A stretch of DNA of 64,000 nt, from NCBI GenBank assembly GCA_045598105.1, contig JAZLLK010000037.1, positions 34,264-98,263 on the forward strand, in the 5' to 3' direction. Below are positions 1 through 64,000 of the stretch, in pieces. Numbering within the stretch: position 1 is the first letter of the stretch; each line of letters opens with the position of its first letter. Position numbers and translations under genes: made by a program. The stretch comes from Bacteroidales bacterium. GTDB lineage: Bacteria; Bacteroidota; Bacteroidia; Bacteroidales; WCHB1-69. The notes under the pieces are model-generated. The model was not told where the DNA came from. It saw only the letters and a list, made by a program, of their open reading frames with translations, and did no database searches.

Positions 1-927
1 ATTACCATAGCACATTTGGATGAAAATGAAATACGCAAAACCATACGATTTGGGGTAGAAAAAGGGCGTTTGCCTGAAAATATATACACCCAAAGCATAG
101 AGGAAATGCTTACCCGTATGAATTTATGTATAGGAGGCCATATCACCAATGCGGCCTTTGTGCTCTATGCCAAAAGTGAACATGCCGGGTTTCCGCAATG
201 TAAGTTGAAACTTGCCCGATTTGCAGGCAATGACAGGTCAGTATTCACCGATAGCCGACAGGTATGGGGCAATGCTTTTACCTTATTGAATGAGGCTATG
301 CAGTTTTGCTTTAAGCATTTGAACCTTTCCGGTAAAGTGAAGGGGCTGCATCGCAGTGAGCAGCTGAGTATTCCTTATGCCGCCCTACGAGAAGCCATAG
401 TAAATGCATTGTGCCATAGGGAGTATCACACCTTAGGCGGCTCGGTAAGCATAGCCATATATCATAACAGGGTAGAAGTGCAAAATATAGGCAAACTTCC
501 CGATATGCCGGATATACCGCACAAAAAATATGCCGTGCAGTCCATTCCCTTCAATCCGCTTATAGCCCAATCGTTTTATTATAGAGAGCTGTTTGAAAAT
601 TGGGGGCGGGGCATAGGGCTTATGGTGAATGAATGTAAAAAGGCACATGTGCCTGAACCGCTCATTACATCGGAATGCGGTATGGTAAGTGTGGTGTTTT
701 ATCTGTCTGATGAAAATCTGCCTGAAAATCTGCCTGAAAATGAGTTGGACAAAATGATAATAGCGGCAATAGCAGAAGATAATAATATAACATACAATGA
801 TTTGGCCAAAATATGTTCCCGCACACGGGAAACCATATGTGTACATATTAAACGACTGCAACAGCAGGGAATTATTACCCGTATAGGTCCTGATAAGGGT
901 GGCTATTGGCATATAAACCAAGAATAA
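1..927 (+). CDS. ATP-binding protein, RecG C-terminal-like (HATPase_c_4) domain plus C-terminal winged HTH; 5'-truncated
   Basis: Frame open from base 1; motifs ALREAIVNALCHREY and ENWGRGI; C-terminal HTH ending RIGPDKGGYW. Confidence 0.75.
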   Translation: MTIAHLDENEIRKTIRFGVEKGRLPENIYTQSIEEMLTRMNLCIGGHITNAAFVLYAKSEHAGFPQCKLKLARFAGNDRSVFTDSRQVWGNAFTLLNEAMQFCFKHLNLSGKVKGLHRSEQLSIPYAALREAIVNALCHREYHTLGGSVSIAIYHNRVEVQNIGKLPDMPDIPHKKYAVQSIPFNPLIAQSFYYRELFENWGRGIGLMVNECKKAHVPEPLITSECGMVSVVFYLSDENLPENLPENELDKMIIAAIAEDNNITYNDLAKICSRTRETICVHIKRLQQQGIITRIGPDKGGYWHINQE

Positions 928-929
928 AT

Positions 930-2264
930 ATGAAGAAATTATTAATATTGGCTTACGATTTTCCTCCTTACGTTTCCGTAGGGGCTTTGCGGCCCTACGC
1001 ATGGTACAAGTATTTGAAAGAATATGGCATATATCCCATAGTAGTTACCCGTCAGTGGGGCAATGCCTACGGGGATGAGCGGGACTATATAGCACCCGGG
1101 GAAAGCAGTGAAACCATAGTAGAGGAAACGGAGTATGGCACCCTTATTCGCACGCCCTACAAGCCCAATGTGGCCAATCGGCTTATGCTGAAATATGGTA
1201 AAAGCCGATATGCTTTACTACGCAAGGCCATAAGTGCCTACTATGAATTGGCCCAATATATATGGAATATAGGGCCCAAATCCTGCGTGTATCGCGGGGC
1301 CAAGCAATATTTAAAAACGCATAAGGCAGATGCTATTATTGCCACAAGCGAACCCTTTGTGTTATTTAAGTATGCGTCAGTACTAAGCGAACAATTCAAT
1401 ATTCCTTGGATTGCTGATTATAGAGATACGTGGGTACAAAGTTATAATAGAAATAAACATTACATCCAAAAATGCGTTAATCAAATATTTGAAAAGAAAT
1501 ATTTAACTGATGTATCAGCATCTACTACAGTCTCGGAGTATATAAAATTACAAATACAACAGGTGTACAATAGAAATATAAAAATTATTGCTAACGGATA
1601 TGATGATGATGTAATATCCGGAATTAGTCATTTACAGCAAAACAATCCAACGTATACCATATCATTTGCGGGTACGTTATATCCATGGCATCCCATAAAA
1701 AGTTTTTTCAATTGCATGGAAAAATTTATTAAGCAAAACAATATAAATGAGTTAAATATTGATTTTTATGGAACTAATAAAGAAAAATATATAACTGACA
1801 TAGTAGACAAGGATTATGCTGTATTACATTCATATATTCACGTTTATCCTAAAATGGCACATGAAAAATTGCTAAAAAAAATAGCGTCATCACATATATT
1901 GCTGCTATTTAATGATTATTCTGCTATGGGTACAAAAATATATGATTATATAGGGCTAAAAAGAAAAGTTTTATTATGTTATTCTAATGATAAAAATGCC
2001 AATGAATTAAAAAATGCATATTATCCTATACCCGAAATTAAAAGATTGAGTACGCACTTGCAAGCGGACTTGTTAAAAGACACCAATGCCGGTATTGTAG
2101 TTGAGAATGAAGAAGAATTAATAAAAGTATTAACTGAATTATATGATGAATATACCCATAACGGGTGTATAGCCTGTAATTCTCATGATATAGAAAAATA
2201 TTCCAGAAAAGAGCAAACCGGGAAATTAGCGGAAATAATTAATGATATTATCCATGAATGTTAA
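930..2264 (+). CDS. Glycosyltransferase, GT4-like
   Basis: N-terminal LILAYDFPP...GALR, PWIADYRDTW, IANGYD; ATG at 930 preferred over the track start at 906. Confidence 0.8.
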   Translation: MKKLLILAYDFPPYVSVGALRPYAWYKYLKEYGIYPIVVTRQWGNAYGDERDYIAPGESSETIVEETEYGTLIRTPYKPNVANRLMLKYGKSRYALLRKAISAYYELAQYIWNIGPKSCVYRGAKQYLKTHKADAIIATSEPFVLFKYASVLSEQFNIPWIADYRDTWVQSYNRNKHYIQKCVNQIFEKKYLTDVSASTTVSEYIKLQIQQVYNRNIKIIANGYDDDVISGISHLQQNNPTYTISFAGTLYPWHPIKSFFNCMEKFIKQNNINELNIDFYGTNKEKYITDIVDKDYAVLHSYIHVYPKMAHEKLLKKIASSHILLLFNDYSAMGTKIYDYIGLKRKVLLCYSNDKNANELKNAYYPIPEIKRLSTHLQADLLKDTNAGIVVENEEELIKVLTELYDEYTHNGCIACNSHDIEKYSRKEQTGKLAEIINDIIHEC

Positions 2265-3327
2265 ATTTGAAAAATACACAGAAAACAGGGATGAAGAAGT
2301 AGGAAAACTACTGAGCAGAACTCAATTTATGGATGCGCATGCTAGTGCAAGAGATAGTGTGATACATAGTGTATTTGCATATCAAAATGATACCGATAAG
2401 GACAGAATATACCGTGGGGTAGTTATGAAGAATGATAAGGATGAAATAGTAGGGTACATGGGTGCCATGTATCAGCCATGTACTTATAAAGGAGTAGATT
2501 ATGATATGTATCAAACCTCCTCCGCCTTTATAGATCCTAATTATAGAGGTAATTTATCCCATATATTTAAATGCTTCGCAGATAATGTTCCTGCTCATAC
2601 TTTGGTTTCCAGTATAGGAGCTTCGCTCTCCAGCGTAATACACAGTACCGAAAAGGCCGGCTTTATACAAATAAATCAGCAACGATTTGCCACACAATAT
2701 GTATATCCTATCAGTATGAACGCGTTTGTACAGGAATATGCAAATAGCGGGTGGAAAAAAATAGTGTTAAATATGGCTAAGCCATTGCTGAAATGTGTAT
2801 TTCGTAATAAAACCTTTAAGTTGTATGAATCGCACATAATGCCGAATTTCAACAATGATTATACTTTGGTAGAGCAGGAGTATAAAAAGAGAAATTTCAA
2901 TAATTTGGTAGTAAAATGGAATAGAGAACTGTTACAACTGAAATTTGAAAAAAGATTAAATACACATATAGACCAACTGCGTGAAAATGAAATAGTGCAT
3001 GTGTGCGTATATAATACTAAGCAAGATATAATAGGTTCCATGGTAGTGGCTAAGGTACGGGAATTTAATAAACTGATGCTAATAGATATGCAAACTATAG
3101 AGCATGATAGATCTGCCATAGTAGCCTCATTACTACATGCCATTATGAATTCCAAATACGCTTCCTTATTGATATATGGAATAGAAGAATGCTATATGGA
3201 ATGCATAAAGAAACAATATAAATTATTAAAGAAACAGAAAAATTGGAGAATCTATTACATTCCGTCTCCCTTATTGCCTACGGAAGATGTAAGTATAGTA
3301 TATTCCGATGATGATGTTAATTATTAA
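2254..3327 (+). CDS. Hypothetical protein, possibly GNAT-fold acyltransferase of a glycan locus
   Basis: IVGYMG and FIDPNYRG resemble the GNAT acyl-CoA motif; overlaps the upstream GT stop. Confidence 0.45.
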   Translation: MNVKFEKYTENRDEEVGKLLSRTQFMDAHASARDSVIHSVFAYQNDTDKDRIYRGVVMKNDKDEIVGYMGAMYQPCTYKGVDYDMYQTSSAFIDPNYRGNLSHIFKCFADNVPAHTLVSSIGASLSSVIHSTEKAGFIQINQQRFATQYVYPISMNAFVQEYANSGWKKIVLNMAKPLLKCVFRNKTFKLYESHIMPNFNNDYTLVEQEYKKRNFNNLVVKWNRELLQLKFEKRLNTHIDQLRENEIVHVCVYNTKQDIIGSMVVAKVREFNKLMLIDMQTIEHDRSAIVASLLHAIMNSKYASLLIYGIEECYMECIKKQYKLLKKQKNWRIYYIPSPLLPTEDVSIVYSDDDVNY

Positions 3328-3341
3328 TAAAACAAGAAAAA

Positions 3342-4214
3342 ATGAGTATTTATATATACAACTTTCACAGCGTTAGCAATGAGCAGTCTCCTGCTTATCC
3401 GCCTATGCCGGTAAAGACTTTTGAGCGGGTAATTAAGTACTTACAAAGGTATTATGTAATTGTTCCTCAAGAAGAATTGCTTACTACAGCTATGCCTTAT
3501 ACTAAAAAGGATAAGTGCGTAATTACCTTTGATGATGGATACAAGGACTTTATGGATAATGCTTTACCCGTTATAGCCAAGCATCAGGTGCCGGTCAGTC
3601 TGCATGTGGTAAGTAATACGGCTACTACAGGGGAAATGTTTTGGACACAAAAGCTGAACAAAACATTGGAAGCCTATTATAAACAAAGAAAATCCATAAC
3701 CAATGTTTTTCCTCAAATATATCATATTAACAATCTAAAAGATATAGAGAAAATTGCGGTAGAAATATATATGCAATTGTTAAATGACAATAGCAGAGAT
3801 GATATCATAGATACCATGATTAATAATTTGCGTGCGCCCATAGATTCTACTCCCATGCTCACATGGGAGGATATACAGGCTTTGCCTAAGCAATGGGTAG
3901 CTATAGGCTCTCATACCCACAGCCACACCAATTTACTTACCTTATCAGCAGAAGAGGTTTATAATGAGCTGCTTGCTTCGTATCAGCAAATACAGGAGCA
4001 CACCGGTACTGCACCTATATCCATAGCCTATCCTAACGGACAATACAACGAAAACATTAATAATATGGCCCGTGAAATAGGCTATAAAATAATGTACACC
4101 TGCAATGAAGCTAAAAATAGGTTTAATACGTTAGGGTTATACAATAGGGAAAATGTGTACAATACCAGTTTCTGGAAGAATTGGGTTAAACTTTTATATT
4201 GGCAATATAAATAA
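3342..4214 (+). CDS. Polysaccharide deacetylase (CE4/NodB)
   Basis: ITFDDGY, GSHTHSH and IAYPNG motifs. Confidence 0.9.
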   Translation: MSIYIYNFHSVSNEQSPAYPPMPVKTFERVIKYLQRYYVIVPQEELLTTAMPYTKKDKCVITFDDGYKDFMDNALPVIAKHQVPVSLHVVSNTATTGEMFWTQKLNKTLEAYYKQRKSITNVFPQIYHINNLKDIEKIAVEIYMQLLNDNSRDDIIDTMINNLRAPIDSTPMLTWEDIQALPKQWVAIGSHTHSHTNLLTLSAEEVYNELLASYQQIQEHTGTAPISIAYPNGQYNENINNMAREIGYKIMYTCNEAKNRFNTLGLYNRENVYNTSFWKNWVKLLYWQYK

Positions 4215-4215
4215 C

Positions 4216-6120
4216 ATGAATATATTATCAATCATATACTTATTGATATCTTTAATGCTCTATTATATAATAGGTTGGAGTATAACGCATCTATTTAAAG
4301 CAATTAATACAGCACATATATTTTATAATGTGTTTGTTCGTTTACTTATAGGGTTAGTTATAGTACTTACTGTTTATGCCTTCATAAAAACGAGTGGTCA
4401 TACAATATGTTGTGGTTTTATTGTAGTTGGTATATTATATATTATATCGTATATTAATCATAATCGCGAGCAATTCGTAACATTTCGTTCTATCACTATA
4501 GGTAATGAGTGTATCGCAATAGGAGTTGTGTTAGTATTAGGAGTTTTATTCTATTGTTATCAAGGATGTTTTTTTTATCATAATATATGCAATAATATTC
4601 CTCACGGAGACTATTCGGGATATGCAACCATACAAGGAATACTTAATAGCTATGGTATAGAATCATATGCATGGCAAAATGTAGCATTGGAACATGGTAC
4701 ATTGCCAACTCCCTATCATTATTTTGATTTATGGTTGCCTTCCATGTATGTGTTTTTATTTAATATACCTGTATATGAAGCACAAGTGATAATATCACAA
4801 AGCATACTTATGGCTATACTAAGTGTAGGAATGATAGCATTAACAAGGCAGTTTACCCATAATAAGTTAATACAGGGACTATCCATATTGTCCATATTCT
4901 TTTCAGGACTATTGTTTTACAAAGTATTACCACAATCTTCGGACTTTATTTTTTCTAACTCCTGTAGTTTAAAATATTTGTCCGTTGGTATTTTTTTGCT
5001 TTTAACATGCATAAAAATAGTACGTAAAGAAGATGATTATTATTATCCGTTGTTATGTCTGCCTATATTAAATATAATAACTATTCCATCAGTTTTAGGT
5101 TCCATATTCCTTATATTATTAGTACAATGTATTAGAAAAGAATTATCTGTTAAGATCGCTATTATTATATTATTAAAATTTTTAATAATAGTTCTATTTA
5201 TAGGAGCATTTTATTGTTTGCAATCAAGCGGGAATAATGACACATGGAAATTATTATCAGGTACGCTATACTATAATGTATTACAGCCGTTAAAGCCATT
5301 GAAAATATTGGCGGGAAGTCTGTTAATATTGGTAAGTATCTATTTTTGTTATTTTATTCCATACATTATATGTATTATAAAAGAGCATGGTAAAATATGC
5401 CTAAATAATACAGTTTTATGTACCTTTAGTGTAAGTATCCCCATTGTCGGATTATTAGCATGGAGTTATACAAATATTTTAGCAGATTCCATGCAATTTT
5501 TTGCTGTTACAGGTATTATTGTTATTAATATGTTAATATGGATAACAATAATGAAGTGCTATGTTAAGTGCAATAAGACAGGTAAAATACTATTAGGTAT
5601 ATATATAGTTGTATTATTTATAATTAATATATGGCGTTTACATGATGTTCCTTTTTATAGATATACTAAAGTTGAAAATGCTAATTATGTGCTTGCTGTG
5701 TCAAGTGCAATGAATGAATGCCATGCCGTAAAAGGTATGTATTGCAATGATTCAAGCGAAATGGTGAGTTATTGGAGTTATAATGATTTTGGATATGGCA
5801 ACTTGATGAAACCATTTGTTAAAGAGTTATATATACCCAAAGTATATCCTGCTCATAGTATAGAGCACTTTAATGAAATAGAGCAATTGAGAATAAAAAA
5901 TGCTATAGCGAAAACAGCATTTGCTCATTTTATTCAAGAAAATACATCCATATCAAATTATGATAGTCTTCAATATTTATTTGCAAAACAAATAAATGCC
6001 GATTTTATCATGCTTAGTAAAAAATCAACTCTTAGCCCTATGTTTACTCCTTATATAGATACTATATATACAGATAAAATATCAGGAGAACGGTGTGTTA
6101 TGTTAAAATCATTGCATTAG
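4216..6120 (+). CDS. Polytopic membrane protein, possibly GT-C-like glycan modification
   Basis: Many hydrophobic helices, PYHYFDLW loop, AT-rich; ATG 4216 lies 2 nt after the upstream stop. Confidence 0.55.
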   Translation: MNILSIIYLLISLMLYYIIGWSITHLFKAINTAHIFYNVFVRLLIGLVIVLTVYAFIKTSGHTICCGFIVVGILYIISYINHNREQFVTFRSITIGNECIAIGVVLVLGVLFYCYQGCFFYHNICNNIPHGDYSGYATIQGILNSYGIESYAWQNVALEHGTLPTPYHYFDLWLPSMYVFLFNIPVYEAQVIISQSILMAILSVGMIALTRQFTHNKLIQGLSILSIFFSGLLFYKVLPQSSDFIFSNSCSLKYLSVGIFLLLTCIKIVRKEDDYYYPLLCLPILNIITIPSVLGSIFLILLVQCIRKELSVKIAIIILLKFLIIVLFIGAFYCLQSSGNNDTWKLLSGTLYYNVLQPLKPLKILAGSLLILVSIYFCYFIPYIICIIKEHGKICLNNTVLCTFSVSIPIVGLLAWSYTNILADSMQFFAVTGIIVINMLIWITIMKCYVKCNKTGKILLGIYIVVLFIINIWRLHDVPFYRYTKVENANYVLAVSSAMNECHAVKGMYCNDSSEMVSYWSYNDFGYGNLMKPFVKELYIPKVYPAHSIEHFNEIEQLRIKNAIAKTAFAHFIQENTSISNYDSLQYLFAKQINADFIMLSKKSTLSPMFTPYIDTIYTDKISGERCVMLKSLH

Positions 6121-6126
6121 TATTTT

Positions 6127-7752
6127 ATGTATATCAAGATAAAAAAAACGATACATAAATATTGGTTTATATTATTTACCCTGCTATGCATTATGGCAGG
6201 TTTTTACCTGCTCAATCACTATACGCATCTCTATAGTGATGATTACAGCATAGCCTATGAGCGGGGTTATGGTCGTATAGACAATATGGAGAAGGTGTTG
6301 GCGGCCACGCGGGACTATTACCTCACCTGGAGTGGGGCAATCATGCCTACGGTAATAGGGCATATCATGGCGGGATGCCTGCAGGGCGGACCCGTATTTC
6401 ATATCATCAACACCCTTATGGCGGCCTGTCTGCTGCTGCTTATGTGCCTGCTATGCAGGCAAAAAGAGGTAAAGGAACGGCATACGCCTGTTATACTGCT
6501 GCTATGGCTTATCATACTGCTATGGTGGTGCACGCCCATGCCGGGAGAAACCCTGCTGTGGATGGCGGGTAGCATCAATTACCTGTGGAATGGAGTATGG
6601 ATATTATTGTTTATATGGGTATATTATAAATATGCATGCAAAAAAACAGCTGTTTTACAACTTTTGTTACTCTTTTTTATAGCCCTTATAGCCGGCAGCA
6701 CCCACGTGCTGGCCGTAACGGCCTTAGGCATGGCTTTAATAGTATATAACATACTGTATCGCAAGCACATTACACGCACACATATAGTCATGTGCATGGG
6801 CTTTCTGCTGGGAGCGGCGGTATTGCTGCTGGCCCCCGGTAATAGGGTACGCTATCAGGAGATAATGGCGGGCTATGCGGGAGCTGTCGCACATATTCGG
6901 CACATGGTGTATTCCTGCCTGCTCACCTGGGCACACTATAAGGCCGTATATGCCGTAGCCATAGTGCTTATAGTGTGGAGCATACGTAACCCATCCGGCT
7001 GCAGGGATTTCTGTCGCAATAATATGTGGCTGCTGCTGGTTACCGCCGCTATGGTGATAAGCTATAGCTTTATATTCCGCCCGGAACCCAGGAACGCCTT
7101 CTATGCGGAGCTGTTGGCTATGGTGGTTTTGGTAAAAATGCTTACTTCCTATGTATCAGTTAAAAACAACGCCATATTTATAGTGTTACTTTCAATATTT
7201 ACTATAGCGGATTATGCTTATGCCCTAGGTGCTGCCAAGCGTCAGTATGCGTGTAACATGGCCTTAATAGAGGAGTTGCAGACACATGGGGGAGAGGCCT
7301 GTTTTGAGCCCATACCCTCACCGCACCGCATGGTAAATCCCATACGCATAGATAGCTGGGCACGCTATGGCATAATGCAGCATTACGGCTTACCACAGTT
7401 GGTGTTGCATCCTAAAATATATGCATTGCGGCAGCAGTTTCCACAGCTGTGCATGCCGGACATGCAGGCTAAACATATACATCCTTACGCTTATATTATC
7501 AATAATAAATGTGTGTTGCAGGTGCCTGCTGCCATTGCGGAGCATGATAGCATGATGGTGCAGGTTACTTATGCCGTGCCCTGTAAGTGGCATAGGGTTC
7601 TAAGGCATGTTATGGGAGTATACACCATGGAACCAACCTGCTCATACAGCTTGCCGGCAGACTATGAATATGAAGGGTATAAGTATTACATTATCCCATC
7701 ATTGTTTTCACCCCACGATGCTGTAGTAAGCAAATTAACTATTAATAATTAA
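6127..7752 (+). CDS. DUF6056-like membrane protein (putative GT-C glycosyltransferase)
   Basis: LYSDDY, WMAGSINYLW and LLAPGNRVR motifs; multiple TM helices. Confidence 0.65.
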   Translation: MYIKIKKTIHKYWFILFTLLCIMAGFYLLNHYTHLYSDDYSIAYERGYGRIDNMEKVLAATRDYYLTWSGAIMPTVIGHIMAGCLQGGPVFHIINTLMAACLLLLMCLLCRQKEVKERHTPVILLLWLIILLWWCTPMPGETLLWMAGSINYLWNGVWILLFIWVYYKYACKKTAVLQLLLLFFIALIAGSTHVLAVTALGMALIVYNILYRKHITRTHIVMCMGFLLGAAVLLLAPGNRVRYQEIMAGYAGAVAHIRHMVYSCLLTWAHYKAVYAVAIVLIVWSIRNPSGCRDFCRNNMWLLLVTAAMVISYSFIFRPEPRNAFYAELLAMVVLVKMLTSYVSVKNNAIFIVLLSIFTIADYAYALGAAKRQYACNMALIEELQTHGGEACFEPIPSPHRMVNPIRIDSWARYGIMQHYGLPQLVLHPKIYALRQQFPQLCMPDMQAKHIHPYAYIINNKCVLQVPAAIAEHDSMMVQVTYAVPCKWHRVLRHVMGVYTMEPTCSYSLPADYEYEGYKYYIIPSLFSPHDAVVSKLTINN

Positions 7753-8134
7753 TGTATATGTGGCCTTTTTTTCGTTGGCTATATCGTAAAAAAATTTTTT
7801 TATAAAAAAAAAGAGAAACAAGGGTGTATGGAGTCGCTGCACAAGTTGTAGCCTGTACCATGTTTTTCTTATTTTTTTTCTTTTGTCGGTTAAACCGTGA
7901 AAAAAGAAAAACATCATGTAATACATTGTTTCCCAATGCTAATAAGTGTTATTACTGTATATAAACCAAAAAGAAAACACGTCAACCAATATTGCAATCC
8001 TGTTGCAATGAAATATAACATATATATTATTTAACAAAGAAAACAACGGTTGCAGTATACAACAACACATTCATAAGGTTATTTTTCTTTATTAAAAAAA
8101 TGCTTTATAGCCCACAAAATAACAAAAAAAGTGT

Positions 8135-8142
8135 TACATTTG
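8135..8142 (+). promoter_or_regulatory. Bacteroidetes -7 promoter element of the TM1266-hydG operon
   Basis: TACATTTG matches TAnnTTTG, 77 nt upstream of ATG 8219. Confidence 0.6.
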
Positions 8143-8218
8143 TACTTGTAAACTTCACGAGGGATTGTATCGCTTGTGTAAGTAATGTTAAACCCCCTAA
8201 TTCAAAAGTAACGCACTG

Positions 8219-8467
8219 ATGGAGAAGAGAATAGGAACTATAAGTATAGTCATTACCCATAGAGGAATAGTAGAGGACGTAAACGCATTGTTGTCGTCGT
8301 ATGCTTCCATTATACTTTCGCGTAATGGTATGCCCATGCATGAGGAACACATTTCCATTATTACTTTGGTGGTAAAAAGTGATGCCGATACCATTAATGC
8401 GCTTACCGGCAAGCTGGGGAAGATACAGGGAGTGAAAGTTAAATCATTGTTAATAAAAACATTATAA
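8219..8467 (+). CDS. TM1266-family iron-only hydrogenase system putative regulator
   Basis: 82 aa ACT-like protein, INALTGKLGKIQGVKVKS, directly upstream of hydG. Confidence 0.85.
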   Translation: MEKRIGTISIVITHRGIVEDVNALLSSYASIILSRNGMPMHEEHISIITLVVKSDADTINALTGKLGKIQGVKVKSLLIKTL

Positions 8468-8477
8468 TATATTCATT

Positions 8478-9878
8478 ATGAAACAGGAAAAATTTCAGAA
8501 CTTCATAGATCGTGAAAAGCTCTATGGATTATTGGAAGGGAATGTGCCTACCGAGGCAGAGTTGCAGCAGGTATTGACCAAGGCCAAAAAGTTAAAAGGT
8601 TTGTCTTTAGAAGATGTAGCCGTATTGCTACGGGTTACCGATAAGGCACAAATACATGAAATAATGGAAACGGCCAAATATGCCAAGGAGCAGATATATG
8701 GCAAGCGTTTGGTTTTGTTTGCCCCGCTATACACGGGTAATGTGTGCGTGAACAATTGTGTATATTGTGCCTTCCGTCGTGACAACAAGGCCATTAAGCG
8801 TAAAGTGCTCAATATGGATGAAATAGAGAGCGAAACCACCTCTTTATTGAAAGAAGGGCATAAGAGGGTATTGCTCATTTGCGGTGAGTCACCGCGTAAT
8901 GACATCAACTATTATTGTGAGGCTATACGTCATACCTATGCTGCCCGTTATAACAGGCACTATGTTCGCCGTATCAATGTAGAGTTGGCACCCCTCAGCA
9001 TAGAAGAATTTCAACGCCTAAAAGCAGAAAAAATAGGTACTTACGTATGTTTCCAGGAGACTTACGACCCCATAGCCTATAAGGAATTTCATCCGGCCGG
9101 CACCCCTAAAGGTGATTATTTGAACCGTTTGCTGGTAATGGACCGTGCCATGGAAGGCGGCATTAATGATGTGGGACTGGGCGTATTGTTCGGACTGGTA
9201 GATTACCGTTTTGAAATACTGGCCATTATGGAGCATGCTGCTCACCTGGAAGCCGTATTCGGTTGCGGACCGCACACCGTGAGTTTCCCGCGTATAGAAC
9301 CTGCAGAGGGAGTGGAATTTACCAATCATATTCCTCATCCCGTATCGGATGATGACTTTAAGAAGATAATAGCCATAATACGTATAGCCATGCCTTATAC
9401 CGGCATTATACTCAGTACCCGTGAAAATGACGCCATGCGTAATGAGCTGATAGAATACGGCGTAAGCCAAATATCGGCCGGCTCCCGTACCAATCCCGGT
9501 GCTTACAGTGAAGAAGAAGAGGGCACAGGCAGCCAGTTCTCATTAGGCGACCATCGTACCATGGATGACGTAATATCCAATATGATAGATGGCGGCTACA
9601 TACCTTCCTTCTGCACAGGTTGTTATCGTAAGGGCAGAGTAGGTGCCGATTTTATGGATTTGGCTAAGCCGGGTTTGATTAAGCAGTTCTGCATGCCTAA
9701 CGGACTGTTTACCTTCAATGAATACCTTAATGACTTTGCTTCCCCCGAAACTAAAGCTAAAGGTAAGGCCCTTATAAAGAAAATAGTAGAAAACGACGTA
9801 AACAATAAGCAATTGCAGGAAACCATCAATACCAATTTGGAAAAAATAGATGGCGGTGAACGTGATATTTACCTATAA
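8478..9878 (+). CDS. hydG: [FeFe]-hydrogenase H-cluster radical SAM maturase HydG
   Basis: LFAPLY, CVNNCVYC radical SAM motif, C-terminal CTGC-x22-C second cluster motif (distinguishes it from ThiH). Confidence 0.9.
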   Translation: MKQEKFQNFIDREKLYGLLEGNVPTEAELQQVLTKAKKLKGLSLEDVAVLLRVTDKAQIHEIMETAKYAKEQIYGKRLVLFAPLYTGNVCVNNCVYCAFRRDNKAIKRKVLNMDEIESETTSLLKEGHKRVLLICGESPRNDINYYCEAIRHTYAARYNRHYVRRINVELAPLSIEEFQRLKAEKIGTYVCFQETYDPIAYKEFHPAGTPKGDYLNRLLVMDRAMEGGINDVGLGVLFGLVDYRFEILAIMEHAAHLEAVFGCGPHTVSFPRIEPAEGVEFTNHIPHPVSDDDFKKIIAIIRIAMPYTGIILSTRENDAMRNELIEYGVSQISAGSRTNPGAYSEEEEGTGSQFSLGDHRTMDDVISNMIDGGYIPSFCTGCYRKGRVGADFMDLAKPGLIKQFCMPNGLFTFNEYLNDFASPETKAKGKALIKKIVENDVNNKQLQETINTNLEKIDGGERDIYL

Positions 9879-9926
9879 TAACATTACGCAAGCATATTGC
9901 ATCGTATTTAATTGAATGTTAAACCA

Positions 9927-9951
9927 AAAGGAACCCCACAAGGGTTCCTTT
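9927..9951 (+). terminator. Intrinsic terminator after hydG
   Basis: AAAGGAACCC-CACAA-GGGTTCCTTT stem followed by GTTGTT. Confidence 0.7.
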
Positions 9952-9977
9952 GTTGTTATATCCGACCGTAACCGGTC

Positions 9978-10538
9978 TTGCAGTCATGCCAAACCCCGGA
10001 TATCAGCATCCCGGAACTTAGCGTATGCGGGAATAAAAAATTAAAGAAAAACAGGGACGGAAGGCCTTGCTACGCATGCTTATTGTATTCCTTCCGTCCC
10101 TAAAAAACACGCCACTTTCAGTGGCTGGAAAATTACTTTAACATACTTACTGCCAATGCTAAATAACTATATCACACACCATAATCGAGAAAAAAACGGA
10201 GGCATTTAACCTCAATTTTTAGTTTTAGCCAATGTTTAAAGGAATATCACCACGTTTTTTTCTGGTGAATTACCGTTAAAACGTTGAATATACAATGGTT
10301 ATAGAAAACAGAATTGGTTTTCTCGTCCGCCGAAGCGGGCGTGTTTTCTCGGGACGAAGGACTTATAAAAAGCGGGTAAATGCTAAATTTTATCTGCAAG
10401 CCTGCGGCTTGTGAGTAAAATTTAGCGTTACACGCTTAGTTGCCATAGGCAACAGTACATCGTCCCGTGTTTTTCTTTAATTCTATTCTGCTTTTGCAGC
10501 AAAAACTCCGTATACACTTAACACAGCGAATGCGGGAA
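9978..10538. repeat. Mosaic palindromic element, copy 1 (arm L 10041-10199, inverted arm R 10253-10480)
   Basis: Homologous to copies at 13274-14442 and 29044-29922; flanked by AGCGTATGCGGGA and AGCGAATGCGGGA. Confidence 0.9.
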
Positions 10539-10590
10539 GCATGCGTTGAAAGGCACTCAGATAGTGGACTTTAGATGATAATTATAGGCA

Positions 10591-13185
10591 TTACCAATTG
10601 TCATCCAGTTCCAAATCAGATTGTTTTTTTGTGCTGTTCAATTCCTTATTGGTAGGGGGGGCGGGGGTAGCGGAAGTGGTGCCGGCAGCGGCATCCTTCT
10701 TGGCTTTTTCCTGCTGTATTTCAAGCTTTTGCTCTTCCCATTTTCGTTTCATATTACGGTGTGAGGAATTGGAATCCCATTTAAATACGGGTTTGTCCAA
10801 ATTGCCTCCTGCCACCAAAAACAGGGTGGCTTTGCCGGTATTGTCATCTATTACCTCCCCAAAATCTTCGCGGTTGCGTTGGTTTGCACGTGCTTTTTTG
10901 CTAAGCAGCTCTCCCAATGATAATTGTATATGATAATCTATATCGTTATCAAAGGTGTGGGTGCCACCTATGGCCAAATTCAGCACATTGTTCCTAATAG
11001 CTATTTGCGGTATGGTAATGGTGCGGTTGGCCACGGATATTTGAGTGGATAGTGTTTCAAATTGTATGTTGTTCAGTTCATTAATAGATATGAATTTGGA
11101 CAAACTTTCCAAGGCTTTAAAGTTGATAAGTTTGCCGTTTTCTATTTTTAGGGCTATGGAGGCCGCTATGCTGTTTTGTATTAAATCCATATTGTTTTGC
11201 AGGGTAGCGTTGATTTGTGCGGAGCAGTCGGCGGTACCTTGCAGGTTTTTGTAGGTGAGCGACTGCTGACCAAAGTTATTGGTAGCGTAGAACAGCTTTT
11301 CTATGTTGATATGTTTCAGGTAGGTATTGCATTGTATGCCAAATTGTTTGTCGCCCAATGGGCGGAGGGTACAGTTGGCTTCCATTTTACCGTCAAAGGT
11401 GTTAATTTCAAATTGTTGTAAGCTCAGCGTGCCCTTATTCAGCAGCACGCGGCCGTAGGTTTTTCCGGCTTCAAATTTTTGGTAGGTGAATGATGCGGCA
11501 TTGAATGCCAAATCCATATAGATATGTTTGGGCAGTGCAAGCTGCATGGAGGTGCTTTTTTCTTTTTTGCTGTCAGCCTTGTGGTTATTGGTTTTAAGGA
11601 ATTCGTCCAATGAGAAGTTTTCGGTATTAAGGTTGGCTATCAGCCTAAGGTCTTCATTGCTATCCAGCAAATAGGGAAACAGGTTTTCTATGCGACCGTT
11701 CAGTTCAAGGGTGTTGTTTTGTATGGTTGTTTGTAAATGTTTGGCATATATAATGTGGTCCTGCATACTCACTTCACCCGACAGGTTGTTCAGGGTGTAG
11801 TCGCTATCTTTCAGCTGTAGGGTGGCATGTGCAAAGCTGACGGTACCTTGCATAAAGCTTTGGTTTAAATCGTGTACTGTAATATGCTCTATATCTGCAA
11901 ACTTATGTTTAAACAAAATCTTAATTTCCGCATCGCCGTCGGCATAGTGTATATAGTTGGCAGGCATAAAATTCTGCCAATCGTTCAACTGCAGGGTGGC
12001 TTCGGCGTTTATGTTTATTTGGGGCTGTTTCAGCCCTTCCATATCGGCTTGGGCGGTAATATATCCTTTATTCAGGCGGGCGGTAAGGGTGCTAATATTC
12101 ACTGCAAGGCTGTGGTTAATATCGGCGGTGTGCAGTTGGCAGGTGCCTTTCATACTAATATCATCCATGCTCACATGTGTTTGGGTATTGGCTATTTTTC
12201 CTTTTTGCAGTTGGTATTGGGCATGCAGGTGCATATCGCTTTTTTTGTCCAGCAGTCCGTCCACTTTTACGCTACAGGTAAGCTGTCCGTCGGGGGAGAA
12301 CATGCTCATTTTTTGCTGCAGGCTGTCGGGGAGTATGGTCGTCAGGTTTTTAATAGAGGCTTCGTTGGTGCCGGCCTGCAGGTGCAGGCGGAAATATTCA
12401 TCTTCCTTTTTTAGTTGCAAACCGAGCGTAAAATGCAGAAAATCAAACTTAAAATCACCTTTAGAAAAAGAATATTCTTCCGTATCGGTATTGATATGCA
12501 TAGTGGTGCTCAGTTCTACATTTTGGCGGGCGAGCAGCCGGGTATGGTTCACGTGAATGGTGTCTATGAGCAGGTTCCCTTTAATGTCGGCATGGAATAC
12601 GGCGGTGTCAAAATCGCCTTTGGCCTGTATTTTTTTAGCAAACACTTGCACATTCACCTGTGAGGGCATGTCATGGTAGCACACGTCCACCTGTTGCAGC
12701 AGTATGGTGTTAAGGGCTATTTTGAACCGGCTATCCGACACGGTATCCTCATGTATGAATATGTCCCAATTGGCTTTGCCTTTGGCGTTTACCGCCAAAA
12801 AAAGGCGGGCATGTGCTATTTCTACCTTACGCAGAGTGTAGTTGCCGCTTATAATGTCAGGCAAATTACACTGCAGATATACTTTTTGAGCTTCCAGCAG
12901 GTTTTGGGTGCCGCAGGCAGCCTGTACTGTTATATTATTTACCTCCAGTGAGGCACAAGGGAATCGCTTAATAAGTGAAAACGACACCTTTTCATGACTG
13001 ATATCCACGGTGGTGTAGTCGTATATTTTATGTAGAAACAAATCGGCTATTTTATCCTCAAAGGTAAAAGCTATGACAGTGAGTATAAGTATAATAGCTA
13101 CCATAACGGCCATAGTTATGCCCAAAATTCTGCCACAAATTTTCCATTTGCTTTTTTTTATGCTACCCAAAGTTGCTGTTGTCAT
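10591..13185 (-). CDS. AsmA-family protein
   Basis: N-terminal membrane anchor, beta-rich body, C-terminal GGTHTFDNDIDYHIQL AsmA-like region. Confidence 0.75.
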   Translation of the reverse strand: MTTATLGSIKKSKWKICGRILGITMAVMVAIILILTVIAFTFEDKIADLFLHKIYDYTTVDISHEKVSFSLIKRFPCASLEVNNITVQAACGTQNLLEAQKVYLQCNLPDIISGNYTLRKVEIAHARLFLAVNAKGKANWDIFIHEDTVSDSRFKIALNTILLQQVDVCYHDMPSQVNVQVFAKKIQAKGDFDTAVFHADIKGNLLIDTIHVNHTRLLARQNVELSTTMHINTDTEEYSFSKGDFKFDFLHFTLGLQLKKEDEYFRLHLQAGTNEASIKNLTTILPDSLQQKMSMFSPDGQLTCSVKVDGLLDKKSDMHLHAQYQLQKGKIANTQTHVSMDDISMKGTCQLHTADINHSLAVNISTLTARLNKGYITAQADMEGLKQPQININAEATLQLNDWQNFMPANYIHYADGDAEIKILFKHKFADIEHITVHDLNQSFMQGTVSFAHATLQLKDSDYTLNNLSGEVSMQDHIIYAKHLQTTIQNNTLELNGRIENLFPYLLDSNEDLRLIANLNTENFSLDEFLKTNNHKADSKKEKSTSMQLALPKHIYMDLAFNAASFTYQKFEAGKTYGRVLLNKGTLSLQQFEINTFDGKMEANCTLRPLGDKQFGIQCNTYLKHINIEKLFYATNNFGQQSLTYKNLQGTADCSAQINATLQNNMDLIQNSIAASIALKIENGKLINFKALESLSKFISINELNNIQFETLSTQISVANRTITIPQIAIRNNVLNLAIGGTHTFDNDIDYHIQLSLGELLSKKARANQRNREDFGEVIDDNTGKATLFLVAGGNLDKPVFKWDSNSSHRNMKRKWEEQKLEIQQEKAKKDAAAGTTSATPAPPTNKELNSTKKQSDLELDDNW

Positions 13186-13273
13186 GTATTTGCTGTATTA
13201 GTACAGCAAAAATAGTAAAAAATGATGTATAAGGTGACATGGTTTTAAAAAAAAATACGCACTTTATTTTGTT

Positions 13274-14442
13274 CATTAAATGTAGATGCCCATGTAGGCA
13301 CAGCGTATGCGGGGAAAATATTAAATTAAAGAAAAACTTTGGACGGAAGGCGTTGCTTATGCAACGGGAAGCCTGCTGCAAGGCAAATTTTCCTTGTAAG
13401 CCGCAAGCTTGCAGACAAAATTTCCCTTTTGCATGCTTATTGCCTCCCTTCCGCCCCTAAAAAAAACGCCACTTTCAGTGGCGAGAAAACTACTTTAATA
13501 CACGTTATGTCTATGATAATAAATTATATACCATACCATTATTGAGAAAAAAAACGGGGGCTGATCCCGTAATACGCCACATTATTGTTATGTTGATATA
13601 TTTATAAATAATTATGTTTAAATATGTTATAAATAAATTTTGTCAAATAGTGTCGATTTTTTTAATGTTATAAAAATCAACTATTTTAATAGTAAATTTA
13701 TAGTTCAATCTATTAATCAAAGGAATATCGTAATCATAGCATTATTCATATCTATTTACTTTCTTTGTCTTTCATACAAAGAAAGTAACAAAGAATTTTG
13801 CGATTAAGCTTTATACCAAGCAAGCCGAAGGTTTGTTTGGTTAAAGCGGAGCAAAATCACCGAAGGTAAAAATCACCGCGGAACCTCCATGCCTAAAAAT
13901 GAAGCATTTTTTTGCTAAACCGCTGATGCTGCTTTTCTTATGGTAAGTATTTACCATACTTTATATATTTATTCATACTTCAATAAAATCTTTTTCTATT
14001 CCCGTCGCAGCCGACATCGGTTCTTAACGCAAAAAATACATTATTTTCTATGGCATTCCGCTTATGCGGGTAGGTAGCCCTCTGTAAGAGGGCTTTAGGT
14101 ACACGTTATACCATATTTTAATTGTTATACCTACTCAATAATGGAACTCCGTCAATGTTTTTTTCTTGTGTATTACCTGTAAAACGCTTAATATTCATCG
14201 GTTATAGTAATGTAGAAATGGTTTTCTCGTTCTTTAGGGCGTGTTTTCTCGGGACGGGGTGCAGGTGAAGCAGGAGACCAAATGAAAAGTTTTGTCTGCA
14301 ACCTATGGTTGCAAGTAAAAAATCTTCGTTGGGCTCATATGTCGCTGCAAGCGACAAGTAACCCGTCCCGTGTTTTTCTTTTTTTTAAAAATTTCTGCTA
14401 TACCATTAAAAGGCGGTAATCCTGTAGGCACAGCGTATGCGG
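13274..14442. repeat. Mosaic palindromic element, copy 2 (arm L 13326-13557, box C about 13600-13690, module B 13756-14099 on +, arm R 14156-14388)
   Basis: Same arm architecture; exact 20-nt flanking direct repeat TGTAGGCACAGCGTATGCGG at 13293 and 14423. Confidence 0.9.
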
Positions 14443-14663
14443 TAATACCGTTTATTAACATTGCAATATGGTTGCAATGTTGGAATAATATCACGTAAAA
14501 AAACGTATGCGGAAACGCATTTTTTATCCTTCCTGCAATGAAGCAGTGGATAAGCCTTTTTTTAACTTATTTTGTAGAAAAAAATGTGATAAAAAACGCC
14601 TGATGTCTCGTTTTTTTTTAGTATTTTTGTTTTTTTTGGTAAAACATATAAAAGAATAATACA

Positions 14664-16277
14664 ATGACATTAGATTTAACACGTTACGGAATTGAAGGAG
14701 TGGAGGAAATTTACCACAATTTATCCTATGAAGAGTTATACAAGCATGAAACCAATCCTCAATTGGAAGGTTATGAAGTAGGTGAGCTCACTAATTTAGG
14801 TGCAGTAAATGTGAATACCGGCATATTCACAGGTCGTTCTCCTAAAGATAAATATATAGTAAGAGATGCCAACACCGAAAATACCGTATGGTGGGCAGGT
14901 GCTAATCGTAAAGGCTCTGATAACAAGCCTATTAGTCCGGAAGTGTGGGAAAGCCTGTTGGCCAACAGCTGCAAGCAGCTCAGTCACAAAAAACTGTATG
15001 TAATGGATGCCTATTGCGGTGCTAATAAGGATACCCGCTTGAAAATAAGAGTAATATGTGAAGTGGCATGGCAGGCACATTTTGTAAAGAATATGTTCAT
15101 ACGTCCCACCGAAGAAGAGTTGAAGGACTTTGAGCCTGATTTTGTTATGTTAAATGCTTGTAAAACAGTTAATCCTAACTGGAAAGAACAAAACCTGAAT
15201 AGTGAAGTATATGTTGCCTTCAATATTACCGATCGCATGGCAGTAGTAGGCGGCACATGGTATGGCGGTGAAATAAAGAAGGGATTTTTCTCCATTATGA
15301 ACTATTTCCTGCCTTTAAGAGGTATGGCCAGTATGCACTGCTCAGCCAATCAGGCACATGATGGCAGTACAGCCTTGTTTTTCGGTTTGTCGGGCACAGG
15401 TAAAACCACCTTATCGGCCGATCCTCGCCGTTTGCTCATAGGTGATGACGAACATGGTTGGGACGATGAAGGTATTTTCAACTATGAAGGTGGCTGCTAT
15501 GCCAAATGTATTAACCTCAGCAAAGAGCAGGAACCTGATATATACAATGCCATACGTAGAGATGCATTATTAGAGAATGTGGTAATAAAAGAGGACAAAA
15601 CTCCCGATTTTACCAGCGATGCACGTACCGAAAATACCCGGGTATCCTATCCTATATACCACATTAACAATATAGTAAAGCCTGTATCTAAGGGTACACA
15701 TCCTAAGGAAATTATATTCCTGTCGGCCGATGCCTTTGGCGTACTGCCTGCTGTAGCCCGCTTATCGGAAGAGCAAATGATGTATTATTTCCTCAGCGGT
15801 TACACCGCCAAATTAGCCGGTACCGAGCGCGGTATTAAGGAGCCTGTTCCTACTTTCTCATCCGCCTTTGGTGCACCTTTCTTATTGTTACACCCTACGG
15901 TGTATGCCGGTGAATTGCGTAAAAAAATGCAACTTCACGGCTCATCAGCTTATTTGGTGAATACCGGATGGGTAGGCGGTGCTTACGGAGTAGGCAGCCG
16001 TATAAGCCTTAAGGCTACCCGTGCCATTATAGATGCCATACACGATGGCAGCATTAACGACTGTGAATATGAAGAGCTGAAGCCTTTTGGCCTTATGATA
16101 CCCCAAGCATTGAAAGGTGTGGACAGCCAATTGCTTAATCCCCGCAACATGTGGGCTGACAAGGCTGCCTATGACAAGCAGGCTACCGCATTGGCACAGG
16201 CCTTCATTAAGAATTTTGAAAACTTCACCGATAACGAAGACGGCAAACGTTTGGTTAACTTCGGTCCCCAATTATAG
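14664..16277 (+). CDS. pckA: Phosphoenolpyruvate carboxykinase (ATP)
   Basis: [37 protein letters not shown]. Confidence 0.97.
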
Positions 16278-16283
16278 TGGTCC

Positions 16284-17192
16284 ATGCTGACACGTATTGC
16301 CATATATTGTTTACTATATCCGCTCTCGCTGTTGCCGCTTAGGGTGTTATATGCTTTTTCGGCCTTAATACAATGGGTGGTATGTGATGTGTGCGGTTAT
16401 AGAAAACAAGTGGTGAAACTCAATCTACGCAATTCCTTCCCCGACTACCCGGAGAGGGAATTGCTTTTGATAGAAAAGCAGTATTACCGTCACCTGTGCG
16501 ACCTGGTAGTAGAGGGGGTGAAGGAGCTCACCCTTAGCCGTAAGCAGGTAATGAAACGTTACCGCTGCATTAATCCGGAAGTGGCCGATAAGTATTTTGC
16601 CGAAGGCAAAAGCGTGATATTGCTCTCTTCACATTATAATAACTGGGAGTGGATGGTGCTGTCACTGGATATGCATTTTAAGGCCCACGGCGTGGGCGTG
16701 GGCAAGGCCAATAGCAATAAAGACTTTGAAACCCTTATCAATAAAGCCCGCACCCGCTATGGCACCGAGGTGGTATTTGCCGATAGGGTGCGAACCGTGG
16801 TGGAGCAGTATGAGCTGCAACATACCCCCTGCGTGTACATGATGCTCAGCGACCAAAGTCCTGCCAATGTACGCAAAGCCCATATTACCACCTTCCTGCA
16901 TCAGCCGTCGGCTATGATATATGGCGGTGAATATTTTGCCCGCAAATATGATATGCCCGTGCTGTACTATGCCGTACACAAAGTAAAACGCGGCTATTAT
17001 GAGTTTACCCTGGAGCCTGTGTGCGAGCATGCCTCCGAGCTGGAAAACGGAGCAGTGGTGGAGCACTATGTGCATCTGCTACAGCATGATATACGCCAAG
17101 CCCCCCAATACTGGCTGTGGAGCCACCGCCGCTGGAAACGCCGCAAAGAAGTGGAGCAGGTAATGGAAGAAAAGAGTATGATGAATAAGTAA
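16284..17192 (+). CDS. Lipid A biosynthesis acyltransferase (LpxL/HtrB family)
   Basis: HYNNWE, SDQ and PQYWLWSHRRWK motifs. Confidence 0.85.
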   Translation: MLTRIAIYCLLYPLSLLPLRVLYAFSALIQWVVCDVCGYRKQVVKLNLRNSFPDYPERELLLIEKQYYRHLCDLVVEGVKELTLSRKQVMKRYRCINPEVADKYFAEGKSVILLSSHYNNWEWMVLSLDMHFKAHGVGVGKANSNKDFETLINKARTRYGTEVVFADRVRTVVEQYELQHTPCVYMMLSDQSPANVRKAHITTFLHQPSAMIYGGEYFARKYDMPVLYYAVHKVKRGYYEFTLEPVCEHASELENGAVVEHYVHLLQHDIRQAPQYWLWSHRRWKRRKEVEQVMEEKSMMNK

Positions 17193-17297
17193 ATAGTTGT
17201 GTTAAATTGTATTAACATGAATATATACTAAAATAAGATATAAGTGTATAAAAAGTAACGTATTTTGATACACTTACCGGTATGAAATGATAATAAG

Positions 17298-18926
17298 ATG
17301 GACAGATTAACACCTGAGCAAAGGCACAGGAATATGCAAGCCGTAAAAGGTAAAAATTCAAAAATAGAACTGATACTCGGACGGCAATTGTGGAATAAAG
17401 GTTACAGGTATAGGAAAAATGATAAAACCGTATTCGGGAAACCTGATTTCACGTTTAAAAAGTACAAAATCGCCATATTTTGTGATGGTGAGTTTTGGCA
17501 TGGAAAAGATTGGAATATACGTAAAAATGATATTCAATCCAACCGGGAATTTTGGTATAAAAAAATAGAGGGAAACATAGAAAGAGACAAAAAAGTAAAC
17601 CGGACTTTAAAAGAACAAGGTTGGACAGTTATAAGATTTTGGGAAACAGACATTAAAAAAAACATAGATTTGTGTATGAGCAGCATTGAAAAAAAAATAA
17701 ATAAACATCAAAATATGAAAGAATCGGTCAATATAAAAACTGAAAAGACAATTGAACCCGTTTCCCGACCTGTCACAAACAATGATATGGCGATAATAAC
17801 GCACTATCTGTACCATAGAAAATCAAAATTTAAAAAAACATATATGGACGCTATCACTTTATTAAACAATTTACACGAAAACGAAAGAACTTCTTTGGAA
17901 GCTCTATTGTTCGGTGTGCCGTTTCCGCAACCGGCAAAACCGAAATTCACTTTTATTGACCTGTTTGCGGGAATAGGCGGTTTTAGAATCGCCATGCAAA
18001 ATCTGGGAGGTAAATGTGTGTATTCTTCCGAATGGGATACACAGGCTCAAAAGACTTATATGACTAATTTTGGGGAAGTTCCGTTCGGTGATATTACACA
18101 AGAAACCACAAAACAACATATTCCTGATGATTTTGATGTCTTATGTGCAGGGTTTCCATGTCAGGCATTTTCTTTGGCAGGAAAACGAAAGGGCTTTGAA
18201 GAAACCAGAGGAACCCTGTTTTTTGATGTTGCCGAAATTATACGTCGCAAACGCCCTAAAGCATTCTTCCTTGAAAATGTAAAAGGACTGAAAATACATG
18301 ACAAAGGAAAAACACTGGAAACCATACTTAACGTATTAAGAAATGATTTGGATTACTATGTGCCGGAGCCGCAAATAGTTAATGCCATGAATTTCGGTGT
18401 TCCGCAACACAGGGAAAGAATATACATAGTCGGATTCAGAAAAGATATGAATGTCAATTCGTTTACGTATCCCGTACCGACAGATACCACCAAACGCTTT
18501 ATAGATATACGTGAGGAAAACGAAGTGTCGGTAAAATATTATTTATCCACACAATATATACAAACACTCATTAATCATAAAAAGAGACACGAAAGCAAAG
18601 GTCACGGATTCGGATACGAAATAGTACCTGATGACGGTGTAGCTAACGCTATTGTGGTAGGAGGAATGGGAAGAGAAAGGAATATAGTTATAGATAAACG
18701 TTTAACCGATTTTACACCTGTTACCAAAATAAAAGGAGAAGTAAATCATGACGGTTGGAGACGAATGACCCCAAGAGAGTGGGCCAGGTTACAGGGTTTT
18801 CCCGATGAATTTATCATTCCCGTAGCTGACGTATCGGCGTACAAACAATTCGGCAACAGTGTTGCAGTGCCGGCCATACAGGCAACAGCTAAAGAGATAT
18901 TAAAAAGAATACTTAAAAATAAATAA
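17298..18926 (+). CDS. Vsr very-short-patch endonuclease fused in frame to an HpaII-like C5 cytosine methyltransferase (internal ATG 17715)
   Basis: Vsr motifs GKPDF and FCDGEFWHG; MTase motifs FIDLFAGIGG, GFPCQ, ENV and YKQFGNSV; TRD resembles M.HpaII (CCGG) as recalled. Confidence 0.88.
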   Translation: MDRLTPEQRHRNMQAVKGKNSKIELILGRQLWNKGYRYRKNDKTVFGKPDFTFKKYKIAIFCDGEFWHGKDWNIRKNDIQSNREFWYKKIEGNIERDKKVNRTLKEQGWTVIRFWETDIKKNIDLCMSSIEKKINKHQNMKESVNIKTEKTIEPVSRPVTNNDMAIITHYLYHRKSKFKKTYMDAITLLNNLHENERTSLEALLFGVPFPQPAKPKFTFIDLFAGIGGFRIAMQNLGGKCVYSSEWDTQAQKTYMTNFGEVPFGDITQETTKQHIPDDFDVLCAGFPCQAFSLAGKRKGFEETRGTLFFDVAEIIRRKRPKAFFLENVKGLKIHDKGKTLETILNVLRNDLDYYVPEPQIVNAMNFGVPQHRERIYIVGFRKDMNVNSFTYPVPTDTTKRFIDIREENEVSVKYYLSTQYIQTLINHKKRHESKGHGFGYEIVPDDGVANAIVVGGMGRERNIVIDKRLTDFTPVTKIKGEVNHDGWRRMTPREWARLQGFPDEFIIPVADVSAYKQFGNSVAVPAIQATAKEILKRILKNK

Positions 18927-18934
18927 CAGCTATT

Positions 18935-20089
18935 ATGAAAGAAAAGAAGGATATTAAACCCTTAAAGGGCAACAAAGGCGAATGGTCGGAAATATACATT
19001 TTTTTAAAATTAATGGAAGACGGCAAAATATATGCTGCCGATCATGATATGAAACGTATAAAGAATGTATTTCTTAATATATTGAAAATTATAAGAGAAG
19101 AATATAAAGGTGAAGTATATGAGTATTTTACCGGAAAAGAAATTGAAATACATTTGAATAACGAATGCGTACATATAGCAGATAAAGAATTATTTTCGGA
19201 CAATAGAAAATATATATGGAAAACCATAAAAAACTCAAAAGGAGGAATTATTGAATGCCCTAAAAGTAATGAATTTTTGAAGAGGATACACATAACAAAA
19301 TTAAAATCCCCGGCTACCTCCAAAAATGATTTCTTCGGTGGAACTCAGGATATTACTATGCAAACTCAGGATCATAGAAGTGGTGTTACTTCCGTTACGG
19401 GATTTTCCTGTAAATCGGATTTTGCAGGAAAATCATCATTGTTTAATGCCAGTAATGACAATACAAACTTTGTGTATGAAGTTACAGGCAATATAAATGA
19501 TACCGTTATGAATGAGTTTAACAACATATTTGATTCCAAAAAACATGTTGCAACCGGCAAAAGAATGAAGTATCTGAAAAAAAACCATTGCGATATAAGA
19601 TATATAGATACTGCAAAACCTAATGCAAAAAGGAACCTTATATTATCCGGAGGTATGGAACTTCCGCTAATAACAGGTGAAATGCTGAAGTATTATTATT
19701 ACATTCATAACGGGGAAGCGGCATATTCTTCCATAAAAAATGCACTCTCATACATAACTGACACCGATGTCGCTAAATATAATTGTGACGATTTGAGCAG
19801 TTTATACTCAAGAAAAATAGGTTCTTTACTGTATGATATGTTTACAGGCATGCGATTAAGTAAACCATGGAATGGAAGAAGCAGCGTTAACGGAGGCTAT
19901 ATAGTAGTTAAACCTGATGGAGATGTATTGGCTTACCATACCTGTATAACAGATGAATTTAAGGACTTTCTTGTAAGCAGATTAAGATTTGAGTCCCCAA
20001 GCGCAAAACGACATGAATATATGTCAATATATAAAGAAAACGATAAATATTATCTGAAACTCAGCTTACAGATTCGATTCAATAAATAA
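18935..20089 (+). CDS. HpaII-family type II restriction endonuclease
   Basis: N-terminal GNKGEWSEIY, GFSCKS, C-terminal LKLSLQIRF; follows the cognate MTase. Confidence 0.8.
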   Translation: MKEKKDIKPLKGNKGEWSEIYIFLKLMEDGKIYAADHDMKRIKNVFLNILKIIREEYKGEVYEYFTGKEIEIHLNNECVHIADKELFSDNRKYIWKTIKNSKGGIIECPKSNEFLKRIHITKLKSPATSKNDFFGGTQDITMQTQDHRSGVTSVTGFSCKSDFAGKSSLFNASNDNTNFVYEVTGNINDTVMNEFNNIFDSKKHVATGKRMKYLKKNHCDIRYIDTAKPNAKRNLILSGGMELPLITGEMLKYYYYIHNGEAAYSSIKNALSYITDTDVAKYNCDDLSSLYSRKIGSLLYDMFTGMRLSKPWNGRSSVNGGYIVVKPDGDVLAYHTCITDEFKDFLVSRLRFESPSAKRHEYMSIYKENDKYYLKLSLQIRFNK

Positions 20090-20097
20090 CATATTGT

Positions 20098-20493
20098 ATG
20101 CATACGCTCATAATGTCATTATTCACCCTCATAACACTCACCATGAACCATCCTATATATTTCTACAAAGGCAACAGCAACTACCGAAGTGACATACTCT
20201 ACACCTGGGACGGACAATACCTCTACCGGGGTAACAGCACTTACCGCTCCGATATACTCTATACCTGGGATGGAGAATACCTCTACAAGGGCAACAGTAC
20301 CTATAGGAGTGACATACTATATACCTGGGATGGCCAGTGGATATACAAAGGCAACAGCACTTACCGAAGTGATATACTATATACCTGCTCACAAGGGCAT
20401 ATATACAAAGGTAACAGCACCTACACCTGTGACATATTGTACACTACCGACGGCACTATACCCGTAGCAGTGCTCATGGCCGTAATGCCGTAA
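20098..20493 (+). CDS. Small protein with five tandem 20-aa repeats (YKGNSTYRSDILYTWDG)
   Basis: 60-nt period over 20161-20460 with many synonymous differences between units; hydrophobic N-terminus. Confidence 0.75.
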   Translation: MHTLIMSLFTLITLTMNHPIYFYKGNSNYRSDILYTWDGQYLYRGNSTYRSDILYTWDGEYLYKGNSTYRSDILYTWDGQWIYKGNSTYRSDILYTCSQGHIYKGNSTYTCDILYTTDGTIPVAVLMAVMP

Positions 20494-20582
20494 AAAAATA
20501 TAACCGAACATAAGCAAAAAAAATATATATTTGCACATATATAACAACATAAGATATAATATTAAAAAACAATAATATAAGT

Positions 20583-22634
20583 ATGCTTTATACCGATAAT
20601 TCATTCAAAAGACACACCATTACATCGGCATTACCTTATGCCAATGGACCCGTTCACATAGGTCACCTGGCCGGCGTATATGTTCCCGCTGATATATATG
20701 CACGCTATTTACGCCTTAGCGGCGAAGAAGTATTGTTCATAGGCGGTAGTGACGAGCATGGTGTACCCATTACCATAAAAGCACGTAAAGAAGGCGTTAC
20801 TCCACAGGATATAGTGGACCGTTACCATAATATAATTAAGCAGTCGTTTGAGGAATTTGGCGTAAGCTTTGACATATACTCACGCACATCCTCAGCCACA
20901 CACCATGAAACGGCGGCAGCCTATTTCAAAAAACTGTACGATGAAGGTAAGTTCATAGAACGCACCACCGAGCAGTACTATGATGAGGAAGCTCATCAGT
21001 TTTTGGCCGACCGTTATATTACAGGTACCTGTCCTCATTGCGGCAATGAAAGAGCATATGGCGACCAATGCGAAGCCTGCGGTACCAGCCTGAATGCGGT
21101 AGATTTAATTAACCCTAAGTCTGCCCTGAGCGGCTCCGTACCCGTGAAGAAAGAAACCAAACACTGGTTTTTGCCCTTGGGAGACTATGAACCTTTTTTG
21201 CGTGACTGGATACTGGAACAGCACAAGAACGACTGGCGTTCTACCGTGTATGGTCAGTGTAAATCGTGGATAGACATGGGCTTACAGCCCAGAGCGGTTA
21301 CCCGTGACCTGGACTGGGGCGTAAAACTGCCCATAGCCGACAGCGAGGGTAAAGTGCTGTATGTGTGGTTTGATGCCCCTATAGGCTACATATCCTTTAC
21401 CAAACAATATACTCCCGATTGGGAAAAATGGTGGAAAGATAAGGATACCAAGTTGGTACACTTTATAGGAAAAGATAATATAGTGTTCCACTGCATTATA
21501 TTCCCTTGCATGCTCAAGGCTGAAGGCAGCTACATACTGCCTCAAAATGTGCCTGCCAACGAATTTATGAACCTTGAAAACGATAAAATATCCACCTCAC
21601 GTAACTGGGCAGTATGGCTGCATGAATATTTGACCGATTTTCCGGGCAAACAGGATGTATTACGCTATGTGCTTACCTCCAATGCCCCCGAAACCAAAGA
21701 TAACGACTTTACATGGAAGGACTTCCAAGCTAAAAACAACAACGAACTGGTAGCCATATTGGGTAATTTTGTAAACAGAAGTGTAGTGCTTACGCACAAA
21801 TTCTATGGAGGCAAAGTGCCGGCACAAGGTGTACTTACCGATATGGACAGACAAATGATAGCCCAAATGGCTCAATATCCTGAACTGATAGGCCGCAATA
21901 TAGAAAAATTTCACTTTAGAGAAGCCCTGAGCGAACTGATGAACCTGGCCCGCCTCGGCAATAAGTACCTCACCGACAATGAGCCTTGGAAATTGGTAAA
22001 AACCGACCCGCAAAGGGTAGAAACCATTATGAACCTTGTATTGCAGCTGGCAGCCAATTTGGCCGTGCTCAGCGAGCCCTTTTTGCCGTTTACGGCACAT
22101 AAAATGCAAGCTATGCTGGGCCTAAGCCCCATGAACTGGCATCAGGCCGGCGGCATACAGCTATTGCCTGCCAACCATATCATAAGCGAAGCCGCCCTGC
22201 TGTTTGAAAAAATAGAAGACGCCGCCATAGCCGCTCAAATACAACGCCTTGCCGACATAAAAAAAGCCAACGAACTGGCAGCCTATACACCTAAAGCCGT
22301 AAAGCCGCTGTGCAGCTTTGACGACTTTGGTAAAATAGACATACGCGTGGGCACCGTAACAGAATGCTTTAAAGTGCCCAAAGCCGATAAACTGTTGCAA
22401 TTCCGCATTAACGACGGCGGCAAAGGCCGCACCATAGTGAGCGGCATAGCCAAATATTACCCCCATCCGGAAGAGCTGGTGGGCAAGCAGGTGTGCTTTA
22501 TAGCTAACTTTGCCCCCAAAAAACTCAAAGGTGTGGAAAGTGAGGGTATGATACTCTCCGCCGAAGACGCCGATGGACGCCTGGTACTCATCACCCCAAG
22601 CGACCTTGTGAAAAATGGTGTAAACATAGGCTAA
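20583..22634 (+). CDS. metG: Methionine--tRNA ligase
   Basis: [11 protein letters not shown], Zn knuckle, KISTS, C-terminal tRNA-binding OB domain; promoter TATATTTG at 20526. Confidence 0.97.
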
Positions 22635-22647
22635 ATTATTAGTACAC

Positions 22648-23556
22648 ATGGCAGAATTACAGTTGTTACACCATGGAGACAAAGTTCAAATAGTGGCCCC
22701 CGCACGTAAAATATCTATGGAAGAACTCGCACCTTCCATACAATATTTTCAGTCGCAAGGCCTGGAAGTGGTGTGCGGAGACCTGCTCTTGGGACAATGC
22801 CACCAGTTTTCGGGCACCGATATGGAACGTGCTGCCGATATGCAGCAGGCTATTGATAATGAGGATATTAAAGCTGTAATATGTGCCCGTGGCGGATACG
22901 GCGGCATGCGTATAGTGGATATGCTTGATTTTACAGCCTTTAAAGCCCACCCTAAATGGCTGTGTGGCTATAGCGACACCACGGTATTCCATGCCCACAT
23001 ACACACCAATACACAGGTGCCTACCCTGCACTGCACCATGCCGGTGAATATACATAGTCATACCGACCACAGCACCGCCTTAAATACTATGATGCAGGCC
23101 ATGTTTACCGGCAAACTGGTATATGATATTCCCTCAGTGGAAGGTAACCGCCCCGGAGAAACCTGCGGACCTGTAGTAGGTGGCAACCTGTCAATACTAT
23201 ATGCCATTAACGGCTCGGCCTCTGATATAGATACCAAAGATAAAATACTATTTATAGAAGATTTGGATGAATACTTGTATCACATAGACCGCATGATGCT
23301 CTGCCTGAAACGTAGCGGCAAACTTAGCCACCTGAAAGGACTCATAGTAGGGGGCATGAGCGATATGCATGATAATACCATACCGTTTGGCTATACAGCC
23401 AAACAAATAATACTACACCACGTACAAGAGTATAATTATCCCGTTTGTTTCGACTTTCCGGCCGGACATATAGAAGATAATAGAGCTATAATAATGGGCG
23501 CAACATCAATACTTAACGTAACAGAATCTAAAGTAACACTTCAAATAAGTTTGTAA
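22648..23556 (+). CDS. LD-carboxypeptidase (peptidase S66)
   Basis: CARGGYG, GYSDTT, GGNLS, LFIED, PAGH. Confidence 0.9.
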   Translation: MAELQLLHHGDKVQIVAPARKISMEELAPSIQYFQSQGLEVVCGDLLLGQCHQFSGTDMERAADMQQAIDNEDIKAVICARGGYGGMRIVDMLDFTAFKAHPKWLCGYSDTTVFHAHIHTNTQVPTLHCTMPVNIHSHTDHSTALNTMMQAMFTGKLVYDIPSVEGNRPGETCGPVVGGNLSILYAINGSASDIDTKDKILFIEDLDEYLYHIDRMMLCLKRSGKLSHLKGLIVGGMSDMHDNTIPFGYTAKQIILHHVQEYNYPVCFDFPAGHIEDNRAIIMGATSILNVTESKVTLQISL

Positions 23557-24531
23557 ATGTACACTTCCTCCGTCGGCATGAACAAAAAACCCGCACTATG
23601 GCTGCAAATAGCAGGCATAATAGCATTATACGCCATAGCGGTAAGTGCGGTAACAGGCATGTCGGCTACCCGCATACACTTTGCATTACTATGCCTTCCC
23701 GCCTCGTGGGCAGGCATATCCTTAGTTGTGTATAAGTGTGTGGTATTGCTACTATTAGCCGGAAATACAGCCGTTGTGGTATTGATGTTGCTACACCTTA
23801 ACCTTATAGAACTGCGTGACTATCGTTCTGCCATGTATTACCTGCTGTTGCATATACTTATACCGGATAGTATAACACTACCTGATATGCTGACAGAAAG
23901 CATGTTCTTATATATACTGCTGCCACGCCTGCTGGAGGTGAACACTACGGAACTGCATCAGGCTAACGCTCCTACGGGTGGATTTGTATTCGGATTTTGC
24001 TGCGGGCTGCTTGCCCTTATATACCCGCCCATGTGCATAGTGGCAATATTGTGGCTTTTGGTGAATATATTTTACCGAAACCTATCGGTAAAGACTGTAC
24101 TGCTCCCTGTTATGGGATTGGGAATCACCATATTATACGCATGGGCATACGCCTACATATTCCATCGTGTTATACACATTACCCCATGGTATTTCCGTTG
24201 GCAGGGCCAACCTGACCCCATGCACCTGATGGAATACATAAGCCGATTTATACTCATAGCTACCATGTGCTTTACCTTAGTGCTTATGCTGCGTAAAGTA
24301 GGAAAAATAGAAATGAACCGACGTAAAAAATGGTTTGTTCTTATTATCAACTATATAATACTGCTACCGGTAATGCTTCTGCTCAAAGACAGCTGGCATT
24401 TATATTATTCCATATGGATAATTATATGCTCCTTTATGCTAAACGTGTCCATGTATCATACCAAATCACCTGTGCTGCGTTATATACTCATATTATTAAC
24501 GATTATGGCACTATATATTAATTTAGTGTAG
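23557..24531 (+). CDS. Polytopic membrane protein (DUF6427-like)
   Basis: Hydrophobic throughout; starts immediately after the upstream stop. Confidence 0.5.
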   Translation: MYTSSVGMNKKPALWLQIAGIIALYAIAVSAVTGMSATRIHFALLCLPASWAGISLVVYKCVVLLLLAGNTAVVVLMLLHLNLIELRDYRSAMYYLLLHILIPDSITLPDMLTESMFLYILLPRLLEVNTTELHQANAPTGGFVFGFCCGLLALIYPPMCIVAILWLLVNIFYRNLSVKTVLLPVMGLGITILYAWAYAYIFHRVIHITPWYFRWQGQPDPMHLMEYISRFILIATMCFTLVLMLRKVGKIEMNRRKKWFVLIINYIILLPVMLLLKDSWHLYYSIWIIICSFMLNVSMYHTKSPVLRYILILLTIMALYINLV

Positions 24532-24534
24532 TGA

Positions 24535-25620
24535 ATGAAAAGAAAAATATTGTTTATAGCTCCACATCGTAAAGGAAGGTCGCCCGGGCAAAGGTTCCGA
24601 TTTGAACAATATATGGACTATTTGCAACAGAACGGATACCAATGTGATATGTCGTATCTTATAAGTGAAAACGATGATAAGTACTTCTATCAAAAAGGGC
24701 ATATTGTACGCAAAATGCTCATATATTGGAAATGTATATTCATACGTGTGCGTGATGTGTTGCGTGCCTCACAATATGACATTATATTCATATACCGTGA
24801 AGCCCTGTTTACCCGTTCCACCATATTTGAATACCTGTTTGCCCATATATGCAGGCACACCTTTGTTGATTTTGACGATGCCATATTCCTGCTGGACGTG
24901 TCTGAGGCCAACCGCAGCCTCAAATGGCTCAAGTCGCCATCAAAAATAAACAAAACCTTATCATATGTAGATATGGCCATAGTGGGCAATCGGTATTTGC
25001 ATGACTATGCTATACAATATGCCTCTAAGGTGCACATATTTCCCACCACACTGCACATGGACCACATACAGCTATATCCTCATGCTCCTTCGGAGCAGGT
25101 GTGCATAGGCTGGATAGGCAGTACCACCACCATTAAGCATATACGTTGGGCAGTGCCCATACTGAAAGCTATATATGAAAAATATGGCAACAAGGTGTGT
25201 TTTAAAATAATAGCAGACGTACAGCTGCAGGCGGAAGGGTTACCCATACTCAATGTAAAATGGGATCCCCTCACCGAAAGCCGTGAACTGTGCAGTTTTG
25301 ACATAGGCATAATGCCTTTGCCCGATGACGAATGGTCTAAAGGCAAATGCGGATTTAAAGGACTACAATGTATGGCTTACCACATACCCGTAGTTATGTC
25401 GCCTGTGGGTGTAAACACCCAAATAATACAAGACGGAGTAAACGGGTATTTGGCCACTAACGAGCAGGAGTGGCTGCAAAAAATATCTGCACTGATAGAC
25501 AATGCCGATTTGCGTAAGCAAATGGGAAATAACGGACGCCATACCGTAGAAACACGATATTCGTATCAGGCCCTTAAAGATGTATATTTAAACTATTTTA
25601 ACAGTTGTTTCCATGCTTAA
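24535..25620 (+). CDS. Glycosyltransferase family 4
   Basis: SPGQRFRFEQY, DFDDAIF, DIGIMPL, GKCGFK, SPVGVN. Confidence 0.9.
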   Translation: MKRKILFIAPHRKGRSPGQRFRFEQYMDYLQQNGYQCDMSYLISENDDKYFYQKGHIVRKMLIYWKCIFIRVRDVLRASQYDIIFIYREALFTRSTIFEYLFAHICRHTFVDFDDAIFLLDVSEANRSLKWLKSPSKINKTLSYVDMAIVGNRYLHDYAIQYASKVHIFPTTLHMDHIQLYPHAPSEQVCIGWIGSTTTIKHIRWAVPILKAIYEKYGNKVCFKIIADVQLQAEGLPILNVKWDPLTESRELCSFDIGIMPLPDDEWSKGKCGFKGLQCMAYHIPVVMSPVGVNTQIIQDGVNGYLATNEQEWLQKISALIDNADLRKQMGNNGRHTVETRYSYQALKDVYLNYFNSCFHA

Positions 25621-26212
25621 ATCCTATATGCAGGCGGGTAGAATAGAGGCAGGCTGTGATGAAGCCGGACGCGGTTGCCTGGCCGGCCCCGTGTGCGCCG
25701 CCGCCGTAATACTGCCCCCACATTTTTATAACGAAAATATTAACGACAGTAAACAACTTACCGAAAAACAACGTAATAGGCTGCGTATTGTAATAGAAGA
25801 GCAAGCCATAGCATGGGCCGTGGTAATGATACCACCCGAAACCATAGACGAAATTAACATACTACATGCCTCTATATTAGGTATGAATGAAGCCGTTCAC
25901 CAACTGAAAATACAGCCCCAACACCTGCTCATAGACGGTAACAAATTCACCGACAAATACCATATTCCTTACTCTTGCGTGGTAAAAGGCGACGCCACCT
26001 ACCTCAGCATAGCCGCCGCCTCCATATTGGCAAAAACCCACCGTGATGAATACATGCGGCAATTGGCCATGCAATACCCGCAATACGATTGGGACCAAAA
26101 CAAAGGTTATCCTACTGCCACTCATCGTCAAGCCATACTGCAATACGGCATTAGCCCTCATCATAGAAAATCGTTTACACTGCTACCGACACAACTAAAA
26201 CTTGACCTCTAA
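25613..26212 (+). CDS. rnhB: Ribonuclease HII
   Basis: GCDEAGRGCLAGPV, DSKQL, IAAASILAK. Confidence 0.96.
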   Translation: MLKSYMQAGRIEAGCDEAGRGCLAGPVCAAAVILPPHFYNENINDSKQLTEKQRNRLRIVIEEQAIAWAVVMIPPETIDEINILHASILGMNEAVHQLKIQPQHLLIDGNKFTDKYHIPYSCVVKGDATYLSIAAASILAKTHRDEYMRQLAMQYPQYDWDQNKGYPTATHRQAILQYGISPHHRKSFTLLPTQLKLDL

Positions 26213-27611
26213 TATGCCTGCTAAAGATGTGAACCTTAAATGGATAGTAGCTACCGGCATTACCTTGCTGACCGTAGCCGCCATAGTAATGGTGCTTATA
26301 CATATGTATGCCTACCTTAATGCACCATTTATTTCTCCCTATGCCGCTATGCCTACGTCTGCCGCCATAGTAGTGCACATGGATAGTAGCTTTTCACCCG
26401 CATCTTCCATGCTTCCCATAGAGGAAAATATAAATAAAGAATACAATTCAAAATTTGAACCATTACTTGAGAAAGCATATAGTAAATATCATTATAATAG
26501 ATATATAACAAATTCAAAAATATGTGTCAATTTCTATAACGGCCAATACGGTTTTATATGGATAGCCTTGGTAAATAAAGATAAGCTGAAATGGCTGGAA
26601 CAAACAATTAGTCGTGAAAATTTAAAGCGGATAAACTATAAGGATATAACCATATATGAAGATGCCGATATGTATTTTTATATATATCATAATCTTTTGG
26701 TAGCCTCACATCACACGGCTACACTTCGCCTGTCGGTAAATAGGCTCATATCCGATACCGCTGATTACCTGCAGCTGCCACCTGTGAATAAAGGCATGTG
26801 CGTAAGCTATTTGCCTGCCAATATGGCCGCTATGTCAGGCACGGGCTCACCCATAAGTTGTATAGATACCTCCTTATTCAGGCAAATAAACCTGTATTAC
26901 ACCTTGCACCATAATACCTACACCGGCAATGCCGATATATATACCTCACGCAAGTGTTCCCGTAAAGGCTTTCAATGTGATGTGAATAACTATTATGATT
27001 ACATTCCCTCCACAGCATCACAAATACTTATAATACAGGAAAATGCCTTTCAATGGTTACAGAATTACAATGAATTGTCAATAGAACAGAATAAATGGAT
27101 GCAGTACTTTCAGCCGCAGGCTATAGCCTGTGTGGATATTATAGGCAACCATAATCAACTGTACCATTATATTTTGCTTAAACCCAAGCATCCGGAGCAA
27201 TTGGCAGGCGATATGTTTTTCCTTACGGAAAAAAATGAGGAAACCGCCATAGGTGCCTTTGCCGGCTACGATACTTTTATGCTGCAAAATGTGGAAGTTG
27301 GTAGGGTAAACATACCCAATTTTATATATTTACGTTGGCACATAGCCTCCGGATTAAGTTATATGAAAAACTATGTAATAATGGACGACTACATATTGCT
27401 GGCTGCAAGTGATTATGCCATACAGGCATACCTGGAAGCACTACAACACACCTTACAGGAAAACCGCTACTATGTACAAAGTGATACCTACTTTACCTCT
27501 CAGGCCGACATGCTTTATTTTAATATGTCCGCAGGCGGCGTGTACCGCCTGCAAATGGAACAGCATGACGCCACTTCCTGCCTTATGCATGTGTATGCAA
27601 CCCCCAAATAG
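26202..27611 (+). CDS. Hypothetical protein with N-terminal membrane anchor
   Basis: 469-aa ORF in the operon; no recognised motif. Confidence 0.55.
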   Translation: MTSNMPAKDVNLKWIVATGITLLTVAAIVMVLIHMYAYLNAPFISPYAAMPTSAAIVVHMDSSFSPASSMLPIEENINKEYNSKFEPLLEKAYSKYHYNRYITNSKICVNFYNGQYGFIWIALVNKDKLKWLEQTISRENLKRINYKDITIYEDADMYFYIYHNLLVASHHTATLRLSVNRLISDTADYLQLPPVNKGMCVSYLPANMAAMSGTGSPISCIDTSLFRQINLYYTLHHNTYTGNADIYTSRKCSRKGFQCDVNNYYDYIPSTASQILIIQENAFQWLQNYNELSIEQNKWMQYFQPQAIACVDIIGNHNQLYHYILLKPKHPEQLAGDMFFLTEKNEETAIGAFAGYDTFMLQNVEVGRVNIPNFIYLRWHIASGLSYMKNYVIMDDYILLAASDYAIQAYLEALQHTLQENRYYVQSDTYFTSQADMLYFNMSAGGVYRLQMEQHDATSCLMHVYATPK

Positions 27612-27637
27612 TATTTATTCTTCATTCCTAATATACC

Positions 27638-27670
27638 TCTCCCATTTTTTTTCTCAAAAAAAATGGGAGA
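27638..27670. terminator. Hairpin between convergent genes
   Basis: Perfect 15-bp stem TCTCCCATTTTTTTT-CTC-AAAAAAAATGGGAGA. Confidence 0.55.
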
Positions 27671-27681
27671 AAGACAAAGTA

Positions 27682-28116
27682 TTAGTAATTTAGCGTAAGC
27701 GTAAGCGTGTTATAATCTATAATAGCATGATAGCGTAGCAGTATATCACTGCCTATAAGCCCCGCCACAGGCGGCAAATGCAGACCATGAAGCATGGTAT
27801 TAATATGGCTTATGTCTAACATAAGAAAAGGGTAGTGCCTAATATAAATATCACCTATACGCATGCCCGGCAACCTGTATAATAATGCCGGCTGCTGCAT
27901 GTCCTCACTGGCACTGAGCACCTTATCATCTATATTTACGGCATGCTGCTTATAACTTTCACCCGTTATGTGGGGCGAAAGACAGGAATGCGAGGCTCCG
28001 GTATCTATAACCATGCGTTGCATGTGTCGGCCTATTTTTACCGGCAATATCAGTTGTACATTCTGCTTGTTGTTTAAATATTGCAGCGTTAATGGTATTG
28101 TAGTAGTGGTCGGCAT
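27682..28116 (-). CDS. Retropepsin-like aspartyl protease
   Basis: VIDTGAS catalytic motif and GLIGSDIL. Confidence 0.85.
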   Translation of the reverse strand: MPTTTTIPLTLQYLNNKQNVQLILPVKIGRHMQRMVIDTGASHSCLSPHITGESYKQHAVNIDDKVLSASEDMQQPALLYRLPGMRIGDIYIRHYPFLMLDISHINTMLHGLHLPPVAGLIGSDILLRYHAIIDYNTLTLTLNY

Positions 28117-28892
28117 TAGTATATCAATGTTTTAATACCCCATGCACGCAGAGGGGCGGCTATGGTTTCCAATTCGTCTTTTTCTATTTTTACCAGCGAT
28201 TTTTCAGGCGTTTCTCTATCTATAGGATACAACATTACCGTGTGCGGATGTATACGCTCTATACGCTCCATCCAAGCTGCCAACTCCTCACCGCGGGTGT
28301 TATCTACCTTATAGTCATCATTATACCCTCTCAAAAAAAGCGTTTGTATAGTCAGCTTGCCCTTAAATTCACACAACCTATGGGTAATATCTTCTATATC
28401 TATGTGCTCAAACGGCTTATTTATAATGTCAAACATTTGCTGAGTACCTGCGTCTAACTTTAACATGGGATTATCTATTTTGAGCAAAGTACGCATTACG
28501 TCATCCCGATACAACTGGGTAGAATTAGAAAGACAGGATATAATGGAGTGAGGATAGTATTCATTCCTTAATTCTATAATTCTATTGGTAATAATTTCAA
28601 ATTCAGGATGAAGCGTAGGTTCACCATTACCGGAATAGGTTATGGAATCTATTACCGTACCCTCATCATGCATTTGCTTAAAGCGTTCTTCCAATACCGG
28701 TAATATTACATCAGCATGTAATAACTTGTCATACTTTACCTCCGATGTAAGCCCCCAACCACATTCACAATATATACAATTGAATGTACAGAACTTAATA
28801 TCTTCAGGCATAAGGTTGATACCCAATGAATTACCCAAACGACGACTATGTATGGGACCAAATATAATTTTATTAAATAATATTCCTGACAT
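28116..28892 (-). CDS. Radical SAM protein
   Basis: GPIHSRRLGNSLGINL, CTFNCIYC, SGNGEPTLHP; promoter TACCTTTG (28911-28918, minus strand) favours start 28892. Confidence 0.85.
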   Translation of the reverse strand: MSGILFNKIIFGPIHSRRLGNSLGINLMPEDIKFCTFNCIYCECGWGLTSEVKYDKLLHADVILPVLEERFKQMHDEGTVIDSITYSGNGEPTLHPEFEIITNRIIELRNEYYPHSIISCLSNSTQLYRDDVMRTLLKIDNPMLKLDAGTQQMFDIINKPFEHIDIEDITHRLCEFKGKLTIQTLFLRGYNDDYKVDNTRGEELAAWMERIERIHPHTVMLYPIDRETPEKSLVKIEKDELETIAAPLRAWGIKTLIY

Positions 28893-29043
28893 ATAGCTAT
28901 TATTTTGTTGCAAAGGTAGCATATTTTATGCTGTCAAACCCCAATTAAGGTCTATTTTCTTTTACCCTTAATACAAAAAAAAACAGCTACTGCCATAGTC
29001 CGAATAACGGCTTAAAGCAACGCTTATCGTCATGGTAGGGGTG

Positions 29044-29922
29044 TTGCAAGTCTGTAGTGGATATCAGCATCACAAGGCTTAGCGCATGCGGGAATAAAAA
29101 TTAAAGAAAAACAGGGACGGAAGCCCTTGCTACGCAACGGGAAGCCTGCACAGGAAAATTTTCCTTGCAAGCAGAAGCTTGCAGACAAAATTTCCCTTAC
29201 GCATGCTTATTACATTCCTTCCGTCCCTAAAAAACACGCCACTTACAGTGGCTGGAAAACTACTTTAACATACTTATTACAAATGCTAATTAACGGTATT
29301 ACATACCATCAGCGAGAAAAAAACGGGGGTAATACCGTAATTTCAAAGGTATAGCGTTTAAATTAAAATGCATTCCTAAAGCCCTCCTACAGAGTGCTAC
29401 CGACCCGCATAAGCGGTGATTTTTACCTTCGGTGATTTTGCTCCGCTTTAACCAAACAAACCTTCGGCTTGTTTGGTCTAAAGCTTAATCGCAAAATTCT
29501 TTGTTACTTTCTTTGTATGGCAGACAAAGAAAGTAAGTAGAAAGTAATAACAATATAATTCCGGTATTTGTAAATAATATGAGTATAATAACTTTAGTTA
29601 TAAGTACAACCTCTATTTAAAGGGTTGTACCACGTTTTTTTCTCGTGTATTACCGCAGGAACGTTAAATAAACAATGGTTATAAGAGAACAGAATTGGTT
29701 TTCTCGCCCGCAGAGGCGGGCGTGTTTTCTCGGGACGAAGTACTTATATAAAAAAGCGGGTAAATGCTAAATTTTATCTGCAAGCCTTTGGGCTTGTAAG
29801 GAAAATTTAGCGTTACACGCTTAGTTGCCGTGAGGCAACAGTACTTCGTCTCGTGTTTTTCTTTAATTAAATGTTGCTTTGCAGTGAAAACTCCATATAC
29901 ACTTAACTCAGCGAATGCGGAA
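29044..29922. repeat. Mosaic palindromic element, copy 3 (arm L 29101-29325, module B 29375-29536 on -, arm R 29633-29866)
   Basis: Close relative of copy 1 including both flanks; carries module B reverse-complemented relative to copy 2. Confidence 0.9.
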
Positions 29923-30056
29923 AAAAACAATTAAAAATGGAAAAATGTAAATATTTATAAATAAATGTATTGCAAATATTTTTTTGACAAATAGTGACAA
30001 AAAAACAGGAATATGAAGGGCGGTTTTTAGCGTATGCGAATGTAAAAAAATCGGCT

Positions 30057-32102
30057 TTATGCTGCGGTAAAGAATCGGCGTAGTAATATACTTTCCACAC
30101 CTATACACAATAGGCACAATACAATAAACCATGCGAATAATGAGGTGCCTTCTTCATTTATTTTGGCCTTTACGGCCGCAGCATTCTTGTGCTGTAGGTC
30201 CAATATTTTCAAGGTAGTAAGCCCGTATTTTTCCATATTTTCTTTTATCATGTCCTTAGTGGCAAATTCCATGGCCGACTCCTGTCGGTTATAGTTATAT
30301 GCCACATCGGTAAGGCGGGTGTGATTACATTCCACGGCATATAAGCCGGCCTGCTGTATTTGCTCATATACCCACATACGCATGAGCGATTGTGCATATT
30401 TTACCTCAGGTATAAAGGAGGTATGGTAAGTGTAGGAGCGTAATTGCGGCATATACCTTTCATCTGTATTATTTTGCACAGGTATATTAATAGGTTCATT
30501 ATATCCTATGGTATAATATAACTGCTGCTTACTACCTGCAGGCAAGCTCATATTCCACAATGTAGGTACAAACAGGGCATGCTCTACCATATTACCTGTA
30601 TGCACGCTTAGCGGAGAGCTTATGGTATATACTATGCCGTTTTCTTTTTGTTCTGCTACCAGCAGTTCATCACCATTTTCCATGCTTATTATAGTCTCCT
30701 TAGCATATCCTATGCTGCGGGAAGTGGTATAATGCCCTGTAATTACGGGTAAGTCTATATTATCGGGATACTGTTCAAATACCTGCTCATATACTGCATG
30801 TTCCATATTCAGGTTATCAACATTTAGCCGGGTAGTATCCCATTTTTCCAGTCGGGTAGTCCCCAGCACACGTTGTAGCCCGTTATTATATTCTGTCATA
30901 TTCTCGTTAGGGAATAATAACACATTACCTCCGGCACACACATATTCATCTATGGCTTTAATAAGGCCGGGTGACAGGGTGTTATCGGTTTCAAGCAGCA
31001 CCAGCTGCTGATGCTGCAAGGTGCTGTAATTCACATTTTTTACATTTACCGCTTCATATTGTACCGTACTGTCACTGCCAAAAAGCATACTGATATAGGG
31101 GTTTTCCTGACCGGTGTAGAGCTGTAGCACATGTTTCACCGTACTCAGCTGCAGGCTGAAATACATTCGGTCGTCAAAGGTAATGGGGTAGTCGGTTATT
31201 TCCACATAACCTGATTGTATGGTATCATTATCCGGGGTGAAATTCAGCATAATTTCGGCTTCGTTATCAGCATTAACGGTAACGGCGTTTATTGCCTTTT
31301 GCTTATTATTCACCACCAGTTTTACAGGAACGGCCTCTATGGCTTTACTACTATAATTATGCAGTTTTATACCTATGGTTACAAGGCTTCCGGTAGTGGG
31401 GTCAGGAGAGAGCAGCCACAGGGTGTCTATGCTTATGTTTTTCACCTTTGGTGCCGTAAGCGGCACCAAACAAACGGGCAATTCTGTACCCTGTAAGGCT
31501 TCAAAATCAGTAATAGATGACTGAAAATCGGATATATAATACAGTACCGACTCGTATTTATCGGCTTGTAATGTTTGAGCGGCGTAGTTGCACACCCTGC
31601 TCATAAGCGGAGAAGCGGGACAAGCCTGTATTTTATCTATTTCTTCTTTTATTACGGCTTTACTCACAGGTGTTTGCATAGCAGGGTTAAACTCATTGGT
31701 AAGCAAGTAGAATAGCATATCGTCATCATAGGCATCTGCTATGGCTTTAGCCTGTTGGCAGGCTTCATGAAGCACATTACCATATTTGCTTTTGTTTTCC
31801 ATAGAAAACGAATTGTCCACATATATCATCACTCGTGCTATGCTGTGTGAGGAGGCATTTTTTACCGGTATATAGGGCTTTGCTATAGCTATAACCAATG
31901 CGGCTATGGCCAGCATACGCAAAGCCAATATTATCAGTTTTTTTATTTCCGCTTCTCTTTTATGATATTGCTGCAGCGCCTGCAAAAAGGCGGTATTGGA
32001 AAAATATTGAACCTTATAACGCCTAAAATTGAATAAATGCACTATTAGTGGCAGCAATACTGCCACTAATAAAAATAGCATATAAGGGTGGGAAAACTGC
32101 AT
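30057..32102 (-). CDS. BatA-domain / vWA-like membrane protein
   Basis: N-terminal PLIVHLFNFRR BatA motif, YVDNSFSM and YISDFQ MIDAS-like motifs, C-terminal TM helix. Confidence 0.85.
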   Translation of the reverse strand: MQFSHPYMLFLLVAVLLPLIVHLFNFRRYKVQYFSNTAFLQALQQYHKREAEIKKLIILALRMLAIAALVIAIAKPYIPVKNASSHSIARVMIYVDNSFSMENKSKYGNVLHEACQQAKAIADAYDDDMLFYLLTNEFNPAMQTPVSKAVIKEEIDKIQACPASPLMSRVCNYAAQTLQADKYESVLYYISDFQSSITDFEALQGTELPVCLVPLTAPKVKNISIDTLWLLSPDPTTGSLVTIGIKLHNYSSKAIEAVPVKLVVNNKQKAINAVTVNADNEAEIMLNFTPDNDTIQSGYVEITDYPITFDDRMYFSLQLSTVKHVLQLYTGQENPYISMLFGSDSTVQYEAVNVKNVNYSTLQHQQLVLLETDNTLSPGLIKAIDEYVCAGGNVLLFPNENMTEYNNGLQRVLGTTRLEKWDTTRLNVDNLNMEHAVYEQVFEQYPDNIDLPVITGHYTTSRSIGYAKETIISMENGDELLVAEQKENGIVYTISSPLSVHTGNMVEHALFVPTLWNMSLPAGSKQQLYYTIGYNEPINIPVQNNTDERYMPQLRSYTYHTSFIPEVKYAQSLMRMWVYEQIQQAGLYAVECNHTRLTDVAYNYNRQESAMEFATKDMIKENMEKYGLTTLKILDLQHKNAAAVKAKINEEGTSLFAWFIVLCLLCIGVESILLRRFFTAA

Positions 32103-32105
32103 GGC

Positions 32106-32816
32106 TTAGTGTATGGTAAGTTGATGAAACAAATTTTCTATACCTCTACCTTCAGCACGTTTCATTAAATTTTCCATGGTATCATCAGCCTTTATGCGAC
32201 CTAAATCTATGATGATAGCTCTGCTACATATGGCTTCTACCTCTTGCATAATGTGAGTAGAGAGCAATATGGTTTTTTCTTTACCTATTTCTTTTATCAG
32301 GTTGCGTATTTCTATCAACTGGTTGGGGTCAAGCCCGGAGGTGGGCTCATCCAATATGAGCACTTCGGGATTATGTATAAGGGCATGAGCCAGGCCTACC
32401 CGCTGACGATAACCGCGTGAAAGCATGCCTATTTTTTTATGCTGTTCACGTCCCAGACCTGTTAATTCTATCATTTGTTCCACTTTCTTATTTATATGGT
32501 CCATGTGGTACACGCCGGCTACAAATTCCAGACTTTCTTTTACATACATATCCAAATACAGCGGATTGTTTTCCGGCAAATAGCCTATGCGTTTGGCTAT
32601 TTCTATAGGCTGCTCTAATACATCATATCCGCATACTTTTACCTCGCCTTCGGTTTGCGGCTGATAACAGGTGATTATTTTCATCATGGTGCTTTTGCCG
32701 GCGCCATTGGGGCCGAGCAGACCCACTATTTCACCTTTGTTTATATTGAACGATACATGGTCTAATGCTTTTTGTGTTCCAAACACTTTGGTTACCTCTT
32801 TAGCTGATATTGACAT
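32106..32816 (-). CDS. ABC transporter ATP-binding protein, GldA-like
   Basis: GPNGAGKST, LSRGYRQRVG, ILDEPTSGLDPNQ. Confidence 0.85.
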   Translation of the reverse strand: MSISAKEVTKVFGTQKALDHVSFNINKGEIVGLLGPNGAGKSTMMKIITCYQPQTEGEVKVCGYDVLEQPIEIAKRIGYLPENNPLYLDMYVKESLEFVAGVYHMDHINKKVEQMIELTGLGREQHKKIGMLSRGYRQRVGLAHALIHNPEVLILDEPTSGLDPNQLIEIRNLIKEIGKEKTILLSTHIMQEVEAICSRAIIIDLGRIKADDTMENLMKRAEGRGIENLFHQLTIH

Positions 32817-32842
32817 GATGTATGTATTTTAAGTATTATTTT

Positions 32843-33457
32843 CTATATGAATAAAAACGAAAAATCTTCATTTATTTTTGGCTGGTAGCAGTTGAACCCC
32901 AGCCGTTTACCCATTTCCACATTGGCAGCACCGTCGTCTAAGTACAGGCAACGGGAAGGCTCTATATGTGCCTGCTGTATCATGGCATGAAATATACGCT
33001 CATCGGGCTTGCACATGCCCATTTCGTACGACAGAAACACATGATGAAAATAGTCGTGTATGCTGTGGCCGTGGGTCTCAAAATATTTTTGCTTGCAATA
33101 ATCAAATACAAATTTATTAATATTGCTAAGCAATATCACCTTATAGGATTGATGCAGGTGAAGTATAAGGTCCAGCTTGTACTGTGGCAGGTCGGTAAGG
33201 AACTTAATATAGGCTTGTTTTATATCCTCTTCACTGCAGGTATGACCGGCTATTTGTTTCAGGCGGGCAAAAAACTCCTCATTGGATATTTTTCCTTCTT
33301 CAAAAAGCAAAAAAAAGCCTTTTTGTCTATAATTATCCACATAGGGGGTAATGTCACATCCTAATTCGGCAAAGGCCTGTACGCAAGCCTGCTTGTTCAA
33401 ATTGAGCAACACGCCGCCAAAATCGAATATAATAGTATTAATATGAGGACTCAGCAT
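32843..33457 (-). CDS. HAD-family phosphatase
   Basis: IFDFGGVL, LSN, KPD, YLDD. Confidence 0.9.
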   Translation of the reverse strand: MLSPHINTIIFDFGGVLLNLNKQACVQAFAELGCDITPYVDNYRQKGFFLLFEEGKISNEEFFARLKQIAGHTCSEEDIKQAYIKFLTDLPQYKLDLILHLHQSYKVILLSNINKFVFDYCKQKYFETHGHSIHDYFHHVFLSYEMGMCKPDERIFHAMIQQAHIEPSRCLYLDDGAANVEMGKRLGFNCYQPKINEDFSFLFI

Positions 33458-33996
33458 TATATATCCAATTGATAAATGTGTACATAATTACGTCCCAGCT
33501 GGTTATAGTCTAAGCCATGGCCTACTACAAACTTATCTTCCAATGCTATACCCTTATAATATATGGTGTGTGCTCCGTTATAGCGATGCGGTTTTATGGC
33601 CATGCAGGCCACCCGTATATCTTTTACCTGCATGGTGGGCAGGTAATTATACAAAAAATCTATGGTAAGCCCTGTATCTACTATGTCTTCCACTACTATT
33701 ACCCTGCGGCCGGCCAGCGGGCGGGTGGGTCCATAGTGTAATTTTACCTCTTGGGTACTATTCATACCACTATATGAGGTACATTTCATACTGCATATTT
33801 CTACGGGTATACTTATGTAACTCATAAGGTCGGCCATGAACATGGTACTACCTTCCAATACATTAAGCAATACGGGTATTTCCCCTGCATAGTCCGCATC
33901 TATTTGTGCGGCTATACGCTTTGCCGTAGCCTGTATGTCGGCATTGTCAATGTATTTACGAAATATTTTGTCGTGAACCTGTATTCGGGCATCCAT
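33457..33996 (-). CDS. hpt: Hypoxanthine phosphoribosyltransferase
   Basis: VVEDIVDTGLT PRPP-binding motif, FVVGHGLDY. Confidence 0.9.
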   Translation of the reverse strand: MDARIQVHDKIFRKYIDNADIQATAKRIAAQIDADYAGEIPVLLNVLEGSTMFMADLMSYISIPVEICSMKCTSYSGMNSTQEVKLHYGPTRPLAGRRVIVVEDIVDTGLTIDFLYNYLPTMQVKDIRVACMAIKPHRYNGAHTIYYKGIALEDKFVVGHGLDYNQLGRNYVHIYQLDI

Positions 33997-34008
33997 TTAG
34001 CGTGCGTA

Positions 34009-35901
34009 TTAGGAATTGGATTTATTCTGATTATCATCAGATGATGAAAACCATTTTTTTACATATTCGGCAAAAGGTATGTCGGGCAGACTTATTTGCT
34101 TAATGCTAAATTCAGCCTTTTCCGGTTCTTTTGGCTTATTATATATTTCACTAATTAGACTTTCATATTTTTTATACAATACAGCTCTTTTAGGCTTAAG
34201 GGTAGGGGAGAGTTCACCCGTTTGCGGTGACCACATGTCTGCAACCATTCTAAAACATTTAATTTGCTCATGCGGACTGAGGGTTTTGTTATATTTTTCT
34301 ACCTCCTTCTGCATGCGGGCCATCATGGGCGGCAAACTTATAAGTTCCACATTGTCACGATAATGTACTTTGTACTTGCTGGCCCAAAAGTGCAAATGAT
34401 TAAAATTAGGAGATATAATGGCTGAGGCAAACTTTTCGTTTTCACCTATTACCATCATATTTTCTATAAATGGTGACTCTTTAAACTTATTTTCTATCAA
34501 TTGCGGTGCCACATATTTGCCGGCACTCAATTTGAATATTTCTTTCTTTCTGTCTGTAATTTTAAGGTAACCATCAGGGGTAAACATACCTATATCACCG
34601 GTGTGAAACCATCCTTCGGCGTCTATTACCTGAGCGGTGTATGCTTCATCTTTATAATAGCCCTTCATAAGGCATGGGCCTTTGGTGAGTATTTCACCAT
34701 CTTCGGCTATTTTCACTTCCACGCCTTTCAATACTGGCCCTACGGTACCTATTTTCATTTGATGGGTGAGCGGGTTACATACGGCTATTACCGGTGAGGT
34801 TTCTGACATGCCGTAGCCTTCATGTATGTAGAATTTTGCAGCGGCAAATAGTCGCAATATTCCGGCCTGCACCGCCGAACCGCCGGTAACTATAATAAAG
34901 TAGGGGCTGCCGCCAAACTTAGCCCTCCACTTGGAATATACCAAATTATCATATAATTTGGTCATCATTCTATAGCCAAATCCTTTGTTGAAATCAAACC
35001 GCTGACCATGCTTAATGGCAGCAAAATATATGGCCTTTTGCAATCCCGGTAAATCCTTACCTGCTGAATATAACTTATCATATATCATTTCCAATATACG
35101 CGGTACCGCACAAAATCCCATGGCCTTTACCTCGGCTATGTCGTTTACTATGGTGCCCAAACCCTCGGCATAATATATGCTGAGCCCCAAATACTGGTAG
35201 TGATAATTCATACTACGCTCATACACATGACATAAGGGTAAAAAACTAAGGTTTCGGTCCTTATAAGTAAGCGGTTGGTGAGCTGCCGTAGCTACAAAAT
35301 TAACTATCAAATTTTTATGAGTGAGCATTACACCCTTAGGCGTACCTGTAGTACCTGATGTGTACACTATGGTGGCTACATCATCTTCACTTATGGCATC
35401 TTTAATAGACTTTACCTGTGATGCTACCTGCGGACCTACTTCTATACCATTACGTATCAGTGAATTTATGCCTTTTTCATCGGCTATTTCATCTATGGTA
35501 TATACGCCATGCTCCAATTTTAAATCAGGAAATACCGGCTTAACCCTGTTGTATATAGCCTTATTACCCAATATCAGCATAGTGGCATCACAATGGTTAA
35601 TAATATAACGATAATCATCCTGACTTAAGGTAGGATATACCGGCACATGTACCACTCCAAGCATGGTGAGTGCCATATCTATTATGTTAAATTCGGGACG
35701 ATTATTCATAATAGTAACCACTTTGTCACCTTTTTTAAGCCCCAAATCATACAAGCCATAACTCAATAGTGTGGCGTATTTGCAGTAATCATTAGTACTA
35801 AAATGCGTCCATGTACCATTACGCTTTCCGTTAAGCATATCGTCCTTTTGGTACTTTTCTGATAACCAATCTAATAAGTCAAATATTCTTTTTACTTCCA
35901 T
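34009..35901 (-). CDS. Long-chain fatty acid--CoA ligase
   Basis: YTSGTTGTPKG, EGYGMSET, WFHTGD; promoter TATCTTTG at 35927-35934 (minus strand). Confidence 0.92.
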   Translation of the reverse strand: MEVKRIFDLLDWLSEKYQKDDMLNGKRNGTWTHFSTNDYCKYATLLSYGLYDLGLKKGDKVVTIMNNRPEFNIIDMALTMLGVVHVPVYPTLSQDDYRYIINHCDATMLILGNKAIYNRVKPVFPDLKLEHGVYTIDEIADEKGINSLIRNGIEVGPQVASQVKSIKDAISEDDVATIVYTSGTTGTPKGVMLTHKNLIVNFVATAAHQPLTYKDRNLSFLPLCHVYERSMNYHYQYLGLSIYYAEGLGTIVNDIAEVKAMGFCAVPRILEMIYDKLYSAGKDLPGLQKAIYFAAIKHGQRFDFNKGFGYRMMTKLYDNLVYSKWRAKFGGSPYFIIVTGGSAVQAGILRLFAAAKFYIHEGYGMSETSPVIAVCNPLTHQMKIGTVGPVLKGVEVKIAEDGEILTKGPCLMKGYYKDEAYTAQVIDAEGWFHTGDIGMFTPDGYLKITDRKKEIFKLSAGKYVAPQLIENKFKESPFIENMMVIGENEKFASAIISPNFNHLHFWASKYKVHYRDNVELISLPPMMARMQKEVEKYNKTLSPHEQIKCFRMVADMWSPQTGELSPTLKPKRAVLYKKYESLISEIYNKPKEPEKAEFSIKQISLPDIPFAEYVKKWFSSSDDNQNKSNS

Positions 35902-36064
35902 TTTATTTTCCTTAAAGATAAATATGCAAAGATACCTAAAAAACAGGTAAAAACAGATAAATTATCAATAATATTTTTTAATTATTGATAATCAATTAGT
36001 TTGAATGTAAAAAAATATTCCTCATTTTTTTTCACAAAAGAGCGTATATGTAAAAAAAAAATGC

Positions 36065-36072
36065 TACCTTTG
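36065..36072 (+). promoter_or_regulatory. -7 promoter element of tRNA-Ala
   Basis: TACCTTTG just upstream of the tRNA. Confidence 0.7.
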
Positions 36073-36087
36073 CATGTCTGAACAATC

Positions 36088-36161
36088 GGGGCATTAGCTC
36101 AGTTGGCTAGAGCGTTTGACTGGCAGTCAAAAGGTCATCGGTTCGATTCCGTTATGCTCCA
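36088..36161 (+). tRNA. tRNA-Ala(GGC)
   Basis: Acceptor GGGGCAT/ATGCTCC with G3:U70; anticodon arm TTTGA-CTGGCAG-TCAAA; T-loop GTTCGA; CCA not encoded. Confidence 0.97.
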
Positions 36162-36166
36162 CAGGT

Positions 36167-36198
36167 AAAGAGAGAATTTTATCATTCTCTCTTTTTTT
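36167..36198 (+). terminator. Terminator after tRNA-Ala
   Basis: AAAGAGAGAAT...ATTCTCTCTTTTTTT. Confidence 0.75.
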
Positions 36199-36567
36199 AT
36201 TACATATATACGTTTTATACGTATAGCACCACATGCTGTAGGACAATATTTTACATTATGGTCTGCCACATGTGTTATATAAAAAAAAGAAAAAAGAGTA
36301 GAGTATACCTAAAGTTTAAGAATTTTAAATATTTATATTTTAATATACTACAAATAATTTTTGTCAAATAGTGTCAAAATTTTCAATATTATAAAAATCA
36401 ACTTTTTTATAATATATTTTTTGCTACATGCTATTAATCAATATTATACTATATTTGTTTTTTATCTTATCCAATCCTGTAAAATGGTGAATTTACTTGG
36501 TTATAAGGGCATAGGGTAGCCACATACACACGTCAAAGCGACTGCTTACAGCAGGCACCACCGGAAT

Positions 36568-37149
36568 TTAGTAAGTTTTTATTACTTTTATTACATTAGA
36601 ATAATGCATGTTATGTAATGCGTCCATGGTGCCTATGCGGTAGTAATAGATGCCTGCGTCCAGCGGACATACTTTATATTTTTTCTTACTCGTAAGCAGT
36701 CCGTTATAGGGCATTACTATGTGTTCAAAATTACTGTCGGTACTTAAATAAAAGTAGTATTCGTTTCTTTTCAGCTTACGTTTCCAGCAGGCTACCAGTC
36801 CTTTTGCGTTTATTTTGGCCGGCATGGCCAGTGGGGGAGTAAGCACCCGGTACATACTTTGTTCGCTGTGTCCGTTGTGTTCAAATACATAGCTGCGGGC
36901 ATATATACCATATATGGCTCCGGGTATAATATGCTCATTTATGGTTATTTCATTATTACCCACATAAAAGTTCTGCTGACGGGTACCCGTGAGTATTATT
37001 TCATAGCCGTCGGCATGAGTTACAGGTTGCCATTGTAAATATATGGCATGAGGCTGTACCATAATATGTGTCCACATAGGTGGCGTAAGCACAGGCTGTG
37101 CCATGGCACAGGTGTACATCATCAGACTTATATATATCCACTTTTTCAT
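36568..37149 (-). CDS. Secreted protein with fibronectin type III-like domain(s)
   Basis: Signal peptide, LQWQPVTHADGYEI and GIYYYRI patterns. Confidence 0.55.
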   Translation of the reverse strand: MKKWIYISLMMYTCAMAQPVLTPPMWTHIMVQPHAIYLQWQPVTHADGYEIILTGTRQQNFYVGNNEITINEHIIPGAIYGIYARSYVFEHNGHSEQSMYRVLTPPLAMPAKINAKGLVACWKRKLKRNEYYFYLSTDSNFEHIVMPYNGLLTSKKKYKVCPLDAGIYYYRIGTMDALHNMHYSNVIKVIKTY

Positions 37150-37235
37150 GTTGCAAAAGTAGTATTTTTTTATCTATATACAGTCATAAAGCCGTACAAT
37201 TATTCTTTACATTATATATATACGCCCTCACGGGC

Positions 37236-37269
37236 AAAAAAAAGGAGGACTCCTTAGGAATCCTCCTTT
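37236..37269 (-). terminator. Terminator after the M16 peptidase
   Basis: AAAGGAGGA...TCCTCCTTT stem with a T-run on the minus strand. Confidence 0.7.
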
Positions 37270-37288
37270 AGTATGTACGGCTGAACTG

Positions 37289-40198
37289 TTAGTATCCGAA
37301 TATAGTTTCCAGTTTCAGTACTTTAACTTTACCTATTTTCTTCAAATATTTCATATCCATAGCTTTGGTATCACCTACTATCATATAAGTAGTGGGCTTA
37401 CCGGTAATGTATGTTTGTTGGAAATTCTTAATATCGTTGAAAGTGAGGTTAGGCAGTGCGTTGAATTCAGCTTCTCTGGGGTCTTTGTTCAAGCCCATAC
37501 GTTTCAAATATAAGTATGTCCACACCTTGGAATCTTTGGTAATTCTTTCGGTACGTATAGCCTTAATAGCGGCTTCTTTGGCCAAATTGAAAGAGTTTTC
37601 ATTTTCTGGCATATTGGCATATAATTCTTTAAAAGCGTCTATGGATTGGGCTATTTTGTCATTACCGCAACCTATGTATGACACATTGGTACTTAAACGA
37701 TCCAAACGGCCGGGTTGGCTATACCCTGCAGCTGCAGTATAAGCCAAAGCACGTGCTTCACGCAATTCCTGAAATACTATAGAATTCATGCTTCCGCCAA
37801 AATAATTGTTGTACAAGTCTATTACAGGTGACAATTCAGGATTGAATTTTTCACCAAACGATACGGCATACACCACCATTTGAGGTGCATCATAATGAGC
37901 TATAAGCACTCTGTCTTTGGTTTGTACATCTTCATGTATAGCCAAAGGAGCGGGTACGTCTTTCAAATCTTTAGGATTGTGTATATTATCTATAGCTTCT
38001 ATTACCTGTGAAGGAGTCATAGGACCATAGTATATAGCATAGTGTTTGTATTTTATCCATTCCTGTAATTTAGCTATCATTTGTTCGGGAGTAAGGGCTT
38101 TCAATTCTTTTTCGGACAATTGGAGAGCCAAACCCGGATTTTGAGGACCATATATACCATAATTTACCAGGCGTCCGGTAATGGAACCCTGATTACTCTT
38201 GGCATTTTCTCTGCTTTTGAGTACGTCACTTATCATATTATCCCATGCTTCCTTGTTAGGTTTGGCATTATTGATAATATGTTCCAACAGACGCATTACT
38301 TCAGTCATATTTTTGCTTAAACCGCTCAGTGTTACATAGCTGCGGTCGCCGCTGGCGCTCATACTGAAATTACAACCCAAACGATACAATTCTTCTTTTA
38401 TTTGTTCCGGAGTGTAGCGGTCGGTACCCAAATATTCCAAATAGCCGGAAGCATAATTTAAATATTTGTCATTATAGGTGCCCATTTCAAATACATAACT
38501 CAAGGTAAACAATTCATTGTCTTCGTTTTTGGTGTAATATACCTGTACGCCGTTTTGAGCAGGCAACATTTTTATATCATTTTGAATATCCAAATATACA
38601 GGTTCTATATCTTTTACGGTACGTTTTTCTACCTCGGCAACAAATTCACTCTTATCATCACGATTTATTTTAATAGGAGTAGCTTTGGGTTTCTTTACTT
38701 TGTCTATGTCGGAGGCTTTGCCTTTACGTTTGTACACTACTACGTAATTATCTTTGGTTAAATATTTTTTAGCAAAATCCATAATTTGCTGTTTGGTTAT
38801 TTTAGCCAGCTCATCATATTGATTTACCTGGTCTTTCCATGGTATATCCAAGTAGAATGATTCTTCCATCATGTCTACACGGCCGGCATTGCTTTCTATG
38901 CTGTTCATTTCACGTTTACGCATTTCATTAATAGATGCTTCCAGCAACCAATCAGGGAAATCACCTTTAGCCAGTTTTTCTATTTGTTCCAGCAGTATGT
39001 CCTTTACTTCTTCCAGGGTTTGACCGGCTTTAGGTGAACCATACATTTGTAAATAGGAGTAGTCGTGAAGCATGGCAGGGCTGCTGCCTGCATTAAGACA
39101 ACGTTGTTTCTGGTTAATATTCAAATCCACCAGGCCTGCATAGCCATTAGTCAATATCATATCGGCCATAACCAACAAAGGTATTTCTTCACTGTTAGGA
39201 TTACCAAAACGCCATGCTAAATATACGTATTCAGCGTCTTTACCTACCACTTCTTTTACTATAGGGCTGGTAATAGGAGCTTCGGGAGTGAATGTAAAAG
39301 CAGGTACTTCTTTGCTCTTTAACTGTCCCATATATTTATCTACTATTTGTATAGCTTCATCGGGATTAAAATCTCCGGCCATAATAATAGCCATATTGTT
39401 AGGAACATAATATTTGTCAAAGAATGTTTTCACATTGGTAATGGAAGGATTTCTTAAGTCTTTTTGGGTACCTATGGTAGTTTGGGTACCATAAGGATGG
39501 TGGGGGAATAAGGCTTCCATTAAAGCGGTACTGGCTCTACGACGGTCTTGGGTAAGTGTCATATTTTTTTCTTCGTATATAGTTTCCAATTCGGTATGGA
39601 ACAAACGTAATACCGGATATTGGAAACGGTCAGCCTGTATATAGAAGAAGTTATCTAATTGATTAGAAGGTATTTCTTCATAATAATTGGTGAAATCAAT
39701 CCATGTGGCGGCATTGGTACCGGTAGAACCTATGGCAGACATCAGCTTGTCATATTCATTAGGAATAGCATATTGAGCGGCCAATTGTGATACGCTGTCT
39801 ATTTGCTTATATATAGCTTTTCGTTCAGCTGTATTGGCTTCATCTATTTTACGGTACTGCTCAAACAACCTTTCTATTTCATTCAACAAAGGTTCTTCTT
39901 TAGCATAATCTTTAGTACCAAAATGTTGTGTTCCTTTGAACATAAGATGCTCAAAATAGTGGGCCAAACCCGTGGTTTCGGCAGGGTCGTTCTTACTACC
40001 GGCTTTGGTAGCAATGGTAATTTTAATAGTCGGTTGATCTTTATACACCGACATGTACACTTTCAAACCGTTGTCTAATGTGTATATACGAGCCTTAATA
40101 GGGTCGTTAGGAACGGTTTCATACTTGTACTGCTTTTGCGCAGTTACGCTTCCCAGCATAAATGCCAGCATGAGCGCACTTAAAAATAACTTTTTCAT
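37289..40198 (-). CDS. M16-family (insulinase-like) zinc peptidase
   Basis: GLAHYFEHLMFKGT inverted HXXEH, ELREARALAY, signal peptide. Confidence 0.93.
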   Translation of the reverse strand: MKKLFLSALMLAFMLGSVTAQKQYKYETVPNDPIKARIYTLDNGLKVYMSVYKDQPTIKITIATKAGSKNDPAETTGLAHYFEHLMFKGTQHFGTKDYAKEEPLLNEIERLFEQYRKIDEANTAERKAIYKQIDSVSQLAAQYAIPNEYDKLMSAIGSTGTNAATWIDFTNYYEEIPSNQLDNFFYIQADRFQYPVLRLFHTELETIYEEKNMTLTQDRRRASTALMEALFPHHPYGTQTTIGTQKDLRNPSITNVKTFFDKYYVPNNMAIIMAGDFNPDEAIQIVDKYMGQLKSKEVPAFTFTPEAPITSPIVKEVVGKDAEYVYLAWRFGNPNSEEIPLLVMADMILTNGYAGLVDLNINQKQRCLNAGSSPAMLHDYSYLQMYGSPKAGQTLEEVKDILLEQIEKLAKGDFPDWLLEASINEMRKREMNSIESNAGRVDMMEESFYLDIPWKDQVNQYDELAKITKQQIMDFAKKYLTKDNYVVVYKRKGKASDIDKVKKPKATPIKINRDDKSEFVAEVEKRTVKDIEPVYLDIQNDIKMLPAQNGVQVYYTKNEDNELFTLSYVFEMGTYNDKYLNYASGYLEYLGTDRYTPEQIKEELYRLGCNFSMSASGDRSYVTLSGLSKNMTEVMRLLEHIINNAKPNKEAWDNMISDVLKSRENAKSNQGSITGRLVNYGIYGPQNPGLALQLSEKELKALTPEQMIAKLQEWIKYKHYAIYYGPMTPSQVIEAIDNIHNPKDLKDVPAPLAIHEDVQTKDRVLIAHYDAPQMVVYAVSFGEKFNPELSPVIDLYNNYFGGSMNSIVFQELREARALAYTAAAGYSQPGRLDRLSTNVSYIGCGNDKIAQSIDAFKELYANMPENENSFNLAKEAAIKAIRTERITKDSKVWTYLYLKRMGLNKDPREAEFNALPNLTFNDIKNFQQTYITGKPTTYMIVGDTKAMDMKYLKKIGKVKVLKLETIFGY

Positions 40199-40287
40199 AT
40201 TGAGAAATTTTTGTTAATATTTATTTTTTCTACTACAATATCGGTATTGCTTACAGCAATAAAAAATTAACGAAATGCTATATGGTT

Positions 40288-41070
40288 TTAGTATTCTATA
40301 TTCAAATTTAACATTATTTTAAAGTCATTAATTTTATGGTTTTTCTCTACCATATATTTGTATATTTCATCAGGATTACTCCTGTCTATCATTTGTTGAG
40401 GTCCATCAACATGCTGAACGGGTATGTTTAATACAAACTCCTGTTCATAGCATTTTTCCATACGTTCCAGCACTGTATCCATTATAAGTTTAACTTCATT
40501 TTGCAGGTAAACGCTGTTTACCGATATGGTAATGTGTTTTCCGTTTATGCTCATGTCGGCCTCATTCTTCAGGTAACACCATGTAAGATAACTTTTTTCT
40601 TTCATGTCATCTATATAGCGATTCATTTGTATAAGCATGTCGTCATCATTGCCGGTGTGTTCCTCTTCCTCGTTGCTCATGCGGTCTGGAATTACATCAG
40701 GATCCATTATCTCCACATCGGCTTCGGTAACAGGTTCCTGAGGTATGGCTAAGGTAGCTTGTACACTATTATCTTTAGGAACTTCGGCTTCCTGCTCGTC
40801 CTCATTGTCATTGTTACCGACAGCCGCCAATATAGGTGTAGCAGCGGTAGCTGCACCGTTATCTAACTGAGCTGCAGCTGCTTTAGCAGGCATCACATCG
40901 GCTACTTGCGTATTTACCACATCTTTGGTTACAGTGGGGGTAATAGATACAGTAGGCCGCTTAAAAACGCGACTTACAGGAGTAGGGCAGTTGTTTTCTA
41001 CTCCTAATGCTTCTTCTTTTCCCTCCTTACTGCCGTTAATAAGTACGTCCTCACGCTTGCCTGACCTTGT
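40288..41070 (-). CDS. Probable C-terminal part of DNA polymerase III tau, in the +1 frame relative to dnaX
   Basis: Frame open 41070-40288, overlapping the dnaX stop by 20 nt; Ala/Pro/acidic linker then YMVEKNHKINDFKIMLNL, like Bacteroidetes tau C-termini. Confidence 0.6.
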   Translation of the reverse strand, partial: TRSGKREDVLINGSKEGKEEALGVENNCPTPVSRVFKRPTVSITPTVTKDVVNTQVADVMPAKAAAAQLDNGAATAATPILAAVGNNDNEDEQEAEVPKDNSVQATLAIPQEPVTEADVEIMDPDVIPDRMSNEEEEHTGNDDDMLIQMNRYIDDMKEKSYLTWCYLKNEADMSINGKHITISVNSVYLQNEVKLIMDTVLERMEKCYEQEFVLNIPVQHVDGPQQMIDRSNPDEIYKYMVEKNHKINDFKIMLNLNIEY

Positions 41071-42157
41071 TTACGTTGCATGCACGCATCAGCGCTATTT
41101 CCACATGCAAACGTTTATTATTGACATTGGCATATTTAGCCTCACAATCTGAAAATAAGGTAAGCAGGTTAATCAATTGGGTAAGGTTCAACTTTTGAGC
41201 TTGAGTTTCATATTGTCGTTTTACATCTTCGGTAACAAAAAGCAGGGGTAGGGTAGTTACATTTTTACACACACTTAGGTTACGTATGTGTTCACTTAAG
41301 CCGTCAAGAAAATGTTTTCCTTCAAATCCTTTTTCCATTATGCTGTTATACAGCAGCATAGCATTAGCTACATCACCATCTGCAAAATAATCAATCATGT
41401 GAAAAAAGCTATCGGCATCCAGTATATTCAGGTTATCTATTACACTTTCATAAGTGAGGTGCGCATTGGTAAAACTCACCATTTGGTCATACATTGACAG
41501 GGCATCTCTTAAACCGCCATCGGCCTTTTGTGCTATTACCTGCAAGGCTTTCTTTTCATATTCTACCTGCTCTTTTTCAGATATACGCACCAAATGATTC
41601 ACCATATCATCTATACCTATACGCTTAAAATCAAATACCTGACAACGTGATAATATGGTAGGCATTATTTTATGTTTTTCTGTGGTAGCCATAATGAATT
41701 TAGCGTATGCGGGAGGCTCTTCCAATGTTTTCAAAAAAGCATTAAAAGCTGCATCGGTCAGCATGTGCACCTCATCTATAATGTACACTTTATACTGAGC
41801 TCCGGTAGGGGGAATACGTACCTGTTCTACCAGCTCACGCATTTTGTCCACACCGTTATTGGAAGCGGCATCCAACTCAAATATATTGAACGATGCCGAG
41901 GCACCAAACGACTTACACGATTCACATTCCCCACAGGCTTCACCCTCTGGGGTACGATGTGTACAATTGATAGTTTTGGCAAATATACGGGCACAAGTGG
42001 TTTTACCTACACCTCGCGGTCCGCAAAATAGAAATGCCTGACCTATTTGCTGCTTGAGAATAGAATTCTTCAAAGTGGTGGTAATAGCTTCCTGACCTAC
42101 CACCGAATCAAATGTATGTGGACGATACTTTCGTGCCGAAACTACAAAATTGTCCAT
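41051..42157 (-). CDS. dnaX: DNA polymerase III subunit gamma/tau (gamma-length ORF)
   Basis: ARKYRP, GPRGVGKTT, IIDEVHML, ILSRC. Confidence 0.95.
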   Translation of the reverse strand: MDNFVVSARKYRPHTFDSVVGQEAITTTLKNSILKQQIGQAFLFCGPRGVGKTTCARIFAKTINCTHRTPEGEACGECESCKSFGASASFNIFELDAASNNGVDKMRELVEQVRIPPTGAQYKVYIIDEVHMLTDAAFNAFLKTLEEPPAYAKFIMATTEKHKIMPTILSRCQVFDFKRIGIDDMVNHLVRISEKEQVEYEKKALQVIAQKADGGLRDALSMYDQMVSFTNAHLTYESVIDNLNILDADSFFHMIDYFADGDVANAMLLYNSIMEKGFEGKHFLDGLSEHIRNLSVCKNVTTLPLLFVTEDVKRQYETQAQKLNLTQLINLLTLFSDCEAKYANVNNKRLHVEIALMRACNVNKVRQA

Positions 42158-42174
42158 AATATTATGTTATTTAG

Positions 42175-42663
42175 TTATTTTGATTGTAGTTTATTATTGG
42201 CATCTATCACCTTCTTCTTCAGTGATTCTTTAAAATCCAGCAATTTGGCATATAGCTGCTCATCACCGGTGGCTATCATTTGGACCGCCAATATAGCCGC
42301 ATTGCGGGCATTATTGAGGGCCACGGTAGCTACAGGTATGCCTGAAGGCATTTGTAATATGGATAATACGGAATCCCATCCGTCCATGGAATTAGATGAT
42401 TTAATAGGAACACCTATTACCGGTATAGCCGTATATGCTGCTACCACACCGGGAAGATGTGCGGCTCCACCGGCACCGGCTATTATTACCTTAGTACCTT
42501 TGGCTTTGGCATTTTTGGCAAATTCCATTACCAATTCAGGCGTACGATGTGCCGACAATGCATAATAGTCACAATCTATACCCATTTCACTCAAAAACTT
42601 AACTGCATCTTCCATAATCGGAAAATCGGAAGTGCTGCCCATAATAATACTTACTGTTGCCAT
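42175..42663 (-). CDS. purE: N5-carboxyaminoimidazole ribonucleotide mutase
   Basis: IMGSTSD, SAHRTP, AGGAAHLPG, QMPSGIPVATV. Confidence 0.96.
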   Translation of the reverse strand: MATVSIIMGSTSDFPIMEDAVKFLSEMGIDCDYYALSAHRTPELVMEFAKNAKAKGTKVIIAGAGGAAHLPGVVAAYTAIPVIGVPIKSSNSMDGWDSVLSILQMPSGIPVATVALNNARNAAILAVQMIATGDEQLYAKLLDFKESLKKKVIDANNKLQSK

Positions 42664-42679
42664 ATATATATATTTTATG

Positions 42680-43600
42680 TTATTCTTTTGGTAAAGATTT
42701 GAATCCCAAACCCATAATTTCAGAACTTTCTATTATATTTATAAATGCATTTTCATCCAAATGCCTTAAATCTGATTTTAACTTCACCAACTCGGAACGA
42801 TTAAGGGTAACATATATTATTTTTCTTTCTGCTCCCTGATATAAGCCGTTACCTGTAAGACAGGTGCCGCCACGCTGCAAATTATTAATAATATAATCAC
42901 GAACATCTTCCACCTTATCGGTAATAATAAGCGCTGTTTTATATGATTTAACACCATCTACTATCATATCTATTACCTTGCTTTCTATGAATATAAGCAG
43001 TATGGAGTATATGGGCAAACGCAACTGCTTAAATGCTATTAATGAGGTAAGGGTAATACAGCTGTCTACTATCATTACCAATGTACCTAACGACACCTTG
43101 GTGTATTTATGCAATATCATGGATATAATGTCACTGCCGCCACTGGTAGCCCCCGATTTAAATACCATACCTATGGCTACACCATATATAAGACCGGCTA
43201 CCAATGTGTTAAGAAAATAATCAGGTACAAAACTCAAATTCTTTACCGGCTCGGTAAGCAATCCGTCATGTATTACAGGCTCATATCCCCAAAATGTTTC
43301 CAATACCCATGTAAATGTAAATATTAAAATGGTGGAAAGCACGGTTTTAAATCCGAACTTGGGCCCCAATATCCAGGTACCTATAAGCAATAGAGGAATA
43401 TCCATGCATATGGCATAATAACTTATTTTCCAAGGCCACACGGTATTCAGCACGTTCGATAAACCGTATGTTCCCCCGGGTGCCAGTAAATAGGGATTTA
43501 CAAACATCACATCGCCTACGGCAAATAAAAAACTGCCCAATACCAAATACATATAAGCTATCACAACTTCTTTGGTAAATTTTCCTTTATTTTCTAACAT
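42680..43600 (-). CDS. YitT-family membrane protein
   Basis: LAPGG, ATSGGSD, C-terminal DENAFI DUF2179-like tail. Confidence 0.88.
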   Translation of the reverse strand: MLENKGKFTKEVVIAYMYLVLGSFLFAVGDVMFVNPYLLAPGGTYGLSNVLNTVWPWKISYYAICMDIPLLLIGTWILGPKFGFKTVLSTILIFTFTWVLETFWGYEPVIHDGLLTEPVKNLSFVPDYFLNTLVAGLIYGVAIGMVFKSGATSGGSDIISMILHKYTKVSLGTLVMIVDSCITLTSLIAFKQLRLPIYSILLIFIESKVIDMIVDGVKSYKTALIITDKVEDVRDYIINNLQRGGTCLTGNGLYQGAERKIIYVTLNRSELVKLKSDLRHLDENAFINIIESSEIMGLGFKSLPKE

Positions 43601-44091
43601 ATAAACCGACTAAAATTTGTGTTATTTAACTATTATTCTTATTATTATAATAACTTACATCCATCATGCATAAGAATGCAAAGATAATAATTTTTCCCAT
43701 ACCAAAGCCCGCTTTTGCCCATAAAAAGTAGGGGAGCGCGTCCACATAACACTGCCCCAATACGTTTTTGACATATAAATAAAAAAAATAGCTGCAGCGT
43801 CCCATGTTTTCCACATACTACAACTATAATTGCGTATTTATAAATATCTGTATTTTAATATATTGTAAATAAATTTTGACAAATAGTGTCAATTTTTTAA
43901 TATTATAAAAATGAATTATTTTTCATGTTTATTTTACTAATACACTCATAGACACTATTTTACATTTTTACCTATTTGACAGGTAATCATATACTCTATA
44001 GAAACAAATGCTCCTATACCCTTAATGCATAACTCAACCCTACTATATTATTACATAATAATAATCAGCTTGTTGCATATCAACTATGGCG

Positions 44092-45885
44092 TTAATCTAT
44101 TTTGAGTACGGCTAAAAATGCCGACTGCGGAACCTCTACATTACCTATTTGACGCATACGTTTTTTACCGCGTTTCTGCTTTTCCAGCAGCTTACGTTTA
44201 CGGGTAATATCACCACCGTAACATTTGGCTGTAACATCCTTACGGACAGCCTTAATGGTTTCCCTGGCTATTATTTTTCCGCCTATGGCGGCTTGTATGG
44301 CTATGTCAAACTGATGACGGGGTATAAGTTCCTTCAGCTTTTCACACATACGACGACCAAATTCATACGCATGGTCCACATGTATAAGCGTAGATAAGGC
44401 ATCTACCGACTCCCCGTTGAGCAATATGTCTAATTTGGCCAGCTTGGCTTCCCTATATCCGTTTACAAAATAGTCAAATGAAGCATAGCCCTTAGAACAA
44501 CTCTTCAACTTATCATAAAAGTCAAATACTATTTCCCCTAAAGGTAAATCAAAGGTGAGCTCGGTACGATTGGTGGTAAGATATACCTGCGATTTAAGCG
44601 TTCCACGCTTATCCAGACACAATTTCATTATAGGCCCTATAAATTCCGACTTGGTAATAATTTGAGCCGATATAAAAGGTTCTTCTATATGATCTATATT
44701 GTTTACCGGCGGCATACCCGACGGATTGTGCACATCCATGGTTTCATGCTTGGTGGTAATTACCTTATACGACACATTGGGAACCGTGGTAATAACATCC
44801 ATATCAAATTCCCTGTCAAGCCTTTCCTGTATTATTTCCATGTGCAGCAAACCCAAGAATCCGCATCGGAACCCAAACCCCAACGCAGCCGAAGACTCCG
44901 GATCAAAAGTAAGAGAGGCATCATTGAGCTGCAATTTTTCAAGCGATGCCCTCAATTCCTCATAATCATCTGCCTCTACAGGATATATACCTGCAAAAAG
45001 CATGGGCTTTACTTCGGAAAATCCCGATATGGCCTCTTCACACGGCCTGTCCACATGGGTAATAGTATCACCCACACTTACCTCCTTGGCATTCTTTATG
45101 CCGGATATAATATAACCCACATCACCGGCTTTGAGCACTTTTCGCGGCTGCGGCGTAAGCCCCAGCACTCCTATTTCATCAGCATGATACTCCTTGCCAC
45201 TGGCTACAAATTTTACAAAATCATTGGTGTGTAATTCACCATTAAGTATGCGAAAATATGCATATATACCTCTAAAAGAGTTGAATACAGAGTCAAATAT
45301 AAGTGCCTGCAGTGGAGCAGTGCTGTCACCTTCAGGGCAGTGTATACGCTCCACTATAGCCTCCAATACCTTATCCACACCTTCACCTGTTTTGGCACTT
45401 ACGGCCAAAATTTCATCATGGTCACAGCCTAAAAGATCTACTATTTGGTCTTTTACCTCCTCGGGCATGGCACTGGGCATGTCCATTTTATTCAGTATGG
45501 GAATAATATCCAAATTATGATCTATAGCCTGGTAAAGATTTGATATGGTTTGCGCCTGTATACCCTGCGTAGCATCTACAACCAGCAAAGCCCCTTCACA
45601 GGCAGCTATGGAACGACTTACCTCATACGAAAAATCTACGTGCCCCGGAGTGTCTATTAAATTAAGTATGTATTCTTCACCCTTGTAATGATAAGTCATT
45701 TCTATGGCATGACTCTTAATGGTAATGCCTTTTTCACGCTCCAAATCCATGTCATCCAGCAGCTGATTTTGAAAATCACGCTCATTTACCGCACCCGTAT
45801 ATTGCAATAAACGATCTGCCAAGGTACTTTTACCATGGTCTATATGAGCTATAATGCAAAAATTTCTTATATTCTTCATGTGCAC
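44092..45885 (-). CDS. lepA: Elongation factor 4
   Basis: [39 protein letters not shown]. Confidence 0.98.
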
Positions 45886-45888
45886 CTT

Positions 45889-47244
45889 TTATAATTCGGG
45901 ATGTATGCCGGTATAGTTATGCGGAGTAATGGCCTTCAATTCTTTCTTTACAGCTTTGCTCACATTAAGTGTATCTATAAATTCATGTATTGCCTCTTTG
46001 GTAATATGTGCTTTACCTCTGGTTAAATTCTTTAAAGCTTCATATGGCTGAGGATACTGCTCCCTGCGTAATATGGTTTGTATAGCTTCAGCCACTACAG
46101 CCCAATTCCTTTCCAAATCATTGTATATTGCCGTCTCATTAAGTAACAACTTATTCATACCACGTATCAAACTGTTAATGGCTATAATAGAATGTGCCAT
46201 GGGTACCCCTATATTACGGGTTACCGTGCTGTCAGTTAAATCCCTTTGCATACGTGACACCGGCAACTTGGCCGATAACCCCTGAAATAACGCATTGGCT
46301 ATGCATATATTTCCCTCCGAATTTTCAAAATCAATAGGATTTACCTTATGAGGCATAGCCGATGAACCAACCTCTCCCACCTTTACCTGCTGACGAAAAT
46401 ATTCCATAGATATATATGTCCACATATCACGGTCTAAATCCAATAATATGGTGTTAATACGCTTAATACCATCAAAGTAAGCAGCCATATTGTCATAATG
46501 TTCTATTTGGGTAGTAGTGTGCAATCGCTTTAGCTTTAGACTGTTTTTAAGGAATTTATCACCAAATTTTACCCAATCTATAGCAGGATACGCCACATGA
46601 TGAGCATTAAAATTACCCGTGGCTCCGCCAAACTTACCGCAAAAAGGAATATCTTTCAGCAATGCCCACTGACTTTCAATACGTTCCACATACACATATA
46701 ACTCCTTACCCAAATTAGTGGGCGATGCAGGCTGCCCATGCGTGTGCGCCAGCATAGATATGTGCTGCCATTCTTTTACCTTAGCCTTTAATAAATCCAA
46801 TAACCTGCTATACATGGGTGTATACACCTCCTCATGACAAGCCTTGAGCAAATAGGGCAGGGCAGTATTGTTAATATCCTGTGAAGTAAGACCAAAATGT
46901 ATGAATTCCTTATACTCCGACATACCCATAGCATCAAACCGCTCCTTCAAAAAATATTCTACGGCCTTTACATCATGATTAGTCGTTTTTTCTATTTCCT
47001 TAATGCGTAACGCATCCTTTTCGGAAAACTCAACTACTATGTTTCTTAAACGGGAATAATAGGCTTTATCCACTTTTTCCAACTGAGGTAAAGGTAACTT
47101 ACACAAGGAAATAAAGTACTCAACTTCAACCTTTACTCTGGCTTTAATAAGAGCATACTCCGAAAAATATTCGGTGAGAGATTCTACCGTTTTAAAATAA
47201 CGCCCGTCTAATGGTGATATGGCTGTCAATGTGTTCAATTGCAT
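45889..47244 (-). CDS. purB: Adenylosuccinate lyase
   Basis: SPLDGRY, TNHDVKAVEY, GSSAMPHKVNPIDFENSE; promoter TACCTTTG at 47274-47281 (minus strand). Confidence 0.97.
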   Translation of the reverse strand: MQLNTLTAISPLDGRYFKTVESLTEYFSEYALIKARVKVEVEYFISLCKLPLPQLEKVDKAYYSRLRNIVVEFSEKDALRIKEIEKTTNHDVKAVEYFLKERFDAMGMSEYKEFIHFGLTSQDINNTALPYLLKACHEEVYTPMYSRLLDLLKAKVKEWQHISMLAHTHGQPASPTNLGKELYVYVERIESQWALLKDIPFCGKFGGATGNFNAHHVAYPAIDWVKFGDKFLKNSLKLKRLHTTTQIEHYDNMAAYFDGIKRINTILLDLDRDMWTYISMEYFRQQVKVGEVGSSAMPHKVNPIDFENSEGNICIANALFQGLSAKLPVSRMQRDLTDSTVTRNIGVPMAHSIIAINSLIRGMNKLLLNETAIYNDLERNWAVVAEAIQTILRREQYPQPYEALKNLTRGKAHITKEAIHEFIDTLNVSKAVKKELKAITPHNYTGIHPEL

Positions 47245-47467
47245 ATACTGAATATTTTTTTATTATAAACATGCAAAGGTAACATTTTTTTTGGGATATT
47301 TCCATGTTTTAAGGTGCTGTATACATATTTTTTTTCACCGCCTGCAGCCCGGAACATCGGTTTTTTTCGCTTACGCAAAAAAAAACTGACATATTATATT
47401 TTTTATACACACAAAAAATAATTATACGCCTTATTACCAATAAAACACACCACTTTTTAAAAATCTT

Positions 47468-47495
47468 AGTTTACATAATATAAATTATGTAACAA
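47468..47495 (-). other. dif-like XerCD recombination site
   Basis: Minus strand reads TTGTTACATAA-TTTATA-TTATGTAAACT, an 11-6-11 layout; right arm identical to the B. subtilis dif XerD-type arm; intergenic. Confidence 0.75.
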
Positions 47496-47505
47496 AGTGG
47501 AAATA

Positions 47506-48003
47506 TTAAAAAAAATCATTAGGATTTTGCATATTTTTCATGGTTTCGGATTTTTTTTGCACGAATTTATCAAACTTTTTCTTAAGCCTGTATCCGTATA
47601 TACATGCACCTAATGCAAATCCGCAAAGGTATTTAATATCATTCCATATTGAAAAATCTGCACAATATGTAGTAACAATCATCCGCTTGAGACATGTAAT
47701 TGCCAAATTCAATAGCATTTAGATGATACTGCTTAATAACTTTTAAGATAGGATTATTATTAAGCAAATTATCCGGATTAACCGTAGAAGCAAAAGGTTT
47801 TTTAACACCTTTGTCTCTCCAATACGACCAAACACGACCACCTTTTGATACCTCAGCTGTTGTATCTACATATTTTTCCATTCTACCCTACAATTAGTTT
47901 TCTTGTTGCTTTTCCTTTTACGGGTCTTAAATTGGAAAATGCTTTTTTCTGACAAAGTCTGCTCCCGTTTTTTTACATCTGCAATAGGTTTCTTTAACTT
48001 CAT
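47506..48003 (-). pseudogene. Fragmented gene resembling a polyvalent-protein (LPD1-associated) domain
   Basis: Short broken ORFs; HLNAIEFGNYMSQAD resembles the recalled EFGNW-x-x-Q motif. Confidence 0.4.
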
Positions 48004-48122
48004 GTGTTTATGTTTTTCAATTATAAAAAAAAATTTTCATTTTTTTCGTTTTGTATTGTTTTTTATTGTACTTTTGCATGTACATCCGCTTCGGGATTTA
48101 GTCCTTTGTGCGGGTGTTTTTT

Positions 48123-48551
48123 TTATACTATATTATACAATTCTAAATAGTTATCATTATCCTCACCTATTTTACTATTATCCAAAACAACTAATTCTAT
48201 ACGTCTTTTTCCTGCAATAATACAATAACCTATAATCTTAAAACAAGCATAGAATTTTTTACTTTGCCATCCACTTTTAATATTTTTATCAATATAAAAA
48301 GGCTTAAAATTTTCAACTGCTAATTTCAAATTCAATGCGTTAATTGTACTTTTATAGCTTCTACAAGCAATATAAGAAATATGCTTTACGCTTTGCTTTG
48401 ATATTGCTATATCACAATTTAAGTACTTATTATAATAAGTTTTACCTACATGAATAGATAATTTTTCTGTAAGCAATAAACGCCTACAACTTTTTGCTTC
48501 ATTACTATTACCTTTAGGTATATCAAAATTATTATAACAATCTAACCTCAT
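48123..48551 (-). CDS. Hypothetical protein, possibly LPD3/BECR-like
   Basis: VGKTYYNKYLNCDIAISKQSVKH pattern; AT-rich with codon usage unlike host genes. Confidence 0.4.
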   Translation of the reverse strand: MRLDCYNNFDIPKGNSNEAKSCRRLLLTEKLSIHVGKTYYNKYLNCDIAISKQSVKHISYIACRSYKSTINALNLKLAVENFKPFYIDKNIKSGWQSKKFYACFKIIGYCIIAGKRRIELVVLDNSKIGEDNDNYLELYNIV

Positions 48552-48790
48552 ACTATAACCTTGCCTTAGTGTATTCTAAAGTTATTTTACTCGCTAAGTC
48601 TGCATCAACCTGCGATACTCCGTACTTACCCGTAAGCAACTGTAAGATATTCAAGTAAAACCATTACAACTATATAAAACACACGTATTTGTATTTTTTT
48701 ATATGCTGTTCGTAAAAAAAAATGCGGCATATCACTTTTATATAATAAAAAATACTATCTTTGTATCCGCAACTATAAACAAACATTCTT

Positions 48791-49099
48791 ATGAAAAAGT
48801 TCATTATTATTATGGCCGCATGGGCCATGGTAACTGCTTGTGGCAGTTGCCAAAAAGACAAATGCCAGGGTTCACTCATACTGGTGAACACACAGGATGA
48901 ATCCGTTAATTACAAAGTTACTGACACCGAAAATCCGGACCCCAAACACACCTATCAGGGCAACATCATGAGTCAAAAATCTGCGGTATTACACCGCATA
49001 GAAGCTCCTACCGACTACGTGTGCGAATGCTCCTGTGAGGACAATAATGTACAATATGTACATTTGTCCTGTGTAGAAACTAAAACGGTAAAATTCTAA
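48791..49099 (+). CDS. Small Cys-rich lipoprotein
   Basis: Signal peptide with lipobox VTAC; TATCTTTG promoter element upstream. Confidence 0.65.
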   Translation: MKKFIIIMAAWAMVTACGSCQKDKCQGSLILVNTQDESVNYKVTDTENPDPKHTYQGNIMSQKSAVLHRIEAPTDYVCECSCEDNNVQYVHLSCVETKTVKF

Positions 49100-49125
49100 A
49101 TTTCTGTGTGTTAATGGCATAGTCT

Positions 49126-49163
49126 AGGTATGGGAATACGCCTTATGGTATATTCCCATACCT
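49126..49163. terminator. Hairpin between the convergent lipoprotein and fba genes
   Basis: 13-bp stem AGGTATGGGAATA/TATTCCCATACCT followed by TATTTT. Confidence 0.55.
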
Positions 49164-49269
49164 TATTTTGTCCGCACCTGCATTATAACAATTATAATGC
49201 CTTGCGAAAAAAAATAAGCCCGAATAGCCGTTCCGGCCTTCGGACTTATATATTCACAATGGGTATCCC

Positions 49270-50241
49270 CTATTCTACTCTATTGGCACTGCCTAACACA
49301 TTGATAATTTTGTGTTTATATAATTCCTTCAGTTTTTCACGGGCAGGTCCTAAATATTTACGGGGATCAAATTCTCCCGGATTTTCAGCCAATACTTTTC
49401 TTACGGCAGCCGTCATAGCCAAGCGACCGTCGGAATCTATATTAATTTTGCATACAGCCGAGGTAGCAGCTCTACGCAACTGTTCTTCAGGAACACCGGC
49501 AGAATTTTCTATTTTACCGCCATATTGGTTTATTTCAGCCACTATATCCTGCGGTACCGAAGATGAACCATGTAATACTATGGGGAAACCGGGAATACGT
49601 TTTTCCACCTCTTCCAATATGTCAAAACGCAAAGGAGGAATAGCTTCACCGGGCTTAACCTTGAATTTAAATGCACCATGTGATGTGCCTATGGATATGG
49701 CCAGTGAATCTACGCCGGTACGCTTTACAAAATCTTCCACCTCTTCAGGACGCGTGTAGGTGTGCTTTTCGGCAGTTACCTCATCTTCTATGCCTGCCAG
49801 CACTCCTAATTCACCCTCTACGGTAACATCATACTGATGAGCATATTCCACCACCTTTTTGGTTAATGCTATGTTCTCTTCATAGCTCAAATGTGAACCA
49901 TCTATCATTACCGATGAAAAACCGGTTTCTATACATGATTTACACAATTCAAAACTGTCACCATGATCCAAATGTAATACTATAGGAATATCACAACCCA
50001 ATTCATGCGCATATTCGGTAGCACCTTTAGCCATGTTTTTTAATAAATTTTGATTAGCATACTTTCTGGCACCGCTTGATACCTGCAGTATAACAGGTGA
50101 TTTGGTTTCCACACAAGCCATAATAATGGCTTGTAACTGCTCCAGATTGTTAAAATTAAAAGCCGGAATGGCATACTTGCCTGCCATGGCCTTTTTGAAA
50201 ATTTCTCTTGAATTTACTAAACCTAATTCTTTATATGTCAT
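49270..50241 (-). CDS. fba: Class II fructose-1,6-bisphosphate aldolase
   Basis: VLHLDHG, VEGELG, GTSHGAFK, VLHGSS; promoter TAATTTTG at 50274-50281 (minus strand) implies start 50241. Confidence 0.95.
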   Translation of the reverse strand: MTYKELGLVNSREIFKKAMAGKYAIPAFNFNNLEQLQAIIMACVETKSPVILQVSSGARKYANQNLLKNMAKGATEYAHELGCDIPIVLHLDHGDSFELCKSCIETGFSSVMIDGSHLSYEENIALTKKVVEYAHQYDVTVEGELGVLAGIEDEVTAEKHTYTRPEEVEDFVKRTGVDSLAISIGTSHGAFKFKVKPGEAIPPLRFDILEEVEKRIPGFPIVLHGSSSVPQDIVAEINQYGGKIENSAGVPEEQLRRAATSAVCKINIDSDGRLAMTAAVRKVLAENPGEFDPRKYLGPAREKLKELYKHKIINVLGSANRVE

Positions 50242-50420
50242 AACTGATATTTTTTGTGCTTTTTCAATTTTTGCAAAATTACCACTTTTAAATTGATTTA
50301 TACTTACCAAACGCTTAAAAAATAGTTTTTTTTATTTTTTTCCCTTATTATTATACCCTATATGAGCTCATGCTCAAATAAAAATAGTACCTTTGCATTT
50401 TATTAACAACATTTAAAAAT

Positions 50421-50894
50421 ATGATACAAAGAATTCAATCATTGTTACTTGTATTGGCAGCCGCCTGCTTTATAGCTGCCTGTTTCCTGCCACTGGGCAC
50501 TATCACCACCGATTACGCATTGTATGAATATAATGCATGGTCACTCCATGACTGCACTCCGGATGCACAAGTAATACATCAAAACTATATTATAGGTTTA
50601 ATTGATTGCATATTAGCAGCATTGGCACTGGTTACCGTGTTTCTGTATCGTAAACGTCCTCTCCAATGTAAATTGTGCCTGGCCGGCATGTTCTTAAATT
50701 TGCTGCTCATAGTACTCATAAGTATGGTATTTCCTGATTGGATATACAAAAAAATGGACATAATTAACGGCAACGAAATGGTTATGTCTATGTGGGCAAT
50801 GCTGTCTATTATACCGGCTTTGCTTTTCTACCTGGCCGAAAAGTTCATTACCCGTGATGAAAAACTGGTTAGAGCAGCTGACCATTTACGCTAA
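50421..50894 (+). CDS. DUF4293-family membrane protein
   Basis: MIQRIQS start and DEKLVRAADHLR end; promoter TACCTTTG at 50388. Confidence 0.85.
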   Translation: MIQRIQSLLLVLAAACFIAACFLPLGTITTDYALYEYNAWSLHDCTPDAQVIHQNYIIGLIDCILAALALVTVFLYRKRPLQCKLCLAGMFLNLLLIVLISMVFPDWIYKKMDIINGNEMVMSMWAMLSIIPALLFYLAEKFITRDEKLVRAADHLR

Positions 50895-50904
50895 ATAATA
50901 CATC

Positions 50905-52926
50905 ATGAATTTTAAATTACATGCCCCCTTTACCCCTTCAGGCGACCAGCCCGAAGCTATAAAGGCTCTGGTAAAAGGTCTGCAACAGGGTGACATGCAC
51001 CAAACACTACTCGGCGTTACCGGCTCGGGAAAAACTTTCACCATAGCTAACGTATTGGCCCAAATTAACCGCCCTGCCCTCATTCTTAGCCATAATAAAA
51101 CATTGGCAGCCCAACTTTACGCCGAATTTAAAGACTTTTTTCCCGAAAATGCCGTAGAATACTTTGTATCATATTACGACTACTACCAGCCTGAGGCCTA
51201 TATCCCTACCACCAATACCTACATTAAAAAAGACCTGGCTATTAATGAAGAAATAGACAAAATGAGGCTCAACGCCACCTCCGCCCTACTCTCAGGACGC
51301 CGTGATGTAATAGTAATATCATCAGTATCATGTATATACGGTATAGGCAACCCGGAAGAATTTGCCAAAGGAACCCAACACTTACATGTAGGGGATACCA
51401 TATCACGTAATGTATTATTGCGTAATTTGGTAGCTGCCCTCTATAGCCGCACCGAAATGAGCCTGGAAAGAGGTAAATTTCGAGTACAGGGTGATACATT
51501 AGATATATATCCCGCCTACGGGGAAATAGCCTACCGTATTATGTTTTGGGGAGACGATATAGAATCCATATCCGCCATTACCCCCACGGAAAATGCCATA
51601 GTAGAATCACTTAACGATGTTACCATATACCCTGCCAATATATTTGTTACATCTCAGGATATTATTAATCAGGCAGTAAAAGAAATTCAATACGACCTTC
51701 ATGACCGCACAGAATACTTTCACGAAATAGGTAAACATCAGGAAGCCAAACTGCTTGAAGAACGTGTAACCTACGATTTGGAAATGATTAAAGAATTGGG
51801 CTATTGCTCCGGTATAGAAAACTATTCCCGATATTTTGACCGCCGCAAACCTAATACCCGCCCTTTCTGCCTGCTAGACTATTTTCCTAAAGATTTCATT
51901 ACGGTAATAGACGAAAGCCACGTTACCGTGCCTCAAATAGGCGGCATGTATGGAGGCGACCGTTCCCGAAAAATGAATTTGGTAGAATATGGCTACCGCC
52001 TGCCATCAGCATTGGATAACCGTCCCCTTAAATTTGATGAATTTGAACAACTTACCCATCAATGCATATACATATCGGCTACCCCTGCAAACTGGGAGCT
52101 GGAACAAAGCAACGGCATAATAGTAGAACAGGTAGTACGTCCTACAGGACTGCTTGACCCCGTAATAGAAGTGCGTCCCTGTACCCATCAGGTGGACGAC
52201 CTGCTGGAAGAAATAGACAAAACAGTAAGCCAAAATGAACGTGTATTGGTTACCACCCTCACCAAAAGAATGGCGGAAGACCTGTGCCAATACCTCATCC
52301 GTATGGACGTACGTACCCAATACATCCACTCCGACATAGATACCATGGACCGCGTGGAAATATTACAACAACTGCGTGACGGTGCCATTGATGTACTGGT
52401 GGGCGTAAACCTGCTACGTGAAGGCCTTGACCTTCCTGAAGTATCACTCGTAGCCATACTCGACGCCGATAAAGAAGGCTTCCTCCGCTCCGAACGCTCC
52501 CTTACACAAACAGCAGGCCGCGCCGCCCGTAACGCTAACGGCCGCGTAATATTCTATGCCGATAAAATAACCAAATCTATGAAGGCAACTATGGATACCA
52601 CGGCCAAACGTCGTAAAAAACAAATGGCATACAATGAATTACACCATATAGTGCCCAAAACAGTACAACGAAACCGCTCCACCACCGTGTTCACCACCGC
52701 CATAGAAGAAAAAATAATCAACGCAAACAAAGAATGGGAAGAAAAATCTAAACAAAAACTTGAAATAGATGCAACTATTAATCTTAATACCAATGATATA
52801 AACAAACTTATAAATGCTAAAACCAAAGCCATGGAAAACGCAGCCAAAGAACTTGATTTTATACTGGCCGCACAATTAAGAGACGAAATATCCCTTCTGA
52901 AAAAACAAAAAAAGCAACAAATTTAA
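50905..52926 (+). CDS. uvrB: Excinuclease ABC subunit B
   Basis: GVTGSGKT, YYDYYQPEAY, LLREGLD, C-terminal UVR domain. Confidence 0.98.
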   Translation: MNFKLHAPFTPSGDQPEAIKALVKGLQQGDMHQTLLGVTGSGKTFTIANVLAQINRPALILSHNKTLAAQLYAEFKDFFPENAVEYFVSYYDYYQPEAYIPTTNTYIKKDLAINEEIDKMRLNATSALLSGRRDVIVISSVSCIYGIGNPEEFAKGTQHLHVGDTISRNVLLRNLVAALYSRTEMSLERGKFRVQGDTLDIYPAYGEIAYRIMFWGDDIESISAITPTENAIVESLNDVTIYPANIFVTSQDIINQAVKEIQYDLHDRTEYFHEIGKHQEAKLLEERVTYDLEMIKELGYCSGIENYSRYFDRRKPNTRPFCLLDYFPKDFITVIDESHVTVPQIGGMYGGDRSRKMNLVEYGYRLPSALDNRPLKFDEFEQLTHQCIYISATPANWELEQSNGIIVEQVVRPTGLLDPVIEVRPCTHQVDDLLEEIDKTVSQNERVLVTTLTKRMAEDLCQYLIRMDVRTQYIHSDIDTMDRVEILQQLRDGAIDVLVGVNLLREGLDLPEVSLVAILDADKEGFLRSERSLTQTAGRAARNANGRVIFYADKITKSMKATMDTTAKRRKKQMAYNELHHIVPKTVQRNRSTTVFTTAIEEKIINANKEWEEKSKQKLEIDATINLNTNDINKLINAKTKAMENAAKELDFILAAQLRDEISLLKKQKKQQI

Positions 52927-52960
52927 TTGTTGCCTATATATGGGTAACCTTAAAATGTGA

Positions 52961-54400
52961 TTAAGAATTTCTTAATACCTTATCTATTGCATCTAACTGC
53001 TCTTTGAATTTTTTATCAGTCTCCTTTAAGTTATCTATAGTTCTACATGCATGCAATACCGTAGCATGATCCTTTTTACCACATTGCGTTCCTATTAAGG
53101 CCAACGATAAATCAGTGTACTTTTTGGCAAAAAACATAGATACCTGCCTCACCTGCACCACATCACGCTTACGCGATGAGGAAAACATTTCACTCACAGG
53201 TATATTAAAATAATCACATACTACCTTTTGTATGTAATCTATAGATATTTCGTGCGCCGTATTACGCACAAATTTATCTATCATCTGCTTAGCCAACTCC
53301 ACTGTTATTTTCTTCTTGTTCAGCGACGACTGCGCCAATATGGATATAATAGCACCCTCTATTTCCCTTATATTGGTAACTATTCTACATGATAAATATT
53401 CTATAACCTCCTCCGGTATGCTATCTATACCACTGTTATATAATTTATTGCGTATTATACGCATACGGGTTTCCTTGTCCGGAGCCTGCAAATCAGCCGA
53501 CAATCCCCACTTAAAACGGGACAACAATCTTTGCTCAAAACCTAATATCTCCGCAGGCGACTTGTCTGCAGTAATAATAATTTGACGATGCTTTTGATGA
53601 AAATAATTAAATATATGAAAAAATACTTCCTGCGTTTTCTCCTTGCCGGCCAAAAACTGTATGTCATCTATAATGAGCATGTCTAACATTTGGTAAAAAT
53701 GAACAAAGTCATTAATATTATTACCTCGTGCCGCCTCCACATACTGCTGCATAAAAGTATCGGAATCAACATATAATACCGTTAAATCAGGCCGATTAAT
53801 TTTAGCCTGCAACCCTATGGCATGCGCCAAATGCGTTTTACCCAAACCTACACCGGAATATAAAAACAATGGATTAAATGCCGTATTACCGGGATTCTCG
53901 GCTATGGCATAGCCGGCAGCACGAGCCAATCGGTTACACTCGCCTTCTATAAAATTGTCAAAATTTAAGTCCTTATTCAATTGGGACTGTATGTTCATCT
54001 TCTTTAAACCCGGTAACACAAAAGGATTAGGTATCTCCTTTTGCGACGTGTTCTCATCTATGCTGATGTTAATATTGCGGCTCTGCGACTCCAAATTACC
54101 TACACCTGATGTGGGTAACACCATGGTGTTATCATTGGTAACCAATATTTGATACTCTACCTTGCCTTCAGGACCTAATACCCTGCGTATGGCACTTTTA
54201 AGTATTTGCCAATAGTTACCTTCTATCCATTCGTAATAGTATAAACTGGGTGTTTGTATCGTAAGGACATTATTTACCAAATTAATAGCCTTAATGGGAA
54301 GAAACCATGTGTTAAAACTGTTCTCTTCTATATTATCCCTTATGATGCTTAAGCACTCATTCCATACCGATGTACAATCACGAACAAAATCGTTAGCCAT
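52961..54400 (-). CDS. dnaA: Chromosomal replication initiator DnaA
   Basis: NPLFLYSGVGLGKTHL, IDDIQFL, KDHATVLHA; promoter TATCTTTG at 54506-54513 (minus strand). Confidence 0.98.
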   Translation of the reverse strand: MANDFVRDCTSVWNECLSIIRDNIEENSFNTWFLPIKAINLVNNVLTIQTPSLYYYEWIEGNYWQILKSAIRRVLGPEGKVEYQILVTNDNTMVLPTSGVGNLESQSRNINISIDENTSQKEIPNPFVLPGLKKMNIQSQLNKDLNFDNFIEGECNRLARAAGYAIAENPGNTAFNPLFLYSGVGLGKTHLAHAIGLQAKINRPDLTVLYVDSDTFMQQYVEAARGNNINDFVHFYQMLDMLIIDDIQFLAGKEKTQEVFFHIFNYFHQKHRQIIITADKSPAEILGFEQRLLSRFKWGLSADLQAPDKETRMRIIRNKLYNSGIDSIPEEVIEYLSCRIVTNIREIEGAIISILAQSSLNKKKITVELAKQMIDKFVRNTAHEISIDYIQKVVCDYFNIPVSEMFSSSRKRDVVQVRQVSMFFAKKYTDLSLALIGTQCGKKDHATVLHACRTIDNLKETDKKFKEQLDAIDKVLRNS

Positions 54401-54738
54401 TATATTCCATTTTTTGCGTTTTATTCACTATAGTAAAAAACAAAAATAATACCCCACTATTTTTCAAATATTTAGCATTCTCTTTTTGCCTTCACTTTCA
54501 AACTGCAAAGATAGGTAAAAAAAAGTTTAGAAAAAAATATTTTTACACCATATTTTTAAAAATAAAAATGTATAATGTTTAAGTTGATTATTATCATAGT
54601 ACTGTAAATAAGCTAAATACACATTTTGCTATATAAACTATTAACAAAAACTATTTGGGCACGGCTCATTTTCACTTTTCATGATATTGTTAATATATTA
54701 TACCGCAAGCCTGTAAAAAAAAATGGTATTTTTGCAAT

Positions 54739-56067
54739 ATGAAACAACAGTTTGAAACATATATACACACCCGTCATTTGCTCACACCTCAGTCTCATGT
54801 GCTTTTGGCCATAAGCGGTGGCGCCGATTCTATGGTAATGCTACACCTGTTTGAACAACTGAACTACCCCATAGCCATAGCCCATTGTAATTTTCAACTA
54901 AGAGGCAATGACGCCTTACGTGATGAAGAATTTGTACTGCAATATGCACACACACACCATATACCTATACATAATATAAGATTTAATACCACCGAGTATT
55001 GCCAACAACATAATATTTCTATAGAAATGGGCGCACGCCAACTGCGATACGAATGGTTTGACCTACTTATACATCAATATCATTACACCTGCCTGGCTAC
55101 CGCCCACCACATGGACGACTCCCTGGAAACCTTCTTCCTAAATGCCATACGCAAAACAGGCATTAGCGGCCTGCACGGTATACTGCCCCAATCCGGCTAC
55201 ATTATTCGCCCCATGCTGTTTTGTACCAAAAAAGATATACTCCAATATGCACATACACACCATCTTAACTATATGGAAGACTATACCAATAACGAAGACG
55301 ATGTACAACGAAACTTCATCCGCCTGCATATTATACCCCTGTTTGAACAACTCCGACCCGACTTTAAACCTAACCTGAACGCCACCACCCGTATATTACA
55401 TGAACAGGAACTTATATATAACCAACATATTAACAGCATAAAACAACGCATCATACACCAACAGGGCGACAATTACATTATCCCTATAGCCGACCTTACC
55501 TCACTACACCCCACCACTACCTACGTGTACGAATGCATACGCTCCTATGGCTTTAATTATAGCCAGGCCGAAAATATTACCCGCTCTTTACCACTGAACG
55601 AAGAAAAGACTTTCGCCTCTACAACATTTATCCTTACCAAAACACGCACACAACTCCTTATTCAACCATTATCCACTTTACTATCACCCAATTATATCAC
55701 CACTCCCATAACTGACATATCGGCTTTACAGGCCATGGGCATACAAGCGGAATTGGTTCCCCATACACCCGATTTTACATTCGAAAACAATAAAAATACA
55801 GCTTATTTTGATTACGATCAAATACAATTTCCCCTCGCCATACGCTCATGGCAACAGGGTGATTACTTTTACCCCATACACGGAAAAGGAAAAAAGAAAA
55901 TAAGCGACTTTTTTACCAATATTAAACTGAATAACAGCCAAAAACATCAAGCCCGACTGCTACTCCATGCCAATAATGACATATTGTGGATAATAGGCTA
56001 TCGCAGCGATAACCGCTATGCGGTTACCGCCCATACACACACCATATTAATACTGCGTATATTATAA
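54739..56067 (+). CDS. tilS: tRNA(Ile)-lysidine synthase
   Basis: AISGGADS, ARQLRY, AHHMDD, RNFIR. Confidence 0.95.
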   Translation: MKQQFETYIHTRHLLTPQSHVLLAISGGADSMVMLHLFEQLNYPIAIAHCNFQLRGNDALRDEEFVLQYAHTHHIPIHNIRFNTTEYCQQHNISIEMGARQLRYEWFDLLIHQYHYTCLATAHHMDDSLETFFLNAIRKTGISGLHGILPQSGYIIRPMLFCTKKDILQYAHTHHLNYMEDYTNNEDDVQRNFIRLHIIPLFEQLRPDFKPNLNATTRILHEQELIYNQHINSIKQRIIHQQGDNYIIPIADLTSLHPTTTYVYECIRSYGFNYSQAENITRSLPLNEEKTFASTTFILTKTRTQLLIQPLSTLLSPNYITTPITDISALQAMGIQAELVPHTPDFTFENNKNTAYFDYDQIQFPLAIRSWQQGDYFYPIHGKGKKKISDFFTNIKLNNSQKHQARLLLHANNDILWIIGYRSDNRYAVTAHTHTILILRIL

Positions 56068-56478
56068 TTTATCTATACTATAATTGAATCGGGATTGAAA
56101 ATTTTTCCTGAATAATGACAATACGACATAATATACAGCCAATACCCCTAACGCTATGAGTGCCTGACATAACTCACTGTGTACCACACATAGGCTTACG
56201 CAAAAGGCTATGAACATGAGTACTAATGGTAATACATAAGCATAAAATACCGCCCTTAAACCCACGCTCCCTTTCATGCCTACTCTCACCTGCTCTCCTA
56301 CATGGTATTGCGTAGCCTGTGCCACTAATATTACATATATCATAGGCTTGCCCTCTTTTACGGCACAGGCAGATTTATTTACACAGGCTGCACAGGCTTC
56401 ACTACGCGATATAAGTACATGCACCTCGCCCTCCTCCACCTGCGTAACCGTGGCCGTATGATATATTATTTCACTCAT
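56062..56478 (-). CDS. RseC/MucC-family protein
   Basis: ACAACVNKSAC and AYVLPL, two TM helices. Confidence 0.85.
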   Translation of the reverse strand: MSEIIYHTATVTQVEEGEVHVLISRSEACAACVNKSACAVKEGKPMIYVILVAQATQYHVGEQVRVGMKGSVGLRAVFYAYVLPLVLMFIAFCVSLCVVHSELCQALIALGVLAVYYVVLSLFRKNFQSRFNYSIDKL

Positions 56479-56479
56479 A

Positions 56480-56992
56480 CTATTTTAATATTTTATCTAA
56501 TTCCGCCTGCAACTGCGCTGCCTCCTGATACCCTGTGGAAACATGATACCCCTTTCTGTTGCAAAATATAAAAGTAGGTATACCGGTAATACCCCAATGT
56601 ATACTCAACTCCCTTAATACATCTACATTTGCCTTGTAAAAATTAATTCTATCACCATACTCCTTAGCCAAGGCCTCATATATGGGCGACATAGCAGCAC
56701 ATGGCTTGCACCATGTGGCATAAAAATCTACCACACAAGGCCTGCTACCATTATATTTCCACTTGTGTATAGCATCACGGCCCGCTACCAACCGCTCAAA
56801 CTCTTCTTCAGAGTTAATGTGAACAGGTATATGCTCTTCGCCTTCATTTACCACTACAGCCTCTTGGAATTCCGCACTATCAGCTTCTACAGCATCTTCC
56901 TGCATGGTTGATTGTGAATTTACATTACTGCAAGCTGCCATCATACAGGCTATACCTGCCACTGCTATATAACTTGTCCATTTATTCATCAT
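56480..56992 (-). CDS. Thioredoxin-domain lipoprotein
   Basis: Lipobox MAAC; VDFYATWCKPC. Confidence 0.9.
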   Translation of the reverse strand: MMNKWTSYIAVAGIACMMAACSNVNSQSTMQEDAVEADSAEFQEAVVVNEGEEHIPVHINSEEEFERLVAGRDAIHKWKYNGSRPCVVDFYATWCKPCAAMSPIYEALAKEYGDRINFYKANVDVLRELSIHWGITGIPTFIFCNRKGYHVSTGYQEAAQLQAELDKILK

Positions 56993-57350
56993 ATATATGC
57001 TATTTCTAATTTTTACATATGCAAAGGTAACATTTTTTAGAACTCGCTATACCCGTTTTACTGCAACTTTTTTTTCAACACAACCCGTTTTTACCATTAT
57101 TACAACTGTTTTCCATTGCCTGTGATAAATTGTAGAATGTTGTAATTCAATGATATATAAAATATTTTTGACATATACTGTCAAAAAAAAGACAAAAAAA
57201 AATAAAACCCGTATTTATTTTATACTATCACAAAAAAAATGCCAATACATTCATTGTTAATAACAAAAAAAAATATACCTTTGCATTTGTATATTACTCC
57301 TACATGGGTACTATTCACATATTATAAATACTTACAAACTTTAAATCATT

Positions 57351-59957
57351 ATGAACTTTAAAAAAACATATTCCGCATTGCTTGTGCTATATATATGCAC
57401 TATGCATGTACTGCAGGCACAAATTTATGACAGTTTTTCATCACCATGGGGCACAGGACCCGTGCATTGGGAAGGTGATACCCTAAGTTTTATCGTAAAT
57501 AGTAATAACCAACTGCAACTGCAAGCCGATAAAGCCGGCACCTGCTACATTTCCACCCCTTATCCCTTTGGCTATAATGCACCCATGGAATGGGAAATGG
57601 AAGTAAAAATGAGTTTTGCCCCTTCAGCCAATAATTATTGCCGCCTATACCTGCAAGCCGATACCGACATGCTCACCGATACTGCCTTAAGCGGCTACTA
57701 TTTGCTCATAGGAGAAAACGGTAGTAACGACGCCATAAAACTATACTACCAGCATCATCATACTCACACCATGCTGGCCTCAGGTACGGAGAGTGCGGTA
57801 GCATCAGCCTTTGATATACGTATACGCGTAGTTACATCAGCCTCATTTGATACCCTCAGCATATACACCGCACCCGCCGATAGGGCAAACTGGCAACATG
57901 AATGTACCATTACCGACTTTAAATTCCTTTCTCACTATTACATAGGCATGCTATGCACCTTTACGCTGTCAAATAGCACCAAATTTATATTCGATGACAT
58001 ATACCACGGTCCGCTACGCAAAGATACCCTGCCTCCCTGCCTTACTTCTTATGAATCCGAACCTCAGGATAGCATTATAACACTGCATTTTAGCGAAGCT
58101 GTGGATACCGATATGATAGACATAAACAATTTTTACTTATCACATATACAACCGGATATGTTACATTTTAATCCTCAAGCCACCGATTGCTACCTACACT
58201 TGCCCACATGCCTTCAATATAATACCAACTATACATTATATATATATAATGTACATGACCCTGCCGGCAACAGCATGCCCGATACCGTCATTAATTTGTT
58301 TTATTGCCGGCCACATGCCTTTGATATACTGCTACATGAAATTATGCCCTCACCATCGCCTTCATTGGGACTGCCCGAAACGGAATACATAGAACTATTC
58401 AATACCCGCCCCTATGCTATGTCGCTAAAAAATTGGACTTTAAAAATTGGCAACAACGTCAAACTACTTCCCGATACCATCATTCCCGCTTTTTCATACG
58501 CCATTATTACCGCCGCCAATACGGCCTCATGGTGGCAGCAATATAATCGTGTAATACCGGTATCAGGACTGCAAATAACCGATAAGGGAATGAATATTAG
58601 CTTATACGACTCTTCACTTCTCCTCATACACGCCATAGGCTACACCGAAGAATGGTACCGTGATATTATGCATAACCATGGAGGCATAGCCTTAGAAATG
58701 GCCGATTACCGACATCCCTGCGGCGAAGAAAATAACTGGGTACCATCTGCCCATGCCCATGGCGGCACCCCTGGTAGTGCTAACAGCGTAAGCTATACCA
58801 ATACCGACACCATATCACCTTACATTCACCACATAGCCGTACTTACCGATACCACCATAGCCGTATATTTTTCCGAAAAAATATGGCATGACGGCCTGAA
58901 CTTACCGGCGAACTACACCCTTTTGCCCGCAGGGCATATAACACAGGTAAACTATGAAGAAGATATTCCTCAATATATAATTCTTACTACTTATCCTTCA
59001 CTTGATTACAATATGGAATACACCCTTTTTATTAGTGATACCCTCACCGACTGTGTGGGCAATAACTTTATCATGCCTTGTTTTTGCCCCTTTACCAGAG
59101 CCTACGATGCTGATAGCAATGACGTAATAATAAATGAAATACTGTTTAATCCGACCGATAACGGCGTGGACTTTGTGGAAATATATAATACCACCAATCA
59201 CGCTATTAATATGCATCATTTACAACTGGCTACCCGCAATAAGCAGGGCGACCTTACTTCCATACACAACCTTACCTCTATAGCCCAATACCTGCCGGCC
59301 CATACCTACGCTCTGCTCTCTACCAATAGCAGTAAAGTACAGGAAGTATACTACTGTCCTCATAAAGAATACTTTATACAAATGAAGGATTTTCCCGCCT
59401 ACGCCAATGAGCAGGGAGATGTAGTACTACTGAGTAACAATAAAATAACAGATGAATTCATATATGATGCCGCTATGCATTATTCCATGCTTACCAATGT
59501 AAAAGGGGTGAGTTTGGAACGTATAAGCCCCTACGCTCCTACCTGCCAAGCTTCCAATTGGCACTCCGCAGCCGCAAGCACAGGCTATGCCACACCGGGA
59601 TACAAAAACTCGGCATTTAGCTCACCCAATACTATACAGGACGATGTAATCACACTGGAACCTGCCTTATTTTCACCCGATAACGACGGCTATCACGATA
59701 TACTGCACATACATTACGCCTTTGACCAACCCGGCTATAGGCTTAGCCTATATATATATAATGAAAACGGCATACTGCTACGCACCCTGGTAAACAATGA
59801 ACCCGTAGGTACTGCCGGATTCTATACATGGGACGGCTGCATAGAAAACGGCATTAAAGCCGGAATAGGTAACTATATAGTAGTAGCTTCCTATTGGAAT
59901 ACCGCCGGTGTGCACCGTAAAATAAGAAAAACATGTGCCTTGGCTATAAAAAAATAA
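57351..59957 (+). CDS. Lamin-tail-domain secreted protein with Ig-like repeats and probable T9SS type B CTD
   Basis: Two LTD-like starts (LLHEIM..EYIELFN; IINEILFNP..DFVEIYN), GTPG/ATPG, FSPDNDG and WDG in the C-terminus. Confidence 0.8.
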   Translation: MNFKKTYSALLVLYICTMHVLQAQIYDSFSSPWGTGPVHWEGDTLSFIVNSNNQLQLQADKAGTCYISTPYPFGYNAPMEWEMEVKMSFAPSANNYCRLYLQADTDMLTDTALSGYYLLIGENGSNDAIKLYYQHHHTHTMLASGTESAVASAFDIRIRVVTSASFDTLSIYTAPADRANWQHECTITDFKFLSHYYIGMLCTFTLSNSTKFIFDDIYHGPLRKDTLPPCLTSYESEPQDSIITLHFSEAVDTDMIDINNFYLSHIQPDMLHFNPQATDCYLHLPTCLQYNTNYTLYIYNVHDPAGNSMPDTVINLFYCRPHAFDILLHEIMPSPSPSLGLPETEYIELFNTRPYAMSLKNWTLKIGNNVKLLPDTIIPAFSYAIITAANTASWWQQYNRVIPVSGLQITDKGMNISLYDSSLLLIHAIGYTEEWYRDIMHNHGGIALEMADYRHPCGEENNWVPSAHAHGGTPGSANSVSYTNTDTISPYIHHIAVLTDTTIAVYFSEKIWHDGLNLPANYTLLPAGHITQVNYEEDIPQYIILTTYPSLDYNMEYTLFISDTLTDCVGNNFIMPCFCPFTRAYDADSNDVIINEILFNPTDNGVDFVEIYNTTNHAINMHHLQLATRNKQGDLTSIHNLTSIAQYLPAHTYALLSTNSSKVQEVYYCPHKEYFIQMKDFPAYANEQGDVVLLSNNKITDEFIYDAAMHYSMLTNVKGVSLERISPYAPTCQASNWHSAAASTGYATPGYKNSAFSSPNTIQDDVITLEPALFSPDNDGYHDILHIHYAFDQPGYRLSLYIYNENGILLRTLVNNEPVGTAGFYTWDGCIENGIKAGIGNYIVVASYWNTAGVHRKIRKTCALAIKK

Positions 59958-60059
59958 GAGTAATAAATGTTTATATATAAAAAAAAAGTATTTTTGCATA
60001 TTGGTTTATAACATACGCAAAAAATATAAATAACATAATATTAATCAAATTCAGTTAAC

Positions 60060-62243
60060 ATGAAACGTTCAATTTTTTTCAGCCTTGCCTTGGTGGGTAT
60101 ACTAAGCCTCGGCATGGCACAACCCATAGTGGGAGAAAAAGTTCCGGGGGATAATCATCCGGTGAAAACACACAAAGCCAATGGTGATTGGGATATACAG
60201 TTTTCCACTACCATGACAGGTAAAATGACCAGCCCTATAGGCGCTGCAACCGTTAATGATACCATATTTATGGGTAGCGCCGTGGCCGCTAAATTATACA
60301 AAGTAGTAAACAATGTAGCCATAGACTCGTTTACTGTTTCGGGTATTTCCGCCAGCAGTTATACCAATGCTTATTGTGTAGGCCTGGCTTATGATGGCAC
60401 CAATATGTACCTTGCCAATGGTGACAATAAAATATACAAATTAGCTGCCGATATGAAATCAGTTGCCTCCACTATTACCCTTTCCTCTTCTATACATGCA
60501 GGCTATATAGCTTATGATGCCCATGCCGATAACGGCAACGGAGGTTTCTACACCGGTATATCCTCTAACAGCATTAATCTGGTATCACTTTCAGGTACCA
60601 CATTAAAAACCATTACTATGAGTGAATTAGGATACACATGTGATGAAGGATTTTGGAGTGCAACCATGGATAATACCAACGGCTATCTTTACCTGCTGGA
60701 ACGCTATCCGCAAAATATAGTACGTATAGACCCTGCCACCAAAAAAATTAACGCTCCCATACACAATATAGCTGATGATAAATCCGCATGGAAAGACTAT
60801 TACGCTTATGGCATATATATTCAGCCGAATATATACTCCGCAGGTACCACCACTTTAGGTGTTACTTATATGGCTAAATATCACATAGGTTATGATTTTG
60901 CTACCGTAAATGCATTATCTGATGAAGGCATACATGTAGCAGGTACCAATATGGAATTATTCCACAAGGTAAATACCCCCAAAACCATATATGCCCAATT
61001 TGTAAATACAGGTAAAAATGCATTAAAATCATATATTTTCAACTATGAAGTTGATGGACAGGTGTACTCCGATACCCAATCGGGTAAAAACTATATGGAC
61101 TATTATAATGGTTTTACTCTCACTCACGCTACCACCTTCACTCCTACACAAAATGACACCAAATACAATATGAATATATGGTTATCTGATATTAATGATA
61201 CCGGTATTAATTCCGATACTTTGACTTTCACATTTGAAACCTTCAGCAATGCCGTACAACGTAACGTATTACATGAAGCTTTTTCATCAGCTACCTGCTC
61301 TCCCTGTAAATCAGGTAACGCTAATTTGAAAAAAGTACTGGATGCCAATGAACACTGGACATGTATTAAATATCAGGTAAACTGGCCGGGTAATGGTGAC
61401 CCCTACTATACCTCCGAATGCTATACACGTAGAAGCTATTATAATGTATCAAGTGTACCTCAAATGTTTTCCGATGGTAACTACTGGAATGGCAATTCGA
61501 GCAACTATACTGCCAATCTGCTCGCTACTGAAGCTGCTAAGCCCGCATTTGTGGACCTTAATGCCTCTCTCACCTATGACGGAAATAAAAAATTTAACGC
61601 CACCGTTACCATTGATCCTCTTAAATCCTATACAGGTGATAACCGTTTGTTTGTAGCCCTTGTAGAGAGCAAAACCACCAAAAATATAGCTGACGAATAC
61701 TTAAATTACTACGGTGCAGCTACTTTTTATTATAATTTTGACACCGTATTCCACCATGTAATGAAGAAATTCATGACCAGCACTACCGGTCAAAAAGTTA
61801 CCTTGAACGAAGGCGAACAGCTTAATTTGGATTTTGAATATGAATTCAAAGGGTCATATCGTTTACCGGCTGACGCTCAAAATCCTATAGATCTCACCAA
61901 AGAAAACTCCGTAGAAGACTATAATCACATCTACCTGGTATATTGGATTCAAAATTACACCACCAAAGAAGTGCTTCAATCAGGAAAAGCAGGCAAAGCT
62001 TCCGCTATCAATGAAGCTGTTGCTGCAGGTAAAGTAAGCATATATCCTAATCCTGCTCAAAACATACTAAACATAGCTTCCGCAAATGAGGTGGAAAATG
62101 TAGACATATACAATATGTTAGGCCAAAAAGTAATGAGCAGCCAATCAGCACAAGTAAACATAAGCAATTTGTCTGACGGCATGTACATAGTAAATGTACG
62201 TACCAATGTCGGTACCGTTACTTCCAAATTCGTAAAAGAATAA
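60060..62243 (+). CDS. T9SS type A cargo protein with Omp28-related domain
   Basis: EAFSSATCSPC and WPGNGDPY; C-terminal IYPNPA...GMYIV...KFVKE. Confidence 0.85.
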   Translation: MKRSIFFSLALVGILSLGMAQPIVGEKVPGDNHPVKTHKANGDWDIQFSTTMTGKMTSPIGAATVNDTIFMGSAVAAKLYKVVNNVAIDSFTVSGISASSYTNAYCVGLAYDGTNMYLANGDNKIYKLAADMKSVASTITLSSSIHAGYIAYDAHADNGNGGFYTGISSNSINLVSLSGTTLKTITMSELGYTCDEGFWSATMDNTNGYLYLLERYPQNIVRIDPATKKINAPIHNIADDKSAWKDYYAYGIYIQPNIYSAGTTTLGVTYMAKYHIGYDFATVNALSDEGIHVAGTNMELFHKVNTPKTIYAQFVNTGKNALKSYIFNYEVDGQVYSDTQSGKNYMDYYNGFTLTHATTFTPTQNDTKYNMNIWLSDINDTGINSDTLTFTFETFSNAVQRNVLHEAFSSATCSPCKSGNANLKKVLDANEHWTCIKYQVNWPGNGDPYYTSECYTRRSYYNVSSVPQMFSDGNYWNGNSSNYTANLLATEAAKPAFVDLNASLTYDGNKKFNATVTIDPLKSYTGDNRLFVALVESKTTKNIADEYLNYYGAATFYYNFDTVFHHVMKKFMTSTTGQKVTLNEGEQLNLDFEYEFKGSYRLPADAQNPIDLTKENSVEDYNHIYLVYWIQNYTTKEVLQSGKAGKASAINEAVAAGKVSIYPNPAQNILNIASANEVENVDIYNMLGQKVMSSQSAQVNISNLSDGMYIVNVRTNVGTVTSKFVKE

Positions 62244-62263
62244 TCGGGTAACACATTGCTATT

Positions 62264-62302
62264 AAAAAAAAAGAGAAAACCATAAGGTTTTCTCTTTTTT
62301 TT
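62264..62302. terminator. Bidirectional terminator
   Basis: A-run-GAGAAAACC-ATAA-GGTTTTCTC-T-run. Confidence 0.8.
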
Positions 62303-62390
62303 TATCCCCACCTCTTTATCACACTTAAGCATGAATAAATTCTTTGCACGTAACCTTATATAAATGATAAAAAAATGCTACCTTTGTAGC

Positions 62391-62819
62391 ATGAAGAAAT
62401 ATATATATAAATGTGGCATTGTATGCATGTGTATGCTCATAGGTAGCATACTTATCACCTGTGACACGCAGGAGGATCCCGTACCCTACACGCCTGTGGA
62501 TTTTACAGTAAGCATATACGCTAATAACTTAGTGCATGTAGGTAATTATGAATATTTTAGCGGTGGTATTAAAGGCATAGTGGTGTACAGGTTGGACCTT
62601 ACCACCTTCTACGCTTATGACAGGGCTTGCCCTTATGACTGGCGTTATGGCTCATACGTAGAAGTGGATAGTACCGATAATATTACGCTTATAGACTATG
62701 ACTGCGGCTCCACCTTTAACATACTCAACGGCTACCCCATGGACGGTATGGCCACACAGCCGCTTAGAAGCTATAATGCCGTAATGGTAGACGACATCCA
62801 CCTTAGGGTATATAATTAA
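62391..62819 (+). CDS. Lipoprotein with degenerate Rieske-like fold
   Basis: AYDRACPY...CGSTF...G.P...PLRSY; His ligands absent; start 62391. Confidence 0.6.
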   Translation: MKKYIYKCGIVCMCMLIGSILITCDTQEDPVPYTPVDFTVSIYANNLVHVGNYEYFSGGIKGIVVYRLDLTTFYAYDRACPYDWRYGSYVEVDSTDNITLIDYDCGSTFNILNGYPMDGMATQPLRSYNAVMVDDIHLRVYN

Positions 62820-62839
62820 CCGATTATCATTTATTTACC

Positions 62840-64000
62840 ATGTATATTATGAATAATAAAGCGAACATAAGTCTGTTAGCAATACTCCTTATAATGGGAG
62901 GTATGGCTCAGGCTCAAAAAGACTATCCCTGTGACATAGAATTGAGCAAAAAGGCCATAAAACTATGTGCTCAGGCTAAAGCTGCCCAAAATAAAGGTGA
63001 AAACAGCAAGGCTACCGCTCTATATAAGCAATGTATAGCCGAGCAGGACGACTGGGCCGAGCCCTACTACCGCTTGGGTATGCAGGCCATACGCCAATTG
63101 GAACGAAGTGAAGATAAGCCTGATAATTTATACCAATCGGCCATACAATATTTTGAAAAAGTAATAGCCTGCTGTCCGGACTATAAAATGGACGCCTATC
63201 TGCATTTAGGCAAACTGAATTATAGTATAGGCCAATACAATAAGGCGGTGGAATATCTGCAATACTTTGTAGAAGACCCTGACCGCATTAATCCCCGCCA
63301 ACATGAAGAAGCCGATTTGTTTCTTACCTATTCGGCTGAATATGCCAAATTGTACGGCAATCCTGTTCCCTATGATCCTAAGCCCGTTCCGGGCATGTCC
63401 ACCTCCGATGATGAATATTTGGGACGCATATCACCCGATGAGGAAAATATGTACTTTACCCGTAGAAAAATAATTAACAAAGAGCAATACGGACAAAAAA
63501 TCACCAATATTAAGGAAATATTTACCCATAGTATCCGTATGAGCAATGGAGACTTTACCGTAGGCGAAGCCCTCCCTGCCCCTTTTAACCGTACCGAAAA
63601 CGAAGGAAGCCCCACTATTACACTGGATAACAGCTATATGGTGTTTACCCGCTGCGCCAATATACCCGTGGCAGGCACCGCCGGTGAAACCTACTATAAT
63701 TGTGACCTTTTCTACACCGAATACATTGACGGCGAATGGACACCTATTAAAAACATGGGTAAAAACATTAATCGTGAGGACTCATGGGAAGCCCAAGCCA
63801 GTGTAAGTCCCGACGGAAAAGTACTGTTTTTTGCCAGCAACCGCCCCGGCGGCCATGGTGACGGCGATATAGATATATATTATTCCTTGCGTGATGCCAA
63901 TGGAAATTGGCAAAAAGCCGTAAATGCCGGCAATGTTATCAATAGCGAAGGTAATGAAAAATCACCCTTTATACATGCCGACGGACGCACGCTATACTTC
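62840..64000 (+). CDS. TPR + PD40 repeat protein (OmpA/PorE-like architecture), 3'-truncated; absent from the ORF track
   Basis: Open frame from ATG 62840 to the window end; signal peptide, TPR (AEPYYRLG), PD40 repeats (SVSPDGKVLFFASNRPGG; SPFIHADGRTLYF). Confidence 0.85.
   Translation, partial: MYIMNNKANISLLAILLIMGGMAQAQKDYPCDIELSKKAIKLCAQAKAAQNKGENSKATALYKQCIAEQDDWAEPYYRLGMQAIRQLERSEDKPDNLYQSAIQYFEKVIACCPDYKMDAYLHLGKLNYSIGQYNKAVEYLQYFVEDPDRINPRQHEEADLFLTYSAEYAKLYGNPVPYDPKPVPGMSTSDDEYLGRISPDEENMYFTRRKIINKEQYGQKITNIKEIFTHSIRMSNGDFTVGEALPAPFNRTENEGSPTITLDNSYMVFTRCANIPVAGTAGETYYNCDLFYTEYIDGEWTPIKNMGKNINREDSWEAQASVSPDGKVLFFASNRPGGHGDGDIDIYYSLRDANGNWQKAVNAGNVINSEGNEKSPFIHADGRTLYF

Follow-up and report, generated by a model that had tools for sequence, protein, structure and literature searches.

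Good descriptions of interspersed structured repeats are available for proteobacteria and streptococci. Enterobacterial BIMEs are intergenic mosaics of REP and other motifs, which are thought to affect termination and mRNA stability. MITEs of the Correia/ERIC type are 100–150 bp long, with short terminal inverted repeats and target duplications, and their inverted ends fold in the co-transcribed RNA, with orientation-dependent effects on termination, processing and mRNA stability. Structured RNAs are also part of mobile elements, as in the case of the IS110 bridge/seek RNAs and the HEARO/omega RNAs. REPIN/RAYT systems comprise tens of intergenic, mostly vertically inherited copies. These are reported to form within-genome sequence populations (PMC3116915, PMC3337134, bioRxiv 10.1101/2022.05.22.493013). 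The pneumococcal BOX (boxA-boxB-boxC) and RUP/SPRITE repeats are modular, structured and intergenic without a transposase of their own, BOX being predicted to fold stably (PMC3049150). One search of a paper library for MITEs in the intergenic DNA of Bacteroidales found a single paper, which dealt with Porphyromonas gingivalis.

The repeat family described here, from the genome of an uncultured animal-gut member of the Bacteroidota, is uncatalogued, large, folded, non-coding and restricted to one genus of this phylum. It resembles REPINs in having two inverted folded units with a spacer, tens of intergenic copies and within-genome sequence populations. However, its units are of ~240 nt and multibranched, with a junction, a hairpin and a 65-nt module, while REPIN units are short (~20–40 nt) imperfect palindromes, so that the initial description of the elements as much larger and more branched than REP/REPIN was correct; moreover, the left (L) and right (R) units are distinct (~70% alike), direct flank modules bracket the pair and no Y1/RAYT was found in the genome. 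With BIMEs the family shares the combination of conserved modules in fixed relative orientations between genes, but it is set apart from them by the lack of an apparent sequence relation, by far larger modules, by a three-way junction and by its occurrence in Bacteroidota. It is modular, structured, intergenic and without its own transposase like BOX and RUP/SPRITE, and differs from BOX in phylum and sequence; to our knowledge, an inverted-pair architecture, outward terminator arrays and a conserved junction are not features of BOX. The ends are inverted as in Correia/ERIC elements, but there is no target duplication, the arms are ~240 nt long and extra cargo modules are present. Finally, the arms are multi-copy, structured and non-coding in the range of 150–300 nt with covarying stems, as are bridge/seek and HEARO/omega RNAs, in contrast to which the genome gave no match for a cognate gene of the DEDD or TnpB/IscB type and no large programmable loops were seen. 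The family is notable for its unusually large, multibranched fold with strong comparative support and for the combination of conserved chromosomal sites with a genome-specific sequence.

Size and Distribution of the Family

The three loci in the window (the whole analysed stretch of 64,000 nt) are members of a family with ~32 arm copies at 21 loci in the 2.3-Mb genome (draft assembly G000, 97% complete), which bears out the first-pass annotation of the elements as non-coding, multi-copy and modular. The arm count was obtained by searching the genome with a profile made from the six window arms, the 43 matches at E ≤ 1e-3 being merged by hand, with full arms reaching E 1e-47 to 1e-67; the locus total takes in a pair of degenerate loci on contig C8. 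Each of the 21 loci lies between genes, and every relative gene orientation claimed for the three copies recurs over the family (6 convergent, 9 co-directional and 5 divergent among 20 typed loci). Most arms in this genome are paired facing inward, the module map including ten complete L/R pairs, and it resolves architecture types I and II together with partial combinations. Several conserved kinds of modules occur in variable order between genes without a gene of their own, i.e. the elements are mosaics of the BIME/BOX type in architecture, not in sequence.

Diverged copies with a wholly different closing stem were present in three of the seven congeneric species (G005, G006 and G007), while the search drew a blank in 113 genomes from 21 other genera of the same taxonomic family and in a further 150 genomes from the same order. 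Searches of phages, plasmids, viral contigs and metagenome contigs gave no match to the family. With Rfam 15, a single tRNA was all that passed the gathering threshold over the whole window, and no credible sub-threshold match, HEARO included, was obtained for three regions and six loci. The elements are uncatalogued, in keeping with the first-pass annotation, which had recognised no named family in them.

Arm Structure and Layout of the Window Copies

From the outer to the inner end, the arm unit reads AAAGAAAAACA, three-way junction, GAAAACAC, GC hairpin P4, GAGAAAAC, ~65 nt and GAGAAAAAAACG. The junction is made up of a closing stem P1, a short hairpin P2 and a long rod P3 with a conserved tip, and it is set apart from the GC hairpin by repeated GAAAAAC linkers. 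The arms are inverted and L and R share their initial 13 nt, TTAAAGAAAAACA, in the way of terminal inverted repeats. In the tree they form separate clades, as expected from their original assignment to distinct subfamilies, and the R arms are further split into at least three subtypes; the arm on contig C52 is a chimera of two subtypes, and deletion derivatives occur between repeated words.

At all three loci the layout recognised by the first-pass annotation was present in its place, with an L arm and an inverted R arm on either side of a spacer or cargo and a flank repeat at each end (Table 1). The description of the arm in that annotation was right for the shared layout, but not for the L arm of copy 1, which measures 95 nt instead of 162 and has no long hairpin, this having been lost by an internal deletion between two TACGCA words. 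Also, the direct repeats of that description are the ends of conserved flank modules A (~95 nt), B (~50 nt) and C (~60 nt), all in direct orientation and ending in TAGCGWATGCGGG, with the same core in all copies and without target-site duplication; copy 1 therefore starts at ~9956 rather than 9978. In copy 3 the cargo corresponds to a part of the copy 2 cargo in reverse complement, and the opposite orientation represents two architectures, not an inversion. As for the suggested capture of cargo, modules K1, K2 and K3 are indeed common to copies, but the same modules also occur alone, as K3 does at 36323-36441 and 43835-43956 (with a partial copy at 29932-29984).

Table 1. Features of the three family copies in the window (window positions; contig positions in brackets).
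Feature	Position	Strand	Evidence
Copy 1 flank module A, ends TTAGCGTATGCGGGAAT	9956..10033 (C37:44219-44296)	+	blastn module map, core motif list
Copy 1 L arm core; junction without P3, P4 present	10041..10135	+	92 bits
Copy 1 L inner module, ends GAGAAAAAAACGGAGG; terminator-like hairpin on - strand, 10213-10199	10136..10215	+	module map
Copy 1 R inner module	10240..10314	-	module map
Copy 1 R arm core, subtype Ra: three-way junction and P4	10315..10480	-	80 bits; 127.7 bits
Copy 1 R arm, P4 then TGTTTTCTC: terminator-like site	10324-10341	+	terminator scan
Copy 1 flank module C, ends CAGCGAATGCGGGAAG	10481..10540	+	repeat D12, module map
Copy 2 left flank module B, ends CACAGCGTATGCGGGG	13262..13318	+	repeat D16, core motif list
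Copy 2 L arm core, complete three-way junction and P4	13326..13492	+	181.8 bits
Copy 2 L inner module; terminator-like sites on - strand, 13483-13467 and 13570-13554	13493..13580	+	terminator scan
Copy 2 cargo module K3, AT-rich	13585..13725	+	repeats D3, D7, module map
Copy 2 cargo module K1: hairpin TTACTTTCTTTGT..ACAAAGAAAGTAA, ATTTTGCGATTAAG, second hairpin, AAAATCACCGAAGGTAAAAATCACCGC	13745..13885	+	repeat I1, module map
Copy 2 cargo module K2: CCGCTTATGCGGG and hairpin AGCCCTCTGTAAGAGGGCT	14040..14112	+	repeat I2, module map
Copy 2 R arm, subtype Rc: inner module and core (14219-14383)	14140..14383	-	55.6 bits; 102.3 bits
Copy 2 R arm terminator-like site	14228-14241	+	terminator scan
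Copy 2 right flank module B	14392..14445	+	repeat D16, module map
Copy 3 flank module A, 3' part, ends TTAGCGCATGCGGGAAT	29059..29094	+	repeat D6, module map
Copy 3 L arm: core (29101-29262) and inner module (29263-29322)	29101..29322	+	185.6 bits, module map
Copy 3 cargo K2 and K1, reversed	29375..29541	-	repeats I1, I2, module map
Copy 3 R arm, subtype Ra: inner module (29636-29695) and core (29696-29866)	29636..29866	-	86.1 bits; 138.3 bits
Copy 3 flank module C, ends CAGCGAATGCGGAAA	29878..29923	+	repeat D12, module map

Conservation of the Fold

Folding of the copy 3 L arm compared to shuffles gave z-scores of -6.2 (+ strand) and -7.2 (- strand), and that of the whole copy 3 element a z-score of -14. 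In the alignment of 32 sequences with 46 pairs, 93.4% of the cells were paired against 73.0% in 500 shuffles, none of which reached the observed value, and only 36–46% were paired when the partners were slid by 1–3 columns. Changes on both sides were found in 35 of the 46 pairs with a covariation score of 0.46 versus 0.15; the alignment behind these values had been adjusted to the model, and the number of independent subfamilies in it is only about five or six. The closing stem P1 has the form GGGACGGAAGG/CCTTCCGTCCC in the L arms, GGGACGGGTTG/..ACCCCGTCCC in the Rc arms and GTCAGAGGATG/CATCCTCTGAC in the sister species, while the linkers and the P3 tip remain unchanged across arms whose P1 differs: the arm fold is conserved by compensatory change and the GAAAAAC linkers are conserved in sequence.

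In the predicted fold of the whole element the junctions stay local and the A-rich linkers pair with the U-rich ones. The outer-to-inner strand had 18 G.U versus 36 A.C cells, favoring the outward strand as the folding strand, i.e. the strand that would pair better as RNA; in contrast, one rod U.G pair, kept in 28 of 29 sequences, favors the opposite (outer-to-inner) strand.

Chromosomal Sites and Mobility

Six out of nine flank-gene matches of the sister-species loci were within 219 nt of a G000 element, while all copies from G005–G007 formed one clade apart from the G000 clades (branch 0.86). The sharing of several sites with sister species points to long residence rather than recent hopping, and conserved sites combined with genome-specific sequence would need the dispersed copies to undergo gene conversion or else the same landing sites to be used repeatedly. 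The element was absent at the matching intergenic site in the congeners G001 and G003. Among the 15 joints listed, out of 19, for three DNA runs, no empty-site joint was found. Strain-level presence/absence differences were not seen.

None of seven enzyme families (Y1_Tnp, IS110, TnpB, DDE_Tnp_1, rve, resolvase and phage integrase) had a match on the contig of the window, in agreement with the first-pass annotation, which had noticed no transposase in the window. Of the partners which it had envisaged, neither Y1_Tnp/RAYT (PF01797; the control search matched 6 of 14 reference genomes) nor IS110 (PF01548) was found in G000, the latter being likewise not found in G006 and G007; TnpB was also not found in G000, whose DDE and rve genes are located away from the family copies. 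Arm searches of the draft assembly by blastn and nhmmer matched no transposase locus as an autonomous relative with the same ends. With no mobilising enzyme found, no target duplication and sites shared across species, the original view of the elements as mobile is not supported on these points.

It is rather improbable that the arms are ends of a classical transposon-derived MITE, whose autonomous parent, an IS110-type element with a structured guide RNA or a different IS, did not assemble in these draft genomes or has been lost from them. The inverted arms opening with the same 13 nt, the multiple copies in one lineage only and the fact that the repeats fragment metagenome assemblies, with family fragments at contig ends in G007 and G006, are consistent with such an origin, as is a single IS110-family transposase gene in G005 situated 720 nt from an arm. 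However, at that distance no arm occupies the non-coding end beside the IS110 gene, where a bridge/seek RNA is to be looked for; the gene has its own, unrelated upstream non-coding region without a match to model R2, it is nested between two copies of another module as if inserted into a repeat cluster, and its protein had no tblastn match in G000 (best E-value 0.67). Furthermore, the flanks are conserved direct modules, no covariation links the arm loops to the flank core, and the DDE copies of G000 are old, being 69% alike, and have no blastn similarity to the arms. Very unlikely, in our opinion, is the possibility of integrase-less cassettes undergoing Campbell-type site-specific recombination at the TAGCGWATGCGGG core, with the direct flank repeats being attL/attR-like and the GAAAAAC repeats serving as arm-type protein-binding sites. 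In every complete element the cores on the two sides do point the same way, ATGCGGGRA is enriched in the elements (23 of its 51 genomic occurrences within 0.65% of the genome), flank modules are found alone (e.g., C49:107013, C98:6177, C8:5136) and similar core-like words, AATGCGGGA and CTGCGGGA, are present at module borders in G005 and G007. But, although the genome encodes four tyrosine recombinases, its two integrases of non-Xer size were not found in G005–G007 (E ≤ 1e-30) and neither adjoins an element or a core; compensatory stem changes are not expected of double-stranded protein-binding arms, and G001 and G003 had no single-core empty site. The core also occurs in hairpins within the 5' leaders of unrelated paralogous genes and could thus be a word with a regulatory role.

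Transcription and Possible Function

We see an about even chance that the family represents a mosaic repeat of the REPIN/BIME/BOX kind which blocks transcription in both directions, with a fixed-site population homogenised within the genome and serving as a rearrangement substrate. The region 9700-14800 contained 12 terminator-like sites compared to 6.0 ± 2.6 in shuffles, and all 7 listed sites (6 distinct) in the arms of copies 1 and 2 face outward. Judging from the sequence, the junction followed by TGTTTTTCTTTAA has the hairpin and the T tract of a putative intrinsic terminator; in the G005 layout, with a mini-arm back-to-back with a junction arm, T tracts are present in both directions as well. 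On the outward-reading strand a GUUUUUC-type U tract would follow every helix, so that as many as three intrinsic terminators may stand in tandem in each arm. A complete element would then stop transcription both ways, and a transcript crossing the center would end in the far arm, its 3' end held in a very stable fold by pairing between the A-rich linkers of one arm and the U-rich ones of the other. For both the asmA-like and the pckA gene, the promoter boxes are outside copy 2. Against termination, the radical-SAM gene to the left of copy 1 has its own terminator (9927-9951), and the loci between divergent genes, 5 of the 20 typed, do not need one; termination alone also does not explain the conservation of P2 and that of the P3 tip sequence. 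In the RNA data (assembled contigs of one metatranscriptome), the only contig on an element, 10153-10319 with a depth of 2.3, did not exceed the neighboring genes in depth and may derive from DNA or read-through. Should the arms be tandem terminators, a phylum for which few parts have been characterised would gain portable insulators that block transcription in both directions.

The conservation of unpaired motifs together with covariation is the usual signature of a functional RNA, and each arm could be a gene or cis-element for a structured RNA needed by the host (a multi-copy sRNA or a protein-binding RNA), with the junction and rod tip as the functional core and the pair as divergent RNAs, each ending with the junction and a U tract. 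The junction followed by UGUUUUUCUUU resembles an sRNA 3' end and the sites are kept beside the same genes in three species; nevertheless, we consider this explanation unlikely. The first-pass annotation had also thought of divergent structured RNAs, with which the outward terminator-like sites agree, but there is no conserved promoter box of the Bacteroidota type inside: TAnnTTTG, the -7 consensus of this phylum, is absent within copies 1 and 2 and occurs once in copy 3, without a -33 TTTG. In addition, the spacer of copy 1 is only ~25 nt, the G005 arms are in tandem instead of divergent, Rfam gives no family match, and the ~30 copies, among which truncations, chimeras and internal deletions are frequent, have the appearance of repeats in decay and not of genes. 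Another unlikely option is that the arms are the folded recognition substrate (RNA or ssDNA) of a putative recombinase or nuclease in a RAYT-independent REPIN-like partnership in Bacteroidota. Under the action of such a partner, the ~30 scattered copies would evolve in concert while holding their conserved places on the chromosome, and its presence would account for the invariance of the rod tip and for the GAAAAAC words; the HEARO RNAs, known before their nuclease partner was recognised, are a comparable case. If so, the arms would be a new class of structured mobile-element nucleic acid, with a new enzyme to be found.

As a mosaic repeat with barrier function, the family would persist as a "sequence population" at largely fixed sites, homogenised within the genome by inter-copy recombination, gene conversion or a putative trans-acting enzyme recognising the folded single strand, and its elements would double as rearrangement substrates. 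The AsmA/YhdP-like gene between copies 1 and 2 is absent between the same neighbors in G005 and G007, and in G005 it is located elsewhere in the genome, again beside family copies: the repeats appear to mark the relocation of this gene.

Architecture of the repeat family in the host genome

The three intergenic loci of the first-pass annotation (copies 1, 2 and 3) were present in the window as described there, and a repeat finder recovered their L arms as repeats D1 and D4, their R arms as D5, D8, D10, D14 and D15, the flank repeats as D6, D12 and D16 and, in opposite orientation, the cargo common to the copies (I1, 156 nt at 91%, and I2). Aligned from the outer to the inner end, the six window arms had one plan in common: TTAAAGAAAAACA, a closing stem (P1) enclosing a short hairpin (P2) and a long hairpin (P3, the rod), GAAAACAC, a GC hairpin (P4), GAGAAAAC, about 65 nt, and GAGAAAAAAACG. 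The proposed plan with two enclosed hairpins thus stood, except that the L arm of copy 1 lacked the long hairpin and measured 95 nt instead of 162.

A profile built from these arms gave 43 matches in the whole genome G000 (2.31 Mb, 107 contigs, 40% G+C, 97% complete; the window is contig C37, positions 34264-98263), which merged into approximately 32 arms. Mapping of eleven modules by blastn together with a word search assigned them to 21 loci, ten of which were complete L/R pairs. Two architectures were present: type I (copies 1 and 3) read A, coreL, innerL, (K2', K1'), innerR, coreR, C, and type II (copy 2) read B, coreL, K3, (K1, K2), innerR, coreR, B. The direct repeats claimed at the element borders do exist; however, since the flank modules A, B and C share the terminal TAGCGWATGCGGG, have an identical orientation at both element sides and were also found solo, they are mosaic parts and not target duplications. 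The word ATGCGGGRA was strongly enriched, with 23 of its 51 genomic occurrences inside the elements, i.e., in 0.65% of the genome.

All 21 loci were intergenic (6 between convergent, 9 between co-directional and 5 between divergent genes, 1 undetermined), and the neighbors, inspected in the window and by a scan of 20 flank proteins, were ordinary genes with no common function. Signs of decay included internal deletions between repeated words, an R arm on contig C88 cut down to its two outermost T tracts, and an arm on C52 that was a chimera of two R subtypes. In the sequencing runs the element bins had a depth 3-10 times that of their flanks, consistent with many copies, and the joints listed connected different family copies, none of them spanning a whole element. 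Metatranscriptome coverage was limited to one element center at a depth of 2.3, and the reads neither showed nor excluded transcription or polymorphism.

The element orientation matched the GC skew in 18 of 22 rows and on 10 of 13 contigs, an agreement too weak for a claim. The cumulative GC skew peaked inside the window, where the skew itself turned from positive to negative; this point may mark the replication terminus, and five family loci were located within 55 kb around it. A degenerate relic in the window retained a GTTTTTCTTA word, a small hairpin and AAAGAAAAACA .. AAGAAAACACG, with the helices absent. In run X1, one contig had a better R-end together with a B module, placed about 370 nt upstream of window position 8400; strain variation may account for it.

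Coordinates of the repeat family and of features recorded alongside it
Feature	Genome, contig	Position	Remark
Copy 1	G000, window	~9956-10540	type I
Copy 2	G000, window	13262-14445	type II
Copy 3	G000, window	29059-29923	type I
Degenerate relic	G000, window	7800-7990
Cumulative GC skew peak	G000, window	~20000-21500	C37 ~55 kb
AsmA/YhdP-like gene	G000, window	10591-13185	minus strand, 864 aa
K3	G000, window	36323-36441, 43835-43956, 29932-29984
K3	G000, C3	20910
K3	G000, C88	535
K3	G000, C98	1464
tRNA gene	G000, window	36088-36161	solo K3 just after it
K1	G000, window	13745-13885, 29413-29541
Flank core in hairpin loop	G000, C31	31164, 32897	loci L163, L164 (with C105)
Flank core in hairpin loop	G000, C105	148
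Cas6b gene (L153)	G000, C36	61638-62333	near contig end
IS110-DUF559 locus (L139)	G005, C71	140065-143511	transposase gene of 348 aa
Tandem 60-nt repeats	G000, window	20157-20447	within ORF 20098-20493
Unrelated ~250-nt repeat	G000, C63	47128-47377
Vsr-DUF559-methylase ORF	G000, window	17298-18926

Conservation of the fold

Both the single arms and the whole element folded far better than shuffled sequences. The 165-nt core was modeled from ten L arms, and the resulting covariance model also recovered the R arms and the diverged copies of the sister species. In an alignment of 32 sequences, which was fitted to the covariance model and represents only five or six subfamilies, 93.4% of the cells were paired against 73.0% in shuffles (none of 500 as high) and 36-46% in slid controls, changes on both sides were found in 35 of 46 pairs, and the covariation score was 0.46 versus 0.15. 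The strongest single point for the fold is the closing stem: the type present in G005-G007 had all eleven of its pairs different from those of the G000 L type, with the linkers and the rod tip unchanged. The spacing of the rod-tip half-sites varied among the subtypes, which suggests that the tip acts as a hairpin rather than as a double-stranded operator. The folding strand was ambiguous: read inward, there were 36 A.C against 18 G.U cells, yet one U.G was retained in 28 of 29 sequences. A guide role was considered for the L-rod word TTACGCATGC, which resembles the flank core TAGCGTATGCGGAGAG, but the word stayed constant when the middle base of the core changed, and the idea was rejected.

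Distribution among relatives

Among 40 relatives searched by blastn with copy 3, the arms were found only in G000, while the K1 cargo hairpin alone occurred in 7 other genomes. The first covariance model of the core (R1) detected it in the congeneric species G005 (6 copies), G006 (1) and G007 (2), and not in 113 genomes from 21 other genera of the family. The second model (R2), built from all arm subtypes, returned the same three congeners and one doubtful 28-bit match in the congener G001; another 150 genomes of the order had no match. An exact pattern gave 40 single matches in unrelated phyla among 185,579 species genomes, which is close to the estimated chance number, and these were set aside without applying the model. 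A stricter pattern had no matches in metagenome and viral contigs; a rod-tip pattern hit three metagenome and six viral loci, of which R2 matched two (both metagenomic) with matches confined to the 30 positions of the pattern, so that all nine were taken as chance matches. Nothing was found by blastn against plasmids and phages. The sequencing runs located close strains in metagenomes from animal gut and faeces, in three studies or more.

The arms represent a family outside Rfam, in line with the first-pass annotation, which did not recognize a named family: at the gathering threshold the whole window contained one tRNA only, and searches of the elements and six related loci at E <= 10 or 0.1 produced only noise (e.g., microRNA models, and MicA at E ~1).

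Shared sites and possible concerted evolution

The intergenic region to the right of a ThiH/HydG-like radical-SAM gene was 712 bp long in G000 and about 135 and 56 bp in the congeners G003 and G001, respectively, both of which were element-free; at the same site G007 had its own version of the element, and in G005 pckA followed the gene directly. For six of nine flank-gene matches from the element loci of G005-G007, a G000 element was no more than 219 nt away, the five G000 genes at matched sites being ThiH-like, pckA, AsmA-like, ABC/Wzt-like and a pseudouridine synthase; upstream of the ABC gene the outer end of an arm faced the gene in all three species. In the tree, on the other hand, the G005-G007 copies formed one clade (branch 0.86) separate from the L and R clades of G000. 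Such a combination of shared sites with genome-specific clades implies that the dispersed copies are homogenized within genomes or that landing sites are re-used.

An AsmA/YhdP-like gene, recognized by weak matches only, is placed between copies 1 and 2, which have the same orientation. Its two outer neighbors were adjacent in G005 and G007; the G005 orthologue (63% identity) was on a different contig, where family copies immediately precede it, and none was found in G007 with the G000 query. This relocation fits recombination between elements of the same orientation.

Possible function and mobilization

Read on the outward strand, every helix was followed by a T tract and the junction by TGTTTTTCTTTAA. 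A scan for terminator-like sites gave 12 overall against 6.0 +/- 2.6 in shuffles; in copies 1 and 2, the arms accounted for seven listed sites (six distinct), every one of them facing outward. Intrinsic terminators, when compared, have conserved U tracts and freely covarying stems. The arms, face-to-face in G000 and back-to-back in G005, would in both arrangements block transcription from two directions; a transcript passing through an element would terminate within the far arm and would then acquire a very stable fold, with A-rich linkers zipped to U-rich ones. No conserved TAnnTTTG promoter box was present inside the elements. While the fold itself is evident from the alignments, the function that we infer for this mosaic repeat, a two-way transcription barrier and 3'-end stabilizer, has about an even chance of being correct.

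Termination does not account for the conservation of P2 and the rod tip, so that a specific partner is still to be considered. That the arms are a new structured substrate of a not yet recognized recombinase system is the boldest reading and a rather improbable one. Y1/RAYT, IS110, TnpB and PDDEXK_3 proteins were not found in G000, its DDE_Tnp_1, rve and resolvase matches were unlinked to the elements, and two long integrases were confined to G000 in comparison with G005-G007. An IS110 gene was close to an arm only in G005, and its protein had no match in G000. At this locus (L139) the transposase gene has a structured-looking upstream region and is followed by a DUF559 endonuclease-like gene, and the pair is nested between two copies of a mini-arm module; because the IS110 gene has its own upstream region and is nested in a repeat cluster, we read it as an insertion into repeats. 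REPINs, BIMEs and BOX elements are the closest in architecture, but the cognate RAYT that defines a REPIN was not found in G000 and, in contrast to a MITE, the family has no target duplication and no parent element was found.

Modules and other repeats in the same genomes

The K3 module is AT-rich, about 140 nt long, contains TTGTCAAATAGTG and a GATTTTT..AAAAATC hairpin, and was found in type II elements and also solo in intergenic regions. K1 carries the hairpin TTACTTTCTTTG..CAAAGAAAGTAA, with a further CAAAGAA word behind it. Of all family parts, this one alone was found in other genera and families, where it stands at the head of other multi-copy repeats that frequently lie at contig ends; loci L011 (G010), L002 (G007) and L003 (G005) have it. 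Paralogous ORFs without a Pfam family have, about 55 nt upstream of their start codons, a GGCTG..CAGCC hairpin whose loop also contains the flank core; the core may be a regulatory word common to the elements and these leaders. The Cas6b gene on C36 was located about 500 nt downstream of an element composed of A, coreL and K3.

The four tandem repeats in the window had 66-77% identity to the reference copy. Several copies of the ~250-nt repeat, 91-99% identical to the C63 one, were present on C55, C38, C72, C6 and C30, some of them at the ends of contigs, next to an IS4/IS5-like DDE gene. Finally, one window ORF was a fusion of a Vsr, a DUF559 and a C-5 cytosine methylase domain.
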